DNA of 64,000 bases from an uncultured Candidatus Rokubacteria bacterium (GTDB taxonomy: Bacteria > Methylomirabilota > Methylomirabilia > Rokubacteriales > CSP1-6), in NCBI GenBank assembly GCA_963762145.1, contig CAVXJS010000011.1:288001-352000 (forward strand). The letters are read 5' to 3'. The position numbers and the translations under genes were made by a program. A model generated the notes under the pieces. The model saw nothing but the letters and a program-made list of their open reading frames with translations, was not told the DNA's origin and did no database searches. Shown here piece by piece: positions 1-64,000 of this stretch; positions within the stretch are counted from its first letter, which is position 1; the number at the start of each line of letters is the position of its first letter.

Positions 1-88
1 CCCTGGGGGAGAGGATCGGGCGTCTCTCGATCGCCCAGCATCTGCAGCGCCACCAGCCGTGAGGCGGGGGCGTTCACGGAGGTGAGCC

Positions 89-901
89 ATGCCCGACGTA
101 TTCGAGAACCTCGCGGCGGCGCCGCCGCCGATGCTCGAGATGATCGCCCACGTCCTGGAGTTGCGCGCGTCGATCCCCCAGCAGCAGGAGATGCAGCGCA
201 CCTACCTGGCAGACATCGAGTTCCCGGACGGGTCCGAGGTCCTCGAGATCGGCTGTGGAACCGGCGCGGTCGCGCGCGTCCTCGCCGCGTGGCCCAACGT
301 CGGACACGTCCTGGGCGTGGATCCCTCGCCCTACCTGATCGAACGGGCGCGCGCGCTCAGCCACGCACCCAATCTGACTTTCGAGGTCGGTGACGGACGG
401 GCGCTCGACTCGAAGGACGGGAGCTTCGACGTTGTCATCCTCCACACCGTGCTGACCCACGTGCAACGGCCCGAGACGCTGCTGGCGGAGGCCCACCGGG
501 TTCTCCGTTCCGGCGGCTGGCTGGGCGTCTGCGATGGCGACTTCTCGACGGCCACGCTGGCCACGGGGGATCTCGACCCGCTGGAGGTCTGCGTCCACGC
601 GTTCGTCGACGGCTTCGTGAACGACCGCTGGATGGTGCGGCGCATGAGCGCTCTGGCCGCGGCCGCCGGGTTCGAGGTGTCGCCCCTGCGGAGCTACGGC
701 CTGGTGGAGACCACGAAGCCCGGCCTCAGCCCCACCTGGGTCGATCGCGGCGCCGACGTGCTCGTCAGCCGAGGGAGGATCAGCCAGGAGCTCGCGGCGG
801 CCCTGAAGGCGGAGGCGAAGCGCCGTGCCGAGACCGGCGCGTTCTTCGGCTACATGGCGTACGCGAGCATGGTCGGTCGGAAGGCTCAGGCGGGCAGGTA
901 G
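89..901 (+). CDS. Class I SAM-dependent methyltransferase (UbiE/Methyltransf_11-like)
   Basis: 270-aa ORF with VLEIGCGTG motif I and SFDVV...LRSGG motifs; GGAGG RBS upstream. Confidence 0.85.
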   Translation: MPDVFENLAAAPPPMLEMIAHVLELRASIPQQQEMQRTYLADIEFPDGSEVLEIGCGTGAVARVLAAWPNVGHVLGVDPSPYLIERARALSHAPNLTFEVGDGRALDSKDGSFDVVILHTVLTHVQRPETLLAEAHRVLRSGGWLGVCDGDFSTATLATGDLDPLEVCVHAFVDGFVNDRWMVRRMSALAAAAGFEVSPLRSYGLVETTKPGLSPTWVDRGADVLVSRGRISQELAAALKAEAKRRAETGAFFGYMAYASMVGRKAQAGR

Positions 902-1336
902 AGGCGGGTGAAATGGTCGTCGGTCACCTGGCCGTCGGGGCTGACCGTGAAGTTCGACGTGATCAGGCCCTGCGCGCCCGCGAAGCGGCCCTCGCCACCC
1001 GTGATGCGCCACATGACCACGCCGTGGCTCCAGCCCGCCGTCCGGGGCCGGACCGACGTGTCCGCGGCCCACCGTGACGAAGGAGACGGCGCCCGCCGCC
1101 CCGTAAGTGATGGTGCCGTCCTCGACGAAGGTGCCGTCGGGGAAGCGCTCCACCCGGGACTCGAGCACCGCGGACTCGCCCGCGCACGGGCTCCACCAGG
1201 CGCTCACGCCATCGCGGGCCACGACGGTGCGGAGCGTCTGGCTCGGCGCGGTGGTGCGCGCCTGGCGCTTCGTGGTCGAGCCGGGCACCGGCCCGCCGCG
1301 GCCCCGGAACTCGAGCGCGAAGACGAGCTCGCGCAC
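886..1336 (-). CDS. Hypothetical beta-barrel protein (dirigent/allene-oxide-cyclase-like motif), one net frameshift
   Basis: GTG at 1336 just after the ADH stop reads MRELVFALEFRG...; another frame gives ...WRITGGEGRFAGAQGLITSNFTV...RLYLPA* ending at 886; 451 nt implies an indel near 1030. Confidence 0.6.
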
Positions 1337-1338
1337 GG

Positions 1339-2430
1339 CTAGAACACGATGACGCCGCGGCCGAGCTCGCCGGCGGCGAGCGCGCGGAACGCCTCGTTGG
1401 CGTCCTCGAGCGCGTAGCGATGGGTGATCATCTCGTCGATGCGCAGCTTGCCGGCCTGGTAGAGGCTCACCAGCCGCGGCAGGTCCTCGCGTGTGCGCGC
1501 GCTGCCGTAGCTCGAGCCGCGGATGACGCGCTCGCCGGTGACGATCGGGCGCGCGTCCATCGGCACGGTGGCGCCGCTCTCCGGCACCCCGATCAGCACG
1601 CAGGTGCCGCCCGGGGCCAGGGCGTCCATCGCCTGGGTGATCGGGCGGGTCGCGCCCACCGCCACGAAGGTGTAGTCGGCCCCGCGGCCGGTGATGCGGC
1701 GGATCGCGGCGGCGGGATCTTCCTTCGACGCGTCGATCGCGTGAGTCGCGCCCACCGCGCGCGCGTGGTCGAGCTTGGAGGGGAGCAGATCCACCGCGAT
1801 GATCGGATGCGCGGCCACCATCGCGCCGCCCTGGATCACGTTGAGGCCGACGCCGCCCACCCCGAAGACGGCCATGCTCGCCCCCGCGGGCACCGCCGCG
1901 GTATTGATCACCGCGCCGACCCCGGTCATCACCGAGCAGCCGATCAGGGCCGCGCGGTCCAGCGGCATCGCGGGATCGATGCGGATCGCGCACGACTCGT
2001 GCACCACCGTGCGCGAGGCGTAGGTGGCCACGTGGCCATAGTGGTAGACGGGTGAGCCGCCAAGACTCATCCGGGTCGTCCCGTCGGGCAGCACGCCCTT
2101 GCCGGGCTGGCGGCGCTCGCAGAGATTCGGCCGGCCGATGACGCAGTAGTGGCAGCGCCCGCACGTGGGCGCCCAGGATAGGATCACGTGATCGCCGACC
2201 GCGAGCTCGGCCACGCCGGGGCCGAGGGCCTCCACCACGCCCGCGCCCTCGTCGCCCAGCACGATCGGCAGCGGCACGCCCTTCCAGGAGCCGTCGGCGG
2301 CGTGCAGGCAGCTGTGGCAGACGCCGCTCGCGGCCATGCGGACCAGGACTTCTCCTTGGCGCGGGGCCTCGAGCGCCACCTCCTCCACCCGCTGCGGCTT
2401 GCCCTGCTCGAAGAGAACGGCTGCGCGCAT
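1339..2430 (-). CDS. Zn-dependent alcohol dehydrogenase (class III-like)
   Basis: MRAAVLFEQGK start; GVCHS, GDEGAG, CGRCHYC...C structural Zn site, GVGGVG NAD motif. Confidence 0.9.
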   Translation of the reverse strand: MRAAVLFEQGKPQRVEEVALEAPRQGEVLVRMAASGVCHSCLHAADGSWKGVPLPIVLGDEGAGVVEALGPGVAELAVGDHVILSWAPTCGRCHYCVIGRPNLCERRQPGKGVLPDGTTRMSLGGSPVYHYGHVATYASRTVVHESCAIRIDPAMPLDRAALIGCSVMTGVGAVINTAAVPAGASMAVFGVGGVGLNVIQGGAMVAAHPIIAVDLLPSKLDHARAVGATHAIDASKEDPAAAIRRITGRGADYTFVAVGATRPITQAMDALAPGGTCVLIGVPESGATVPMDARPIVTGERVIRGSSYGSARTREDLPRLVSLYQAGKLRIDEMITHRYALEDANEAFRALAAGELGRGVIVF

Positions 2431-2447
2431 GACGGCCTCCGTGGGAC

Positions 2448-3401
2448 TCAGCGGCTGTAGCGGATCCGCGGATCGAGATAGCTGTAGAGCAGATCCACCG
2501 CCAGGTTGATGGACATGAACAGGACCGCGATGAACAGGATGGTGGACTGGGTGAGCGGGTAGTCGCGCTGGTAGATGGACCACAGCACCAGGCGGCCGAT
2601 GCCGGGGAGCGTGAAGACCTCCTCCACCACCACGGTGCCGCCGAGCAGGATGCCGATCTGGAGCCCCACCACCGTGACGACCGGGATCAGCGCGTTGCGG
2701 AGGGCGTGCTTGAGCACGACGACGCGCGAGGCGAGACCCTTGGCCGCCGCGGTGCGGATGTATTCCGAGTTGAGCACGTCGAGCATGCAGGCCCGTGTGG
2801 TGCGCGCGATGTTGGCCGCGCTCGCGGTGCCGAGACAGAGCGCGGGGAGCATCATGATCGTGAGGTTACGGCCGGGATCGGTCCAGAAGTCCACCCACAC
2901 CACCGGCGGCATCCAGCGCAGGTAGAGCGAGAAGAAGAGGATGAGCATGGTGCCCTGCCAGAACACCGGCACCGAGAGCCCGAGCAGGGTGCCCACCCGC
3001 GTGACGTTGTCCACCGCCTGGTCGCGGCGGATGGCCGAGACGATGCCCGCGACGCCGCCCAGGACGAGCGCGAAGGCCATCGCGAACAGGGTGAGCTCGA
3101 GGGTGACCGGCAGCCGCTCCAGGATGAGCGTGACCACCGGCTTGCCGGTCCGCCACGAGGTGCCGAAGTCCCCCTGCACGAGGCGCCCGAGCCAGCGCCC
3201 GTACTGCAGGTACCAGGGCTGGTCCAGGCCGAAGAAGCGCGTGAGCTCGGCCACCATGGCCGGGCTCGCGATGGCGTCGGCGCCGATCATCTGCTCGACC
3301 ACGGTGCCCGGGATCAGGCGCAGCATCAGGAACACCAGCACCGTCAGGCCCAGCAGGGTCAGGGCCATCGAGTACAGGCGGACGATCAGATACCGGGTCA
3401 C
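2448..3401 (-). CDS. ABC peptide/nickel transporter permease (DppB/OppB family)
   Basis: EYIRTAAAKGL...KHALRNA EAA loop; LDPRIR C-terminus. Confidence 0.92.
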   Translation of the reverse strand: MTRYLIVRLYSMALTLLGLTVLVFLMLRLIPGTVVEQMIGADAIASPAMVAELTRFFGLDQPWYLQYGRWLGRLVQGDFGTSWRTGKPVVTLILERLPVTLELTLFAMAFALVLGGVAGIVSAIRRDQAVDNVTRVGTLLGLSVPVFWQGTMLILFFSLYLRWMPPVVWVDFWTDPGRNLTIMMLPALCLGTASAANIARTTRACMLDVLNSEYIRTAAAKGLASRVVVLKHALRNALIPVVTVVGLQIGILLGGTVVVEEVFTLPGIGRLVLWSIYQRDYPLTQSTILFIAVLFMSINLAVDLLYSYLDPRIRYSR

Positions 3402-3407
3402 GCGAAA

Positions 3408-4970
3408 TCAGGCTTTATCGAGCCACGCGCCGTCGAAGCCGTAGAGCAGCGTGGTCGGATGCTGCTTGAAGCCCTTGACGCTGGTCTGGGTGAAGTCGAT
3501 GGTCTCGGCCGAGAAGAGCCAGAGGTGCGGGACATTCTCCAGGATCTGGATCTGCACCCGGTCGTAGATCTCCTTGCGCTTCTTCTGGTCCATCGTGCGC
3601 CGGCCCTCTTCGAGCAGCCCGTCCAGGTCCGGCACGCTCCAGCTGTTCCAGTTCTGGCCCTTGGTCGAGTGCAGCGCGCGGAAGAAGGCGGTGTCCGGAT
3701 CCGCGTAGCCCGGGGTCGTGTTCATCGTCATGTCGAAGTCCTTGGCGAGCCACCGCTTGATCCAGATCGCGTACTCGACCTGCTCGATCTCCATCGTGAT
3801 GCCGATGCGCTTGAGCTGGTTGGCGATGACCGGCGCCCCCGCCACCATGGTGGGGAAGGTCGGGATCACCATGCACTTCACGGTGAAGCCCGCGCTCTGG
3901 CCCGCCTCCGCCATCAGCTTCTTCGCCTTCTCGACGTCGGGCTTGTAGTACTTCATCCACGCCTCCTCGGGGAGCTGCCACTGCTTCATCGGGGCGGTCG
4001 CCGGCGCGGTGAGGCGCCCGAAGCCGGCCGCGGCCACCCGTAGCACCTGGCTCCGGTCCACCGCCCAGCTGATGGCCTGGCGCACGCGAACGTCCTTGAG
4101 CGGCCCGCGGGTGGCGGTGATGTTCAGATAGTCGTAGCCGAGGCGGGAGCTGCGGTAGCCGGTGAGGGTCTTCTCGTCCTTGAGCAGGTTGTAGTTCTTG
4201 TTGTCCTCGATGAAGGCGTGGTGGATCTGGCCGGTCCGCAGCGCGGCCACGATGTTGGCCTCGTCCGGGATGACCCGGAGGACCAGCTCGTCCACGTAGG
4301 GGAGGCCCTTCTTCCAGTAGTAGGGGTTCTTCTTCAGCACGAGCTGCTGCTCCACCTTCCAGTCCTCGAACATGAAGGGGCCGGTGCCGAGCGCGGCCTT
4401 GTTGAGGTCGCCGTGCTTCTTGATCCCCGCCTCGCTGATGATGTAGCCCCAGAACCCGCCGAGGGCCGCGAGCAGCCCCGCGAACGGCTCCTTGGTCACG
4501 AACTTCACCCCGTACTTGCCGGCCGGCTCCACCTTGTCCACCGCGATGAAGTCGGACTTGCCGGGCGACTTCTCGAAGAGGCGGTCGAAGGTGAACTTCA
4601 CGTCGGCGGACGTCAGCTCCTGGCCGTCGTGGAACTTCACGCCCTGGCGCAGCTTGAAGGTCCAGGTGAGGGCGTCCTTGCTGATCTCCCACGACTCGGC
4701 CAGCTCCGGATTCGGCGTCATGTTCTCGTCGAGGCGCACGAGCTGGCTGTACATCAGGGGCGAGCGCCGGCTGCGGGAGAGCGCGGGGACGAGCTGCGGG
4801 TCGAGCCCGGTGGCCTCGGTGGCCTGGGCCGAGATCAGGGTGCCGCCCGGCTTCGGCGTCTGGGCCGCGGCGCGGCGGCCGACCGCGAGGGCGCCGAGGG
4901 TGAGGCCGCCCGCCTTGAGGAGCTGGCGACGGCTGAGGTGGGAGCGGGGCGTGCCGTGGTCGTTGGTCAT
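3408..4970 (-). CDS. ABC transporter substrate-binding protein, family 5 (DppA-like), Tat signal
   Basis: SRRQLLK twin-arginine signal; LAESWE...WTFKLRQGVKFHDG family 5 signature; AGGAGG RBS before ATG 4970. Confidence 0.92.
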   Translation of the reverse strand: MTNDHGTPRSHLSRRQLLKAGGLTLGALAVGRRAAAQTPKPGGTLISAQATEATGLDPQLVPALSRSRRSPLMYSQLVRLDENMTPNPELAESWEISKDALTWTFKLRQGVKFHDGQELTSADVKFTFDRLFEKSPGKSDFIAVDKVEPAGKYGVKFVTKEPFAGLLAALGGFWGYIISEAGIKKHGDLNKAALGTGPFMFEDWKVEQQLVLKKNPYYWKKGLPYVDELVLRVIPDEANIVAALRTGQIHHAFIEDNKNYNLLKDEKTLTGYRSSRLGYDYLNITATRGPLKDVRVRQAISWAVDRSQVLRVAAAGFGRLTAPATAPMKQWQLPEEAWMKYYKPDVEKAKKLMAEAGQSAGFTVKCMVIPTFPTMVAGAPVIANQLKRIGITMEIEQVEYAIWIKRWLAKDFDMTMNTTPGYADPDTAFFRALHSTKGQNWNSWSVPDLDGLLEEGRRTMDQKKRKEIYDRVQIQILENVPHLWLFSAETIDFTQTSVKGFKQHPTTLLYGFDGAWLDKA

Positions 4971-4992
4971 GGTCGTTCCTCCTGTGACGGGA

Positions 4993-5880
4993 TCACCGGG
5001 CGCCGGGGTCGAGGACATCGCGCAGCCCGTCGCCCAGCAGATTGAAGGCGAGGACCGTGATCATGATCGCGATGCCCGGGAAGACCGAGATCCACGGCGC
5101 GGTCTCGAGATAGGTCCGTCCCTCGTTCAGCATGTTGCCCCAGGACGGGGTGGGGGGCTGGGCGGAAAGGCCGAGGTAGCTCAGCGACGCCTCGATCAGA
5201 ATGGCCTGCGAGAGGGCCACCGTGCCCTGGACGACGAAGGGGGAGATCACGTTGGGCAGCACGTGCTTGAGCGCGACGACCCAGCGGGTGGCGCCCAGCG
5301 CCCGGATGGCCTCCACGTACTCCTTCTCGCGCTCGGCGAGCACCGGGCCGCGCATGACGCGCGCGAAGAGCGGCACGTAGACCACCGCGATCGCGATCAC
5401 CGCGCTGTTGACGCCGGGGCCGCGCATGGCCGCCACCCCGACCGACAGCAGCAGGCCGGGGATGCTGAAGAAGATGTCGAGCACCCGGTTGATGACGTTG
5501 TCCCAGGCGCCGCCCAGGTACCCGGCGACGAGCCCGAGGATGCCGCCCAGCGCCATCGCCACCACGATCGAGGTCACCGCCACGTAGAGGGAGATGCGCG
5601 TGCCGTGAATCACCCGGCTCAGCACGTCGCGCCCGAAGCGGTCGGTGCCAAAGAGGGCCTGGGCGCTCGGACGGGCCTCGATCAGGTCGAAGTTCTGCTC
5701 GTCGGGGTCGTGCGGCGCGATGGAACCGGCGAACGCGGCCACCAACACGATGAGGGCCACGCACACCGCGCCGGCGACGACCACGACGCTGTGGGTGACG
5801 CGGCGGAGCTGGCGGCTCCATCGAAGTCGGTGTGGCGCGACGGTCGCCGTGCCGAGCACCCCTTCGGACCTGACTTCCAC
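4993..5880 (-). CDS. ABC peptide transporter permease (DppC/OppC family)
   Basis: FGTDRFGRDVLSR, EYVEAIRALGA, NLLGDGLRDVLDP motifs. Confidence 0.92.
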   Translation of the reverse strand: MEVRSEGVLGTATVAPHRLRWSRQLRRVTHSVVVVAGAVCVALIVLVAAFAGSIAPHDPDEQNFDLIEARPSAQALFGTDRFGRDVLSRVIHGTRISLYVAVTSIVVAMALGGILGLVAGYLGGAWDNVINRVLDIFFSIPGLLLSVGVAAMRGPGVNSAVIAIAVVYVPLFARVMRGPVLAEREKEYVEAIRALGATRWVVALKHVLPNVISPFVVQGTVALSQAILIEASLSYLGLSAQPPTPSWGNMLNEGRTYLETAPWISVFPGIAIMITVLAFNLLGDGLRDVLDPGAR

Positions 5881-5886
5881 GGGGGA

Positions 5887-5915
5887 ACACTAGGCTCTGG
5901 GCCCCCCCCTGTCAA
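5887..5915 (-). promoter_or_regulatory. Sigma70-type promoter of the dpp operon, probably leaderless
   Basis: Minus strand TTGACA-17 bp-TAGTGT, then 6 nt to the GTG start at 5880. Confidence 0.6.
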
Positions 5916-5982
5916 GCGGGACCCCCGGGGGGACGGGGAAACATGGGCGGTGGTTAATTGTTTACGGATTATGATCATTCCG

Positions 5983-6780
5983 ATGCGATTGCACATCCTG
6001 GCCGCGGTCCTCGGCGTGCTCGCCACGGCCGGCGGGGCAGGGGCCCAGCCCCCCGACACCGTGCTCCTCGAGGAGCTGACCTGGACGGAGGTCCGCGACG
6101 CGGTCCGCGCGGGCAAGACGACCATCATCATCCCGGCCGGCGGCACCGAGCAGAACGGGCCGCACATGGCGCTGGGCAAGCACAACGCGCGGGTGCGGGT
6201 GCTCTCCCAGGACATCGCGCGGCAGCTCGGCGACGCGCTGGTCGCGCCGGTGATCGCCTACGTGCCCGAGGGCGGCGTGGCCCCGCCCACCGGTCACATG
6301 CGCTATGCGGGCACGATCACCGCGCCGGACGAGGCGTTCCAGAAAGTGCTCGAGTTCGCGGCCCGCAGCTTCAAGCCGCACGGCTTCCGGAACGTCGTCC
6401 TGCTCGGCGACCACGGCTCGACCCAGACCGGGCAGAAGGCGGTGGCGGCGCGACTCAACCGCGAGTGGGCGGGCACCGGGGTGCGGGTGCACGCGATCGA
6501 GGAGTACTACCGGGTCGGGGAGATCGACGTGCCGCGGCTGCTCCGCGCGCGCGGCTACACCGAGGCCGAGCTGGGGCGCCACGCCGGGCTCACCGACACC
6601 GCGCTGATGCTGGCCACCGACGCGCGCATGGTCCGCGCGGACCGCCTGCGTCCCGGCAGCCCGGGGGACGGGGTGGACGGCGACCCGACCCGCGCCACCG
6701 CCGAGCTGGGGCGGCCGGGCGTCGAGCTGATCGTGAGCCGGACCGTGGACGCGGTCCGGAAATCCATCACGCATCGCTGA
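5983..6780 (+). CDS. Creatininase/amidohydrolase family protein with signal peptide
   Basis: LEELTWTEV, GGTEQNGPH, LGDHGS, HAGLTDT motifs; hydrophobic N-terminus ending AGA-Q. Confidence 0.8.
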   Translation: MRLHILAAVLGVLATAGGAGAQPPDTVLLEELTWTEVRDAVRAGKTTIIIPAGGTEQNGPHMALGKHNARVRVLSQDIARQLGDALVAPVIAYVPEGGVAPPTGHMRYAGTITAPDEAFQKVLEFAARSFKPHGFRNVVLLGDHGSTQTGQKAVAARLNREWAGTGVRVHAIEEYYRVGEIDVPRLLRARGYTEAELGRHAGLTDTALMLATDARMVRADRLRPGSPGDGVDGDPTRATAELGRPGVELIVSRTVDAVRKSITHR

Positions 6781-6793
6781 GGAGACGACACGC

Positions 6794-7945
6794 ATGATTC
6801 CCATGCTGCGCTGGATCGCTTCGATCGTCGGCCTGTGGGCCGGGGTGGCCGCCGCGCAGGGCGCGCGCCCCGTCGAGACCGTGCCCGGCATGCCGCCGGT
6901 GCCGGATCCCACCAACCTGTACAGCGAGACCCGATCGGACAAGATGAGCCCCGCGGTGGCGGGGGCGCTGTCGCGCATCTACGTGCCCAACCGGCGGGGC
7001 AACGACGTCACCGTGATCGATCCGGCCACCATGAAGGTGGTGGGCACCTTCCCGGTGGGCATCAACCCGCAGCACGTGGTGCCCTCGTGGGACATGAAGA
7101 CGCTCTGGGTGACCAACAACGCGGAAGGGCGGCCCGACGGCAGCCTGACCCCCATCGATCCCACCACCGGCAAGCCGGGCAAGACCATCATGGTCGAGGA
7201 CCCGTACAACATGTACTTCACGCCGGACGGCAAGTCCGCGATCGTGGTCGCGGAGGCGCTCAAGCGACTCGACTTCCGGGATCCCCAGACGATGGCGATG
7301 CAGTACTCGATCGCGGTGCCCGGCTGCAAGGGCATCAATCACGCCGACTTCTCCATCGACGGGCGGATCGCCATCTTCACCTGCGAGTTCCAGGGCAGCC
7401 TCGCCCGCATCGACCTCGTCAACCGGAAGGTGCTGGGCTACCTCAAGCTCTCGCGGGGCGGGATGCCCCAGGACATCCGCAGCTCGCCCGACGGCAGCGC
7501 CTACTTCGTGGCGGACATGAAGGCGGGCGGCGTCTTCGTGGTGGACGGCGCCACCTTCACCGAGACCGCGTTCATCAAGACCGGGATCGGCACCCACGGG
7601 CTGTATCCGAGCCGCGACGGCACCAAGCTCTACGTGGCCAACCGCGGCAGCTCGCACGTCTACGGGCCGCCCAAGGGCAAGGGGAGCGTCTCGGTGCTCG
7701 ACTTCGCCACGCGCCAGATCGTGGCTACGTGGACGGTCCCGGGCGGGGGCAGCCCCGACATGGGCAACGTGAGCATCGACGGCAAGGTGCTGTGGCTCTC
7801 CGGGCGCTTCGACGACCTGGTCTACGCCATCGACACCACCAGCGGCGAGGTGCGCAGCATCCGCGTCGGCAAGGAGCCGCACGGCCTCACGGTGTGGCCG
7901 CAGCCGGGGCGCTACTCCCTGGGCCACACCGGCAACATGCGCTGA
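6794..7945 (+). CDS. Secreted YncE/YVTN-type beta-propeller protein
   Basis: Signal peptide; repeated xPDGxxxYVxN and VGxxPH blades. Confidence 0.85.
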   Translation: MIPMLRWIASIVGLWAGVAAAQGARPVETVPGMPPVPDPTNLYSETRSDKMSPAVAGALSRIYVPNRRGNDVTVIDPATMKVVGTFPVGINPQHVVPSWDMKTLWVTNNAEGRPDGSLTPIDPTTGKPGKTIMVEDPYNMYFTPDGKSAIVVAEALKRLDFRDPQTMAMQYSIAVPGCKGINHADFSIDGRIAIFTCEFQGSLARIDLVNRKVLGYLKLSRGGMPQDIRSSPDGSAYFVADMKAGGVFVVDGATFTETAFIKTGIGTHGLYPSRDGTKLYVANRGSSHVYGPPKGKGSVSVLDFATRQIVATWTVPGGGSPDMGNVSIDGKVLWLSGRFDDLVYAIDTTSGEVRSIRVGKEPHGLTVWPQPGRYSLGHTGNMR

Positions 7946-7951
7946 GGCGGC

Positions 7952-8069
7952 CGCTGATAAGGGCCCATCTGCGAAAGTGCGGGGCCCTCGGCCGCACGCT
8001 CGACGTAGAGGGACTATGCCTCGCGTGCGGTCCTTCGGGCCCCGCCTCGCAGCTGGACCCTTCTCAGCG
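7952..8069. repeat. ~118-bp long imperfect palindrome (REP/MITE-like) between convergent genes
   Basis: GCTGATAAGGGCCCATCTGCG ... CGCAGCTGGACCCTTCTCAGC (18/21 complementary) with nested stems GCGGGGCCC/GGGCCCCGC and CCGCACGC/GCGTGCGG. Confidence 0.7.
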
Positions 8070-9283
8070 CCCGCCTTGAGAGGGACTCGGCGTGAGGTGC
8101 TCAAGCTGAAGAGGATCCAGCTCAGCGCGACCGCGATTGGGGCCGCGCCGAAGGGGATGGTGTAGGACCCGGTCAGGTCGTAGAGGAAGCCCGCCGCCGC
8201 GGGGCCGATCGCGGCGCCCAGGCGCCAGCCGAGGGTCAGGACCCCCATGATGGCCCCGATGGCGCGCACCCCGAACACTTCCGGGATCACCTTCGCGACC
8301 ATGGTGTCGGAGGCGGCGAAGCCGGCGCCGAACAGCACCAGCGAGGCGAGCAGCGCGGCGCGCGACGGGAACCACAGCAGGGTGACCAGCGCGACGATCT
8401 CGATCACGTAGGCGGTCCCGATGGTCGCGCGGGTGCCGAGCCGGTCGGACACGAATCCCGCGGTGAGCCGTCCCACCACCGAGCCGATCCCGTAGGCGGT
8501 CAGGGCGAACGAGGCGTCGGCCAGGCTCACGCCCCGATCCCGCGCGAACGGCACCGCGTGGACCGAGATCATGATGGCCAGCCCGCCGAGCAGGAGCCAG
8601 GAGAGGTTGAGGCCCCACTGCCGCGGATCTCGCAGCGATTGCCGCAGCGTCATGCCGTCGGGCGGCGCGCCCGCGGGGCCGGTCGGCGCGCGCAGCAGGT
8701 CTCGCCGCTCGGCGCCGTGCGGCAGACGCACCGTGATGGCCGCGCAGAAGCTCAGCAGCCCGCAGCCGCCGCCGAGGACCCAGTACGCGGCGCGCCAGCC
8801 GAGCTTGAGGATGAGCCACGCGGCGAGCGGCCCGCCCGTGATGTATCCGAGATTGAAGCCCACCAGCACCAGGGCCAGCGCGAGCCCGCGTCGCTCGTCG
8901 AACCAGTGGGTGACCGTCGCAGTGCTGAGCAGGTAGAAGCTCGACATCCCGATCCCGCCCAGGAGCCCGATGAGGAGGTAGAGCTGCCAGAGGGCGCTCA
9001 CCACCGAGACGAGCGCGAAGGCGGCGCCGGCAAGCGTGACCGTCACCACGAGCAGCAGGCGCGGCCCGCGGCGATCCGCGAGCGCGCCGACGCCGAAGCC
9101 GGCCACGCCGCCGACCAGCAGGTTGACCGAGATCGCGGCCGAGATCGCGCCGCGGGTCCAGCCGAAGTGCTCGGCGAGGACGGGCAGGAAGACGCCGTAG
9201 GCGGCCAGTGGCGTCGAGATGCCGTAGGTCACCACGAAGAGCGCCGCCACGATCAGCCAGCGGCGGGTGCTCGGGCGCGCCAT
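8064..9283 (-). CDS. MFS transporter (OFA/MCT-like); no in-frame stop at the expected end
   Basis: About 400 aa with GALADRRGPR and GFVSDRLGTR motif A; the frame runs on antisense to 6767, and the nearest plausible stop (8064) is in another frame. Confidence 0.8.
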
Positions 9284-9299
9284 CAGGTCGCGACCGGAA

Positions 9300-9785
9300 T
9301 CAGGTCGGTCGCTTTCGCCGCAGCAGGTAGCGGTGCTCGCCTTCCATCACCAGGTCGCCGGCCTGGTTGTGCACGGTGGCGCGCATGACGACCACTCCGG
9401 TGGTGCGGCCCGGCTCGAGCGCGGTGATGGTGAGCGCGGGATACACCGTGTCCCCCACGTAGACCGGCTTGAGGAAGCGGGACGACTGCTCGAGGAACGC
9501 GATCAGCGACTCGCCGATCCCGTGCGGGAACATGCCCGCGCCCGCGGCGGCCTGCGCGGTGATTAGGAGCCCGTGGGCGAGCAGGTCGCGATGGCCGTGG
9601 GCGTGGCAGTACTCGCGGTCGTAGTGGATCGGGTGGTTGTCGGCGGAGGCGAGCTGGAAGGCGGCGAAGAGGGCCTCGGTCATGGTGCGCGAGGGATTGA
9701 GGAAGCGCTCCCCCAGCTGTAGATCTTCGAACCAGCGCGGCTCGGCGAGCCGGTGCGCGCCCGGACTGAAGGCCGGATCGGGCAT
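9300..9785 (-). CDS. MaoC-family dehydratase
   Basis: WFEDLQLGERF, DNHPIHYD, AHGLL, FLKPVYVGDT motifs. Confidence 0.88.
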   Translation of the reverse strand: MPDPAFSPGAHRLAEPRWFEDLQLGERFLNPSRTMTEALFAAFQLASADNHPIHYDREYCHAHGHRDLLAHGLLITAQAAAGAGMFPHGIGESLIAFLEQSSRFLKPVYVGDTVYPALTITALEPGRTTGVVVMRATVHNQAGDLVMEGEHRYLLRRKRPT

Positions 9786-9805
9786 GACCGAAGTTCTCGG
9801 CCGCG

Positions 9806-11000
9806 CTAGCGCGCCGGCGCGGGCGCGGCGGCGGGCGCGGAGGACGGGATGCGTCCCGGCAGCAGCGAGACGAAGAGCGTGGTGAGCGACGAGATGCCCG
9901 CCATCACCAGCAGCAGCGTGGTGAAGCCCGCCGCCTTGACCGTCGGCCCCAGCAGGTAGACCGCGAGCGCGCTGACCCCGAAGGAGACCGCGAGGCGCAT
10001 GCCGGCTACCCGGGAGCGCATCCGATCGTCCACGTACTGCACGATCATGGCGTCCACGAACGGGATGGCCCCGAACACGACCACCATGAACAGGAGCATG
10101 AGGGCGTAGAGTCGCCCAGCCCTCCGAGTGCGCGGCGAGGGCGAAGAGCGGGATCTGCATGGCCACGATCGGCAGGTAGACGTACTTGAGCGGGTAGCGA
10201 TCGATCAGCTTCCCGACCACGAGCTGGGCGAGCGAGGCGATCGCGTAGACCACCGCGAGCAGGATGCCGAGGGTGGCCGGATTGTCCACCAGGCCGCGGA
10301 GCCGCTCGGCCAGGAGCTGGTTGTTCCCGTTGGTGGTGAAGTTGAAGATCATGCTGCTCGACACCGCGGCCAGCGACATCACGAGGAAGATCCGCGCCAT
10401 GAGCGCGGGCGGCAGATCCACCTGGCGCCTGGGCTTCTTGGCGGGCGCGGTCTCCTCGCGCGGAACCACGAGCGCGAAGGTGATGCCGCACGCGATGGAG
10501 AGCAGGGATGGCACCGCGAAGGCCATGCGCCAGCCCGCTTGCTGGACCAGGAAGCCGGTCAGGATCGCCGCGAACGCGATGCCCAGGTTGCCCGCGAGCC
10601 CGTTGAGCCCGATGGTGAAGCCCGGACGCGTCGAGTTCTGCACGATCATCGGGATGCCAACCGGATGGTAGATGGAGGCGAACGCTCCCATGACGGTGAG
10701 CGCGACCGCGAGCTGCCAGGGCCGCTGGGCGGTCGCCACCACCAGCCCGGCCGCGCCGAGGCCGAGGAAGAAGATGATCATCATGGCGCGCCGACCCCAG
10801 AGGTCGCCCAGGCGGCCCGCGGGGAGCGAGCCCAGCCCGAACATGACGAAGGCTCCCACCGTGTAGGGCATCAGGTCCTGCCAGGCCATGCCCCACTGCA
10901 GCGCGATCGTCGACACCGCGGTGGCGAAGATCAGCAGGAAGAGGTGATCCATCGCGTGGCCGACGTTGAGGAGGAGCGCGGTGGGGCTCGTGTTCGACAT
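9806..11000 (-). CDS. MFS transporter (Fsr-like), one frameshift near 10110
   Basis: MSNTSPTALLLNVGHAMDH..., GRLGDLWGRR, YHPVG; the C-terminus continues in ORF 9806..10099. Confidence 0.8.
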
Positions 11001-11144
11001 GGGGCCTTTGGTCTCCGCTACGTTGCGGGATGGCAGCGCTTGGCGTAGAGCATACCGTAGGGCGCGGCCCGACGCGCGGTCATTTGGCGGGACCGCCGGA
11101 CGCGCCGGCTTGACGCCGCGTGACGGGGCCGCGATACTCCCTGC

Positions 11145-11726
11145 ATGCTCGGCGACGACGGCCTCGACCTGCTCTTCCGCGACGCGCGCACCCACAAGGC
11201 ATGGCTCGACCGGCCGGTGCCGGAGGAGCTGCTGCGCCGGGTCTACGACCTGGCGCGGCTCGGGCCCACCAGCGCCAACTGCAGCCCGATGCGCCTGCTC
11301 TTCGTGACGTCCCGCGAGGCCAAGGAGCGCCTGCGGCCCGCGCTCACGCCGGGCAACGTGGACAAGACCATGCAGGCGCCGGTGACCGCGATCGTCGGCC
11401 ACGCGGTGGAGTTCTACGACGAGCTGCCGCGCCTGTTCCCGGCCGCCGACATGCGCGCCAACTTCGTGGGCAAGCCCGAGTTCGCCGCCGCGACCGCGTT
11501 CCGCAACGGCAGCCTCCAGGGCGCCTACCTCATGCTGGCCGCGCGCGCCCTCGGCCTCGACTGCGGGGCGATGTCCGGCTTCGACAACGCCAAGGTGGAC
11601 GCCGCGTTCTTTCCCGACGGGCGAGTGAAGTCGAACTTCCTGTGCAACCTGGGTCACGGTGACGCGAGCAAGCTCACTCCGCGCGGGCCGCGCCTGTCGT
11701 TCGACGAGGCCTGCCGCATCCTGTAG
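11145..11726 (+). CDS. rutE: Nitroreductase family, malonic semialdehyde reductase RutE-like
   Basis: [50 protein letters not shown]. Confidence 0.85.
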
Positions 11727-11741
11727 GAGGACGATCCGATC

Positions 11742-14057
11742 ATGGCATCCAAGCTCCTCGGAGCCCACGTCAAGCGCAAGGAAGACCCGCGCCTGATCAC
11801 CGGCGTGTCGCAGTACGTGGCCGACATCGCGATGCCGGGCCTGCAGCACGTGGCCTTCGTGCGGAGCCCGCACGCGCACGCGCGCGTCCGGGGGATCAAG
11901 CACGCGGCCGCCGCGAAGGTGCCGGGGGTGGTGGCGGTGGTGACCGGCCAGGATCTCAAGGCCCACTTCGCGCCGATCCCGGTCGCGACCGCGTCGGCCG
12001 AGGGCGGCGCGGCGGGCGAGATCAAGCTCGGGCGCCAGCACTACCCGCTCTCGCTGGATCGCGTGCGCTACGTGGGCGAGCCGGTGGCCGCGGTGATCGG
12101 CCTCTCGCCCGAGGCCGCGACGGACGCGGCCGCCCTCGTCGAGGTGGACTGGGAGCCGCTGCCCGCGGTGGCCGATCCGTTCGCCGCGATGGCGGACGGG
12201 GCGCCCCAGCTCTTCGACGACGCGCCGAAGAACATCGAGCACACCAACATCATCAAGGCGGGCGACCCCGACGCGGCGTTCGCCAAGGCGCACCGGGTGG
12301 TCAAGCAGCGGATGAACAGCCAGCGGCTCTCCGGCATCCCGATGGAGACGCGTGCGGTGCTCGCCGCGCCCGACTTCGCGAGCGGCGGGCTCACGGTGTG
12401 GGCGACCCACCAGGCCCCCCACGTGCTCCGGGGCGGGCTGGCCGACGCGCTCCGCATGCCCCAGAACCAGATCCGGGTGATCTGCCCGGAGGTCGGCGGG
12501 GGCTTCGGGGTGAAGTTCGGCACGTATCCCGAGGACGTGACCGTCGCCGCGCTCGCGAAGCTGCGGCGCGTTCCGCTGCGCTGGATCGAGAGCCGGGTCG
12601 AGCACATGACCGGCACCACCCACGGCCGCGCCCAGATGACCGACCTGGAGGCCGCGGTGGACGCGGAGGGTCGCATCGACGGCCTGCGCATGCACGTGGT
12701 GGCCGACATCGGGGCCTACCCGATCTTCACGTTCATCCCCGATCTCACCCTGATGATGGGCGTCGGCGTGTATCACGTGAAGAACGTGGAGCTCAAGAGC
12801 ACGTGCGTGTTCACCAACACCACGTCGGTGGCGGCCTACCGCGGCGCGGGCCGGCCCGAGGCCGCCTACTACCTCGAGCGGCTGGTGGACTGCATCGCGC
12901 TGGAGCTGGGCAGGCCGCCGGAGGAGGTCCGGCGGGTCAACTTCATCCCGCCGGGCGCGTTCCCCTACGCCGCGCCCACCGGACAGAACTACGACAGCGG
13001 CGAGTACGCCCGCGCGCTGGCCAAGAGCCTCGAGGTGTCGAAGTACACCGCCCTCCGCGCCGAGCAGCGCAAGCGGATCGAAACCAACGACCGCAAGTTG
13101 CTCGGCATCGGCATGGCCTGCTACGTCGAGATGTGTGGCTTCGGACCTTACGAGAGCGCGATGATCCGGGTGGAGCCGAGCGGCACGGTGACCGCCTACA
13201 CCGGCGCGTCCGCGCACGGGCAGGGGCACGAGACCACGTTCGCCCAGCTCATCGCGGACTACCTGGGGGTGGACTTCGATCAGGTGATCGTGCGCCACGG
13301 CGACACCACCGGCGCGCCGATGGGCTTCGGCACCGGCGGCAGCCGCAGCCTGGTGGTCGGCGGCTCGGCGATGGTGAAGGCGGCCGAGAAGGTGCAGGAG
13401 CGCGCCCGCCGCATCGCGGCCGCGGATCTCGAGGCGGCGTTCGAGGACGTGGTGGTCACGGACGGGCGCTACCACGTCAAGGGCTCGCCGGCCAAGAGCC
13501 TGACCCTGGCCAAAATCGCGGAGAAGGCCTACGGCGAGGGGCTGCCCGCCGGGATGGAGCCGGGGCTCGAGGCCACCGAGTACTTCCGCCCGCCGCAGCT
13601 CGTCTATCCCTTCGGCGCGCACGTGGCGGTGGTGGAGGTGGAGCGCGACACCGGCCGGGTCACGCTACGCGATTTCATCTCGGTCGACGACTGCGGCGTG
13701 CGCGTCAGCCCGCTCCTGGTGGACGGGCAGGTGCACGGCGGCATCGCGCAGGGCGTCGCCCAGTCGCTGCTCGAGGAAGTGGTCTACAGCGAGGACGGCC
13801 AGCTGGTGACCGGCTCGCTCATGGACTACGCGGTGCCGCGCGCGGAGGACGTGCCGTTCTTCACGACCGAGCAGACCGTCACGCCCTCGCCCTTCAACCC
13901 GCTGGGCGCGAAGGGCATCGGCGAGGCGGCCACGATCGGCTCCACGCCCGCGGTGGTCAACGCGGTGGTGGACGCGTTGAAGCCCTTCGGCGTGCGCCAT
14001 CTCGACATGCCCCTCCGCCCCGAGCGGGTGTGGCGGGCGATGCAGAAGGCCAGCTAG
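11742..14057 (+). CDS. Xanthine dehydrogenase family molybdopterin-binding large subunit (form II CoxL-like)
   Basis: KRKEDPRLITG, VGGGFG, AYRGAGRPE, HGQGHET, GAKGIGE motifs. Confidence 0.92.
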   Translation: MASKLLGAHVKRKEDPRLITGVSQYVADIAMPGLQHVAFVRSPHAHARVRGIKHAAAAKVPGVVAVVTGQDLKAHFAPIPVATASAEGGAAGEIKLGRQHYPLSLDRVRYVGEPVAAVIGLSPEAATDAAALVEVDWEPLPAVADPFAAMADGAPQLFDDAPKNIEHTNIIKAGDPDAAFAKAHRVVKQRMNSQRLSGIPMETRAVLAAPDFASGGLTVWATHQAPHVLRGGLADALRMPQNQIRVICPEVGGGFGVKFGTYPEDVTVAALAKLRRVPLRWIESRVEHMTGTTHGRAQMTDLEAAVDAEGRIDGLRMHVVADIGAYPIFTFIPDLTLMMGVGVYHVKNVELKSTCVFTNTTSVAAYRGAGRPEAAYYLERLVDCIALELGRPPEEVRRVNFIPPGAFPYAAPTGQNYDSGEYARALAKSLEVSKYTALRAEQRKRIETNDRKLLGIGMACYVEMCGFGPYESAMIRVEPSGTVTAYTGASAHGQGHETTFAQLIADYLGVDFDQVIVRHGDTTGAPMGFGTGGSRSLVVGGSAMVKAAEKVQERARRIAAADLEAAFEDVVVTDGRYHVKGSPAKSLTLAKIAEKAYGEGLPAGMEPGLEATEYFRPPQLVYPFGAHVAVVEVERDTGRVTLRDFISVDDCGVRVSPLLVDGQVHGGIAQGVAQSLLEEVVYSEDGQLVTGSLMDYAVPRAEDVPFFTTEQTVTPSPFNPLGAKGIGEAATIGSTPAVVNAVVDALKPFGVRHLDMPLRPERVWRAMQKAS

Positions 14058-15049
14058 GGCTTTCGCGCGACCAGGACCTTCGTGATCGTGGGAATGACGT
14101 CTCGAACCGAGATGTCGGTGAAGCCACGTTCGCGGACGACTTGTGAGAGCCCGCCCGGGGTGAGGGCGGGAGCGTCGGGGTCCATGAGCATCGCCGCGAG
14201 CAGCCACAGCGCGGCCGAGGCGGGACCCGTGCGGTCATCCTCGACCATGAAGTCGTGCAGGATGAGCACGCCGCCGGGCGCGAGCGCACTCAGGGCGCGG
14301 GTGATCAGGCTCCGGCCTTCCTGCTCGGCGACCGCGCTCAGCAAGTACGACATCAGGACCGCGTCCTGCCGGTCCGGCCACGGGCTCGTCAAGGCGTTCC
14401 CCGGCTGAAAGGTCACGCGATCGGCGAGGCCCGCGTCCGCCGCGACCCGCTCCGCCATCGGGCGGATGCTCGGGAAGTCGATGATCGTCGAGGTGATCGT
14501 CCGATAGCGGCGGCACAGCGATAGCGTGAACGCGCCGGTTCCTCCACCGACGTCGAGGAGCCGTTCACGCCCGGTCAGATCCACCAGCTTGGTCAGCACG
14601 TGGGCCGGACCCAGCGACCCCGAATGCTGCGCCCGGCTGAAGCTGTCGGCCTCGGCCCCGTCGTCCATCAACTTGTAAAAATCGACGCGATCCCCTCGCA
14701 GAGCGCGATCGAGATGCAGGAACGCGGGGTAGATCTGCCGGTCGATCTGGAAGCGGTAGTAGTCGCCGAAGTACATCGGAGCCGTGCGAACCAGGTACGC
14801 CTGACTCGCGGGCGCGTTCCGGTAGCGCCCGTCGTCCTGCTCGAGCAGGCCGAGGCTGACGCAGGCGGTCAGCAGGGTGCGCAGGCGGTTCGGGGCGACC
14901 TCGGTCTCGGAGGCCAGCTCATCGAGCGGCTTCGGGCCGCTCGCCAGACGGCTGAACACGTCGAGATTCAGGGCCCCGAACAGCGCTTTCGCGGCCATGA
15001 ACCCGTAGGCGATACGGGAAATGTCGCGGACATCCGTGAGGGGTTCCAT
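14054..15049 (-). CDS. O-methyltransferase (Methyltransf_2 with dimerisation domain)
   Basis: N-terminal winged-helix region, YRNAP, LLDVGGGTG, LAPGG motifs. Confidence 0.85.
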   Translation of the reverse strand: MEPLTDVRDISRIAYGFMAAKALFGALNLDVFSRLASGPKPLDELASETEVAPNRLRTLLTACVSLGLLEQDDGRYRNAPASQAYLVRTAPMYFGDYYRFQIDRQIYPAFLHLDRALRGDRVDFYKLMDDGAEADSFSRAQHSGSLGPAHVLTKLVDLTGRERLLDVGGGTGAFTLSLCRRYRTITSTIIDFPSIRPMAERVAADAGLADRVTFQPGNALTSPWPDRQDAVLMSYLLSAVAEQEGRSLITRALSALAPGGVLILHDFMVEDDRTGPASAALWLLAAMLMDPDAPALTPGGLSQVVRERGFTDISVRDVIPTITKVLVARKP

Positions 15050-15079
15050 GGGCGTGCCGTGCGGGCGGGAGTATAGCAC

Positions 15080-15940
15080 TCACGGCGGCGCGGGCGGGCC
15101 GGACGGCTGCAGCATGAGCGTCGGGACGCCGCAGGTCCCGTCGCGCACTGTGAACACGTGCGTGCCCGGCTTGCGGCCGGGGCGCGTCTCCGAGACATCG
15201 AGGCCGGCGTCCCGCAGGCGGGTGGCCGCCGCCGACGGCTCGTCCGTCCGCCAGGACAGGCCCCAGAGGCGGTCCGGACCGGCGGACACCCCGGCCCGCA
15301 GATCGTGGGCCAGCTCCACGATGAGGTCCCCGCAGCGGAAGAACATGAGCCGCGCGCCCCACGCCGGATTCGACCGGTCGAGGCGCATGTCGAGCCCCAG
15401 GCGCGCGCCGTAGAGCGCGGTGGCCCGCTCGGGATCAGGGGTGCGGATCACGACGTGATCCAGTCCGGTCACCCCGCCGGGCGCGGCGGGAGGCGCGGCG
15501 GGCAGCGGCGCGTCGCGCTGGATCAGGAAGACGCGCACGCCGTGGGTTGCCGCCGTCGCGGCCCGGGTGCGGCGCCAGCGGCGTCGCGCGCCGGTCGCCC
15601 GGTCCAGGCTCTCCGCGGCGGCGACCGGCTCGGGATCGAGGCCGAGCCGGGTGAGCCGGCGGTGGGCGCGCTCGATGTCGTCCACCGCGAAGGCCAGGCT
15701 CGCGAGCCCTTCGCCTTGCGCGTCGAGGACGGCACGCAGGCGCTCCGCGCCCGGGCCACCGCCCGCGGGCGCGATCAGCTCCGCGGCGACGTTGGCGAGC
15801 TGGAAGACCGCGGTCTCAGCGAAGCCGCCGGCCGCCTCCGCCCGCCAGCACGGGGGTCGGCCGAGGAGGCGTTGATACGCCGCGATCGCCGCGTCGAGAT
15901 CGCGCACCGCGATGACCACGTGATCGAGCGCGGTGATCAT
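15080..15940 (-). CDS. VOC/glyoxalase family protein (two VOC domains)
   Basis: LDHVVIAVRD and LDHVVIRTPD repeats. Confidence 0.85.
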   Translation of the reverse strand: MITALDHVVIAVRDLDAAIAAYQRLLGRPPCWRAEAAGGFAETAVFQLANVAAELIAPAGGGPGAERLRAVLDAQGEGLASLAFAVDDIERAHRRLTRLGLDPEPVAAAESLDRATGARRRWRRTRAATAATHGVRVFLIQRDAPLPAAPPAAPGGVTGLDHVVIRTPDPERATALYGARLGLDMRLDRSNPAWGARLMFFRCGDLIVELAHDLRAGVSAGPDRLWGLSWRTDEPSAAATRLRDAGLDVSETRPGRKPGTHVFTVRDGTCGVPTLMLQPSGPPAPP

Positions 15941-16001
15941 GCGACGGCCTTGTCGCGTGGGGCGGTGGCGGGCACGGTGCGGAAAGTGTAGCATCGTGAC
16001 G

Positions 16002-16824
16002 ATGAGCGAGCTGATTTCTGCCGCTGATCCGCATCCGCGTCGCCGGGTGAAGACGCTCGACACCGAGATGGCCTACGTGGACGTGGGCGCGGGCGATCCG
16101 GTGGTGTTCCTCCACGGCAACCCGACCTCGTCCTATCTCTGGCGCAACGTCATCCCGCACGTCGCGGCGCTCGGCCGCTGCCTGGCTCCCGATCTGGTCG
16201 GCATGGGCGACTCGGGCCGCGCGCCCGCCGGCTCCTACCGGTTCGTGGACCACGCGCGCTATCTCGACGCCTGGTTCGACGCGATCGTCCCGGCGCGCGC
16301 CGTGACGCTGGTCGTGCACGACTGGGGCTCGGCGCTCGGGTTCGACTGGGCGCGGCGCCATCCCGAGCGGGTGCGCGGCGTGGTGTACATGGAGGCGCTC
16401 GTCCGGCCGGTGACGTGGGACGAGTGGCCGGAGCCGGCGCGGAAGATCTTCCAGGCCCTGCGGTCGCCGGGCGGCGAGGAGATGGTGCTCCAGAAGAACG
16501 TGTTCGTGGAGCGGATCCTGCCCTTGAGCGTGCTGCGCGGTCTGACCGACGCCGAGATGACCGTGTATCGCCGCCCCTACCTCGAGCCGGGCGAGTCACG
16601 CCGCCCGACGCTCACCTGGCCGCGCCAGATCCCGATCGCCGGCGAGCCCGCCGACGTCGTGGCCATCGCCGACGCCTATGCCGGGTGGCTGGCCGCGGCG
16701 GCCGAGTTGCCGAAGCTCTTCGTCAACGCCGATCCGGGCGTCATCCTGACCGGCCCCCAGCGCGAGTTCTGCCGACGGTGGCCGAACCAGCAGGAGATCA
16801 CGGTGCGGGGGAGCCACTTCATCC
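16002..16824 (+). pseudogene. dhaA: Haloalkane dehalogenase, 5' part (interrupted by island)
   Basis: FLHGNPTSSYLWRN, APDLVGMG, VHDWGSALG, YMEA, RRPTLTWPRQIP, GSHFI; similarity stops abruptly after HFI. Confidence 0.9.
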
Positions 16825-16853
16825 GCAAGTACTCCGGGCGAGGGAGAAGCGAC

Positions 16854-17024
16854 ATGAAGCCCTGGATGATCTGGCCGATGGCAGCGGTCTATGCGCTCTT
16901 CTACGATGCGCGACCGGAGACTTGGGGAGCGTACCTCGGTGCCGTCGTCGTCGCGTTCCTCGCTCTCCTGCCGCCGTTCGCGCTTGGCTATGCCGCAGCG
17001 AAGAATCAGAAGCCGCCCATTTAG
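16854..17024 (+). CDS. Small membrane protein (56 aa), in frame with the dhaA 5' part
   Basis: GGGAGA RBS then ATG; hydrophobic AYLGAVVVAFLALLPPFALGY segment. Confidence 0.45.
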   Translation: MKPWMIWPMAAVYALFYDARPETWGAYLGAVVVAFLALLPPFALGYAAAKNQKPPI

Positions 17025-17124
17025 ACGTTCCACCAGCCGCGCTCGACCAGCCGGTGTCAAGCCCACTATCGGGAACGCCAATAAATCCTTGAAGTCATAT
17101 CGTCACCCTCGATAAATTACGGCT

Positions 17125-17430
17125 ATGTTGCGACTCCGAGACGTCAAGGGCGGACTAAGGCGGAGGATTTGGCCGCCGAGTGGTTTACCGCGCGAAGCCC
17201 GCAACCACGGAACGCTGGTCGGCGTGCGTCGCATGGGGGACCGCTTGGGGTTGACGATCCTCTATCACGAACGCGACTACACAGGGTGGCTTGACGAGTG
17301 GGACTCGCCCCCGACCATTGACCAAGTGGAAGCCCTGCTCATGTCAATGCTCGGCAAGACGATTCACGCACTGGGTGAGGCGTGGATAGACGAGGACGCT
17401 CCAACCGTCGTCGATGAGCTAGGGTTCTGA
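17125..17430 (+). CDS. Hypothetical protein
   Basis: 101-aa ORF with TAAATT 6 nt upstream of ATG; acidic C-terminus. Confidence 0.55.
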   Translation: MLRLRDVKGGLRRRIWPPSGLPREARNHGTLVGVRRMGDRLGLTILYHERDYTGWLDEWDSPPTIDQVEALLMSMLGKTIHALGEAWIDEDAPTVVDELGF

Positions 17431-17504
17431 ACGCATGGACCCTGCCTCGGCGCGCATTACCGACACCCGCCAACGACGTAGTGAGACACGCGCTCGGCGA
17501 CGCG

Positions 17505-17732
17505 CTAGATTGAGCGCGGATGTTGCGGTCGGGCGGCCTGCGCTCGGCGGCGGTAGTCGTCGCGGCTCTCGATCTTGACAACGTGGGTGCCCTTCTCGCG
17601 CCCATGTTCCGCCGCGAGTAGTTGCGCTTGTACGTCAGTCTCGGTGTAGCCGCGCCACCGGCCACAACTGCATGTCACCCACCAGCGGTCCGTCGTGCTG
17701 CTCGACTTGGTCAGCCGCCAGCGGTGTGCCAT
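17505..17732 (-). CDS. Small hypothetical protein with CxC...H motif (phage-like)
   Basis: MAHRWRL...WWVTCSCGRW...AAEH; TACCTT 7 nt upstream of ATG 17732. Confidence 0.5.
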   Translation of the reverse strand: MAHRWRLTKSSSTTDRWWVTCSCGRWRGYTETDVQAQLLAAEHGREKGTHVVKIESRDDYRRRAQAARPQHPRSI

Positions 17733-17819
17733 GCGGGCCAAGGTAGTCCCCGTCGAGTAAAAAACTAGTAAAGATCGACGAGGCCCCGCCCGGGGCTACG
17801 GCTTCTTCGGGCCCTAGTT

Positions 17820-18987
17820 TGTCCTGAGCCGGATTAGTGTTGACACTTGTGACCAGAAACAGTGAGGGCCATCTGGCCTATCGTTCCCAGAGTGAACCAC
17901 CCCCTGCCAGGGGAACCACTTTGGGAGGATCGACCGATGACCCTCGAGGAGAAAGTACACGGACTGCGGCTGCATGTCATCCAGCGGGCGGAGGAGTTGG
18001 GCAATGTCAGTCGGGCCGGCCGGGAGGCGGGGATCTCCCGCGCCCTGTTCTACCGCTGGCGTCAGCGGTTGGAGCGCTACGGCCAGGACGGGGTGCATCC
18101 GCGGCGGCATCGGGCCCGCCCCGGCCGACCGGTGCAGCTGGCCCCGGAGACGGAGCGGCTGCTGCTGAGCGTGGCGGTCAGCGCGGCGACGTGGGGCGCG
18201 AGTCGGATCGCCGCTTACCTGCGCCATCGCTGGCAGCTGCGCGTGGCACCCAGCACGGTGCAGCGTGCCCTGCGGCGGGCCGGGCTGGCGACCCGCCGGC
18301 AGCGGCTGACCGTGCTCGAGCACCGCGCCCTGCAGACGGCGGGGTTGCTGACCGAGCGGACGCGCAGCACCCTGTGGCAGGCGCAGCACGGCCAGCCGCG
18401 TCACGTCGCCGCCCGCGAGCCCGGCGAGCTGGTGTGCGTGGACACCTTCTACATTGGGCAGCTCAAAGGCGTGGGCAAGGTCTGGCAGATCACGGCCTGC
18501 GACGCCGCGTGCTCCTACGGCGTCGCGTGGTTGCTGCCAGCCCACAACGCCGAGGCGGCCGCTCACTTCGTGCGTCGCATCTTGGTGCCCCTGTATCGCC
18601 GGGCGGGCTGGCGGCTGCGCCGCCTGCTCACCGACGGCGGCCCCGAGTTCAAGGGGGCGTTCGATGACGCCTGCCGGACGCTCGGCCTCCGCCACACCCG
18701 AACGAAGCCGCGGCACGCGTGGACGAACGGGTTCGTCGAGCGGCTGCAAGGCACGATCTTGCAGGAGCATTGGCGCGTGGCCTTCCGTCGGCGCTACTTC
18801 ACGAGTCGAACGGCGCTCCAACGAAGCCTCGATGGGTTCATGCAGTCCTACAATCACGAGCGGCCCCATCAAGGCTACCGGGTCCGTGGCCGCACCCCCG
18901 CCGCGCTCTTCTGGGGCGCCGCTCGGGCCTGACCGCATGTCGCACTCTGGGGTGGCCAAGGTGTCTACACCATTCCGGGTCTGGACA
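17820..18987 (+). mobile_element. IS481-family insertion sequence, complete
   Basis: TGT...ACA ends; IRL TGTCCTGAGCCGGATTAGTGTTGACAC vs IRR(rc) TGTCCAGACCCGGAATGGTGTAGACAC; 8-bp target duplication CCCTAGTT at 17812-17819 and 18988-18995. Confidence 0.93.
17937..18932 (+). CDS. IS481-family DDE transposase
   Basis: N-terminal HTH (GISRALFYRW), PGELVCVD, LTDGGPEF, TNGFVER, YNHERPHQG. Confidence 0.93.
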   Translation: MTLEEKVHGLRLHVIQRAEELGNVSRAGREAGISRALFYRWRQRLERYGQDGVHPRRHRARPGRPVQLAPETERLLLSVAVSAATWGASRIAAYLRHRWQLRVAPSTVQRALRRAGLATRRQRLTVLEHRALQTAGLLTERTRSTLWQAQHGQPRHVAAREPGELVCVDTFYIGQLKGVGKVWQITACDAACSYGVAWLLPAHNAEAAAHFVRRILVPLYRRAGWRLRRLLTDGGPEFKGAFDDACRTLGLRHTRTKPRHAWTNGFVERLQGTILQEHWRVAFRRRYFTSRTALQRSLDGFMQSYNHERPHQGYRVRGRTPAALFWGAARA

Positions 18988-19420
18988 CCCTAGTTCAGCG
19001 TGAGTTGTTGACCGCTGGCCCACGATCCGGCCCGCTCCGCACGAGGTAGGTCGAGAGCGTGTCGAGCTTGGGCCGTCTTGTTGCGGTACCGGGTAGAAAT
19101 GCCGCATCATCACTCGGTCAAAGGTTCTGAGCCGCCAGCCAATCCTCTGAAGCCTCCAGCCAAGAGTTCGAAATATCTAGCCTAATTCCGTGGCATGTCG
19201 GTTGCTCTTCACATGTCGGCGCTTCGATCTCGGCTTGTAAGGAGGAGATCATGCCCTGCATTCGGTGCGGCAGGATTACGGTGAAATTGTGTACTTGCTC
19301 AATCGAGCAGGCGAGGGAAGCGCTCTCGAGCTGGTCGAAGGTGGAGCTCCAACAGGCAATCAACACGTTAAGGAAGATCTTGAACTCCAAGCAGACTGAG
19401 GCACCAAGCAGGCAGTAAAA

Positions 19421-19460
19421 GCCCGAGGGGGGACCGCTCGTTGGTCCCTCCCCCTCGGGC
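19421..19460 (-). terminator. GC-rich hairpin followed by TTTT on the minus strand, possible intrinsic terminator
   Basis: GCCCGAGGGG..GGACC / GGTCC..CCCCTCGGGC stem, preceded by AAAA on the plus strand. Confidence 0.4.
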
Positions 19461-19575
19461 GATTTGCCGGGCGTGCCGGCTGTCGGTGAATCTTACCCCT
19501 GATCCCGACCACCACTGGGGTCTACTGGCTGACGCACCCCGATCAACAAACTGCCGCTCCGGGCGAGGTAGAAAA

Positions 19576-19893
19576 TTGGACTACACTCAGCGCGGGGTGC
19601 TCGATGCACAGATGCGGGTCACCGAGCGACTAGGCCGCATTCTGGCCGAGCACGGGATGGTGCTCGACCCCGGCTCGCCACTCTGGTTCGACGGGCGCCT
19701 CGAGCTCCCGACGCCTGGCGAGCCGTGGACGATGAAGCTTTCGTGTCGTGGGGCTACGGCGTCGGTCGAGTTCACCCCGGCCGAACTCGAAGCGTTCCTC
19801 GAGGTGCGCCCGCCCGAGATTGTTTCGGAGAAGCTCCGCCGAGCTGTTGACGCGATAAAGCCGCCCAAGCCCCAAGAGCGCGGGCTGGCCTAA
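19576..19893 (+). CDS. Hypothetical protein
   Basis: GAGG upstream of TTG; coding-like 3' part of ORF 19441..19893; start uncertain. Confidence 0.5.
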   Translation: MDYTQRGVLDAQMRVTERLGRILAEHGMVLDPGSPLWFDGRLELPTPGEPWTMKLSCRGATASVEFTPAELEAFLEVRPPEIVSEKLRRAVDAIKPPKPQERGLA

Positions 19894-19983
19894 GGGCGTG
19901 CACTACCACGTCGCGAGTTCGTCTTCTCGGCCCGAGCAGCGACCAACTGCGGGACTGTCCCGTATGGTACAGTCCCGTACCCC

Positions 19984-20223
19984 ATGGACGAGGCCTCTCG
20001 GCGGATCACCGACAAGCTGTGGCGGGGCATCCTTCCGACCGACGATTCTGTCAAGACGTGGGGCGGCTACGGCACCGGTCTGACATGCGCCGGATGCGAC
20101 GCGCCCATCACGTCGAGCGAGCCGGAACACGAGGAGGAGATGTCGGACGGGCGCACACTCCGCTTCCACGTCGCCTGCGACGGGCTCTGGAGGGTCTTGA
20201 AGCAGGCGCTGCCCGAGTCGTAG
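19984..20223 (+). CDS. Small putative zinc-binding protein (CxxC...HxxC)
   Basis: GTGLTCAGCDAPI...RFHVACDGLW; extended -10 TGgTACAGT upstream. Confidence 0.7.
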   Translation: MDEASRRITDKLWRGILPTDDSVKTWGGYGTGLTCAGCDAPITSSEPEHEEEMSDGRTLRFHVACDGLWRVLKQALPES

Positions 20224-20241
20224 CCAACAGGGAGTAGATGG

Positions 20242-20649
20242 CTAGGCCTGAATCGTGTCCTTGATCGCGACGAGCAACCGGGTCGCGATGTCGCGCTTGG
20301 TGATGAATGAGTCGGCGCCGTTCAGGAACGCCGAGCGGCGCGTGTCATCATCGGTCAGGTTAGTCAAGACCAGAATCCTCGTCTCGGGCCATTCCCTCTT
20401 GATCCGCCGCGTCGCTTCGAGCCCTCCAACGCCGGGCATCATCACGTCCATCACGACGAGGTCTGGCTGTGCCTGGCGGACGAGAATAATCGCTGACTCG
20501 CCATCCTGCGCTTCACCGACCAGAAGCACTGTCGGGTCTTGGCTGAGGATGAAGCCGACCAGCGTACGGACTTCGACGTCGTCATCGGCGACGACGACTC
20601 GAACGGCTCTTGCCGCTTCTCGAAGAGCTGATGATCTCGCGGAACTCAC
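20242..20649 (-). CDS. Stand-alone response regulator receiver (NarL-like REC)
   Basis: VVVADDD, DLVVMDVMMP, GLEATRRIK, GADSFITK; start uncertain (20649 or 20688). Confidence 0.85.
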   Translation of the reverse strand: MSSARSSALREAARAVRVVVADDDVEVRTLVGFILSQDPTVLLVGEAQDGESAIILVRQAQPDLVVMDVMMPGVGGLEATRRIKREWPETRILVLTNLTDDDTRRSAFLNGADSFITKRDIATRLLVAIKDTIQA

Positions 20650-20729
20650 ACGCCGTGCGAGTGCAACACAGGATGACTTGTCTGTCAACGGGCCGACGGC
20701 AACCGAGACTGGTCGAGGTAGCTCATCGG

Positions 20730-20900
20730 AGCGAGAAACATGCTCGCTTCCTTCCCCTCACTTGTGGCGAGATCGGCCTGTAGAGCTCCGTGACCTTGGC
20801 ATGCTGCATGGCGTTGACGAAGCCCGTGATACCCGCGCCGATGGCAATGCCGAGAGTGCGTGCAACCGCGAGCGCCAAAGCTGACCGGTTCCTTCAAACC
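20730..20900 (-). pseudogene. Decayed 5' fragment of a secreted (possibly cupin-like) protein
   Basis: Frameshifted ALALAV..LGIAIGAGITGFVNA..AKVTELY / ADLATSEGKEASMFLA after a GGAGG RBS. Confidence 0.3.
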
Positions 20901-21253
20901 TCCGTGTGCAGTCGGTCCTTTTTGGTCAGAGGCACGCGGACGGTGACCAATCTGCAGATGGACGCAGTCGGTCGTCTCGTGATCCTTCGCTCTGACCGCC
21001 ATAGGGCAGGCATGGAGCAGATTTAGGTGGGCGCCGGTGTAGACGCAAACACTACGTCTTCGGCTCCACGCGCGCTCGTCCACGCGCTGGGCGCAGCATC
21101 TGCACGAGTCCAGAACCCAGGGGAGCGAGTCCGAGCCGGCTCTGACAAATCGAGGCAGTGGGGCCCGCCCGTCGTCAGGACCCCGATGGGGCCGCTCATT
21201 CCAATACTTACGTGAGTCGGCCTTCGTAGCCCTGCTATGGGGCACAGGTCTCG

Positions 21254-21269
21254 TGGCACCTTGGTTGCA
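21254..21269 (+). promoter_or_regulatory. Sigma54 (-24/-12) promoter
   Basis: TGGCAC-CTTGG-TTGCA with the canonical 10-nt GG to GC spacing, 46 nt upstream of ATG 21316. Confidence 0.65.
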
Positions 21270-21315
21270 CTTTGGCACGCGGAGACGGCACGCAGTAACG
21301 ACAAGGGGGCCGCGA

Positions 21316-21711
21316 ATGGATGCCGTGGACGCCCGGCGCATCGTAATCGTGGATGACGATGACTTGGTGCGCGAGGGCATGGAGATGACGCTCGAAGTGG
21401 TCGGGTACCGGATCCGGGCAACCGGCAGCGCTCGGGAGGCCCTCCGGTGGCTTGAGGACGAGCCCTGCGAGCTGCTGATCATCGACGTCAACATGCCGGA
21501 GATGGACGGGCCCGAGTTGCATCGCCGAGTCCGCGCGCGGTGGGCCACCAGCGCGCCACGCGTGGTGTTCGTGTCAGGCCACGACGAGATCCGCGGGGAC
21601 GAGCAGGATCCGGATGTGCTCGCCGCCCCGCGACTGGTCAAGCCATTTTCCCTCGGCGCGCTGCTCACCGCCGTCAACCGAGCACTCGGGCCGAGCCATG
21701 TCCGGGTTTGA
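21316..21711 (+). CDS. Stand-alone response regulator receiver
   Basis: IVIVDDD, LLIIDVNMPEMDG, FVSG, KPF. Confidence 0.85.
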   Translation: MDAVDARRIVIVDDDDLVREGMEMTLEVVGYRIRATGSAREALRWLEDEPCELLIIDVNMPEMDGPELHRRVRARWATSAPRVVFVSGHDEIRGDEQDPDVLAAPRLVKPFSLGALLTAVNRALGPSHVRV

Positions 21712-22039
21712 TCGATACGCGCAAACAGACAAGCTGCCAGCGGTCCCGCCGCGCACACGCCGGCTTAACCCGCGGGTCCCCGTGTCATGGACCGTCTGGG
21801 CCCGTACCGGCCAGCAGCGGATGCGCTTTCACGCCGTTGACGTCAGTCCACGCGGCGCCAAGCTGCGTCCGAGGGGAGTGTTCCCGGTTGGCGCGGCGAT
21901 TGAGCTCGAATTTATCACGCCGGACGGGCGACGTCTGCCCGTGTCCGCCGTCGTCTGGCGTGCGGACTCGGATGGGCTGGCCGTCCTATTCCTCGGGTCG
22001 GTGCCCGCGGGTTTCGATGCGGGTGGGCATCGGGTCTGA
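21698..22039 (+). CDS. PilZ domain (c-di-GMP binding) protein
   Basis: RRLNPR (RxxxR) and DVSPRG (DxSxxG) motifs. Confidence 0.85.
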   Translation: MSGFDRYAQTDKLPAVPPRTRRLNPRVPVSWTVWARTGQQRMRFHAVDVSPRGAKLRPRGVFPVGAAIELEFITPDGRRLPVSAVVWRADSDGLAVLFLGSVPAGFDAGGHRV

Positions 22040-22077
22040 ACCCAGGACCACGGCGTACGTAGTCTCCGAGGCGAGCC

Positions 22078-22466
22078 ATGGCTGAGACCATTCTGGTCGT
22101 CGATGACGATGATGATGTGCGCGCGGTCGCCCGGCAGGCTTTGGTGACAGCGGGATACACCGTCGTGGAAACTGGCGATCCGCAGCAGGCGATCCGCATG
22201 GCCAAGGCGCAGCGGATAGATTTGCTGCTGACAGATGTGGTTATGCCGATATGAAGGGGACCGAGCTGGCGGATCGGATCCAAGCCGTGAGCAGGTCGAC
22301 GAAGGCGCTGCTGATGTCGGGCTATGTGACCTCGGAGATCGCCTCGTCGCGCCGGCCGTTCCTGGCCAAGCCTTTCAGCATCGACGACCTGGTGCGTCGC
22401 GTGCGCGAGACGCTCGACCGGCCCTCATCCTTCGCCCGGCCGACGAAGCCAAACCCATCTTCGTAG
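22078..22466 (+). CDS. Response regulator receiver, frameshift near 22250
   Basis: [11 protein letters not shown]...[10 protein letters not shown] then MKGTELA...LMSG...KPF in the next frame. Confidence 0.75.
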
Positions 22467-22571
22467 GGGTGCCGCCGGTCGCTAACCTCTTCAGTTTGCG
22501 CCCGCTGTTGTTCCGCGGCCTGGGCGCTTGGTCTGGGGGCAGCCTCTCGAGGGTGGCTCATCCCCTTCGGG

Positions 22572-22605
22572 CGCTACCGGGCGCCTCGCCACGCGCCCGG
22601 TAGCG
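22572..22605. terminator. Perfect 13-bp hairpin between convergent genes
   Basis: CGCTACCGGGCGC-8 nt-GCGCCCGGTAGCG; no U-tract. Confidence 0.4.
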
Positions 22606-22735
22606 TCAGCCTACCGCCGCTCCCCGGTCCGGTCTAGCGGCTCAGCCGGCGTGATCGGCTGCGCGATGCTGGCCCCGCTCCCGCCACGCGGACTGAAGGT
22701 GGGGGCTTCCAGAATCTCCCAGCCGCTAGCCCCAC

Positions 22736-23281
22736 CTACTTCTTTTTGAACGGCTCGAAGCCGAACTTCTGGCCGCCAACACTCGCCTCGAACATGAGGC
22801 CCTCCTCACTGGTAGTGAAGACCGCCACGCCGTTCTGGTATTTGGCGTTCGCCGACGCGCCCTTGGTCACGGCCACCGCGCTTGCCTGAGCCGCCAGCGC
22901 TAACGTCCCGTTCTTGAAGTCCGTGAACGCCGGCGCCGTCTCAAAGAAGATGATTTCCGAGTAAGTCTGGGCACCAAGCTGGGCACCGACCGTCACCTGG
23001 GTGAGCGACGTCTTGCCGATAGCCTTGCCTTTCTCGAAGACAACGCCCGAGCCGGTCGCGCCGCCGATACCGGCCGCTCCTTTTCCAACCGTTGGGAAGA
23101 CCGCGTACCCGACCGACTTTTCGAAGAAGCGGGAGAGGCCTGGGTCCGCCTTCTTGAAGACAGCGACGGTGTCCCGCGCCTCCTTTACATCCTTGGTTAC
23201 ATCCATGGTCTGGGCAGCGGCGGTCTGGATGAGGAGGCCGAAAGCCAGCAGGAGTCCTACGCCGAACGTTTTCGCTACCAT
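22736..23281 (-). CDS. Secreted SYLF/Ysc84 lipid-binding domain protein
   Basis: Signal peptide; GYAVFPTVGKG..GIGG..G.G, VGAQLGAQ, GLMFEASVGGQKF. Confidence 0.85.
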   Translation of the reverse strand: MVAKTFGVGLLLAFGLLIQTAAAQTMDVTKDVKEARDTVAVFKKADPGLSRFFEKSVGYAVFPTVGKGAAGIGGATGSGVVFEKGKAIGKTSLTQVTVGAQLGAQTYSEIIFFETAPAFTDFKNGTLALAAQASAVAVTKGASANAKYQNGVAVFTTSEEGLMFEASVGGQKFGFEPFKKK

Positions 23282-23326
23282 ATGATTCTCCCTTCCGGCC
23301 GGATGCTTGAACTGCTTGGCCGCGAT

Positions 23327-23519
23327 TCAAAATCGATCATACTCCTTAGATCGATCGTAGTCCTTAGGAGGGACGGGGCGGGGCGGCCTGATCGGATGCG
23401 CGATACCGCCGCCGCAGTCGCACACTATCCAGAGATGGTCCCTGTCCACGCCGCCGTCCAGCTCGCCGCAGCGACGGTGCTCCTGCATGAAGGCGTCGAG
23501 GGGCGAGTACTTCGGGCAT
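23327..23519 (-). pseudogene. Small HxxC...CxC peptide gene, frameshifted near its start
   Basis: MPEVLA / LDAFMQEHRRCGELDGGVDRDHLWIVCDCGGGIAH; starts 4 nt after the SBP stop. Confidence 0.45.
23332..23367. repeat. Tandem 18-bp direct repeat upstream of the SYLF gene
   Basis: ATCGATCATACTCCTTAG ATCGATCGTAGTCCTTAG (16/18). Confidence 0.75.
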
Positions 23520-23523
23520 CGTG

Positions 23524-24504
23524 CTACTCGATCACCTGATCCGCCCGCTGCAGGAGCGACGGCGGGATCGTGAGGCCGATGGCCTTCGCGCTCTTCAGAT
23601 TGATCCAGAATTCGAACTTGGCGGGCTGCTCGACAGGAAGATCGGCGGGCTTGGCCCCACGCAGGATCTTGTCGACATAGAACGTGACGCGCCGTATCGC
23701 GTCGTATTCATTCGCACCGTACGCCATGAGACCGCCCGCGGTCTTCACCCACCAGGCTCCCGATGTGTACATGGCCGGCATCCGCTTTGCCTGGGTCAGG
23801 GCGATAATCCGCCCCCCCCAAATGTTAATGAGGTAGGCATTCGAGACAATCAGGGCCCCACAGCGTTCTCGCACAGCGATCTCGAAGAGAGACTCGATCT
23901 CGTGCGGGCCCACCTCTAAAGATCGCAGTTCTAATCCGAGTGGTTGGGACGCCTGCTGCGTCGCCTGCCAAAGGTCGACGCTCTCCGGACTGCCCCGACT
24001 CCAAAATACCCCTACGCGGACGAGGCCAGGTACGGCGTCCTTGAGCAGTTCGAGCCGCTTACCGGCGAGTTCCGGGTTGCGCAGGGTCAGCCCCGTGACG
24101 TTTCCGCCTGGCCGACCGAGGCTGGATACGACTCCGGCTACGACGGGGTCACCCTCGGCCAACATGACGATGGGAATGGTCTTAGTGACATCCCTGGCCG
24201 CTCGAATCGCTGGCAGCCCCGCCGCCACGATCACGTCCACTCCAGACCGGGCGAGTGCGGTCGCGACCACCGTCAGCTCTTGGTCGGCGCGCGCCACCCC
24301 TCGCTCAATGATCGCGTTCCGCCCTTCGACATAGCCAGCCGAATACAGCGCCCCAACCAGTAGAGAACCGAACTCCGCGATTGGAGGGAATGGGCCCTCC
24401 AGAAGGCCAATCCGATAGCCCTTCCCCGCCGGTTGCGCCTCGGCGGCGAGCGGCGCGGCGAGGAGGCCGCCGGCCAAGGTGCCGATGAACGTCCGCCGGT
24501 CCAT
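23524..24504 (-). CDS. ABC-type substrate-binding protein (ABC_sub_bind family), Tat-like signal
   Basis: MDRRTFIG, GYVEGRN, SLGRPGGNVTG, KRLELLK, KPADLPVEQP, RADQVIE. Confidence 0.9.
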   Translation of the reverse strand: MDRRTFIGTLAGGLLAAPLAAEAQPAGKGYRIGLLEGPFPPIAEFGSLLVGALYSAGYVEGRNAIIERGVARADQELTVVATALARSGVDVIVAAGLPAIRAARDVTKTIPIVMLAEGDPVVAGVVSSLGRPGGNVTGLTLRNPELAGKRLELLKDAVPGLVRVGVFWSRGSPESVDLWQATQQASQPLGLELRSLEVGPHEIESLFEIAVRERCGALIVSNAYLINIWGGRIIALTQAKRMPAMYTSGAWWVKTAGGLMAYGANEYDAIRRVTFYVDKILRGAKPADLPVEQPAKFEFWINLKSAKAIGLTIPPSLLQRADQVIE

Positions 24505-25490
24505 CACTCGATCACCTGGTCCGCCCGCTGCAGGAGCGACGGCGGGATCGTGAGGCCGAGGGCCTTCGCGGTCTTCAGGTTAATCACGAGCTCGAACTTC
24601 GTGGGTCCCTCCATCGGGAGATCGCCTGGTGCGGACCCTTTCAGGATCCTGTCTACGTAATCTGCCGCGCGCCGATACATATCGGCACCGCCGGGTCCAT
24701 AGGCCAGCAGCCCTCCTGCCCGGGCGAACACGGGGGACCCGATCGTCGGCAATCGATGCTTAACGGCGAGGCTGGCGATCTGGCCGCCAAGCGGGTTGAG
24801 CAGTGATGTGTTCGGCACAACGACGGCGTGCGCTCCGTGTCGTCCCAAGTCGTCGAACGCTTGAGTGAGATCGTTCGGCCCGCGCACGAGGACTCGATCG
24901 ATCGAAAGCCCTCGCGGTAAGGCGGCAGCGTCCTCCTGTCGCCGCGACGCTTCAGCAACCTCCGGCTGCTCGATCCCAGGCACGTCGAGCCATCCGAGAC
25001 GAGAAGCAGTCGGCGCCACCTCCTTCACGAGGTCAAACCACTTCACGGTCGCCTCGAACTCCTGGAGTACGAGTCCGGTGACGTTGCCGCCCGGTCGAGC
25101 AAGGCTCGCGACTACGCCGTTCGCCACCGGATCCCCGACCACGGCAATCACGATGGGGATCTCGGCCGTCGCCTGCTTTGCCGCACGCGATCCGGGTGAC
25201 CCATGGGTCACGATGATGTCGACCTTCGCGCCAACGAGCTCCGTGGCCAACGCTGGCAAGCGGTCAAGCTTCCGCTCCGCCCAGCGGTACTCGATGACGA
25301 GATTTCTGCCTTCCTCGTATCCGCGATCCCGAAGACCCTGTTGAAGTGCGGCGGTTTGGCGGGCCAGGTCTGACGCAGAAGTCTGGCCGAGAAACCCCAG
25401 TCTGTAGACCCGGGCCGCGGTCTGTGCCTCGACGGTGAAGGGCACGGCGAGGAGGCCGCCCGCAAGTCCGAGGAATGCCCGGCGGTCCAT
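24504..25490 (-). CDS. ABC-type substrate-binding protein (ABC_sub_bind family), Tat-like signal
   Basis: MDRRAFLG, GYEEGRNLVIEYRWA, SLARPGGNVTG, RADQVIE; stop overlaps the next start (TGATG). Confidence 0.9.
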   Translation of the reverse strand: MDRRAFLGLAGGLLAVPFTVEAQTAARVYRLGFLGQTSASDLARQTAALQQGLRDRGYEEGRNLVIEYRWAERKLDRLPALATELVGAKVDIIVTHGSPGSRAAKQATAEIPIVIAVVGDPVANGVVASLARPGGNVTGLVLQEFEATVKWFDLVKEVAPTASRLGWLDVPGIEQPEVAEASRRQEDAAALPRGLSIDRVLVRGPNDLTQAFDDLGRHGAHAVVVPNTSLLNPLGGQIASLAVKHRLPTIGSPVFARAGGLLAYGPGGADMYRRAADYVDRILKGSAPGDLPMEGPTKFELVINLKTAKALGLTIPPSLLQRADQVIE

Positions 25491-25710
25491 CACTCGATCA
25501 CCTGGTCCGCCCGCTGCAGGAGCGACGGCGGGATCGTCAGGCCGAGGGCCTTCGCGGTCTTGAGGTTGATCACAAGCTCTACCTTCGTCGGCTGCTCGAT
25601 GGGGAGATCGGCAGGCTTGACGCCTTTGGGGATCGTGTCGACCTGGCCCGCCGCGCGGCCAAAGAGATCGGAGATCTTCGGGCGTAGCTCATTAGTCCGC
25701 CGGCCGCGCC
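25490..25710 (-). pseudogene. 3' fragment of an ABC_sub_bind gene
   Basis: AAGGLMSY / ...[42 protein letters not shown]; 5' part missing. Confidence 0.8.
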
Positions 25711-25880
25711 GCGCCGGGTCCCCGTCGCCGGAAGTGGGACCATTGCGGCTATCGCCTTGAGGTCGCTTGCCCAGGCGGCGTCACATTCGAGCGCTGGGTG
25801 ACGCGTGAGGATGCGGCGCTAGAGTTGGCGCTGCGACACATGCGGGCGGATAAGTGAGCTACTGACGTCGGCGCCGCGCT

Positions 25881-26148
25881 TCACCTGATGCCTGCTCCGA
25901 TCTTCTTATCGTAGGTGCACGTCGTGACGGAGGAGCCGAGCGTCCCCTTGTTGCGCACCGACATTTCGTAACGCCCCTCGCCGAGTGACCTGACGTTCTC
26001 GGTCTCTATGGGCTGATCGCCCTTCTTGCGCGCTGCCTCGATGCAGGCGGCACGGGCGGCATCAACGCTGCCGGCACCTAACTGCCCACCGCAACCGCTA
26101 GCAAGAACAAGCGCCACCCCCACCAGTGCCGTTGCTCGCATCCGCATG
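25881..26148 (-). CDS. Small lipoprotein
   Basis: AGGAGG RBS; MRMRATALVGVALVLASGC lipobox; two further Cys. Confidence 0.7.
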
Positions 26149-26459
26149 TGGGCCTCCTGTAGTCTTCGGTTCACCCCGGGTCGAGGCCGGGCGACGCCGC
26201 AGACCGCACCGCATCTAAGCGGAGCATAGGGCGTGCCTTCGGTTGCCGTTGAAGCCCGTCGCGACCGGCCTGGCCGTCGTCAGCGGGCCGGCAGACGCCT
26301 CAGCTGAACACACGGCTGACCTGGCCACCTATCACACTATCTAGCATACCTTGGCCGTCTGGTCCTGGGTCCCTTAGCCCCAATCCCAAAATAACTCTCA
26401 GGCCGCGAGCGCATGTTGAATGCGGGCATAGAGCACCTCGGTCGCCGGGTTCTGGGCGA

Positions 26460-26590
26460 TGTTGCGAGTTGTGGTTGCTGAGCCCCCGGCGGCGAGCGGC
26501 GCGGCGAGGAGGGCGAGCGTTACACCGGAGACGAACGCTCGCCGATCCATCACTCGATGACCTGGTCCGCCCGTAGAAACAGCGACGACC
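26460..26590 (-). pseudogene. Isolated ABC_sub_bind stop/start junction remnant
   Basis: SLFLRADQVIE* overlapping MDRRAFVSGVTLALLAAPLAAGAQQ, with nothing else of either gene. Confidence 0.75.
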
Positions 26591-26603
26591 GCATAGTCCG
26601 GGC

Positions 26604-26984
26604 CTAGCGCCGGCGCCTTCTCTTCGGCTTAGCCTTTGACGCCCGGTTGGTTGCTGGTTTCCGTGCTGCGGGAGGAGCCGCTGCGGATCTCCTCACATCA
26701 ACCACGACATCATGCCACCAGTGCTCAGCTGGTCCGGTCTCTAACCCGTCGAGCCGCCCGCGCGTCGCTGCGAATTGCCGGTCGTGGTGCCAAGCCTCCC
26801 AGTCGGCGCGCGTCTTCCACGTGCCGACGATCACTCGCCTGTCTGGCTTGTCGGATTGCCGGAGGAGCTGTCCTCCCACCCAACCCGGCCGCTTCTTCGC
26901 GGCCGACAGACGAGTGCGCATCGCAGCATCCCACCCAGGTCCAGCCCCTTCTTTCAGGTGTACGTGCGTGACGATAGTCATCAT
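26604..26984 (-). CDS. Antibiotic biosynthesis monooxygenase (ABM) family protein
   Basis: PGWVGGQLL...IVGTWKTRADWEAWHHD dimeric alpha/beta barrel pattern; GAGGAGG RBS. Confidence 0.8.
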   Translation of the reverse strand: MMTIVTHVHLKEGAGPGWDAAMRTRLSAAKKRPGWVGGQLLRQSDKPDRRVIVGTWKTRADWEAWHHDRQFAATRGRLDGLETGPAEHWWHDVVVDVRRSAAAPPAARKPATNRASKAKPKRRRRR

Positions 26985-27030
26985 CGAGTTGGTCCTCCTC
27001 GGCCCTAAATCGAGCGTGATTCTCTTGGTC

Positions 27031-27112
27031 TCACTGGATTACCTCGTCCGCCCGCTGCAGCAGCGACGGCGGAATCGTCAGGTCGAGAGCCTTGGCGGTC
27101 TTGAGGTTGACC
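27031..27112 (-). pseudogene. 3' fragment of an ABC_sub_bind gene
   Basis: [26 protein letters not shown] starting about 10 nt after the cyclase stop. Confidence 0.8.
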
Positions 27113-27122
27113 GGGTGGCATG

Positions 27123-30100
27123 TCATCCGAGTGCGGCGGTCTCCGCCGCCACCTGCTCCAGCCAGTACTTCATATCCATCTCGCGGTACATCGTCGTCGC
27201 GGTGGCGAGGTGCTCACGGGCCTGCTCGCGCTTGCCCGCGCGCCCGTGGAGCTTGCCGAAGCCGAGGTGGCAGTGGGCGACGAGAGGCCGCATGCCAAGG
27301 TCGCCGGCGAGGACGACTGCCTGCCGAAGATAGTCCTCACCCGCTTCCACGTCGAATGGATCCCGGCACGCCGCAAGCTCGCCGAGGACATGGAGGGCCC
27401 TGGCTTCCTGGGCGCGACTCTTCTGCGCGCGCGCAAGGTCGAGCTCTTGCTCGGCGAGACGGCTTGCCTCGTCCAGGTAACCACCGAGCAGATAGCTTTC
27501 AGCCAGAGACCCGCTATTGGAACCGGGTTCGACCCGTGGATCCGCGAGCACGCGGGCGGCATCGGACGAACGCCCGGCGAGTCCGTACGCGGCCGCAAGC
27601 GGTGTCGCACAAACCGACCACATGGTGAAGCCTAGGCTGGTACTCACCTCGCATCCTCGCTCCAACAATGGGATGGCCCGGTCAACGTCCCCTTTGCGCA
27701 CGAGAGCAAATCCGAGCCCTACGAGGGCATTGATCAGGCTGTAGGGGTGGTCGGCAGTCTCGGCGATCTCGACGGCCTCGGTGCCGAAGGCGATCGCGTC
27801 GGTGAACCGGCCGACCTCGGCCAGCGACATGGCAACCCACCGGCGGTTGACGACCGAGACTATGGCCGGGCCGACCTGGCGCCAGCGCAGGGTCTCGTCA
27901 AGCGATTCCGCCTCGATGTTGCCCACGAAGTGGGCGATCGCCTCATCATAGTCACCGAGCGCATTCCGGATCTCGCCGAGGACAAAACCCGCGATTCGCT
28001 GGCGGGTCGGATTCCCGGCGCGCGTGGCAAGCTCAAGGGCGTGCTGTCCCGCCTGAAGGGCTTCTTGGTATTGTCCAGTGGCCCAAGAGCAGTGCGCCAT
28101 GGCGCTGACGACGGCGGATTGCCGGTCCTCGTCGCCGAGGGCCTTCGCAATCGGCTCCGCCTGCCGCAGATGGAATGGCACACTCGCGAAGTCTCCGAGC
28201 GCTACGAGTGAGGATCGGATGTCCAGGCGAAGATCGATGGCCTGAGTCTGGCGTTCGGCCGTGTCCGGCAGCTTTGCCAGTGCCGCCAGGGCGTGTTCGA
28301 ACCACGTCACGGCCTCGCGGTGCGCCCGGCGGGCTGCCGCCTTCAGGCCCGCCTCGCTTGCATACCGCACCGCCTTTCCCCACGCCTCACCCCGGAGCGC
28401 ATGGTGGGCCACTCGCTCCACATGCTCGGCCAGACGATCTCCATAGAGTGCCTCGATGACCTCCACCAGCCGCGCGTGAATCCCCCGCCGGCGCTCGTGT
28501 AGGAGGCCTCCGTAGGCCACCTCGTGGGTCAGCGCGTGCTTGAACGTGTACTCGAGATCCGGAAACAGACACACCTCGTACAGAAACTCTGCCGTCTGCA
28601 GATGAATGAGTCCTCGGCGTACCTCCTCCTCCGCGCGGTCGTCGGTGATCGCCGCTAAGAGAGGGAAGGGCACATCTTTCCCGATCACCGCCGCGGACTG
28701 AAGCAGGTGCTTTTCCTCCGGTGAGAGGCGGTCGATCCGTGCGGCGAGGATCGCCTGGACGGTGGGCGGCACCTGGATGTCGGTGAGCGCCGTAGTCAGC
28801 CGGTAGGTGCCGCGCCCGCCGACGAGCGCGTTGGTCTCGGCCAGGGTCCGAACACTCTCCTCCAGGAAAAACGGATTGCCCTCGGTCCGCGCAATCAGGA
28901 TTGGCTTGAGGGACTCGATCGTAATGTCCACGCCGAGGAGGCTGTGGAGCAACTCCAGCGCGCTCTCCGGAGGAAGCGGATCCAGCCGAACTTGAGTGTA
29001 GGAAGCTTTGCTGCCCCACCGGTGCGCGTACTCTGGCCGGTAGTTGACGAGGAGGAACAGGCGTGCCGGCGGCAGGCTCTCGACGAGGCTGTCGAGCACC
29101 GCCTGGGTCTCGGAGTCGATCCAGTGGAGGTCCTCGAAGACAACCAGGAGCGGCTGCACCTGAGCTTCGCGCAGGAGTAGGCGCTTGACCGCGTCGAGCG
29201 TCCGCTGCCGGCGCTGCGGCGGGTCGAGGGCCTGCCACTGAAGGTCCTCGCCAGCCACCTCCAGCAGGGCCAGGAGTGCTGGGAGCACCACCTCGAGGGC
29301 ACGGTCCAGCGCGAGGACCTTTCCCGTCACCTTCTCGCGAATCTCGCGGGGTGTGTCGCGATCACCGATCCGAAAGTATCCCTTGAGGAGGTCGATCACG
29401 GGCAAGTAGCTCGTGGCTTTGCCGTACGACACCGAGCCGGCCTCGACGACCACCCACCCCTCGACGCGATGCGAGTGGGTCAGCTCGAAGGTCAGGCGCG
29501 ACTTGCCCACGCCGGGTTCCCCCACGACGGCCACGATCTGGCCGCGTCCCGACCCAGCCTGCCCAAGCGCGCGCCGAAGGTGTTCGATCTCGACGTCGCG
29601 GCCCACGAACCGCGACAGCCCCCGCGCGGCGGCCGCCTGGAGCCGTGACCGCGCGGCGCTGATTCCGGCGAGCTCATACACCTCGACGGCGGTGGTGAGG
29701 CCCTTCACGGCCACGAGCCCCAGGGATGTCACTTGCACGAAGCCCTCGGCGAGCGCGAGGGTGTCCGGGGTTAGGAGCGTCGAGCCGGGATCAGCAAGCT
29801 GCTCCATCCGCGCGGCAAGGTGGGTGGTCTGGCCCACCGCAGTGTAGTCCATATGCAGGTCGGAGCCGATGGCGCGAACGACCACCTCGCCCGAATTCAG
29901 GCCCACGCGAATGCGAATTGTGACGCCATACTCCCGCCGCACCCCCTCGGCGTACCGCTTCACCGACTCCTGCATCCGCAGCGCCGCGTAGCAGGCCCGC
30001 ACGGCGTGATCTTCGTGGGCCAGCGGCGCGCCGAACAGCGCCATAATCCCGTCACCCATAACCTGGTTGACGGTCCCCTCGTAGCGATGGACGGCTTCCA

Positions 30101-30458
30101 TCATCCGCTCGAGCACTGGGTCGAGGAGCTTGCGCGCTTCCTCGGGATCACGGTCGGCGAGCAACTCCATCGAGCCCTTAAGGTCGGCGAAGAGGACCGT
30201 GACCTGCTTGCGCTCCCCCTCGAGGGCGGCCTTGGAGGTGAGGATCTTCTCGGCGATGTGTTTCGGCGTATACGAGTCCGGGGCGGCGAACTTGGCTGTC
30301 GGGCTTGTCCGGAGCGGTGCTGCGCACTGGCCGCAGAACTTATTCTCGGACGGGTTGGCCGCGCCACAGGACGGACAGGTTGCGGCCAGTGGGGCGGCGC
30401 ACTCCCCACAGAACTTCATGGTTGGTGGGTTATCGAGTTGGCACCGCGGGCACTGCAT
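27123..30458 (-). CDS. Double zinc ribbon + class III adenylate/guanylate cyclase + AAA/STAND-type ATPase + TPR protein
   Basis: Four CxxC motifs; ERKQVTVLFADLKGS, MGDGIMALFGAP, HLAARME; GEPGVGKS Walker A, LVVFEDLHW Walker B; C-terminal TPR-like helices. Confidence 0.92.
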   Translation of the reverse strand: MQCPRCQLDNPPTMKFCGECAAPLAATCPSCGAANPSENKFCGQCAAPLRTSPTAKFAAPDSYTPKHIAEKILTSKAALEGERKQVTVLFADLKGSMELLADRDPEEARKLLDPVLERMMEAVHRYEGTVNQVMGDGIMALFGAPLAHEDHAVRACYAALRMQESVKRYAEGVRREYGVTIRIRVGLNSGEVVVRAIGSDLHMDYTAVGQTTHLAARMEQLADPGSTLLTPDTLALAEGFVQVTSLGLVAVKGLTTAVEVYELAGISAARSRLQAAAARGLSRFVGRDVEIEHLRRALGQAGSGRGQIVAVVGEPGVGKSRLTFELTHSHRVEGWVVVEAGSVSYGKATSYLPVIDLLKGYFRIGDRDTPREIREKVTGKVLALDRALEVVLPALLALLEVAGEDLQWQALDPPQRRQRTLDAVKRLLLREAQVQPLLVVFEDLHWIDSETQAVLDSLVESLPPARLFLLVNYRPEYAHRWGSKASYTQVRLDPLPPESALELLHSLLGVDITIESLKPILIARTEGNPFFLEESVRTLAETNALVGGRGTYRLTTALTDIQVPPTVQAILAARIDRLSPEEKHLLQSAAVIGKDVPFPLLAAITDDRAEEEVRRGLIHLQTAEFLYEVCLFPDLEYTFKHALTHEVAYGGLLHERRRGIHARLVEVIEALYGDRLAEHVERVAHHALRGEAWGKAVRYASEAGLKAAARRAHREAVTWFEHALAALAKLPDTAERQTQAIDLRLDIRSSLVALGDFASVPFHLRQAEPIAKALGDEDRQSAVVSAMAHCSWATGQYQEALQAGQHALELATRAGNPTRQRIAGFVLGEIRNALGDYDEAIAHFVGNIEAESLDETLRWRQVGPAIVSVVNRRWVAMSLAEVGRFTDAIAFGTEAVEIAETADHPYSLINALVGLGFALVRKGDVDRAIPLLERGCEVSTSLGFTMWSVCATPLAAAYGLAGRSSDAARVLADPRVEPGSNSGSLAESYLLGGYLDEASRLAEQELDLARAQKSRAQEARALHVLGELAACRDPFDVEAGEDYLRQAVVLAGDLGMRPLVAHCHLGFGKLHGRAGKREQAREHLATATTMYREMDMKYWLEQVAAETAALG

Positions 30459-30508
30459 ACCGAGGCCTCCCAACGAGCCTGGCCGGGCACGGTCGGACAG
30501 GTGGCACG

Positions 30509-30572
30509 AGGGTAGTCTGCCGAGTGGGAGGGGTCAAGGACCGAGAGTCTACCTCGACCGAGAGTTTACCTC
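30509..30572 (-). promoter_or_regulatory. Sigma70 promoter of the cyclase gene with adjacent tandem 17-bp repeat
   Basis: TTGACC-17-TACCCT (30537-30509); GACCGAGAGTCTACCTC GACCGAGAGTTTACCTC at 30539-30572. Confidence 0.55.
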
Positions 30573-30880
30573 GTGTGCGAGGGCGCAGCAGCGACGCCCG
30601 GAGCAGGCGCATTGCGGGGATCGTGTCCGTTCAGGGCTCGCTCGATCTTCAATCCCAGCGGCCCCCCACGGCCCGGCCGTCTCCGCGTCTGAGCGCGACG
30701 CTCAGCCCTTTTGTCCGCGGGGCGCGAATTTTCCCGTTCGATTGGGCTCGGCGGCTTTGGGAGGGCGAGGGGACCAGAGGGCAGGGTGGCCGGAGCCCGG
30801 GCAGTCCAAGAAGGTAGGATTCCTGGTGACCTCGATCGGTCGGCCAGGGAAAGGAATGCTGAAAGACCCTCGGGGGTTCT

Positions 30881-30930
30881 GGTTGCGTCTGGGTTGCGTG
30901 TGTTGCCACGATCTGCCGCGTTCTGCCACG
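30881..30930. repeat. Short phased direct repeats at the island right end (arm-site-like)
   Basis: GGTTGCGT x2 (11-bp period); TGCCACG/TGCCGCG/TGCCACG (10-bp period). Confidence 0.6.
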
Positions 30931-30970
30931 TCACTCACCGCAAGTTATCGGGATGCTTGAGGGCGTCGGG

Positions 30971-31043
30971 CTTCATCCAGGAGGACTCGCCGCACGAGAT
31001 CGGCGACGCGGTCGCGGCCTTCGTGGGACGCCTACCACGCTGA
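30971..31043 (+). pseudogene. dhaA: Haloalkane dehalogenase, 3' part
   Basis: FIQEDSPHEIGDAVAAFVGRLPR*, the typical HF(I/L)QED-P-EIG C-terminus of DhaA/LinB. Confidence 0.9.
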
Positions 31044-31160
31044 GCCCGTTGCCTGGCACCCATGTGCCCAGGCTTCATTGCCTTACCTTCTCGGATCGCC
31101 TATACTGCCGCCGCACCACCCCCTCTGAGGAGAAGCAGATGGGCCTTTCGTGGGGGGGAC

Positions 31161-31850
31161 ATGCGTGTTCTGGTACCTGTCATCATGCGACTCCTCCGAG
31201 CGCCAGCCGGAGGGCCCCAGCAGCCGCACCCTCCTCTCACGGCTCCCGAGCTTCTCCCGCCCCGTGATGTGCCGGACGAGACACAGGTCGATGTGCCGGT
31301 CGACGGTGAAGACCCCGAAGAAGGGGCCAGCCGTGGCTTCTCGCGTGGGATCGGGGTCGCCGCCGCCACATTCGTGCCCACGTTTCTGGCCACCTACTTC
31401 GGGATCGTCTCCCTCGCCGGCGTACCCATGGGGACCCGATCTCCGGCCGTTCCCACCGGCGGTCCTCCGCCGGTCATGTCTGCCCTCGCGCCTCAAAGGG
31501 ATCTCGTCGCGAGCCCACGGCAAGCTCAGGCGCCGATCCAGGAAGCCCTGAAAAACGCCGCCGCCCCGGCCACCACTTCAGCGATCCCTCGACCTGCGCC
31601 GCGAACGACACGTCCTCACGTTGAGCCCAAGGCGGCCCAACCCAAACGACCCGCTTCGGCCGCCCCGAAGAACAACGCCTGGGTTCGTGGCGCGGCCTTC
31701 CCCGACCGGGACTCGGCGGAACGCCTCGCGGCCAGCATCGAGAGCCGGGGCTATTCGGTCACAGTCCGCCGTGACGACAGATCAAGCGCTTCCTGGGTCG
31801 TATGGATCAACAAGAATCCGAGGATGACTCCCTCCGAGCCGCGAAAATAG
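31161..31850 (+). CDS. SPOR domain membrane-anchored protein
   Basis: TM segment, Pro/Ala-rich linker, WVRGAAFPDRDSAERLAASIESRGY SPOR-like end. Confidence 0.7.
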   Translation: MRVLVPVIMRLLRAPAGGPQQPHPPLTAPELLPPRDVPDETQVDVPVDGEDPEEGASRGFSRGIGVAAATFVPTFLATYFGIVSLAGVPMGTRSPAVPTGGPPPVMSALAPQRDLVASPRQAQAPIQEALKNAAAPATTSAIPRPAPRTTRPHVEPKAAQPKRPASAAPKNNAWVRGAAFPDRDSAERLAASIESRGYSVTVRRDDRSSASWVVWINKNPRMTPSEPRK

Positions 31851-31888
31851 CCCGACGGTCAGGGCCTGCTCGCGTGAGGGGTAGTGGC

Positions 31889-32767
31889 CTACTGCAGAAA
31901 CTTGCGGAGGACGCTCAGGAACTCATCGAGGCGGTCGTGGTGCAGCCAGTGGCCGGCGCGCTCGAAGCCGATGACGGAGGCGTGACGGAACGGCTCGAGA
32001 CGTCCGTCCTCGGCGGGATTGCCGGACCAGCTCTCCTTGCCGTAGAGCAGGAGCGTCGGGCAGGTGATGCGCGAGTAGAGCAGCGCGATGTCGCGCAGGC
32101 GCATGTCGTAGGGCGGGAACACCCGCACGTAGTTGTCGAACTTCCAGCTATACGTCCCGTCCTCGTTCTGGTTCACCCCGTGCACGGTGAGGTGCCGCGC
32201 CTGGTCGGCGGACAGATGCGGGTTCTCCTCCTGCATGCGGCGGAAGGCATCCTCGATCGAGGGATAGCGCCGCGGCAGGCGGCCCGCCAGGTTGCGCTGC
32301 TCGCGGATCCACTCGTCCATCCGCTGCGCGATCGTCTTGGTCGAGCGCTCGGCGAGCTTTCGCGGCGAGGGGCCGACCCCCTCGATCGATACCAGCCGGG
32401 CGACCGTCTCCGGGTAAATACCGGCATAGCGAAGCGCAATATTGCCGCCCAGCGAGTGGGCCACGATCGTGACCGGGGCCAGCCGCTGGCCGTGGATGAG
32501 CTGGGCCAGGTCGTAGATGTAGCCGGCCATCGTGTAGCTGCCGTCGGTGGACCACTGGCTGTCGCCGTGGCCACGTAGGTCCGGCGCGATGATGTGCCAG
32601 TCGCGACGGAGCGCCGCCGCGGTCCAGTCCCAGTTGCGGCAGTGATCCCGCCCGCCGTGCAGCAGCAGGAGCGGCGGCTTGTCGGGATTGCCCCAGTCGA
32701 CATAGTGCAGGCGGAGGCGCTGGGAGAAGAAGGTGTGCGACGCGGGGCCCGGCATGCTGTCGGTCAT
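31889..32767 (-). CDS. Alpha/beta hydrolase
   Basis: LHYVDWG, LLHGG, PDLRGHGDS, AHSLGG nucleophile elbow, AGHWLHHD. Confidence 0.9.
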   Translation of the reverse strand: MTDSMPGPASHTFFSQRLRLHYVDWGNPDKPPLLLLHGGRDHCRNWDWTAAALRRDWHIIAPDLRGHGDSQWSTDGSYTMAGYIYDLAQLIHGQRLAPVTIVAHSLGGNIALRYAGIYPETVARLVSIEGVGPSPRKLAERSTKTIAQRMDEWIREQRNLAGRLPRRYPSIEDAFRRMQEENPHLSADQARHLTVHGVNQNEDGTYSWKFDNYVRVFPPYDMRLRDIALLYSRITCPTLLLYGKESWSGNPAEDGRLEPFRHASVIGFERAGHWLHHDRLDEFLSVLRKFLQ

Positions 32768-32775
32768 GGCGTCGG

Positions 32776-33840
32776 TCACCCGGCCGTTCCCGCTCGGAGA
32801 TAGTCCACCGCGCGGCGGTGGCTCTCGAGCAGGCCGTCGAGCCGCGCCGGCTCGCCGCGGCCCCAGCCGCACTCGGTGGCCACGCCGAAGCCGCCGCCCA
32901 CCGCGGCGCGCGCGGTATCCATGCGCCGCCGGTCGCCGTCGGCGTCGTCGTGATGGATGAGCCCCAGATAGAGGCGCGCGCCCTCGGGCAGGCGCAGCCC
33001 GCGCAGGGGCGCGAAGTACGCGGCGTCGTCGCGCTCGCGCGGCACCGGCAGGTGGATGAAGCCGAGCGGGCGCCGCACCGTGGTGACGATCGCGCGGGTG
33101 AGCTCGGCCAGCACGCCCGCGTCGGTCGGCATCACCAGATGCTGGTCGGCCGGGCTGCCGTAGCAGAGGTGATAGCCGAGCTCGACGTCGGCGGGCACCG
33201 CGGCCCCGAGGCGCTCGAGCAGGGCGAAGATCCGCGCCTTGTAGTCGGCGGGGCGGGACGGGAAGTAGTTCTCGAACACCAGCACCTCCTGGCAGATGTC
33301 CCACTGGATGCTGAGCTCGGCGTGGGGGATGGCGGCGCTGATGTCGGCCAGGGCCCGGAGCAGCGAGCGCTCGTAGACCCGCAGGTAGTCGTCGTGCGCG
33401 CGCGGGCTCACGTACATGTACGCGCTCGACATCGCGGTGGGCAGGCAGACCTGGAAGCGCAGCCCCGGCGGCACGACGCCGTCGCGCCGCAGCCGGGTGA
33501 AGACGGCCCAGGACTCGCGCGCGGCCTCCGCGTACCCGGTCGGGAACGCGACGGAGTCGGGATCCACGCCGGGCCGGAAGCGCAGGAGATCGGTGCGGCG
33601 CAGCAGGGAGCCGTCCCACTGCCGCAGCTCGAGCAGCCCCGCGTCCGCGTCCACCTCCATCGCGGGATGGCGCTCGAGCATCGTGCGCTGCCAGTAGATC
33701 CAGCGCCGGCGCTCCCCGGTCTCGCCGTCCGGCATGCGGGAGAGCACGGGACCGAGCGATGCCGCGAGGCGGCGGAAGACGTCCTCGGTGGTGGGGAGCG
33801 GGACGCTGCCGATGAGGTGTGCGAGCCCCGCCGTGCTCAT
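32776..33840 (-). CDS. Cobalamin-independent methionine synthase (MetE C-terminal)-like protein
   Basis: LIGSVP, PDGETGER, IQWD, YHLCYG and TECGWGR Zn-ligand motifs. Confidence 0.75.
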   Translation of the reverse strand: MSTAGLAHLIGSVPLPTTEDVFRRLAASLGPVLSRMPDGETGERRRWIYWQRTMLERHPAMEVDADAGLLELRQWDGSLLRRTDLLRFRPGVDPDSVAFPTGYAEAARESWAVFTRLRRDGVVPPGLRFQVCLPTAMSSAYMYVSPRAHDDYLRVYERSLLRALADISAAIPHAELSIQWDICQEVLVFENYFPSRPADYKARIFALLERLGAAVPADVELGYHLCYGSPADQHLVMPTDAGVLAELTRAIVTTVRRPLGFIHLPVPRERDDAAYFAPLRGLRLPEGARLYLGLIHHDDADGDRRRMDTARAAVGGGFGVATECGWGRGEPARLDGLLESHRRAVDYLRAGTAG

Positions 33841-34517
33841 CGGACCAGGGCTCCGTGGTCGAGCAGGGCCACTCGATCCGCCACCGCCTCCGCGACGACC
33901 GGGTCCCGCTCGGTCAGCACGACCGTGGCCCCGGCCGCGCGCAGCTCGGCGATCAGCGCGCCCACCCCCGGGCGATCTTCCTCGGGCAGCCGGCCGAGCG
34001 GGCCGTCGAGCAGCAGCAGCCGCGGCGCCAGCGCCAGGGCCTGGGCCAGCTCGAGCCGCGCGAGCTCGCCGGCCGAGAGCGCGTCGCGGCGCCGGCGCGC
34101 GATGCCCGTGAGCCCGACGCGCGCGAGCAGCGCGGCGTCGTGCTCGCGGCCCTCCGCCCCGGGCCAGCGGGCCACGACCCCGCTGAGCGGGCCCCACCGA
34201 GGCCAGCGGCGAGCCAGCGTGATCGCCTCCGCGACGGTCAGGGACCAGGGCGGCGTCGAGATCTCGCCGACCCGGACCAAACCCTGCCGGGCGCGCTCGC
34301 GCGGATCCGTTCCCGTGATCTCGCGGCCGTCGTAGATCAGGCGCCCGGACTCGAACGGCAGCGAGCCGGTGAGGCAGCGCAGGCCGACGGTCTTGCCGGC
34401 CCCGGCGGGGCCGCAGAGCGCGAAGATCTCGCCCTCCTCCACCGTGAACGAGAGCGCGTCCAGCGCCGCGACACCGCCCACGCGGCAGGTGAGCCCGACG
34501 ACCTCGAGTATTCTCAT
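33837..34517 (-). CDS. ABC ATP-binding-like protein (LivG-like), degenerate catalytic motifs
   Basis: GPAGAGKT Walker A and LSAGE signature, but LLLLDGP (no catalytic Glu) and LTERD (no His). Confidence 0.75.
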   Translation of the reverse strand: MRILEVVGLTCRVGGVAALDALSFTVEEGEIFALCGPAGAGKTVGLRCLTGSLPFESGRLIYDGREITGTDPRERARQGLVRVGEISTPPWSLTVAEAITLARRWPRWGPLSGVVARWPGAEGREHDAALLARVGLTGIARRRRDALSAGELARLELAQALALAPRLLLLDGPLGRLPEEDRPGVGALIAELRAAGATVVLTERDPVVAEAVADRVALLDHGALVR

Positions 34518-34729
34518 GCGAGTCGCCAGTCTGCGGTCAGGGCGCGCACGGCAGCATCTTAGCGGAAAATTCCGGGGGTGCTAGCCTCGTTCTAGCGGGT
34601 TCACCGCGGTCATCCAACTCATCATCAAGCACCAGTTCCCGGTGAGCATGTCGACGAAGCCCGACTTCTCGGACTACGTCAACGACAAGGGCGTCTCCCG
34701 CCCCCAGCCCCGCTAGCTGTCCCTCCCGC

Positions 34730-35288
34730 TCAGCGAGCGCCGAGCTGCCGCACGAGGTCGGCCACGCGGCTCGTCAGGGCGTCGTCGTCGGGCAGGTCGC
34801 CCTCGGGTGTCACCCGATCGATGACCTCCGGCAGGAGCTCGGACAGGCCGCGGGAAGTATCCTCCTGGCTGAGGCCGGCCTGGCGGGAGATCTGCTCGAG
34901 ACCGTCCGGCCCGAAGATCTGCGACATCGCATCCGCCGGGATCGGCTTGTTCGCGCCACGGCCCACCCACGAATCGGCCTGCTCGCCGAAGCCCGCGCCC
35001 TGGAGCTGCGCGAGAATGCCCCCGAGTCCTCCCGCCGAGCTCCCGCCTCCGGCGGCTCCGAGCACCTGACCGAGGAGATCGCCGAGGCCCCCCGCCGCTG
35101 CTCATCTGGCCGGGCATGCCCCGCTGGGATCCACGGTTCGACAGCATCGCGAGCACGACCGGCAACATCGCCACGAGCACGCTGCTCGTGTTCGTGGCGC
35201 CTCCGGCCGGCCGCCGCGAGGGCGCCTGCGGTGACTGGTTGCCCATCTGTCCCGCGAGTCCACCGAGCAGATCGTCGAGAAGTCCCAT
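34730..35288 (-). CDS. YidB/DUF937 family protein, one frameshift near 35090
   Basis: MGLLDDLLGG start; ADSWVGRGANKPI, LSELLPEVIDRVTPEG motifs. Confidence 0.8.
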
Positions 35289-35303
35289 GGATGCCTCCTC
35301 TGG

Positions 35304-36625
35304 TCAGTACCGGTTTGCGATCGGCAGCTCGTCGGCCGGGAAGAGGGTGATGATCTGGGCGCCCTTCGGTGTGACGATCACCTCCTCCTCGATGCGCGCC
35401 GCCGAGGTGCCGTCGGTGGCCGGGCAGTAGGTCTCGACCGCGAAGACCATGACCGACCTCGAGCTCCATCGGGTCGTCGAACGAGTTGAGCCGCGAGATG
35501 ATCGGTCGCTCGTGCAGGCCGAGCCCCAGCCCGTGGCAGAAGTTCAGCCCGAAGGCGGCCATCTCGCTCTCGAATCCGATGTCCTGCGCGCGCGGGAAGG
35601 CGCGCGCGATGCGATCGGTGCCGACCCCCGGCTTGATGAGGGCGATGGCCCCGTCCATCCACTCGCGGGCGCGCTTGTAGGCGGTCTGACTGCGGCGCGG
35701 TCGCGCGCCCCACGCTGAACGTGCGGTAGTAGCAGGTGCGGTAGCCCACGTAAGACTGGATGATGTCGAAGAAGGCCTGGTCGCCCGGGCGGATGATCCG
35801 GTCGGTGAAGTTGTGCGGGTGCGGGGAGCAGCGCTCGCCGGAGATCGCGTTGATGGCCTCCACGCAGTCCGAGCCCATCTCGTAGAGCCGCTTGTTGGCC
35901 AGCGCCACGATGTCGTTCTCGCGCACGCCCGGCTTGAGCGCTTCGAAGATGTCCTGGTAGACGCCGTCGCCCATGGCCGCGGCCATGTTGAGCAGGACCA
36001 GCTCGTCCGCGTTCTTGATCACGCGCGCCTCGAGCATCACCTGCTGGCCGTCGCGCACCTGGATGCCCAGCTTCTGGAGCGCGAAGAGGAACGGCGGCTC
36101 GACCACGTCGATGCCGAGCGGCATGCCCGCCACGCCCTCCCGGGTCAGGATGGCCTTGATCTCGCGCGCGGCCGCCTCGAAGAGGCCCGCCTTCGGCGAG
36201 ACGGCGCCGCGCATGCCCACCATGCCGGCCAGGCACTGATTCGGCGGGAGCTGCGGGCGTGGACAGGCGGTGATGCCGCGCCGCCGAGCCGAAATCCCAC
36301 ACCCAGGGCTGCCCGTTTCCGGTGAGCAGGCTCCAGCGGTGAGCTTGTCGCGCGCCCACTCGCCGATCACGGTGCCCGAGATGTAGCGGATGTTGTACTG
36401 GTCGAAGAGGAGCAGGGCGCCCAGGCCCGACTTCGCGAGGGCGCGGCGGGTGCGGCCGAGGCGGTATTCGTGCAGGCGGTGAAAATCCACGCGCTCCTCG
36501 AAATCCACCTGGGTGTGGCCGGGCGCCTGGATCGGCCGATCCCAGCGGTGCTTCGGGTCCACCGCGTCGGTCTTCCGAGCCGGGGCTCTCGTGGCCGGGG
36601 CCGCTGCCTTGCGCGCCATCTCCAC
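35304..36625 (-). CDS. M24 Xaa-Pro peptidase family protein, several frameshifts
   Basis: NIRYISG, EARVIKNADE, DIIQSYVGYRTCYYRTF, CHGLGLGLHERP, ARIEEEV across shifting frames. Confidence 0.8.
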
Positions 36626-36698
36626 CTCCTCGGGTTCGTGGTGAGCGTCGCGTCTCTCCTACCACATACCGTGTGGGTGCGATAGACTCGGCTGCACC

Positions 36699-38465
36699 AT
36701 GACGACGCCGCCCCCGCCCGTCGCCCCCGCCCAGGACGCGATGCCGACCACCAAGGGCCTGAACTATTTCCTGGAGGACCGGAACTTCCAGTTCGTCTGC
36801 GAGTCGGTGATGGGCGCGGGCGTCTACGAGCGGGCCCGGCCGCATCTGACCGACCTCGGGGCGATCGCGGGCGACGAGCTCGACGCGCTGGCCGCGGTGG
36901 CCGATCGCAACCCGCCCGGGCTGCGCGCGTGGGACGAGCGTGGGCGCCGCGTGGACGAGATCGTGCGCCACCCGGCCTATCGCCGCATGGAAGAGATCGC
37001 CTTCTCCCGGTTCGGGCTCGCCGCCATGGCTCACCGTCCGGGCGTGCTGGGCTGGCCGGGCCGCGCGCCGCAGGTGCTCAAGTACGCTCTGTCCTATCTC
37101 TTCGCCCAGGCCGAGTTCGGCCTCCTCTGCCCGGTGAACATGACGGACTCGTGCGCGCGCATGCTCGGCGCCTTCGGCAGCGAGGAGCTCAAGGCGCGCT
37201 ACCTGCCGCATCTGACGTCCACCGAGCCGGACACGCTCTGGCAGGGCACGCAGTGGATGACCGAGCGCACCGGCGGCTCCGACGTCGGCGCCTCCACCAC
37301 GGTGGCCCGGCGCGGCGCCGACGGGCAGTGGCGCCTCTGGGGCGACAAGTGGTTCACCTCGGTGGCCAACGCGGAGCTGGCGCTGACCCTCGCTCGGCCC
37401 GAGGGCGCGCCCGACGGCACGCGCGGGCTCGCGATGTTCCTGGTGCCCAGGCGCCTGCCCGACGGCAGCAAGAACAACTGGACGATCAACCGGTTGAAGG
37501 ACAAGCTCGGCTCGCGCTCGATGGCGACCGGCGAGGTGACCTACGCGGGGGCGGTCGGCTACGTCGTGGGCGAGCTCGACTCGGGCTTCAGGCAGATGAT
37601 GGAGATGGTCAACGGCTCGCGCCTGTCCAACGCGATGCGCGCGGCCGGCATCATGCGGCGGGCCCTGCTCGAGTCGCTGGTGCACGCGCGCCAGCGAGTG
37701 GCGTTCGGGCGCCCGCTGGTGGACCTGCCGCTGCTGCGCAGCAACCTGCTCGGCATGCTGCTCGACGCGGAGGCGGCCGCCTCGGTGATCCTGAACGGCG
37801 CGGCGCTCCTCGACCGGCGCGACGCGGGCGCGACGGACGCGCGGACGCTCACGCGAGTGTGGACGCCGCTCGCCAAGTACTGGATCACGCTGCGCGCGCG
37901 CGACGTGACCGCGGAGGCCATGAACGTCCGCGGCGGCAACGGGTACGTGGAGGAGTGGGTGAACCCGCGGCTGCTGCGGGACGCCTACCTCGGTGCGATC
38001 TGGGAGGGCTCGGCCAACGTGGTCGCGCTCGACGTGCAGCGGGCGATCCTCAAGGACCGCGGGCTCGAGGCGCTGGCCGTCTTCATGGCCGAGCGACTCG
38101 GGCGCGTGTCCGAGCCGGCCGCGAAGCCGCTGGTGGACCTGGTGAAGGCGAGCCTCGAAGCGGTGACCCGGCAGGTGGCGACCTGGGCCGGGGTGTCCGC
38201 GGCGGAGCGCGAGCTGGCCGCGCGGCCGGTGGCGGACACGCTCTACCACCTGCTCGCGGGCTCGCTTCTCCTCGCCGAGGGGCAGCTCCTGCGCGAGCAG
38301 GGCGGGAGCTACCGCAAGCTGCTCGCGGCGGGCCTCTACCTCAAGCGCTGGCTCGAGCTGCGCAGCCCCGCGAGCCCGCCGTTCACCGCGCGGCAGATCG
38401 AGTGGCTCGAGCCCCTCGCGGACTGGCGCCCGATCGCCGCCGCTGCGCTCGCCGACGTGGACTAG
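36699..38465 (+). CDS. Acyl-CoA dehydrogenase (AidB-like)
   Basis: CPVNMT, QWMTERTGGSDV, GDKWFTS, RLKDKLGSRSMATGEV, GGNGYVEE, IWEGSANV. Confidence 0.92.
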   Translation: MTTPPPPVAPAQDAMPTTKGLNYFLEDRNFQFVCESVMGAGVYERARPHLTDLGAIAGDELDALAAVADRNPPGLRAWDERGRRVDEIVRHPAYRRMEEIAFSRFGLAAMAHRPGVLGWPGRAPQVLKYALSYLFAQAEFGLLCPVNMTDSCARMLGAFGSEELKARYLPHLTSTEPDTLWQGTQWMTERTGGSDVGASTTVARRGADGQWRLWGDKWFTSVANAELALTLARPEGAPDGTRGLAMFLVPRRLPDGSKNNWTINRLKDKLGSRSMATGEVTYAGAVGYVVGELDSGFRQMMEMVNGSRLSNAMRAAGIMRRALLESLVHARQRVAFGRPLVDLPLLRSNLLGMLLDAEAAASVILNGAALLDRRDAGATDARTLTRVWTPLAKYWITLRARDVTAEAMNVRGGNGYVEEWVNPRLLRDAYLGAIWEGSANVVALDVQRAILKDRGLEALAVFMAERLGRVSEPAAKPLVDLVKASLEAVTRQVATWAGVSAAERELAARPVADTLYHLLAGSLLLAEGQLLREQGGSYRKLLAAGLYLKRWLELRSPASPPFTARQIEWLEPLADWRPIAAAALADVD

Positions 38466-38472
38466 AGGAGCC

Positions 38473-40413
38473 ATGGACGTCACCGAGATCATCTGGCGGC
38501 CCGACCCCGAGGCGGCCGCGCGCACCCGCATGGGCCGCTTCATGAGGCAGCACGGCCTCGCGACCCTGGAAGACCTGCAGCGCCGCTCGATCGCGGACCC
38601 CGAATGGTACTGGGACGCGGTCTCGCGCGACCTGGGCCTGCACTGGTTCACACCCTACCGGCGCGTGCTCGACGAGTCCCAGGGCATCGCCTGGCCGCGC
38701 TGGTTCGAGGGCGGGCGGCTCAACCTGGCCGACAGCTGCGTCGACCGGCACGTCGCGGCGGGCCGCGGCGGCAAGCCCGCGGTGATCGCCGAGGCCGAGG
38801 ACGGGACGGTCCGCACGCTGACCTACGCGGAGCTGGGCGGGGAGATCAACCGGCTGGCCAACGCGCTCAAGCGCCTCGGGATCCGCCCGGGCGACACGGT
38901 CGGGATCTTCCTGCCCATGTGCGCGGAGGCGGTGATCGCCACGCTCGCGGTGGCGCGCATCGGCGCGGTGTACACGCCGTGCTTCTCGGGCTACGGCGCA
39001 CAGGCGGTGGCCTCGCGCCTCGACGGCTGCGGCGCGCGCGTGCTCATTACCGCGGATGCCTTCGCGCGCCGCGGGCAGGCGATCCCGCTCAAGCGCACCG
39101 CGGACGACGCGGTGAGCGCCTCGCCGACCATGGAGCACGTCATCGTCTACCGCCGGGGCAACGGCGACGTGCCGTGGAAGGACGGCCGCGACCTCTGGTG
39201 GCACGACCTGGTGGCGAAGGAGTCCACCGAGTGCCCGGCGCTCCCGGTCGAGGCCGATCACCCGTGTCTCATCATCTACACCTCGGGCACCACCGGGCGC
39301 CCCAAGGGCACCGTGCTCACCCACGGCGGCTTCTCGATCAAGAACGCGCACGACTTCGCGTATCTCTTCGATCTCGGCGAGTCCGACCGGCTCTTCTGGG
39401 TGACCGACCTGGGCTGGCTCATGGGCCCGATGCTCATCGGCGGGGCGCTGCTGACCGGCGGCACCGCGGTGCTCTTCGAGGGCACGCCCGACTACCCGAA
39501 GCCGGACCGGCTCTGGTCGGTGCTCGAGCGCCACCGGGTCACCGTGCTCGGCATCTCGCCCACCGCGGTGCGGGCGCTCATGCCGCACGGCGCGGAGTGG
39601 GTCACGCGCCACGATCTCTCCTCGCTCAAGCTGATGGCGTCGACCGGCGAGCCGTGGAATCCCGAGCCCTATCGCTGGCTCTTCGAGACGGCGGGGAAGG
39701 GCAAGCTGCCGATCATCAACTACACCGGCGGCACCGAGATCTCGGGTGGCATCCTCTCGTGCTTCCCGATCGCGCCGATCAAGCCTTGCTCGTTCGCGGG
39801 GCCGATTCCGGGCATGGCCGCCGACGTGTACGACGAGGAAGGCCGGCCGGTGCGCGGCCAGGTGGGTGAGCTCGTGGTCACGCGCCCGTGGCCCGGGATG
39901 ACCGCGGGCTTCTGGAAGGACCGCGAGCGCTATCTCGAGACCTACTGGTCGCGCTGGCCCGACGTCTGGGTGCACGGCGACTGGGCCTACGTGGACGACG
40001 ACGGCTTCTGGTTCATCCAGGGCCGCTCGGACGACACGCTCAAGATCGCGGGCAAGCGGGTGGGACCGGCCGAGGTGGAATCGGTGCTGGTCGGCCATCC
40101 GGCGGTGGCCGAGGCGGCGGCCATCGGCGTGCCGCACGAGATCAAGGGCGAGAGCGTGGTGTGCTTCGCGGTCCTGCGTCCCGACCGGCAGCCGTCCGAG
40201 ACGCTCCGCGCCGAGCTCGTGGAAGAAGTGGTGCGCTCGATGGGGAAGGCGATCCGCCCCGAGCGCGTGCTCTTCGCGCGCGAGCTGCCCAAGACCCGAA
40301 GCGCCAAGATCATGCGCCGGGTGGTGCGCGCGACCTACCTCGGCCGAGACCCCGGCGATCTCTCCTCGCTCGACAACCCGGGCGGGGTCAAGGCGATCAG
40401 CGACGCCCAGTAA
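38473..40413 (+). CDS. Acyl-CoA synthetase (acetate/acetoacetate--CoA ligase family)
   Basis: YTSGTTGRPKG, GRSDDTLKIAGKR, LPKTRSAKIMRR. Confidence 0.92.
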   Translation: MDVTEIIWRPDPEAAARTRMGRFMRQHGLATLEDLQRRSIADPEWYWDAVSRDLGLHWFTPYRRVLDESQGIAWPRWFEGGRLNLADSCVDRHVAAGRGGKPAVIAEAEDGTVRTLTYAELGGEINRLANALKRLGIRPGDTVGIFLPMCAEAVIATLAVARIGAVYTPCFSGYGAQAVASRLDGCGARVLITADAFARRGQAIPLKRTADDAVSASPTMEHVIVYRRGNGDVPWKDGRDLWWHDLVAKESTECPALPVEADHPCLIIYTSGTTGRPKGTVLTHGGFSIKNAHDFAYLFDLGESDRLFWVTDLGWLMGPMLIGGALLTGGTAVLFEGTPDYPKPDRLWSVLERHRVTVLGISPTAVRALMPHGAEWVTRHDLSSLKLMASTGEPWNPEPYRWLFETAGKGKLPIINYTGGTEISGGILSCFPIAPIKPCSFAGPIPGMAADVYDEEGRPVRGQVGELVVTRPWPGMTAGFWKDRERYLETYWSRWPDVWVHGDWAYVDDDGFWFIQGRSDDTLKIAGKRVGPAEVESVLVGHPAVAEAAAIGVPHEIKGESVVCFAVLRPDRQPSETLRAELVEEVVRSMGKAIRPERVLFARELPKTRSAKIMRRVVRATYLGRDPGDLSSLDNPGGVKAISDAQ

Positions 40414-40451
40414 CCCGCCCCGCTCAGGCGAGAGGGCAGGCTAGGGGCGGC

Positions 40452-42377
40452 TCAGGCGGCGCGCCGCTCCTGCCGCCGCGAGTACGCGAAGGCAGCCACG
40501 ATCAGCAGCACCACCACGAGCTGCGTCAGCACGCCCTGCCACGTCGGGTAGAGACCGAGCGACGGGACCGCGGGCAGGTCGAGCGGCTGCACCGGCAGGC
40601 TCCCGGCCTCCTGCAGGGCCGCGATGCCCTTGCCGGCCAGGACCACCGCGAGGAGCGCCATCAGGATCGAGCCCACCCCGAAGAAGAGGCCGAGCGGCAG
40701 CCGCAGGCCGGCCTTCAGGATGAGCCAGGCGAGCGCCACCAGGCCGACCACCGCGGCCGCGAACCCGGCCCCGACCGCGAGGCGCCCGTCGGCGCCCGCC
40801 TCGACCCAGAGCGCCTGATAGAACAGCACCGTCTCGAAGGCCTCGCGGTAGACCGCGAGGAACGAGATCGACGCGAGCGCCCACATGGTGCGGCCGGAGA
40901 GCGCGGTCGCCACGCGCGTCTCGATGAACGCCTTCCACCGGGCCGCGTGGCTGTGGCGGTGCATCCAGAAGCCCACGTAGAGCAGCATGACGGCCGCGAC
41001 GAGCGCGGCGATGCCCTCGGTGATCTCGCGACCGGCCCCGGTGACGGTCACCAGGTAGGAGGCGGCCACCCAGGTGAGCCCGCCGAGCGCGAGGGCCCCG
41101 ATCCATCCCGCGTGCACGTAGCGGAGCGCGTCGCGGCGCCCCGCCCTGATCAGCAGGGCGATGAGGGCCGCCACCACCAGCAGGGCCTCGAGCCCCTCCC
41201 GGAGCAGGATCACCAGCGCGCTGGCGAAGAGCGTGCCGGGGGAGAGGCGGGCCGCGTCGAGCCGCTGCCGCGCGGTCTCGAGCAGGGCCTGGATCGCGCG
41301 TTCCTGCGTCTCGACCGCGGTCACCGGCGCCCCGGACTGGAGCAGCGACCGGTAGCGCAGCATCTCGGCCTCGACGCGGGTCAAGAGCGCGCCGTCCACC
41401 GCGCGCAGCGGGGCCTCCACCAGCTCGAACCCCTCCAGGTACCCGGTGACCGCGAGCCGATGGGCACGCGTGGCGTCGCCCTGGCGGTAGGCCTCCAGGC
41501 TCTCGCCCAGCAGCCGCGCGCTCACGTCGAGCGGCGTCTCGCGGCCGCCCACCGCGCCGGGCTCGGCGCGCAGGTGGGCGAGCACGGCCGCCCCGTCGCG
41601 GCCCAGCCGGGCGGTCACCTCCCGCGGCGTCGCCATCACGAGCGCGCGCAGGTCCCCGAGCTCGCCCGCACCCGTGCCGGCCTTCCAGAGCGCGGCCCCG
41701 CGGGCGCGCTCGTCGGCGCTTCCCGCGAGCGTGGTGACGTAGAAGGCCAGCGCCCAGCGCTGGGGGTCGCTCAGTGCGGAGAACCCGGTCATCCCGGTGC
41801 CCTTGATGCCAAGGGTGATCGTGTTGTAGAGACCGAGCACGCTGAGCTGGCCCTGGCGGGCCGCGTCGGTGAGGTCGGCGGGCGGCGGCGTGAGCCCCTT
41901 GGCCGCGGGTCCGTCGCCGCGGCCGCTCGCGCCGTGGCAGACCGCGCAGTGCGTGGCGAAGTCGGCGGGGGCGGACGCGAGGTCCGGTGCCCGCCGCGGA
42001 GACACCCGGACCTGGTAGACCTCGATGATGCGTCCCCGCAGCTCGCCCGCGAGCCGCGTCACCTCGTCGCCCGGCCGCTTGTCGCCGATCGCGGCGGCCA
42101 GCTGCGCGGCCCCGGTCTCGAGCGCGGTCCGCTCCGGGCGGGCCGGAAGCTCGCGGATCAGGGCGAGCACGCTCGCGGCGAACTCGACCTGCTCGTCGTA
42201 CTCGCCCTGGTCGGCGACCTTGCCGTCCTTGACCGCTTCCGGGTAGTCCACACCCAGGTAGTCGAGCAGGTGGAGGATCGGCGCGAAGGGATCGTCGGCG
42301 GCGGCCGGCGCCGCGGTGAAGCCGGACGCCGCGATCAGGGCGAGGAGGAGGGCGACCCGGATGAAGGGGCGCGTCAG
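40452..42377 (-). CDS. Cytochrome c / FTR1 iron permease fusion (PbrT-like)
   Basis: LLDYLGVDYPEAV, CAVCH heme motif, REGLE and REAFE REXXE motifs; frame open upstream to a CTG at 42377 that includes a signal peptide. Confidence 0.88.
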   Translation of the reverse strand: MTRPFIRVALLLALIAASGFTAAPAAADDPFAPILHLLDYLGVDYPEAVKDGKVADQGEYDEQVEFAASVLALIRELPARPERTALETGAAQLAAAIGDKRPGDEVTRLAGELRGRIIEVYQVRVSPRRAPDLASAPADFATHCAVCHGASGRGDGPAAKGLTPPPADLTDAARQGQLSVLGLYNTITLGIKGTGMTGFSALSDPQRWALAFYVTTLAGSADERARGAALWKAGTGAGELGDLRALVMATPREVTARLGRDGAAVLAHLRAEPGAVGGRETPLDVSARLLGESLEAYRQGDATRAHRLAVTGYLEGFELVEAPLRAVDGALLTRVEAEMLRYRSLLQSGAPVTAVETQERAIQALLETARQRLDAARLSPGTLFASALVILLREGLEALLVVAALIALLIRAGRRDALRYVHAGWIGALALGGLTWVAASYLVTVTGAGREITEGIAALVAAVMLLYVGFWMHRHSHAARWKAFIETRVATALSGRTMWALASISFLAVYREAFETVLFYQALWVEAGADGRLAVGAGFAAAVVGLVALAWLILKAGLRLPLGLFFGVGSILMALLAVVLAGKGIAALQEAGSLPVQPLDLPAVPSLGLYPTWQGVLTQLVVVLLIVAAFAYSRRQERRAA

Positions 42378-42784
42378 CGCTTCGTCTCCCGCGGCGTGAC
42401 CGCGATCGCGAGCTTGCCGACGCCGGCGAGCCGCGCCGCGTCCATGACGTCCACCACGCGCCCGTGAAGCACGTCGGTGTCGGCCTCGATCACCACCGCG
42501 AGCTCGGGCTCGGTGCGGGCGCGGGCCTGCAGGCGCGCGGTGAGCTGGGCGGCGTCGACCGGCTCCCGCTCGAGATAGATGACGCCCTCGCGCGAGATCG
42601 AGACCGAGACCGGCGCGCGCGCCGCCTCCGCGCGGGCCGCCTTGGGCAGATTGACCGGGATGCCGCCGTGCACCGTCATCGCGAGGCTCGCCATCATGAA
42701 GAAGACGAGCAGGAAGAACACGGTGTCGATCATGGGGATGATCTCGATCCGGGCCTTGCGGGGCGGGCGGCGGCGGAACTTCAC
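42374..42784 (-). CDS. exbD: Biopolymer transport protein ExbD/TolR
   Basis: IEIIPMIDTVFFLLVFFM, VNLPKA, VIEAD..V.HGRVVDVMD. Confidence 0.9.
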   Translation of the reverse strand: MKFRRRPPRKARIEIIPMIDTVFFLLVFFMMASLAMTVHGGIPVNLPKAARAEAARAPVSVSISREGVIYLEREPVDAAQLTARLQARARTEPELAVVIEADTDVLHGRVVDVMDAARLAGVGKLAIAVTPRETKR

Positions 42785-43395
42785 GGGATCTGCTGCTCCC
42801 GCAGCGCGAGGTCGAGGCGGCTGGCCAGCCGCTCCATCGTGTCCATGGCCTGCTCGGCGCGGGCCAGGAAGTAGTTGTAGGGCACCAGGGTGGCGATCGC
42901 GATGCCGAGGCCGGCCGCGGTGGCGATCAGGGCCTCGGCCACGCCCCCGGTGATGGCGTTCGGCTGGTTCATGCCGCTCGTCGACAGGATGCCGAAGGCG
43001 GCGATCATGCCGGTGACGGTGCCCAGCAGTCCGAGCAGGGGCGACAGCGTGATGATGGTGTCGAGGACCGGGAGGTAGCTGCGGAGGCGGCTCATCTCGG
43101 TCTGGGCCGCCGCTTCCATCGCGGCGGCGGGCGGGGCCTGTCGCTCGGCGAGGCCCGCCGCGACCACCCGCGCGGTCGCGGTGCGGGAGGCGCGGGCGAC
43201 CTCGAGCGCCTCGTCCAGCTTGCCGCGCTCGGCCAACTCGAGGGCGCGCTCGGCGGGACCCGCGTCACCCTGGCGCCACCAGAAGCCGAGCCGCTCGACC
43301 ACCACGGCCACGGCCAGGACGGAGCAGATCAGGAGCGGGATCATCACGGGCCCGCCCTTGGCGAGCGTCTGGATCAGAGTGCCGATGTGAAGCAC
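42781..43395 (-). CDS. exbB: MotA/TolQ/ExbB proton channel protein
   Basis: GGPVMIPL, SPLLGLLGTVTGMI, GVAEALIATAAGL. Confidence 0.9.
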   Translation of the reverse strand: MLHIGTLIQTLAKGGPVMIPLLICSVLAVAVVVERLGFWWRQGDAGPAERALELAERGKLDEALEVARASRTATARVVAAGLAERQAPPAAAMEAAAQTEMSRLRSYLPVLDTIITLSPLLGLLGTVTGMIAAFGILSTSGMNQPNAITGGVAEALIATAAGLGIAIATLVPYNYFLARAEQAMDTMERLASRLDLALREQQIP

Positions 43396-43443
43396 GACGG
43401 GCCCCTTCGCTGCCGGCGGCGTCGCGGGGACGGCCGGCTCTGG

Positions 43444-43487
43444 TGGCTCGCTGCCTGGGGCGAATGCCCGTCGGGGTGGCTGGCTGG
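43444..43487 (-). promoter_or_regulatory. Putative HmuP/HemP-responsive element (HPRE-like)
   Basis: CCAGCCAGCCA ... hairpin GGGC-ATTC-GCCC ... GGCAGCGAGCCA directly after the hemP stop; consensus recalled from memory. Confidence 0.45.
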
Positions 43488-43497
43488 GGTGGACAGG

Positions 43498-43677
43498 TTA
43501 CTTGGTCAGGATCAGCTTGTCCGCCTTGGTGATGTGCAGCCGGTATTCCTGGCCGCGATGCACGATGACGATCTCACGGCGTCCCCGGAACAGCTCCGCG
43601 CTCGCGATCCGGACGCCGGCCCGCGCGGTCGCGGGAGCCTCGCGGGCGAGGGGAGCCTCACCGGGGTCGTCGATCAC
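43498..43677 (-). CDS. hemP: Hemin uptake protein HemP
   Basis: [34 protein letters not shown] signature; GTG overlaps the bfr stop. Confidence 0.9.
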
Positions 43678-44153
43678 GTATCCTCTTCCTTGATCTGCTG
43701 GGAGAGATAGTGCGCCTCCCCCACCTGCCGGATCAGCTCCATCTGCTCCTCGATCCAATCGATGTGCCCCTCTTCGGCGGTCAGGATGTTTTCCACGAGC
43801 TCGCGCGTGCCGTTGTCGCCCAGCCCCCGGCACAGCTCCACCCCGGCATTCAGCGCGGCCACCGCGGCCCGCTCCAGATCGAGATCGAGCCGGAGCTGCT
43901 CGGGCACCGTCTGCCCGACGTTCACCTTGCCGAGCCGCTGCACGTTCGGCACGCCCTCCAGGTAGAGGATCCGCTCGATGAGCCGGTCGGCGTGACGCAT
44001 CTCACCGATCGATTCTTCGCGCAGCTTCTTCCACAGGCGCTTGTAGCCCCAGTTCTCGCACATCCGAGCGTGGATGAAGTACTGGTTGATGGCGGTCAGC
44101 TCCGCCGTGAGGATGTCGTTGAGCAGGCTCACCACCTGGTCGTGCCCCTTCAT
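43674..44153 (-). CDS. bfr: Bacterioferritin
   Basis: MKG..., [39 protein letters not shown]. Confidence 0.95.
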
Positions 44154-44173
44154 AGATTCCCCCCGTGAGGACG

Positions 44174-44367
44174 TTAGTGGACTGCTGCCGCCCACCATAG
44201 TGCCCGTCACGGGCCCGCTCCACCAGCGCGTCGAGGAGGTCGCCGCAGGCGCCGCAGTCTCCGCCCGCCCCGCATGCGCGCTCGACCTGGGCGACCGTGC
44301 GCGCGCCGTCCGCGATGACCGCCTCGACAGTGCGATCGGAGACGCCGCGGCAGAGGCAGAGGATCAT
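44174..44367 (-). CDS. bfd: Bacterioferritin-associated ferredoxin (2Fe-2S); 3' end uncertain
   Basis: MILCLC...[10 protein letters not shown]; the ORF as sequenced runs to 44002 overlapping bfr, and a TAA at 44174 in another frame suggests an indel. Confidence 0.8.
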
Positions 44368-44450
44368 CCGCGGGAGCTCCGGGGCGCGGCCGGCCGGTCG
44401 ATCATTCGGGTGCCTTTCCGTTCACTCTTAGGGCCCTGATACGACGATGG

Positions 44451-44482
44451 TTAGGTTTACCTAATTATAATTGGGCTGTCAA
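44451..44482 (-). promoter_or_regulatory. DtxR/IdeR/SirR-type operator overlapping the bfd promoter
   Basis: Palindrome TTAGGT-TT-ACCTAA (44451-44464); minus-strand TTGACA (44482-44477) then 17 bp then TAAACC inside the palindrome. Confidence 0.65.
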
Positions 44483-44562
44483 CGGAGAATTTCCCCACCC
44501 TGCCGGCCGGGTCGGCTTACCATCGCGGCATCCAAATCGTCGATGCCCAAGGAGGGGAACAC

Positions 44563-45810
44563 ATGCGCATGCGCCCGACCGTGCAGTGGCTGTTGGGAGT
44601 GGCTCTCGCGATGGCCGTGGCCCTGGTCCCGGCCGCGCCGGCCCGGGCCGACGAGACCTGCCAGTCCCCCTTCCTGCCCAAGGTGACCGGCCAGGAAGAC
44701 TACCTCTACGTGTGGACCCTCGGGGTGAAGGGGGTGGCGGACGGCAACGACAGCATGGTCACCGTGGACGTCACCCCCGGGTCAGGGCGCTACGGCCAGA
44801 TCGTCCACCGGGCTCCGGTGCCCGGCCAGCACGAAGCCCACCACGCCGGCTTCACCGACGACCGGCGCTTCCTCTGGGCGGGGGGGCTCGACACCAGCCA
44901 GATCTTCATCTTCGACGTGGCCTCGAACCCGGGCCAGCCGAAGCTGGTGAAGACGATCAAGACGTTCGTGAAGGACACCGGAGGCCTGGTCGGTCCACAT
45001 ACCTTCTACGCGCTCCCGGGGCGGATGCTGATCACCGCCCTCTCCAACTCCAAGGACTACGGCGGCCGGACCGGGATGGCCGAGTACACCAACGACGGGA
45101 AGTTCATCCGGACGATCTGGATGCCCGCGGAGGCTCCCTACGGCTACGACGTCCGGGTCAACGTCAACCTGAACCGCATGCTCACGTCGTCGTTCGCGGG
45201 CCGGAAGAACTACATGCGGCCGATCGGGGAGCTCCTGAAGGACGGCGAGGCCATGAAGCAGTTCGGCTCGTCGGTCGTCGTCTGGGACTTCCACGCGCGC
45301 AAGCCGCTCCAGGTGCTCCAGATCCCGGGCGCGCCGCTCGAGCTCCGGTGGGCCCTCCTGCCGAATCATCCGTACGCCTTCACCTCGACCGCGCTCACCG
45401 GGCAGCTCGTGCTGATCCACCAGCAGCCGGACGGCAAGTGGACCCACAAGAACATCGCCGAGATCGGCGCCAACATCCCGGTGGACATCAGCATCGCGCC
45501 CGACGACAGCAAGATCTACGTGAACTCCTACGGCGACGGGACGCTGCGGATCTACGACGTGACCAATCCGTTCGAGGGCAAGCTCATCCACCAGGTGAAG
45601 CTCGGCGACCAGGCCAACATGGTCTCGACCTCGTGGGACGGCCAGCGCGTCTACGCGACCAGCTCGCTGCTCTCGCAGTGGGACAAGCCCGGCGACCAGT
45701 GGCTGAAGGCCTTCGCGTGGGAGGACGGCAAGCTGGTCCCGAAGTTCAGCACCGACTTCAACGGGGTCGGGCGCGCGCACATCATGAACTTCGGGAGCAA
45801 GTCCCGGTAA
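44563..45810 (+). CDS. mtoX: Methanethiol oxidase-like / selenium-binding protein (SBP56 family), periplasmic
   Basis: Signal peptide, ADETCQSP, EAHH, VGPHTFYALPGRML, PGAPLELRW, PVDISI, QWDK, GRAH. Confidence 0.85.
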   Translation: MRMRPTVQWLLGVALAMAVALVPAAPARADETCQSPFLPKVTGQEDYLYVWTLGVKGVADGNDSMVTVDVTPGSGRYGQIVHRAPVPGQHEAHHAGFTDDRRFLWAGGLDTSQIFIFDVASNPGQPKLVKTIKTFVKDTGGLVGPHTFYALPGRMLITALSNSKDYGGRTGMAEYTNDGKFIRTIWMPAEAPYGYDVRVNVNLNRMLTSSFAGRKNYMRPIGELLKDGEAMKQFGSSVVVWDFHARKPLQVLQIPGAPLELRWALLPNHPYAFTSTALTGQLVLIHQQPDGKWTHKNIAEIGANIPVDISIAPDDSKIYVNSYGDGTLRIYDVTNPFEGKLIHQVKLGDQANMVSTSWDGQRVYATSSLLSQWDKPGDQWLKAFAWEDGKLVPKFSTDFNGVGRAHIMNFGSKSR

Positions 45811-45812
45811 CC

Positions 45813-46508
45813 GTGCGCGGCTGGCTCGGTCCCGGCGCGCTCGCGGTGGCCCTGGCCGCGGGCGCGCTGGGGCCGCCCGGCGCGACGGCCCACTCGCCCG
45901 GGCCCGCGCTCGCGGACGAGTTCATCCAGGGTGTGTTCACGCCCGCGTTCGTGCCGCCGCCGCCCGGCAGCTACGAGCTGCCCGCGATCAAGCGCGTCGG
46001 CGCCTTCACGCTGCGCGACGCCGCGGGGCGGGTGGTGGATACCCGCGCGATTATGGCGGGGAAGATCGCGGTGGTGAGCTTCATCTACACCGCGTGCCCG
46101 GACCGCCTCGGCTGCCCGCTCGCGAGCCAGGCGCTGCGCGATATCCAGACCCGGCTACGCGAGACGGGCCTCGCGGGGGAGACGGCGCTCGTCTCGATCA
46201 GCTTCGACCCCGAGCGCGACCGGCCCGCCCAGCTCGCGAAGTACGCCGCGGTCTACGACGCCGATCCCGCCCTCTGGCGCTTCCTGACCGCCCCGTCCGG
46301 CCGCGTGCTCGACGCGGTGCTGGAGAGCTACGGGCAGGACCGGACGCCCGAGCGTGACGAGCGCGGCCGGCCCACCGGACGCATTCGCCACGTGCTGAAG
46401 GTCTTCCTGGTGGACCGCGAGGGGTTCATCCGCAACGTCTACAGCGCGGGTTTCCTGGTGCCCGAGCTGGTGATGAACGACATCCGCACCGTGCTGGGGA
46501 AGCCCTAG
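45813..46508 (+). CDS. SCO1/SenC family copper chaperone
   Basis: SFIYTACPDRLGCP, SISFDPERD, WRFLT, H..KVFLVD..G.IR. Confidence 0.85.
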   Translation: MRGWLGPGALAVALAAGALGPPGATAHSPGPALADEFIQGVFTPAFVPPPPGSYELPAIKRVGAFTLRDAAGRVVDTRAIMAGKIAVVSFIYTACPDRLGCPLASQALRDIQTRLRETGLAGETALVSISFDPERDRPAQLAKYAAVYDADPALWRFLTAPSGRVLDAVLESYGQDRTPERDERGRPTGRIRHVLKVFLVDREGFIRNVYSAGFLVPELVMNDIRTVLGKP

Positions 46509-46516
46509 CGGAGTGG

Positions 46517-47053
46517 CTAGAGAACGTGGAGGAGGGGGCGGGCGCGGAGCGTCGCCTCGTCCCAGAAGCCGGTCGTGCGCAGCTCGTCCAGCGCCTTGGC
46601 CATGTCGTCCCCGCGCATGACCGCGAGGGTCCCGCCGCCCGGGAAGAAGCCGCCGAACGCCATGCGCCCGCCGCCGCGGGCCTCGATGAGGGCGAAGGAG
46701 GCCATCTCCACGTCGGGGGCCAGACCTTCCACCAGCGTGACCGGGCGCGAGCCGTCGGTGACGAGGGGAGGCAGCTCCCACGGCTCGAGGAATTGCGCGA
46801 AGCTCCGCGGCGCGTAGCTGGCCCACACGCCGCCGGTCATGTAGGGGTCCTCCTCCACCAGCCGGCGGACGTCGTCCGGCTGCTGGACGCGATAGAACAC
46901 GTCGGCACCGCGGCCGTCCGGGGCGGGCCCGCCGCCGATGACGAGCCCCTGGGCGCGGAGGCCCATGAGCCGCTCGAGGTGGGCCTTGCGGTACGGCTCG
47001 CGCTTCTCCAGGTAGTCGTCCGCGGTCTTCACCGCGACGTGGTAGATGATCAC
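46517..47053 (-). CDS. YciI-like protein
   Basis: KREPYRKAHLERL, GGP, EEDPYMTGGVW; GTG overlaps the upstream stop. Confidence 0.7.
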   Translation of the reverse strand: MIIYHVAVKTADDYLEKREPYRKAHLERLMGLRAQGLVIGGGPAPDGRGADVFYRVQQPDDVRRLVEEDPYMTGGVWASYAPRSFAQFLEPWELPPLVTDGSRPVTLVEGLAPDVEMASFALIEARGGGRMAFGGFFPGGGTLAVMRGDDMAKALDELRTTGFWDEATLRARPLLHVL

Positions 47054-47815
47054 GGGGTGACCCAGCCGCCCGCGAACGGGATGACCTGGCCGATGAAGAA
47101 GTCGGCGTCCTCGGAGGCCAGGTACACGGCGAGGCGGGCGGATTCCTCGCTGCGCGCGAGCCGGCCCGGCCGGGATGTGCTTGACCATGCGCGCGAGCCG
47201 GACGGGGTCGGCGGTGAGGGCGGGCGGGAAGTACGTCGGGTTCTCGACGTAGTTCTGGGCGATCGCGTTGACCTGGATGCCGTCCTCCGCGACCTCGCGC
47301 CCGACCGCCTTGGTGAGCCCGTTGACGCCGGCGCGCGCCGCGGTGTAGGCCGCGTAGTTGCGGGAGGCCGGGGAAGGCCGCGGCGGAGGACATGTTGATG
47401 ATCTTGCCGCGCCCGGCCGGCCGCATCACGCGCAGCGCGGCGCGCAGGCAGTAGAACGGCTCGTCGAGCAGCCGCGCCATCATCTCGCGCCACGCCGCGT
47501 CGGTGATCTCCTCGGTCGGGCTGCCCGGAGGGCGGGTGGGCGTTGTTGTTGACGAGGATGTCGAGGCGGCCGAAGCGCGCCGACCACCGCCGTCGACCAC
47601 GCGGTCGGCCTCGCCCGAGCGGCTGAGGTCGCCGCCGAGCGACGAGCACGTCGCGGCCGAGGCGCTCGGCGATGCGCGCGAAGCGGCGCGATCGCCGCCT
47701 CGTCCCGGTCGTGCAGCGCCACCGAGGCGCCCTCGCGGCAGAACTCCTCGGTGATGGCGGGGCCCATGAAGTGGCTGACGTTGGTGATGAGCGCGACCTT
47801 GCCGGTGAGCTTCAT
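47050..47815 (-). CDS. Halohydrin dehalogenase (SDR-related), multiple frameshifts
   Basis: TNVSHFMG (T-x4-F-x-G), S-x12-Y-x3-R (SAAAFPGLPNYAAYTAAR after removing one base), NAIAQNYVENPTYFP, GQVIPFAGGW. Confidence 0.8.
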
Positions 47816-47896
47816 GCGTGGCTCACGAGCGTACGCGGGACTTCGCGGCCGCGCAAGGCCGTGGTAACGTGAGAGCGCGCGGGCAAGGGAGGTGCC

Positions 47897-50500
47897 GTGG
47901 CCGTGAGAGCGGCTCCTCGAGTCGTTCAAGGCCCGCTACCAGTTTCCCCTCGACGACTTCCAGCTCCGGGCCATCGCGGCGATCCACGACGGCAGTCGGT
48001 GATCGTGTCCGCGCCGACCGGCGCCGGCAAGACCCTGGTGGCCGAGTTCGCCATCCACGCGCGCGCTCAACCGCGGCCGCCGCATCGCCTACACCACGCC
48101 GCTGAAGGCGCTCTCCAACCAGAAGTACGCCGACTTCGTGCCGCCAGTTCGGCGCCGAGCAGGTCGGCATCCTCACCGGCGACGTCAAGGTCAACTCCGC
48201 GCGCGCCCGCTGGTGGTGATGACCACCGAGATCCTGCGCAACATGTTCTACACCGGCGGGCTCGAGGGCCTCGAGACGGTGGTGCTCGACGAGTGCCACT
48301 ACATGGGCGACGAGGGGCGCGGGACGGTGTGGGAGGAGATCATCGTCAACTGCCCGCAGGACGTCGCGCTGGTCGCGCTGTCCGCCACCGTGCGCGAACG
48401 TCGACGAGATCGCCGACTGGATCAGCCTCGTGCACCGGCCCATCGTGGCCATCACCCATCCGCACCGCCCGGTGCCGCTGCAGTACCTGGTCGCCGACCT
48501 GTCGGGCGAGATCCACGCCTACGACGCCGTCCGCCACGGCAAGGTGCGCCTGCTCGGCGAGGAGCGCGAGGGCGGCTACAACGACCGCGGGCGCTGGTAC
48601 ACGCGCCGGGTCGTCGATCCCACCGTGATGCTCGACGAGCTGGAGGCCGCGGGTGGCTGCCCGCGATCTACTTCATCTTCAGCCGCGCGGGCTGCGAGCG
48701 CGCGATGGAGACGGTGCTCGCCGAGGGCAAGCCGCTGCTGACGCGCGAGCAGCAGCGGCAGGTGGACGAGGCGATCCGCGAGCAGATCACCGACAACCCG
48801 ACCATCGCGGAGTCGCCGCTCAACCAGACCATCTTCCAGGCGCTCGGCATGGGCGTGGGCCTCCACCACGCGGGGATTCTGCCCACCGTGAAGCGCCTCA
48901 TCGAGCTGCTCTTCGAGCGCGGCCTCTGCAAGGTGGTGTTCGCCACCGAGACGATGTCGCTCGGCATCCACATGCCGGCCAAGAGCGTGGTGCTCCAGTC
49001 GCTGACCAAGCGCACCGACCGGGGCTTCCGCAGCCTGACCCACAACGAGCTGACCCAGATGGCGGGGCGCGCGGGCCGCCGCGGCATCGATCCCGAGGGC
49101 AAGTGCGTGATGGCCCTCGACGTGCGCGACGGGCTCGACGACATGCGGCGGGTGGTCGACGGCCCGCCCGAGCCGATCGCGAGCCAGTTCAAGCTGGGCT
49201 ACGGCTCGGTCGCGCTCCTGCTCTCGACCGGGCAACGACCTGGCGACGATCCGGCGCATCGTCGAGTCCTCGTTCGGCCAGTACCAGAACCTGAAGCGCA
49301 TCCGCGGCGCTCGAGGCCGAGGTGGCGAGCCTGGAGATGGCGGTGGACGACGCGCGCGGCTTTCACGCGCCCGTGCGGCGACTTCTCGCGCATCGGCCGC
49401 TACCGCCAGGCGCGCGCCGAGGTCGAGGCGGCGCGCATGGCGCGCGGGCGGGGCGGGCGGCGCGGCCGCGCCGCGGCCGACGCGGAGCCCGGGCGGCTCG
49501 CGCTGGTGCGGCGCAAGAGCGGCGGCCAGCCTCGGCCTCATCGTGCGGGGTGGACCGGCGGCGCCACCGCGATCTCATCCAGCGTGCTGCTGCCCCACGG
49601 CGGCACCGTGCAGATGAAGGAGGGCAACGTCAAGCGCGTGTTCTGGCAGACGCCGCCGCATGCACGTCCCGCGCGACTGGGAGCGGCGCACCCGCGGCCT
49701 CACCGAGCAGATGGCCCGCCTCTCGGTGCCCGAGCTGATCGAGCGCGAGAAGAGCCAGGGGCCCGAGGCGCGCGCTCGCCGCGATCGAGTGCCACCGCTG
49801 CCCGTGGGGCTCGCAGGGCCGCTGCGAGCAGGCCTGGAAGGGCCTCGACGGCTGGAGCGCCAGCTCGCCCAGAAGCGGGAGACGCTCGACGCCTTCAGCA
49901 ACGCCTACTGGCAGGAGTTCCTCCGGGTCGTCGAGGTGCTCGAGCACTTCGGCGCGGTGCAGGACGGCAAGCTCCTCGGCCAAGGGCCAGCTCATCGCCG
50001 GGCTCCGCCACGACAACGAGCTGCTGGTGGCCGAGATGGTCGACCGCGGCGTCCTCGCGCGACACCACGCTCGCCGAGGCGGCCGCGCTCTGCTCGTGGC
50101 TCATCGAGGAGTCGCGCTCGGGCGACGGCGCGGTGGCGCGGCTCTTCCTCAAGAAGCGGCCCAAGCTCAGGCACAAGCTCCAGGAGATGGAGTCGATCGC
50201 CGACACCGTCCTCGAGGTCGCAGCGGCGGCACGGCAGCTGCCGATGCCGGTCGGCCATCTCCACCGGCTTCATGCCGTCGGTGTTCCGGTGGGCTTCGGG
50301 CGAGGACGACTGGTCCGCCATCGTGGAGGAGTCCTTCGGCGGCCACGAGGGGGATCTGATCCGCGCCATGCGCCGGCTCATCGACGTGCTCCGCCAGCTC
50401 GCGGAGTCGCCCGAGGTGCGAGCCGGTGGTGGCCGGCCTCCTCGGCCGGGCGGCCCGCGTCATCGACCGCGGCATCGTGCTGGAGTCGGCCCTGATTTGA
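47897..50500 (+). CDS. Ski2-like DEAD/DEAH RNA helicase (HelY family), many frameshifts
   Basis: APTGAGKT, TPLKALSNQK, MTTEILRNM, DECH, LSAT, HHAGILP, QMAGRAGRRG, EGDLIRAMRRLIDVLRQL. Confidence 0.85.
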
Positions 50501-50538
50501 CGGGCTGGCGGGCTCCCGTAGATATAATGGGCCCAGGT

Positions 50539-51081
50539 ATGATGAAGGCTGCGATGAGCCGATTGACCCGCTCCTCCCTTCGGCTGACCACGGGCCGACT
50601 GGCCGCGGCGGCGGCGCTGCTGACCGCCGCGTGCATCACGCCCGAGCCCGTGCTCGAGCGGACCTCCCGCGGCCCCAACGCCGAGGAGTTCTTCATCATG
50701 CAGTCGTACGCGACCAACGGCCGGAGCCCGAACTTCGACGAGAAGCGCGTGTGGCGCGACCAGATGGACGAGAAGGTTTTCAAGTATCTCCGCGAGCACC
50801 CCGAGCTCGAGAACACCTCGCGCTACAGCGAGTTCCGCTTCTGGCGCCAGGTGACCACCGGCAGCACCCCCGCCGAGGTGAAGGTCCTGCTCGGGGAGCC
50901 CCGCGAGCAGACCATCGACACCGCCCTGATGGCCTTCTGGGGCGAGCAGCACTGGCAGGCGGTCCGCACCACCGCCAAGGAAGCCTGGGTGTATCCGCTC
51001 GGCTGGGTCATCTTCTTCGACGACAAGGGCGTGGTCGACACGCTCCGGCGGGTCTCGCCGCTCGACACTCAGACCGAGTAG
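50539..51081 (+). CDS. Putative lipoprotein
   Basis: LLTAAC lipobox; GSTPAEVKVLLGEP...WVY (BamE/SmpA-like); TATAAT at 50523. Confidence 0.7.
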   Translation: MMKAAMSRLTRSSLRLTTGRLAAAAALLTAACITPEPVLERTSRGPNAEEFFIMQSYATNGRSPNFDEKRVWRDQMDEKVFKYLREHPELENTSRYSEFRFWRQVTTGSTPAEVKVLLGEPREQTIDTALMAFWGEQHWQAVRTTAKEAWVYPLGWVIFFDDKGVVDTLRRVSPLDTQTE

Positions 51082-51085
51082 CCGC

Positions 51086-51739
51086 GTGCTAGACTTGGGC
51101 GTCTTTTCTACGACGCCCATGCCCAACGCTGCCCTCACGTGGATCGAGCCGGGAGCGAGCGCCACCCTCATCTGGCACGGCGCGGCGGCGTCCCGGTCCG
51201 ACGGCGGCCGGCTCTACGTGGTGTCCGGCCCCATCCTGGAGCAGCCCCCCGCGTCGCCCTACTTCATCCTGGCCGCCGAGGAAGACGGAGACTTCGCGGA
51301 CCGGCTCTATCGCGGCCAGGTGGCGCTGCCCGAGCTCCGCGCCTTCCTGGCCCGCTGCCGCGTGGCCCGCGGCGAGCTGGTGGACGATCAGCAGTACGTC
51401 GCCACCGCGGAGGAGCTGCCGGTCCTCGCGGTCCTCGACGCGTGGCGCGACCGGCCCGGCCCCCCCGCGCTGCCGTATCTCGACGACATCAACGCGTTCA
51501 TGCCCGCCTCCGCCCCGCTCTACGTGACCGCGGAGGCCCACGCGGCCGCGCAGCAGGAGGCCGAGCAGTTCGGCACCGCGTGGGTCTGCGACGAGTGCGG
51601 AGAAGCCGAGGACGCGGGGATCTTCTTCTGGACCGTGCACCGCGGGCCGGCGGTGCGCGTGTGCTTTCTCATCCACAACGACGCCGGGGTCTGGACCTGC
51701 CGGCTCCACCCGTTCGAGTTCGCGAAGGAGACCGCATGA
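51086..51739 (+). CDS. Hypothetical protein with Cys/His-rich C-terminus
   Basis: 217-aa ORF; WVCDECGE...C.LIHN...WTCRLHP; stop overlaps the ggt start. Confidence 0.7.
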   Translation: MLDLGVFSTTPMPNAALTWIEPGASATLIWHGAAASRSDGGRLYVVSGPILEQPPASPYFILAAEEDGDFADRLYRGQVALPELRAFLARCRVARGELVDDQQYVATAEELPVLAVLDAWRDRPGPPALPYLDDINAFMPASAPLYVTAEAHAAAQQEAEQFGTAWVCDECGEAEDAGIFFWTVHRGPAVRVCFLIHNDAGVWTCRLHPFEFAKETA

Positions 51740-53466
51740 TCCGCTCCACCCTCAGCGTGACCAAGCACACCCCGAGCGCGCGCGCCCTGGTGGCCGCCGA
51801 GCACCCGCTCGGGGCCGAAGTGGGCGCGGGCATCCTGGCCCGCGGCGGCAATGCGGTGGACGCGGCGGTCGCCACCGCGTTCGCGATGACGGTGGTGGAG
51901 CCCTTCATGTCCTCGGTGGCCGGCGGCGGCACCATGCTCGTGCACCTGGCCCGGCGCGGCGAGACGATCGCGCTCGACTTCAACGTGCAGGCCCCCGCGG
52001 CCTGTCACGAGAGCTGCTACGAGCTGGGCGAGGGGGTGGCGCAGGCCCTGTTCCCGTGGCGCCGCGTGGTGGGCGACGCCAACAACTTCGGCCCGAAGTC
52101 GGTGGCGATTCCCGGCTCGGTGGCCGGGCTCTGCCTGGCCCTCGAGCGGTACGGCACGATGGACCTCGCCGACGTGATGGCCCCCGCGATCACGCTGGCC
52201 GAGAAGGGCTTCGAGGTGGACTGGTACCACGCGCTGACCATCGGGCCGCACTGCGACGAGCTCGACGTCTTCCCGGAGACCGCGCGCAGCTATCTGCGCG
52301 ACGGCCACTACGTGTACCGCCCGGCCTCGAGCATGCCCGCCGACGTGCTGCGCCAGCCGGACCTCGGCCGCAGCCTGCGGCTCATCGCCAAGGACGGCCC
52401 CAAGGCCTTCTACCGCGGCGCGATCGCCCAGGCCATCGACGAGGAGATGCGCCGCACCGGCGGCTTCCTGCGCGCGAGCGATCTCGCGGGCTACGCGCCG
52501 CGCGTGGTCGAGCCGCTGACCATGACCTATCGCCGGCTCGAGCTGGCCTTCTCTCCCGGCGCCACCGGCGGGCCGACCGCGGTGGAGATGCTCAACATCC
52601 TGGCCCGCTTCCCGGCCGCGAAGGTGGGATACGAGACGGCGGGCGGCCTCCACCTGCGCGCGGAGGCGGTGCGCTACGCGTTCCTCGACCGGCTGCGGCA
52701 CCTGGCCGATCCGCTCGCGGTGCGCGTGCCGTGGCGCGGGCTGGCCTCGAGCGAGCACGCGCAGGAGGTGGCCGCGGGTCTCCGGGCCGCCGGCCCGCGC
52801 AGCGACGCCAAGCTGCCGGACGCGTGGGCGCACGACGCGGCGGTCGGCGGCCTCGGGCGGGGGACGATGGCGGTGGCGCGCGGCCGCCGCCGGCTGCCCA
52901 CCGACGGCAGCGACTGCACCACCCACATCTGCGCGGTGGACCGTCAGCGCAACATGGTCTCGCTGACCAATACCGCGGTCTCCCTCTTCGGCTCGCGCAT
53001 GGTGGTGCCGGGCACCGGCATCCTGCTCCAGAACGGGATGCTCTGGTTCGATCCGGAGCCGGGCCGCGCGAACTCGGTCGCGGCGGGCAAGCGGCCGGTC
53101 GTGAACATGGTGCCCGCGCTGGGCTTCCGGCAGGGCGAGCCCTACCTCACGGTGGGAGCGCCGGGCGGGCGCAAGATCGTCTCGGCCATCCCGCAGGTGA
53201 TCGCCAACATCGCGGACCAGGGCGATACCCCGCAGGCGGCCATCGAGGCGCCGCGCCTGCACACCGAGGGCGGCGAGCTCTGGGTGGACGATCGGGTGGG
53301 CGAGCGGTCCCTCGCCGCGCTGCGGAAGATGGGCCACGCCGTGGTCCCGAAGCACCAGGCCTACGGCACCATCCACTTCGCGCGGCCGGTGGCGATCCGG
53401 ATCGGGCGGCGCGGCCTCGAGGCCGGCCTCGATCACCTGAACGCCGCCGCGGCGGCGGGAATCTAG
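51736..53466 (+). CDS. ggt: Gamma-glutamyltransferase family protein
   Basis: GGNAVDAAVA, VVEPFMS, TTHICAVD autoprocessing Thr, GILLQNG, GAPGG. Confidence 0.9.
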   Translation: MIRSTLSVTKHTPSARALVAAEHPLGAEVGAGILARGGNAVDAAVATAFAMTVVEPFMSSVAGGGTMLVHLARRGETIALDFNVQAPAACHESCYELGEGVAQALFPWRRVVGDANNFGPKSVAIPGSVAGLCLALERYGTMDLADVMAPAITLAEKGFEVDWYHALTIGPHCDELDVFPETARSYLRDGHYVYRPASSMPADVLRQPDLGRSLRLIAKDGPKAFYRGAIAQAIDEEMRRTGGFLRASDLAGYAPRVVEPLTMTYRRLELAFSPGATGGPTAVEMLNILARFPAAKVGYETAGGLHLRAEAVRYAFLDRLRHLADPLAVRVPWRGLASSEHAQEVAAGLRAAGPRSDAKLPDAWAHDAAVGGLGRGTMAVARGRRRLPTDGSDCTTHICAVDRQRNMVSLTNTAVSLFGSRMVVPGTGILLQNGMLWFDPEPGRANSVAAGKRPVVNMVPALGFRQGEPYLTVGAPGGRKIVSAIPQVIANIADQGDTPQAAIEAPRLHTEGGELWVDDRVGERSLAALRKMGHAVVPKHQAYGTIHFARPVAIRIGRRGLEAGLDHLNAAAAAGI

Positions 53467-53469
53467 GCC

Positions 53470-53781
53470 ATGGCCGAGGTCACGCTCACCGCTGCATTCT
53501 CCACCGTGCCCGCGCCGGAGCAGGAGGCGATCAAGCGCCTGCTCACCGAGACCATCGAGCAGCTCGCCCAGGAGGACAAGAGCTTCTCCCGGGCCCGCGT
53601 GGTGTTCACCGAGTCGGACGAGCGCTGCGGGCTCACCGCCGAGCTCGACGGGGTGAAGAAGGAAGGCGTGCCGCTGTCCATCGACATCGAGCAGCTCGAG
53701 GACGCCCAGACCGGCGCGGGCGCCCGGGCGCAGCTCAAGGAAGCGCTGCGCCTCTACTTCCGGCGGGTGATGGGGAAGTGA
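53470..53781 (+). CDS. Hypothetical protein
   Basis: 103-aa ORF tightly coupled within the operon. Confidence 0.7.
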   Translation: MAEVTLTAAFSTVPAPEQEAIKRLLTETIEQLAQEDKSFSRARVVFTESDERCGLTAELDGVKKEGVPLSIDIEQLEDAQTGAGARAQLKEALRLYFRRVMGK

Positions 53782-54518
53782 CCGACGCGGGAGTGCTGCT
53801 CTTCGTGCACGGCGGCTGCACGTTCACGGTCGCCGACGGAGTGCAGCCGCCCAAGGCGGGCTCGCTGCTGTTCTGCCGCCACCTGCCGGTCTGCGCGGGC
53901 GATCGGGTGCTCGAGATCGGCACCGGGATCGGCCTGGCCGCGGTGCTGGCCGCGCGGGCCGGGGCGCGCGTGGTGGCGACCGACCTGGTCGAGGCGGCGG
54001 TGCGCTGCGCGCGCGCGAACGCGGTGGTCAACGGCGTGGCGGATCGCGTCGAGGTGCTCGCGGGCGACGGCTTCGCGCCGGTGCGCGGGCGCGTCTTCGA
54101 CCTGATCTGCACGAGCCCGCCCCAGATGCCCACCCCGCCCGATCGCGAGCGCGCCGACGCGACGGCGGCGGCCGACAACGGCGGCCGCGACGGCTGGGCC
54201 CTGCTCGACCGGGTGATCGCGGGCGCCCCCGCGCACCTCGCACTGGGCGGCCGGCTGGTCTTCACGCTCTTCGGCTTCCTCGGGGTCAAGGCGGCGCTCG
54301 CCCGGCTCCACGCCGCGGGGCTCGAGCCCGCGATCCTGGGCCAGGAGACGCAGGCCTTTCCGCGCATCGGCTACGAGCGCATCGAGCACATTCGCGCCCT
54401 CGACGCCGAAGCCACCCTGCCGGCCCAGGGGTGGCCCGTCACGGTCGAGCGCTACGTGATTCAGGGGACTTGGCAGGGAAGCAGGCCGGGGACCCGGACG
54501 GAGGATCGATCGCGATGA
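53778..54518 (+). CDS. HemK/PrmC-like small methyltransferase
   Basis: VLEIGTGIG, FDLICTSPPQ, GGRDG motifs. Confidence 0.8.
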   Translation: MTDAGVLLFVHGGCTFTVADGVQPPKAGSLLFCRHLPVCAGDRVLEIGTGIGLAAVLAARAGARVVATDLVEAAVRCARANAVVNGVADRVEVLAGDGFAPVRGRVFDLICTSPPQMPTPPDRERADATAAADNGGRDGWALLDRVIAGAPAHLALGGRLVFTLFGFLGVKAALARLHAAGLEPAILGQETQAFPRIGYERIEHIRALDAEATLPAQGWPVTVERYVIQGTWQGSRPGTRTEDRSR

Positions 54519-55273
54519 AGCCGGCGCGCAATCTCATCGTCAACGCCGACGACTACGGCCTCACCGCGGGGGTGAGCCGCGGCATCCTGGACTCGCACCG
54601 GCGCGGGATCGTGACGAGCACGACCCTGCTCGTCAACCGCCCGGTCGACCCCGCGCTCATCGACGCGCTGAAGGCCTCCGGGATGGGCGTGGGGCTGCAC
54701 ATGAACCTCACGCTGGGGCCGCCGGTGGCGCCCGCAAAGCGCGTGGCCTCGCTCCTCACCGCGGAGGGTACGTTCACGCGCGACGCGCGCGAGGCCGCGC
54801 AGCGCGCCCGGCCGGACGAGGCGCGCATCGAGCTCGGCATGCAGATCGACGAGTTCCGGACGATCATGGGGCGGTTCCCCACCCATCTGGACTCCCACCA
54901 CCACGTCGGCCGGCAGGAGCCGATCCTGGAGCTGGTGCTGGACTTCGCGCGCGCCATCAAGGTGCCGGTGCGCACGCAGGACGCGGAGGTGCGCGCGGCG
55001 GCGCGCAAGCTCGCGCTCAAGACGCCGGATCACTTCATGGGCGAGTCGGGTCCCGACGCGTACTGGTCGTCCGAGCGCGTGCTCGCGCACCTGCGTGAGC
55101 TGCCGGGCGGCGTGACCGAGTTCATGACCCATCCCGGCTACTTCGACGACGACCTCGCCTACAGCCGCTACGGGCGTCAGCGGGACGTCGAGCTCGCCGG
55201 CCTGACCGATCCGGCCGCCCGCGCCCTCGTCGAGCGGGAGGGCATCCGGCTCATGCACTTCGGGGACCTCTAG
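54515..55273 (+). CDS. ChbG/YdjC family carbohydrate deacetylase
   Basis: IVNADDYG, GLHMNLT, PTHLDSHHH, EFMTHPGY. Confidence 0.9.
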   Translation: MKPARNLIVNADDYGLTAGVSRGILDSHRRGIVTSTTLLVNRPVDPALIDALKASGMGVGLHMNLTLGPPVAPAKRVASLLTAEGTFTRDAREAAQRARPDEARIELGMQIDEFRTIMGRFPTHLDSHHHVGRQEPILELVLDFARAIKVPVRTQDAEVRAAARKLALKTPDHFMGESGPDAYWSSERVLAHLRELPGGVTEFMTHPGYFDDDLAYSRYGRQRDVELAGLTDPAARALVEREGIRLMHFGDL

Positions 55274-55280
55274 GGCACGC

Positions 55281-56225
55281 GTGGCCCCCGACGTCGTCAT
55301 CGGGGTGGACGTGGGCGGGACGACCGTGGCCGCGGGCCTCGTGGCCGCGGATGGACGGGTGCTCGAGCATCAGCAGGCGCCCACGCACGCGCGCGGCCCG
55401 GGCACCGCGCTGGACGCGATCGGCGAGCTGCTCGACGGGCTCGCCGAGCAGGCCCGGGCCCGGGGCGTGACGGTCACCGGGATCGGCCTCGGCGTGGCCG
55501 GAATCGTGGACGCCGAGCGCGGGGCGATGGGCGTGGACGTCCACTACATCCCCGAGCTGGCCCGCGCGCCGCTCGCCGCCATGCTGGCCGACCGTCTTCG
55601 CGTACCCGTCTACGTGGACAACGACGTCAACGCGCTCGCGCTGGCCGAGTGGACGTGGGGCGCCGGACGCGGGGCGCGGTCGCTCGTCATGCTGGCCCTG
55701 GGTACCGGGGTCGGCGGCGGCATCATCCTCGACGGCCGGCTGCACCGCGGCGCGAGTGGCTTCGGCGGCGAGCTCGGTCACGTGCCGGTCGACTTCAACG
55801 GACCGCCCTGCATCTGCGGCGGGCGCGGCTGCCTCAAGTCCTACGTGTCGGGCACCGACATCGGGCGGCGCGGCGGCGCGCGCCTCGGGCGTCCGGTGAG
55901 CGCGGCCGAGGTCTTCCGGCTCGCGGCGGCCGGCGACGCGGGGGCGGACGCGGTGGTGGAGGAGGCCTGCGCCGCCCTCGGGGCGGGGCTGGCCATCATC
56001 GTGAACGGGCTCGACCCGGAGCGGGTCCTGCTGGCGGGCAGCGTGGCCAAGTCGCTCCGGCCCATCGAGGCGCGGGTGCGCGCGGCCCTGGCCCGGTACG
56101 CGTTCGCGGAGGCGCTGCGCGCGACGCACCTCGAGATCCTGACCCTCGACAAGGACGCGACGGTGCGGGGCGGCGCCGCGCTGGTCCACTACGAAACCCA
56201 GCGACGGAGGAGGGCGACGTCATGA
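55281..56225 (+). CDS. ROK family sugar kinase
   Basis: GVDVGGT, DNDVNA, LGTGVGGG, GELGH, CICGGRGCL. Confidence 0.9.
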   Translation: MAPDVVIGVDVGGTTVAAGLVAADGRVLEHQQAPTHARGPGTALDAIGELLDGLAEQARARGVTVTGIGLGVAGIVDAERGAMGVDVHYIPELARAPLAAMLADRLRVPVYVDNDVNALALAEWTWGAGRGARSLVMLALGTGVGGGIILDGRLHRGASGFGGELGHVPVDFNGPPCICGGRGCLKSYVSGTDIGRRGGARLGRPVSAAEVFRLAAAGDAGADAVVEEACAALGAGLAIIVNGLDPERVLLAGSVAKSLRPIEARVRAALARYAFAEALRATHLEILTLDKDATVRGGAALVHYETQRRRRATS

Positions 56226-57271
56226 AAGCCATCACGCTTCACGGACCGGGCGACGTGCGGGTGGAATCGGTGCCGGACCCGCGCATCGTGGATCCCACCG
56301 ACGCGGTGCTCCGCATCACGACCAGCGCGGTCTGCGGCTCCGACCTGCACCAGTACCACGGGCGGGTGGCCGGGCTCGATCCGGGGATCGTGATGGGCCA
56401 CGAGTTCATGGGCGTCGTCGAGGAAGTCGGCTCCGCGGTGCGGCAGATCAAGAAGGGCGACCGCGTGCTCGCGCCCTTCTCGATCTCGTGCGGCTTCTGC
56501 GAGTGGTGCCGGATGCGGCTGCCCACCCAGTGCGCCACCACCGGCCGCGCGGTGTTCGGCGGGCGCTTCGGCAAGCAGTACCCGGGCGGCCAGGCGGAGG
56601 CCATCCGGGTGCCGTTCGCCGACCACATGTGCGAGCCGGTCCCCGCCGGGATGACCGACGAGCAGGTGTTCTTCCTGGGCGACATCCTCTCCACCGGCTA
56701 CGTCTGCGCCGAGAACGCGGGGATCCGTCCCGGCGACACGGTGGCGGTGTTCGGCGCCGGTCCCGTCGGCCTGCTCGCGCTGCAGTCGGCGCATCTCTTC
56801 GGGCCGAGCCGCGTCTTCGTGGTGGACCGCGTGGACTACCGCCTGAAGCTCGCGGAGGAGCTCGGTGGCATTCCGGTGAATCTCGACCGCGGCGATCCCG
56901 CCGAGCAGCTGCGCGCCCAGACGCGCGGCCGTGGCCCCGACGCGGTGCTGGAGTGCGTCGGCCACGAGGCGCCGTTCACGCAGGCCATCCAGGCGGTGCG
57001 CGCGGGCGGCACCGTCTCCTCGGTGGGGGTCTACGTGGAGCCGTCCATGGGTTTCCCGGCGCGGGAGGCGTTCTTCAAGGACCTCACGCTGCGCATGGGC
57101 ATCTGCAACGCGCGCAACTTCATCACGCCCCTCATGCCGCTGATCCAGAGCGGGCGCCTGCAGCCCACGCGCATCATCACGCACACGATGCCGCTCGCGG
57201 ACACCCCGAAGGGGTACGCGATCTTCGATCGCAAGGAGGACCGCGCGATCAAGGTGATGCTCAAGCCCTGA
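56222..57271 (+). CDS. Zn-dependent alcohol/formaldehyde dehydrogenase family
   Basis: CGSDLH, GHEFMG, CGFCEWC, GDILSTG, GAGPVG. Confidence 0.9.
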   Translation: MKAITLHGPGDVRVESVPDPRIVDPTDAVLRITTSAVCGSDLHQYHGRVAGLDPGIVMGHEFMGVVEEVGSAVRQIKKGDRVLAPFSISCGFCEWCRMRLPTQCATTGRAVFGGRFGKQYPGGQAEAIRVPFADHMCEPVPAGMTDEQVFFLGDILSTGYVCAENAGIRPGDTVAVFGAGPVGLLALQSAHLFGPSRVFVVDRVDYRLKLAEELGGIPVNLDRGDPAEQLRAQTRGRGPDAVLECVGHEAPFTQAIQAVRAGGTVSSVGVYVEPSMGFPAREAFFKDLTLRMGICNARNFITPLMPLIQSGRLQPTRIITHTMPLADTPKGYAIFDRKEDRAIKVMLKP

Positions 57272-57372
57272 GCCTGGCACACCGCTTGCTCCCTTAGTCC
57301 CACAGCCTCATCCAGGGACCACTCCGGTGCCCAGACGGACAGGTCTGACACCGAAGTGACGGAGAAGCGAAC

Positions 57373-57879
57373 ATGGACCCGAACGGCAGCCCCTTCCGCC
57401 GTCCGCCCCCACGGCCGACCTCCCGGCCCCGCCGGAGCGGGTTCGGGCCGGTTCCCGCCGCGCCCTTGACCGCCGACGTCAGGCATGCACCGGCGAGGCG
57501 CGTGCGAGCCCGCAGCGTACGCCCCGCCTCGTACCGCCTGGCCGCGGGCGCCTTCTACCTGGTCGCCGCGCTGACGCTGCTCGACGTCGCGCTCTCCTTC
57601 GCCTGGCACCACCCGGGCGTCATCTTCGGGCTCGGCCTGCCCCGCTGGGTGACCGGCGCAGTCCCGGTCGCCTGGATGGCCGTGCCGTTCATCCTGGGCT
57701 TCCTGCTCGTCGGGCGGCTCGTCCAGCGGAGGCGGCTCTGGGTGTTCGCGCTCGGCGCCGCGGTGTACGCGCTGGACGGCCTGATCGTCGTCGCGGCCCA
57801 CGACTGGGTGGCAGTGGCGATCCACACGGTCCTGCTCGCGCTGATGGTTCGGAGCCTGGACGTGGGGCGCCGGCCCTAG
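57373..57879 (+). CDS. Hypothetical membrane protein
   Basis: GGAG RBS; about four hydrophobic segments after a basic N-terminus. Confidence 0.65.
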   Translation: MDPNGSPFRRPPPRPTSRPRRSGFGPVPAAPLTADVRHAPARRVRARSVRPASYRLAAGAFYLVAALTLLDVALSFAWHHPGVIFGLGLPRWVTGAVPVAWMAVPFILGFLLVGRLVQRRRLWVFALGAAVYALDGLIVVAAHDWVAVAIHTVLLALMVRSLDVGRRP

Positions 57880-57891
57880 CCGGCGCGGGCG

Positions 57892-58416
57892 CTACTTGGA
57901 TCGGGTAGGCGCCTTGGGCGCGGGCGCCTTCGGGCCGGGCGGGCGCTTGACGAGCGGGTCGAGGGCTCGTGCGAGGCGCGCCTCGTCGCTCCGGCCGTGG
58001 ATCTTGGCCGCGATCTCCCCGCGCTTGTTGATGACCACGGTGTAGGGAGTGCCCCGGAAGCCGAAGCGGTTGGCGATCTTCAGGCGCGGATCGAGGCCGG
58101 CGGGGTAGCTCGCCTTGTTGGCCTCGAGGAAGTGGCGCGCGTCGGCCTCGGTGTCCTGGACCTGCACGCTCACCAGCTCGACCCCGCTCGGGCGGTACTT
58201 CCGGTAGACGCGCTCGATCATCTCCGCTTCCTCGTTGCACACCTTGCACCACGAGGCCTGGAAGCGCACCACCAGCACGTGCTTGCCGATGTGCGCGCGC
58301 GAATCGAAGTGCCCGGAGCCGTCGAGCAGCGTGACGGTGAACGCGGGGGCCGAGGGCGCGGCCGTCGCGAGCGCGGGCGCGAGGAGGAGCGCGCCCAGCG
58401 TGAGGGCCAGGCGCAT
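57892..58416 (-). CDS. TlpA/redoxin family thiol-disulfide protein
   Basis: Signal peptide; APAFT, FQASWCKVC, GTPYTVVINKRG. Confidence 0.85.
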   Translation of the reverse strand: MRLALTLGALLLAPALATAAPSAPAFTVTLLDGSGHFDSRAHIGKHVLVVRFQASWCKVCNEEAEMIERVYRKYRPSGVELVSVQVQDTEADARHFLEANKASYPAGLDPRLKIANRFGFRGTPYTVVINKRGEIAAKIHGRSDEARLARALDPLVKRPPGPKAPAPKAPTRSK

Positions 58417-58862
58417 CAGACCGGTCCGAAGCCCGGCTTGGGCGCGGGCGGCGGGCTGGGCCGGCGGAACGCGGACTTCGCGTCGAGCATCTGCTTGATC
58501 GTGTTCACCAGCTCGCTCGCCTTGAACGGCTTCGGGATCAGCGGCCGCCCGGAGCCCTTGACCGCGGCGGTGGAGAAGCCCGACATGAGCACGATCTTCG
58601 TGCTCGGGCTGGTGGCCTCGACGCGCTTGGCCAGCTCGATGCCGTTCATGATCGGCATCACCACGTCGGTGAGCAGCAAGTGAATCGGCTGGGCCTCGGC
58701 GATGCGGCGCGCCGCGGCGGGATCGCCGGTGTCGATGACGTTGTACCCGTGCAGGGTGAGGATCTCGCGGACGAGGGCGCGTACCTCCGGCTCATCGTCC
58801 ACGACGAGAATCGTCTGTCGCGCGTCCTCGCTAGGCTCGGGCACCGTTGTCTCTCCCCGCAT
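58416..58862 (-). CDS. Stand-alone response regulator receiver
   Basis: [27 protein letters not shown]. Confidence 0.88.
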   Translation of the reverse strand: MRGETTVPEPSEDARQTILVVDDEPEVRALVREILTLHGYNVIDTGDPAAARRIAEAQPIHLLLTDVVMPIMNGIELAKRVEATSPSTKIVLMSGFSTAAVKGSGRPLIPKPFKASELVNTIKQMLDAKSAFRRPSPPPAPKPGFGPV

Positions 58863-59045
58863 GGGCCTTTGGCTGCAGGCGAAATGCCAGGGCGCACCGA
58901 TTGTAACCTACGGTTTTTGCGAGAGCCGCCGACCTTTCGCGGGCGGCCGATCGCGTAACTTTTTCCGCAACGCCGGTCATCCGGCACGCCCGGACGTCGT
59001 CGAATCTCGGCCGGTGATTCGCGGCTCGGCTGCTAGAGTTTGCGC

Positions 59046-59648
59046 ATGCGGTCAACCGCCGGATCGCGCCCCGTGGCCAGCAAGCGCCCGCTCAAGAGGT
59101 ACCTGACGACCGGTAAAGTCGGTGAAATGCTTGAAGTTTCGCCGGCCGCCATCAAGAAGTGGATCCAGCAGGGCAAGCTGGCCGCGTTCCGGACCCCGGG
59201 TGGACACTTCCGCATCCTGGCGGACGAGTTCGAGCGCTTCCAGAAGACCCACGGTTTCGGGACGGGCGCCGGTGAGCCGCTGCGCGTGCTCGTGGTGGAC
59301 GATCAGGCCGACGTCGAGGTGCTCGTGGCCTCCCTCCGCGCCTCGCATCCCCGGGCGCAGCTGGAAACCGCGGCGAACGGCTTCGAGGGGCTGCTCAAGG
59401 TCGGCACGTTCCGTCCCGACGTGCTGCTCCTCGACCTCGGCCTGCCGGGCATGGACGGCTTCGAGGTCTGTCGCCAGATCAAGCGCGATCCGGTCATTCG
59501 CGACACGAAGGTCGTGGTGATGGCCGCCCGCTTGCTCGACGCGGAGCCGCGGGCGATGGACGCGGGCGCCGACGGGTTCCTCTCCAAGCCCTTCGAGGCC
59601 GCCACCGTCGACGGGCTCCTGCGCCGCCTGCTCGCCGCGCGCGGTTGA
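59046..59648 (+). CDS. Response regulator with N-terminal excisionase-type HTH
   Basis: YLTTGKVGEMLEVS...RTPGGHFRI followed by a REC domain (LLLDLGLPGMDG). Confidence 0.88.
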   Translation: MRSTAGSRPVASKRPLKRYLTTGKVGEMLEVSPAAIKKWIQQGKLAAFRTPGGHFRILADEFERFQKTHGFGTGAGEPLRVLVVDDQADVEVLVASLRASHPRAQLETAANGFEGLLKVGTFRPDVLLLDLGLPGMDGFEVCRQIKRDPVIRDTKVVVMAARLLDAEPRAMDAGADGFLSKPFEAATVDGLLRRLLAARG

Positions 59649-59718
59649 GCGCGGTGCCCTCGCGCCGCGAGCCGCGCTCGATTGCGGGCTCGTTCGGGCG
59701 CGTGCCATAATCCCGACC

Positions 59719-62609
59719 ATGAGCGATCTCGAGCACGAGCTGCGCCGCGCGCGTCGAGGGCGACGTCCGCTTCGACCGCTACTCGCGCCTGCTGTACTCG
59801 ACGGACGCCTCGATGTACCAGATGGAGCCGATGGGCGTGGTGGTTCCGCGCCACGCCGGCGACGTGCAGGCGGTCGATCGAGGTCGCCAACCGCTCGAGC
59901 GCGCCGGTCCTGCCGCGGGGCGGCGGCACCTCGCTGACCGGCCAGACGGTCAACCACGCGGTCGTCCTCGACTTCTCGCGCCACATGAACCGGGTCCTCG
60001 AGGTGAACGAGGAGGAGCTGTGGGCGCGGGTGCAGCCCGGGCTGGTGCAGGACGAGCTGAACCACCACGTGCGGCCGCTCGGGCTGCTCTTCGGGCCCGA
60101 CACCTCCACCTCGAACCGCGCCACCATCGGCGGCATGCTCGGCAACAACTCCGGGCGGCTCGCACTCGATCGCCTACGGCCTCACCGTCGAGCACGTGAT
60201 CGAGATGACCACGATCCTCGCCGACGGCAGCCGCGCGGTCTTCGGCGAGGTGACGCCCGAGCAGTTCAAGGCCAAGATGCGCGCTGCCCGGGCTGGAAGG
60301 GCAGATCTACCGCGAGATCGACGCGGATCCGCGACGCAGTACGACGACCGAGATCCGGCGCGGTATCCGCAGCACTGGCGCCGCGTCTGCGGCTACAACC
60401 TGGACGAGCTGGTGCAAGGACCGGCCGCTCAACATGGCGCGCGCTCATCGTGGGCTCGGAGGGCACGCTCCTCACCGTGGTCGAGGCGAAGATGCGCCTC
60501 GTGCAGCAGGCCCAAGGAGACCGCGGTCGACGTGATCCACTACCACGACATGCAGGAGGCGCTCGAGTCCTCGCAGGCCATCCTCGAGACCGGGCCCTAC
60601 GCCGTCGAGCTCACCGACAAGATGATCCTCGACCTCGCCCGCGCGAACATCGAGCAGGCGCAGCGCATGGGATTCGTGCAGGGCGATCCCGCGGCGATCC
60701 TGATCGTGGAGTACGCGGGGGACACCGACGCAGGAGGTCAAGGCCAAGGTCGAGGCCCTCGAGGCGCGGCGGGCGCGCGGACGCTTCGGCTACGCCTCGC
60801 ACATCGCCTACGACCCGGGCGAGCAGCAGTCGATCTGGAAGCTCCGCAAGGCCGGCCTCGGCCTGCTGTTCGGGCGTGCAGCGGCGAGGCCAAGCCGATC
60901 GCGTTCATCGAGGACACCGCGGTCGACCCGAAGCACCTGCCCGAGTTCGTGCCGCGCTTCCGCGAGATCATGGCCAAGCACGGGGCGCGACGGCGCCTAC
61001 TACGGCCACTGCTCGGTGGGGTGCCTGCACATCCGCCCGCTGATCAATCTGAAGACCGAGCGCGGCCTCGAGCAGGTCCGGGCCATGGCCGAGGAGATCT
61101 TCGACCTCGTGCTCGAGTTCGGCGGCGCCATCTCGAGCGAGCACGGCGACGGCCGCGCGCGGAGCCCGTTCCTCGAGCGGGTGTTCGGCCCGACGATGTT
61201 CCAGGCGTTCACGCGAGTCGAAGGCCGCGTTCGATCCGCAAGAACCTGATGAACCCCGGCAACATCGTGGCGCAGCCCGGGCGTCACCGAGCACCTCCGC
61301 TACGGCGCCGAGTACAAGACGTGGGAGCCGAAGACGCTGCTCGACTTCTCGGCGCAGGGCGGCTTCGCGGCGGCCGTCGAGATGTGCAACGGCGTCGGCG
61401 TGTGCCGCAAGAAGCTCGAGGGCACGATGTGCCCGTCGTACATGGCCACGCGCGACGAGGAGCACTCCACGCGCGGGCGCGCCAACGCGCTGCGCGCCGT
61501 GCTGTCCGGCCAGGTGCCGGCGGCCGACTTCGCGGGCAAGCGGCTCTACGAGGTGATGGATCTCTGCCTCGAGTGCAAGGGCTGCAAGGCGGAGTGCCCG
61601 TCCAACGTCGACATGGCCAAGATGAAGTACGAGTTCCTGCACCACTACCACGCAGGTCAACGGGCTGCCCCTGCGCAACCGGCTGTTCGGGCACATCGCG
61701 CGGCTCTCGTGGCTCGGCTCGCGGCCTGGCGCCGATCTCCAACTGGATCGCGCGCTCGCTGCCGAACCGCTGGCTGATGGAGCGCGTCGTCGGGCATCGA
61801 CCGGCGGCGGCCGCTGCCCGCCTTCGCGCGCGAGACGTTCACCGACTGGTTCGACCGGCGCCGACGCCCGCCGCGGCCGCCGCGGGGCGCGTGGTGCTCT
61901 TCCACGACACGTTCATCACCTACAACACGCCGGAGATCGGGCCGCGCCGCGGTGGAGCTGCTGGAGGCGGCGGGCTATCGCGTCCAGCTCGTGGACAAGA
62001 AGTGCTGCGGCCGGCCGATGATCTCCAAGGGCATGCTCGACGAGGCCAAGGCGCACGCGGAGTGGAACGTGGCGCGCCTGCTGCCGCTGGTCGCGCGCGG
62101 GCGCCGCCATCGTCGGGCTCGAGCCCTCCTGCCTGCTCACGCTGCGCGACGAGTAGCGTCGAGCTGGTGCGCACCGACGAGGCGCGCGCGGTTGCGCGCT
62201 CGAGCTTCCTCCTGGAGGAGTTCCTGCTGCGCGAGCGGGCGCGCGGCCTGACGCTGCCCGTGGAAGAACGGCGGCGCGCCGCGGCGCGCGCTGCTCCACG
62301 GCCACTGCCACCAGAAGGCGATGGTCGGCACCGCGCCCGACCGTGGCCGCGCTCCGGTGGGCGGGCTACGAGGTGAGCGAGGTGGACTCCGGCTGCTGCG
62401 GCATGGCGGGCTCGTTCGGCTTCGAGCGCGAGCACTACGACATCTCGGTGACGCTCGGCAACCGGCGGCTCGCGCCCGCGGTGAAGGCGGCGACCGCCGA
62501 GACCGAGATCGTGGCGCCCGGCATCTCGTGCCGCCAGCAGATCGAGCATCTGGCGGGCCGTCAGGCCAAGCACCCCGCCCAGATCCTGCGCGACGCGCTC
62601 CGCTCCTGA
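59719..62609 (+). CDS. FAD-linked oxidase with 4Fe-4S and CCG domains (YdiJ / GlcD-GlcF-type fusion), many frameshifts
   Basis: PRGGGTSLTGQ, ATIGGMLGNNS, SEHGDG, CNGVGVC, CLECKGCKAECP, CCGRP, CCGMAGSFG, SCRQQI. Confidence 0.85.
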
Positions 62610-62642
62610 GCCCGGCGTCCGCGGACGCCGGCCGCCCCGCCG

Positions 62643-63422
62643 ATGGACAACCTGACGCTCAAGCTCGTGGTGACGCCCGCGCTCATCGGGGCGGCCACGC
62701 TCGCGGGCCGGCGCTGGGGCCAGTCCATCGGCGGCTGGCTGGTGGGCCTGCCGCTCACCACCGGCCCGGTCGCCTTCTTCATCGCGCTCGATCACGGAGA
62801 AGCCTTCGCGGCGGCCGCGGTGGTGGGCTCGCTGGCGGGCGCCGTCGCGGAGGTCGCCTTCAGCCTGGCGTACGGCTGGAGCGCGCTCCGGTGCCGGTGG
62901 CCGGCGGCCCTGCTGGCCGGCACCGCCGCGTACGCGGCCGTCGCGGCGCTCGTGCAGGGGCTGGCGCTCGGCGCCTTCGCGCTCTTCGTCCTGGTCGTCG
63001 TCGCCCTGGCGGTGTCGCTCCGGTTGATGCCGCGAGGCGCCGCCGGGGGCGCCGCGGTGGTGGCCCCGCGCTGGGACCTGCCGGCGCGCATGGTGCTGGC
63101 CACCACCGTGGTGCTGGTCCTGACCGCGCTCGCGCCGCGGCTCGGCGCCCAGTGGAGCGGACTGCTCGCGACCTATCCGCTCTTCGCGGCTATCCTGACC
63201 GCCTTCGGCCACCGGTTGCAGGGCGCGGGCGCGGCGATCGGGGTGCTGCGTGGCCTGCTCTTCGGGCTGTTCTCGTTCGCGGGGTTCTGCCTCGTCCTGG
63301 CCCTGGGCCTCGTTCCGCTCGGCATCGCAGGCGCGTTCGCCGCCGCGATCGCGGTCGCCCTCCTGGCGCAGGGGGTCTCGCTCTGGCGGCTGCGGGCGCC
63401 GCGTGGCCCCGGACCCTCTTGA
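62643..63422 (+). CDS. Hypothetical multi-pass membrane protein
   Basis: 259 aa, highly hydrophobic, internal duplication (RRWG..IGGWLVGLP / RLG..WSGLLATYP). Confidence 0.75.
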   Translation: MDNLTLKLVVTPALIGAATLAGRRWGQSIGGWLVGLPLTTGPVAFFIALDHGEAFAAAAVVGSLAGAVAEVAFSLAYGWSALRCRWPAALLAGTAAYAAVAALVQGLALGAFALFVLVVVALAVSLRLMPRGAAGGAAVVAPRWDLPARMVLATTVVLVLTALAPRLGAQWSGLLATYPLFAAILTAFGHRLQGAGAAIGVLRGLLFGLFSFAGFCLVLALGLVPLGIAGAFAAAIAVALLAQGVSLWRLRAPRGPGPS

Positions 63423-63492
63423 CTCCGCCGCGTCGCCACGCCTAGATAGTCCCGGCATCACTCGCCTCGCACCCGACCAAGGAGACTCGCGC

Positions 63493-64000
63493 ATGAGAGC
63501 GTCCCTCTACGAAGGCTCCCGGACTTTTCGCACCGTGCCCGCGACGCGCCCGGCGCGCGCCCAGGACCAGGCGCTGCTCCGCGTGCTGCGCGCGGGCATC
63601 TGCGGCACCGACCTGCACATCTTCCAGGGGCATCTCGATCACCGCATCCCGAAGGGCGGCATCATCGGGCACGAGACCTTCGCGGAGGTGGTGGAGGCGC
63701 CGGCGGCGAGCGGGTTCGGTCCGGGAGATCGGGTAGTCGTCGAGCCGATCCGCGCCTGCGGGGAGTGCCGGGCCTGCAAGATGGGCGGCTACTACCTGTG
63801 CTACGAGCTCAAGATCTCGGCGTGGAGCTGCCGGGCGGCATGCAGGACTACTGGGCGGTGGAGGCCAAGCGCATGCTCCACGTGCCCGCCTCGCTCGCGG
63901 ACGACCAGGCCGCGATGATCGAGCCGCTCGCGGTGGCGACGCACGACGTGCGCCGGGCGGCGGTCAAGTCGGGCGACACCGTGCTGGTGCTGGGCGGCGG
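63493..64000 (+). CDS. Zn-dependent dehydrogenase (sorbitol/threonine DH-like), partial at window edge, frameshift near 63820
   Basis: GICGTDLH, GHE, CGECRAC, IEPLAVA. Confidence 0.85.

Follow-up and report, generated by a model that had tools for sequence, protein, structure and literature searches.

Elements that interrupt a reading frame, namely skin, SPbeta, gin and the nifD/fdxN elements, each need a dedicated recombinase, and their excision takes place in a terminally differentiating cell. Other known kinds are integrase-less derivatives flanked by att sites, such as cis-mobilizable elements and satellites mobilised in trans, and the secondary attachment sites of lambda-type integrases. 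When circular DNA integrates by short-homology (illegitimate) recombination, the few bases of microhomology in which the single crossover takes place end up as a copy at each junction. Gene-intervening elements are described for sigK (skin), spsM (SPbeta), gerE (gin) and nifD/fdxN (PMC4191935, PMC5595907, PMC5499854, PMC11249958), and SprA is the recombinase named for SPbeta (PMC5499854). Genomic islands and prophages, among them the islands specific for dusA, trmE and yicC, are placed inside protein-coding genes by tyrosine integrases (PMC4482086, PMC8409611, PMC8978831).

The island described here lies in a window of 64 kb (C11:288001-352000), the whole stretch of DNA that was analysed; the genome under study is designated G000, its contigs carry C-numbers, and positions are those of the window. 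As in the dusA, trmE and yicC islands, the insertion is in an open reading frame, short direct repeats are present at the junctions, and the attachment site copies a stretch of a target gene; the counterpart of this stretch is here a stub of a sigma-54 activator gene, and in two congeners (G020 and G017) an integrase adjoins the cognate site. Unlike those islands, the present one neither carries an integrase nor recurs at the same gene in many genomes, and it supplies no replacement gene end. With skin, SPbeta, gin and nifD it shares an open reading frame split by kilobases and exactly restorable through a short repeat, but it has neither a dedicated recombinase nor a known terminally differentiating cell. 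Intact junctions, the lack of recombination genes and an identity to the target of a core of about 7-8 bp liken it to integrase-less att-flanked derivatives and to lambda secondary sites. In contrast to derivatives mobilised in trans, it has no helper element that could be found in G000 to supply a cognate integrase, so mobilisation in trans is a conjecture. Microhomology at both junctions is also a feature of short-homology integration, which taken alone leaves unexplained why the crossover falls in a sequence equal to the integrase attachment site of the congeners.

The 5' part of a haloalkane dehalogenase gene (16002..16824, forward strand; codons 1-274 plus one base) retains both HDWGSALG and the catalytic-His motif GSHFI. 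With NF002938, the equivalog model of NCBIfam for haloalkane dehalogenases (cut-off 241), its 274 codons (16002-16823) reached 412.4 bits, and this part alone was sufficient for membership of that equivalog (HLD-II, LinB/DmbA type). Haloalkane dehalogenases of the LinB/DmbA type in the PDB matched it with E = 1e-112 to 1e-106, the alignment to these solved structures ending at its last residue (...GSHFI), and its nucleotide identity to the orthologue of G013 was 92.6%. The open reading frame as it stands runs on into 66 unrelated codons, to 17024; the earlier note was right that no replacement 3' end is brought in. The 3' part (30979..31043, forward strand) reads QEDSPHEIGDAVAAFVGRLPR plus stop, and no single polypeptide contains the complete alpha/beta-hydrolase core, its last 21 residues being encoded 14.1 kb away. 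When 16002-16824 and 30979-31043 were joined in silico, the exact restoration which that note had predicted was obtained: 888 nt and 295 codons uninterrupted by any stop, with a C-terminus that aligns collinearly with all 11 orthologues (...HF[IVL]QEDSP...). The joined reading contains the HDWG motif, which we take to be the nucleophile elbow, the HF[IVL]QED motif, whose His is presumably the catalytic one, and the C-terminal helix.

The locus was compared by blastn with 11 orthologous loci, one from each of 11 genomes of the same genus. All of them align up to 16824 and resume at 30971, so that the same 8 bases of the query are used twice; in five loci the first alignment extends to 16835-16847 by chance similarity. 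Every one of them has an intact gene in which the site occurs once and 16825-30970 is absent. The 8-bp direct repeat CTTCATCC is present at both junctions (16817..16824 and 30971..30978) and as a single copy in all 11 relatives; the exact 8-mer occupies the repeat position in eight of these, and CTTCGTCC or CTTCCTCC in the other three. The duplication of the 8-mer is established by these alignments to relatives with a single copy, and not by chance statistics. The insertion in the dehalogenase gene is real and precise, at the repeat where the earlier note had placed it, and sequence comparison indicates that it is evolutionarily recent. That note had also proposed a search of relatives for intact dhaA genes and for other insertions at the same 8-mer: intact genes were found in all 11, and insertions at the dhaA site, which would have shown recurrence in independent genomes, in none.

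The inserted island (16825..30970; 14,146 bp) has a G+C content mostly of 0.60-0.69, against 0.70-0.76 in the flanks, and a GC3 of about 0.75-0.81, against 0.87-0.97. At its left end, an orphan hydrophobic ORF of 56 codons (16854..17024, forward strand) continues the frame of the truncated dehalogenase (fusion ORF 16002-17024); it belongs to no Pfam family, and a single weak match (E = 0.0035) was obtained in 182 other genomes of the order. The segment 17040..20704 is 91-98% identical, when an insertion sequence (IS) is left out, to C22:113212-110564, in a low-GC region. This nested IS481-family element (17813..18993, forward strand) has the ends TGTCC...GGACA adjoining CTAG, the preferred target of the family. 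Its transposase (17862-18932) carries the Pfam domains rve, rve_3 and HTH and scored 218.5 bits against NF033577, just below the cut-off of 224; two further copies, with 99.7% identity, are present at C10:162213-163398 and C22:128284-129464. Two stand-alone response-regulator receivers (20242..20688, reverse strand, PF00072, E = 1e-23; 21253..21711, forward strand, PF00072, E = 3e-21) are accompanied by a PilZ-domain protein (21614..22039, forward strand, PF07238, E = 5e-7) and a SYLF/Ysc84-type lipoprotein (22736..23281, reverse strand, PF04366; NF049970 with E = 1e-13, under its cut-off). The genes that follow are all on the reverse strand. Two tandem ABC_sub_bind substrate-binding protein genes (23524..25493, comprising 23524-24507 and 24504-25493; PF04392, E = 2e-38 and 1e-42) adjoin a degenerate third copy with no long open frame (25490..26553), recognised from the repeat families D1-D9 and the ORF lists. 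An ABM-domain monooxygenase-like protein (26604..26984, PF03992, E = 3e-8) and an 80-nt 3' fragment of a substrate-binding gene (27031..27110; repeat family D3, 90%, with many matches in the genome) precede the gene for a protein of 1116 aa (27123..30473) in which Pfam detected a zinc ribbon, an adenylate/guanylate cyclase, an AAA_16 ATPase and TPRs. The family of this protein has about a dozen paralogues per genome; the aa identity to its best match among 60 relatives was 62%, and the nucleotide identity to its paralogue on C15 was 70%. Near the right end, 30875..30934 is probably the tail remnant of a tyrosine integrase gene, retaining its last 15-20 codons (...NTRNPDATR...). A tandem GGTTGCG motif has its one occurrence in the window there, and the same motif encodes the RNPxAT or ATQxQP tails of integrase homologues. 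The island is a decayed mosaic that harbours pseudogenes and the nested IS481.

Apart from this possible relic, no integrase gene is present in the element, and no tyrosine or serine recombinase was found in the island or in the 64-kb window. PF00589 had no match in C11:288001-352000, its only matches on C11 being at 755,640 and 876,769, and PF00239 had none in the genome. An HMM built from eight integrases found nothing in 15000-33000 of the window, and in the Pfam and NCBIfam scans of the island ORFs the IS481 transposase was the only mobility enzyme. The assembly, 88% complete, contains no close homologue of the congeners' integrase; with the G020 integrase as tblastn query, the best match in G000 was one of 38% over 205 residues (C9:83815). 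Neither the circle junction nor the empty site exists as a contig in the assembly. The island is unable to excise by itself.

Joining the two ends of the island gives a sequence that has contiguous matches on C15 of the same genome and on a contig from another genus (G026), the latter running from the motif through 84-85 nt to CATCCGCAAGTAC. The 21 bases at 30956..30976 (forward strand), which comprise the inner end of the island and six bases of the repeat, are identical to C15:249464-249484, where they run on into FIRKYSQEFKK of a sigma-54 activator; this 21-mer beside the core shows no difference between the copies, whose identity elsewhere is about 69-70%. At the other end, the 19 nt at 16817..16835 (forward strand) are a stub derived from an NtrC-type sigma-54 activator gene; they encode (H)FIRKYS and form the island-side half of an attP-like site. 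This stub shares 16 of 19 bases with both C15 copies and 18 of 19 with the activator orthologue in G002; no further one of 183 genomes contains the 19-mer with at most one mismatch. Past the 8-bp core, nine of the next 12 bases at the left end agree with the C15 continuation (empirical P = 2.7e-4). As in an attP/attB exchange, the repeat is present at both junctions and the joined ends form a coherent attP. Because the joined ends match contiguous sequence on C15 and in another genus, a circular DNA probably crossed over inside the shared 8-mer.

In G020 and G017, two of 20 congeners, a break in the orthologous activator gene follows immediately on ...AAGTACTC, and a Phage_integrase gene (84 bits) on the opposite strand ends 52 nt past the break. 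In G020 an HTH_17 gene lies beyond it, and the 3' part of the activator gene is at the start of another contig. The activator insertion cuts off the regulator before its DNA-binding domain in both congeners; the far junction is absent from both assemblies, and the two may represent one inherited event. The AAA+ lid region of the sigma-54 activator gene is probably an attachment site for tyrosine-integrase elements, and no paper describing one in such a gene was found in a brief literature search. One junction of this type is carried by C15 of G000, at a rearranged locus with an intact activator gene and a 600-bp direct repeat of 97.8% identity. The sequence past the stub starts with CGGGCG in both G020 and the window, the similarity of the two arms being limited to these six bases. 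The integrase-tail relic and the G020 tail lie on different sides of the core, and the layouts are not simply equivalent.

The history that we propose, in which we place about as much belief as doubt, is that a circle derived from a tyrosine-integrase element was inserted by one crossover in the shared 8-mer, with the gene as a secondary site. The incoming DNA, a circle or an equivalent joined form, would have come from an integrative element whose attachment site carries the 19-nt stub (codons HFIRKYS) and whose normal target would be the orthologous sigma-54 activator gene. A single reciprocal crossover inside CTTCATCC, common by chance to the gene and the incoming DNA, would leave the 8-mer once at each junction. 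The dehalogenase may have been hit secondarily because the bases of its catalytic-His codons H-F-I are those found in the stub. The integrase would since have been lost, the island decaying into signalling genes, substrate-binding-protein genes, pseudogenes and the nested IS481, and part of it would have been exchanged with the low-GC region on C22. We infer a circular intermediate, an integrase that catalysed the crossover in trans or before it was lost, and a dehalogenase that no longer functions; the whole looks like an ordinary recent gene disruption rather than a demonstrated switch. The earlier note had described a site-specific element that targets the dehalogenase. Such an origin is plausible, with attP-like joined ends and an integrase at the cognate site in two of 20 congeners, but no recombinase is present. 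The targeting of the dehalogenase is not supported: none of the 11 congeners examined has anything inserted there, the 8-mer occurs 513 times in the genome, and the cognate site appears to be in the sigma-54 activator gene, the HFI codons of the dehalogenase looking like a secondary site.

A possible, though less probable, history has the same circle and the same single crossover in the 8-mer, produced by illegitimate short-homology recombination, with the stub as a scar from an earlier location. At least as good a resemblance to the joined-end flanks as that of the dhaA site was found at 58 of the 513 genomic CTTCATCC sites, and because the dhaA site is no better than these beyond the 8-mer, a recombinase-free crossover at microhomology fits equally well. 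The lack of a recombinase in the island and window is consistent with this account, as is a genome in which the congeners' integrase has no close homologue, and the 600-bp direct repeats of C15 could free circles by homologous recombination. However, the stub ends at the very base (…AAGTACTC) where the activators of two congeners join the integrase element, the next six bases agree, the perfectly conserved 21-mer suggests a constrained site, and the same joined layout recurs in another genus.

In a variant of the integrase-derived history, the HF(I/V)RKYS codons of the NtrC-type sigma-54 activator would be the attachment site of a family of tyrosine-integrase elements in this soil genus, and an integrase of this kind would have moved the island, a non-autonomous member of the family, into the similar H-F-I codons of the dehalogenase and could still excise it in trans; this is very improbable. 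Slightly less credence still is given to an autonomous site-specific element at the catalytic-His codons by whose regulated excision organohalide catabolism would be switched, as with skin or nifD; the idea of an excision switch, put forward in the earlier note, has no support. Both gene halves and both 8-mers are intact, excision through the repeat would restore the 295-codon frame, and the dehalogenase is under purifying selection on the G000 lineage, with 22-30 synonymous against 4-7 non-synonymous changes in the gene (3-4 against 0-1 specific to G000 in the 3' part) and no stop or frameshift in either half. This signal is explained equally well by a recent insertion, however, and such a switch is at odds with the lack of a recombinase in cis, the absence of any insertion at this site in the 11 congeners examined, and the decay of the island, with its pseudogenes and nested IS.

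A large DDE transposon with an 8-bp target-site duplication is just as doubtful. It would account for a direct repeat of a sequence that is single in relatives, and a DDE transposase does exist in the island; this enzyme, however, is the sole transposase and belongs to the 1.18-kb IS481, which has its own ends and CTAG target, is located 1 kb inside the island, and has its uninterrupted site visible on C22. Terminal inverted repeats are lacking (the local score was 8, the mean of 1000 shuffles was 8.03, and 58% of the shuffles scored at least as high), six bases of the repeat and the bases after its left copy belong to the homologous contiguous sequence on C15, and a search of 60 relatives showed no other copy that has the ends of the island as its own. 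The 8-bp repeat was rejected as a transposon target duplication on the missing inverted repeats and the contiguity of the joined ends on C15 and in another genus. The least probable explanation is a chimeric contig, the genome being a metagenomic bin (88% complete, 5.4% contamination) in which another contig, C9, ends in a 5.4-kb imperfect palindrome (C9:871000-876393) that has poly-A runs and resembles a long-read artefact, but a chimera would not rejoin the same gene after 14.1 kb, in frame and with an exact 8-bp duplication, and the repeat is too short to mislead an assembler.

The locus is a further case, from an uncultured soil bacterium, of a gene disrupted by a genomic island in decay. 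Comparison with the paralogue identified the 8-bp repeat as the core of a crossover rather than a target duplication; such a distinction is frequently assumed and rarely tested. If excision in trans occurs, this would be a catabolic gene naturally toggled by a satellite-like island, and dehalogenase activity would be reversibly switched in those populations in which a helper element circulates.

The ORF starting at window position 16002 encodes a LinB/DmbA-type haloalkane dehalogenase. Its first 274 residues matched NCBIfam NF002938 with 412 bits (cut-off 241) and solved dehalogenases with an E-value of about 1e-110, the alignment stopping at the last residue (...GSHFI), past which the dehalogenase frame continues for 66 unrelated codons, to 17024. 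The 8-mer CTTCATCC was found twice in the window, at 16817-16824 and 30971-30978. Splicing 16002-16824 to 30979-31043 in a script gave 888 nt and 295 codons with no internal stops. A dehalogenase orthologue was detected at E ≤ 1e-143 in 17 of the 20 members of the genus, and no second orthologue was found in the assembly of this genome. The orthologous loci of 11 same-genus genomes were compared with the window by blastn. At all 11, homology reached 16824 and restarted at 30971, the same eight query bases being used twice; at five of them the first alignment extended 11-23 bases past 16824 through chance similarity. These breaks indicate that each relative carries the site once and lacks any counterpart of 16825-30970. 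The exact CTTCATCC was present at the orthologous position in eight of the 11 relatives, and the C-terminal end of the spliced frame was collinear with all 11 orthologues. The earlier note had described a dehalogenase gene split with an 8-mer at both junctions and exactly restorable; the split was confirmed, as was restorability in silico, and its proposed check of related genomes found dhaA intact, with a single 8-mer site, at every locus.

The island comprises 14,146 bp, with a G+C content of mostly 0.60-0.69 (flanks 0.70-0.76) and a GC3 of about 0.75-0.81 (flanks 0.87-0.97). Leftmost is an orphan hydrophobic ORF of 56 codons, for which the order's 182 other genomes yielded a single weak match. 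It is followed by a 3.6-kb segment (17040-20704) sharing 91-98% identity with a low-GC part of contig C22 in this genome. Nested in this segment is an IS481-family element of 1.18 kb, with two further genomic copies (99.7% identical), and the site without the IS481 insertion is still seen on C22. Next in order come two stand-alone receiver domains, then a PilZ protein and a SYLF lipoprotein. ABC_sub_bind genes follow (two intact, one degenerate copy and one 80-nt fragment), then an ABM-domain protein and, rightmost, a zinc-ribbon/cyclase/AAA_16/TPR protein of 1116 residues. This genome carries greatly enlarged substrate-binding and cyclase families. Expansion of the ABC_sub_bind (PF04392) genes, at window 23483-27110 and genome-wide, was very strong, with dozens of paralogous 3' ends matching on 15 contigs or more, frequently arranged in tandem together with fragments. 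A donor search with the cyclase gene found nothing above 62% amino acid identity among 60 related genomes, and a near copy was found only for 17040-20704, on C22. The tallies over 60 relatives include genome G029, on which no claim depends. Twenty sequencing runs (8 studies) matched part of window 15500-20500, and at least half of the sampled words were found in 8 of these 20 (2 studies); such sampled-word matches do not bear on the junctions or on habitat.

The right part of the island (cyclase gene and upstream region) has a paralogue, about 70% identical, on another contig of the genome, C15. Within the paralogue, the 21-mer of window 30956-30976 (15 terminal island bases followed by CTTCAT) has an exact copy. 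On C15 the 21-mer continues with TCGAAAGTACTCG..., which translates as FIRKYSQEFKK... and belongs to the 3' part (AAA lid and HTH_8) of an NtrC-type sigma-54 activator. The left end of the island, just past the repeat, reads GCAAGTACTCC (IRKYS), and 9 of its first 12 bases equal the C15 continuation (empirical chance 2.7e-4). Given the shared 21-mer and this match, the island ends joined at the repeat recreate what C15 carries as one contiguous sequence. The same contiguous layout was found beside a cyclase paralogue on a contig from another genus (G026). With at most one mismatch, the 19-mer CTTCATCCGCAAGTACTCC occurred in only one other genome among 183 of the order (G002), within that genome's C15 activator orthologue. 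Exact copies of the pattern GAGGGCGTCGGGCTTCAT were found only in this genome, on C15 and on the window's own contig, C11; its matches with at most one mismatch in relatives were set aside as background (scattered single matches in 8 of 60, vs 3 control matches). As judged from these comparisons, the repeat is a crossover core rather than a target duplication. On the simplest reading, the joined, circular form came first, and its later recombination with the chromosome took place within the shared 8-mer.

Two congeners, G020 and G017, carry a C15 activator orthologue that is interrupted directly after CACTTCGT(G/C)CGGAAGTACTC. A stretch of 52 nt separates the break from the 3' end of an opposite-strand gene. 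In G020 this gene encodes a complete tyrosine integrase (Phage_integrase 84 bits, SAM-like N-domain) and has an HTH_17 gene in front of it; the G017 contig stops 213 nt into the gene. The rest of the activator gene in G020, its 3' portion, is at the start of another contig. The first six bases past the stub, CGGGCG, are identical in G020 and the window. At both loci (G020 contig C58, L076:1-3815; G017 contig C11, L077:1-1362) an element beginning with the tyrosine integrase truncates the regulator after the codons HFVRKYS and before the HTH_8 domain, and these codons of the regulator gene may constitute an undescribed attachment site. A full-text literature search found nothing joining sigma-54, integrase, attB and enhancer-binding protein, which points weakly to an attachment site in the activator gene being undescribed. 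In G003 (contig C633, L078) the activator orthologue is broken elsewhere, 44 nt past CTTCAT (after ...EFKKDVRE). Homologues of the G020 integrase, at 38-57% identity, were present in 11 further genomes (12 of 183 genomes with a match), and a tRNA gene lay directly downstream at 4 of 13 integrase loci, as for an ordinary integrase family. On contig C5 of the window's genome (72929-75230), an integrase homologue with about 30% identity to the G020 enzyme is spread over several reading frames, and the adjoining 674 nt are 84% identical to the G020 element cargo; this locus may be what remains of a related element, or indel errors may have caused the frame breaks.

The C-terminal tails of these integrases (RNPxAT, ATQxQP) are encoded by a tandem GGTTGCG motif, which also occurs 35-90 nt inside the right end of the island, where it may represent a relic of 15-20 integrase codons. 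The spacing of 84-85 nt from the motif to CATCCGCAAGTAC is shared by the G026 contig. The motif was first read as transposase or integrase binding sites, a reading given up for integrase-tail coding, and its spacing misfitted a sigma-54 promoter by eye. About 230 nt of non-coding sequence ending in the tandem motif recur in several places at 74-79% identity (window 30699-30926; C9:873023-873248; C14:7475-7607; contigs of G011). Two inverted copies of the motif at C9:873-874 kb were considered as IS ends and rejected, as they lie within a 5.4-kb imperfect palindrome near the contig end (C9:871000-876393; 81% between arms, long poly-A runs), which is probably a long-read assembly artefact and calls for caution on local assembly quality.

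No site-specific recombinase was found in the island. Scans of all plausible island ORFs found the IS481 transposase as the sole recombination enzyme. Phage_integrase had no match in the window, the only matches on C11 being at 755,640 and 876,769, far from 288,001-352,000, and Resolvase had none in the whole genome. An HMM built from eight integrase homologues gave no match in window 15000-33000, even at an E-value of 1. No close homologue of the G020 integrase was found in the genome, the best match being 38% over 205 residues (assembly 88% complete). Of 513 genomic CTTCATCC sites, 58 were no worse than the dhaA site in their resemblance to the joined-end flanks, so that dhaA is not singled out by anything beyond the 8-mer. 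The earlier note's interpretation is partly supported: the insertion is, the targeting of dhaA is not. The integrase-tail relic and the G020 tail lie on opposite sides of the core. Neither G020 nor G017 has its far junction assembled, and a single inherited event may account for both insertions. Rearrangement has also affected the C15 locus, which has an intact activator gene plus a 600-bp direct repeat (97.8% identical) starting exactly at CTTCAT; several histories of this locus would be compatible and none is decisive. Because of these limits on the integrase reading, a recombinase-free crossover at microhomology is a serious rival. A stretch of about 34 kb on the downstream side of the activator gene (C15:220509-254857, L064) is missing from that locus in G013, G011 and G001; within it, the two C15 repeat copies (254676-255274 and 248870-249469) bracket an ABC_sub_bind gene and a cyclase paralogue. 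Transposon insertion was rejected, as the island ends show no inverted repeat (local score 8; shuffle mean 8.03; 58% of shuffles at or above that) and the IS481 element, nested inside, has ends of its own; in 60 relatives, no other copies with these island ends as termini were found. The window has no tRNAs, and 16000-32000 gave no Rfam match at E-values up to 1, which rules out a tRNA or known RNA as the target or cargo.

In the lineage of this genome the dehalogenase gene accumulated 22-30 synonymous and 4-7 non-synonymous changes (range by outgroup), of which the 21-codon 3' piece carries 3-4 and 0-1, respectively, with no stop or frameshift in either half. This pattern implies either that the insertion is young compared with the 8% divergence from G013 or that selection still acts on the gene; a recent insertion would be the simpler reading. 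The 852 nt directly 3' of the dehalogenase stop (31044-31895), with a 262-codon ORF lacking Pfam and NCBIfam matches, are unique in the genome; in the four relatives read at this intergenic position, its place is taken by a short hairpin spacer rich in G+C, about 30-100 nt long, and the stretch is a second, separate indel beside the gene. A methyltransferase-like gene (14054-15079, minus strand; window 14049-15099) is absent at the locus in G013, G020 and G016 and present in G014.

Exact restoration of the dehalogenase by excision would be possible on paper. To our knowledge, the gene-intervening switches (skin, SPbeta, gin and the nifD element) each have a dedicated recombinase and a developmental trigger. 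For the island, neither is present or known. For SPbeta, an excerpt of PMC5499854 names SprA. A full-text search found no paper joining haloalkane dehalogenase, genomic island and interruption. Among the closest kinds are integrase-less island derivatives and secondary attachment sites. Closest too are the tyrosine-integrase islands inside protein-coding genes (dusA, trmE, yicC; excerpts of PMC4482086, PMC8409611 and PMC8978831), and the island looks like a decayed, integrase-less member of such islands at an apparent secondary site.
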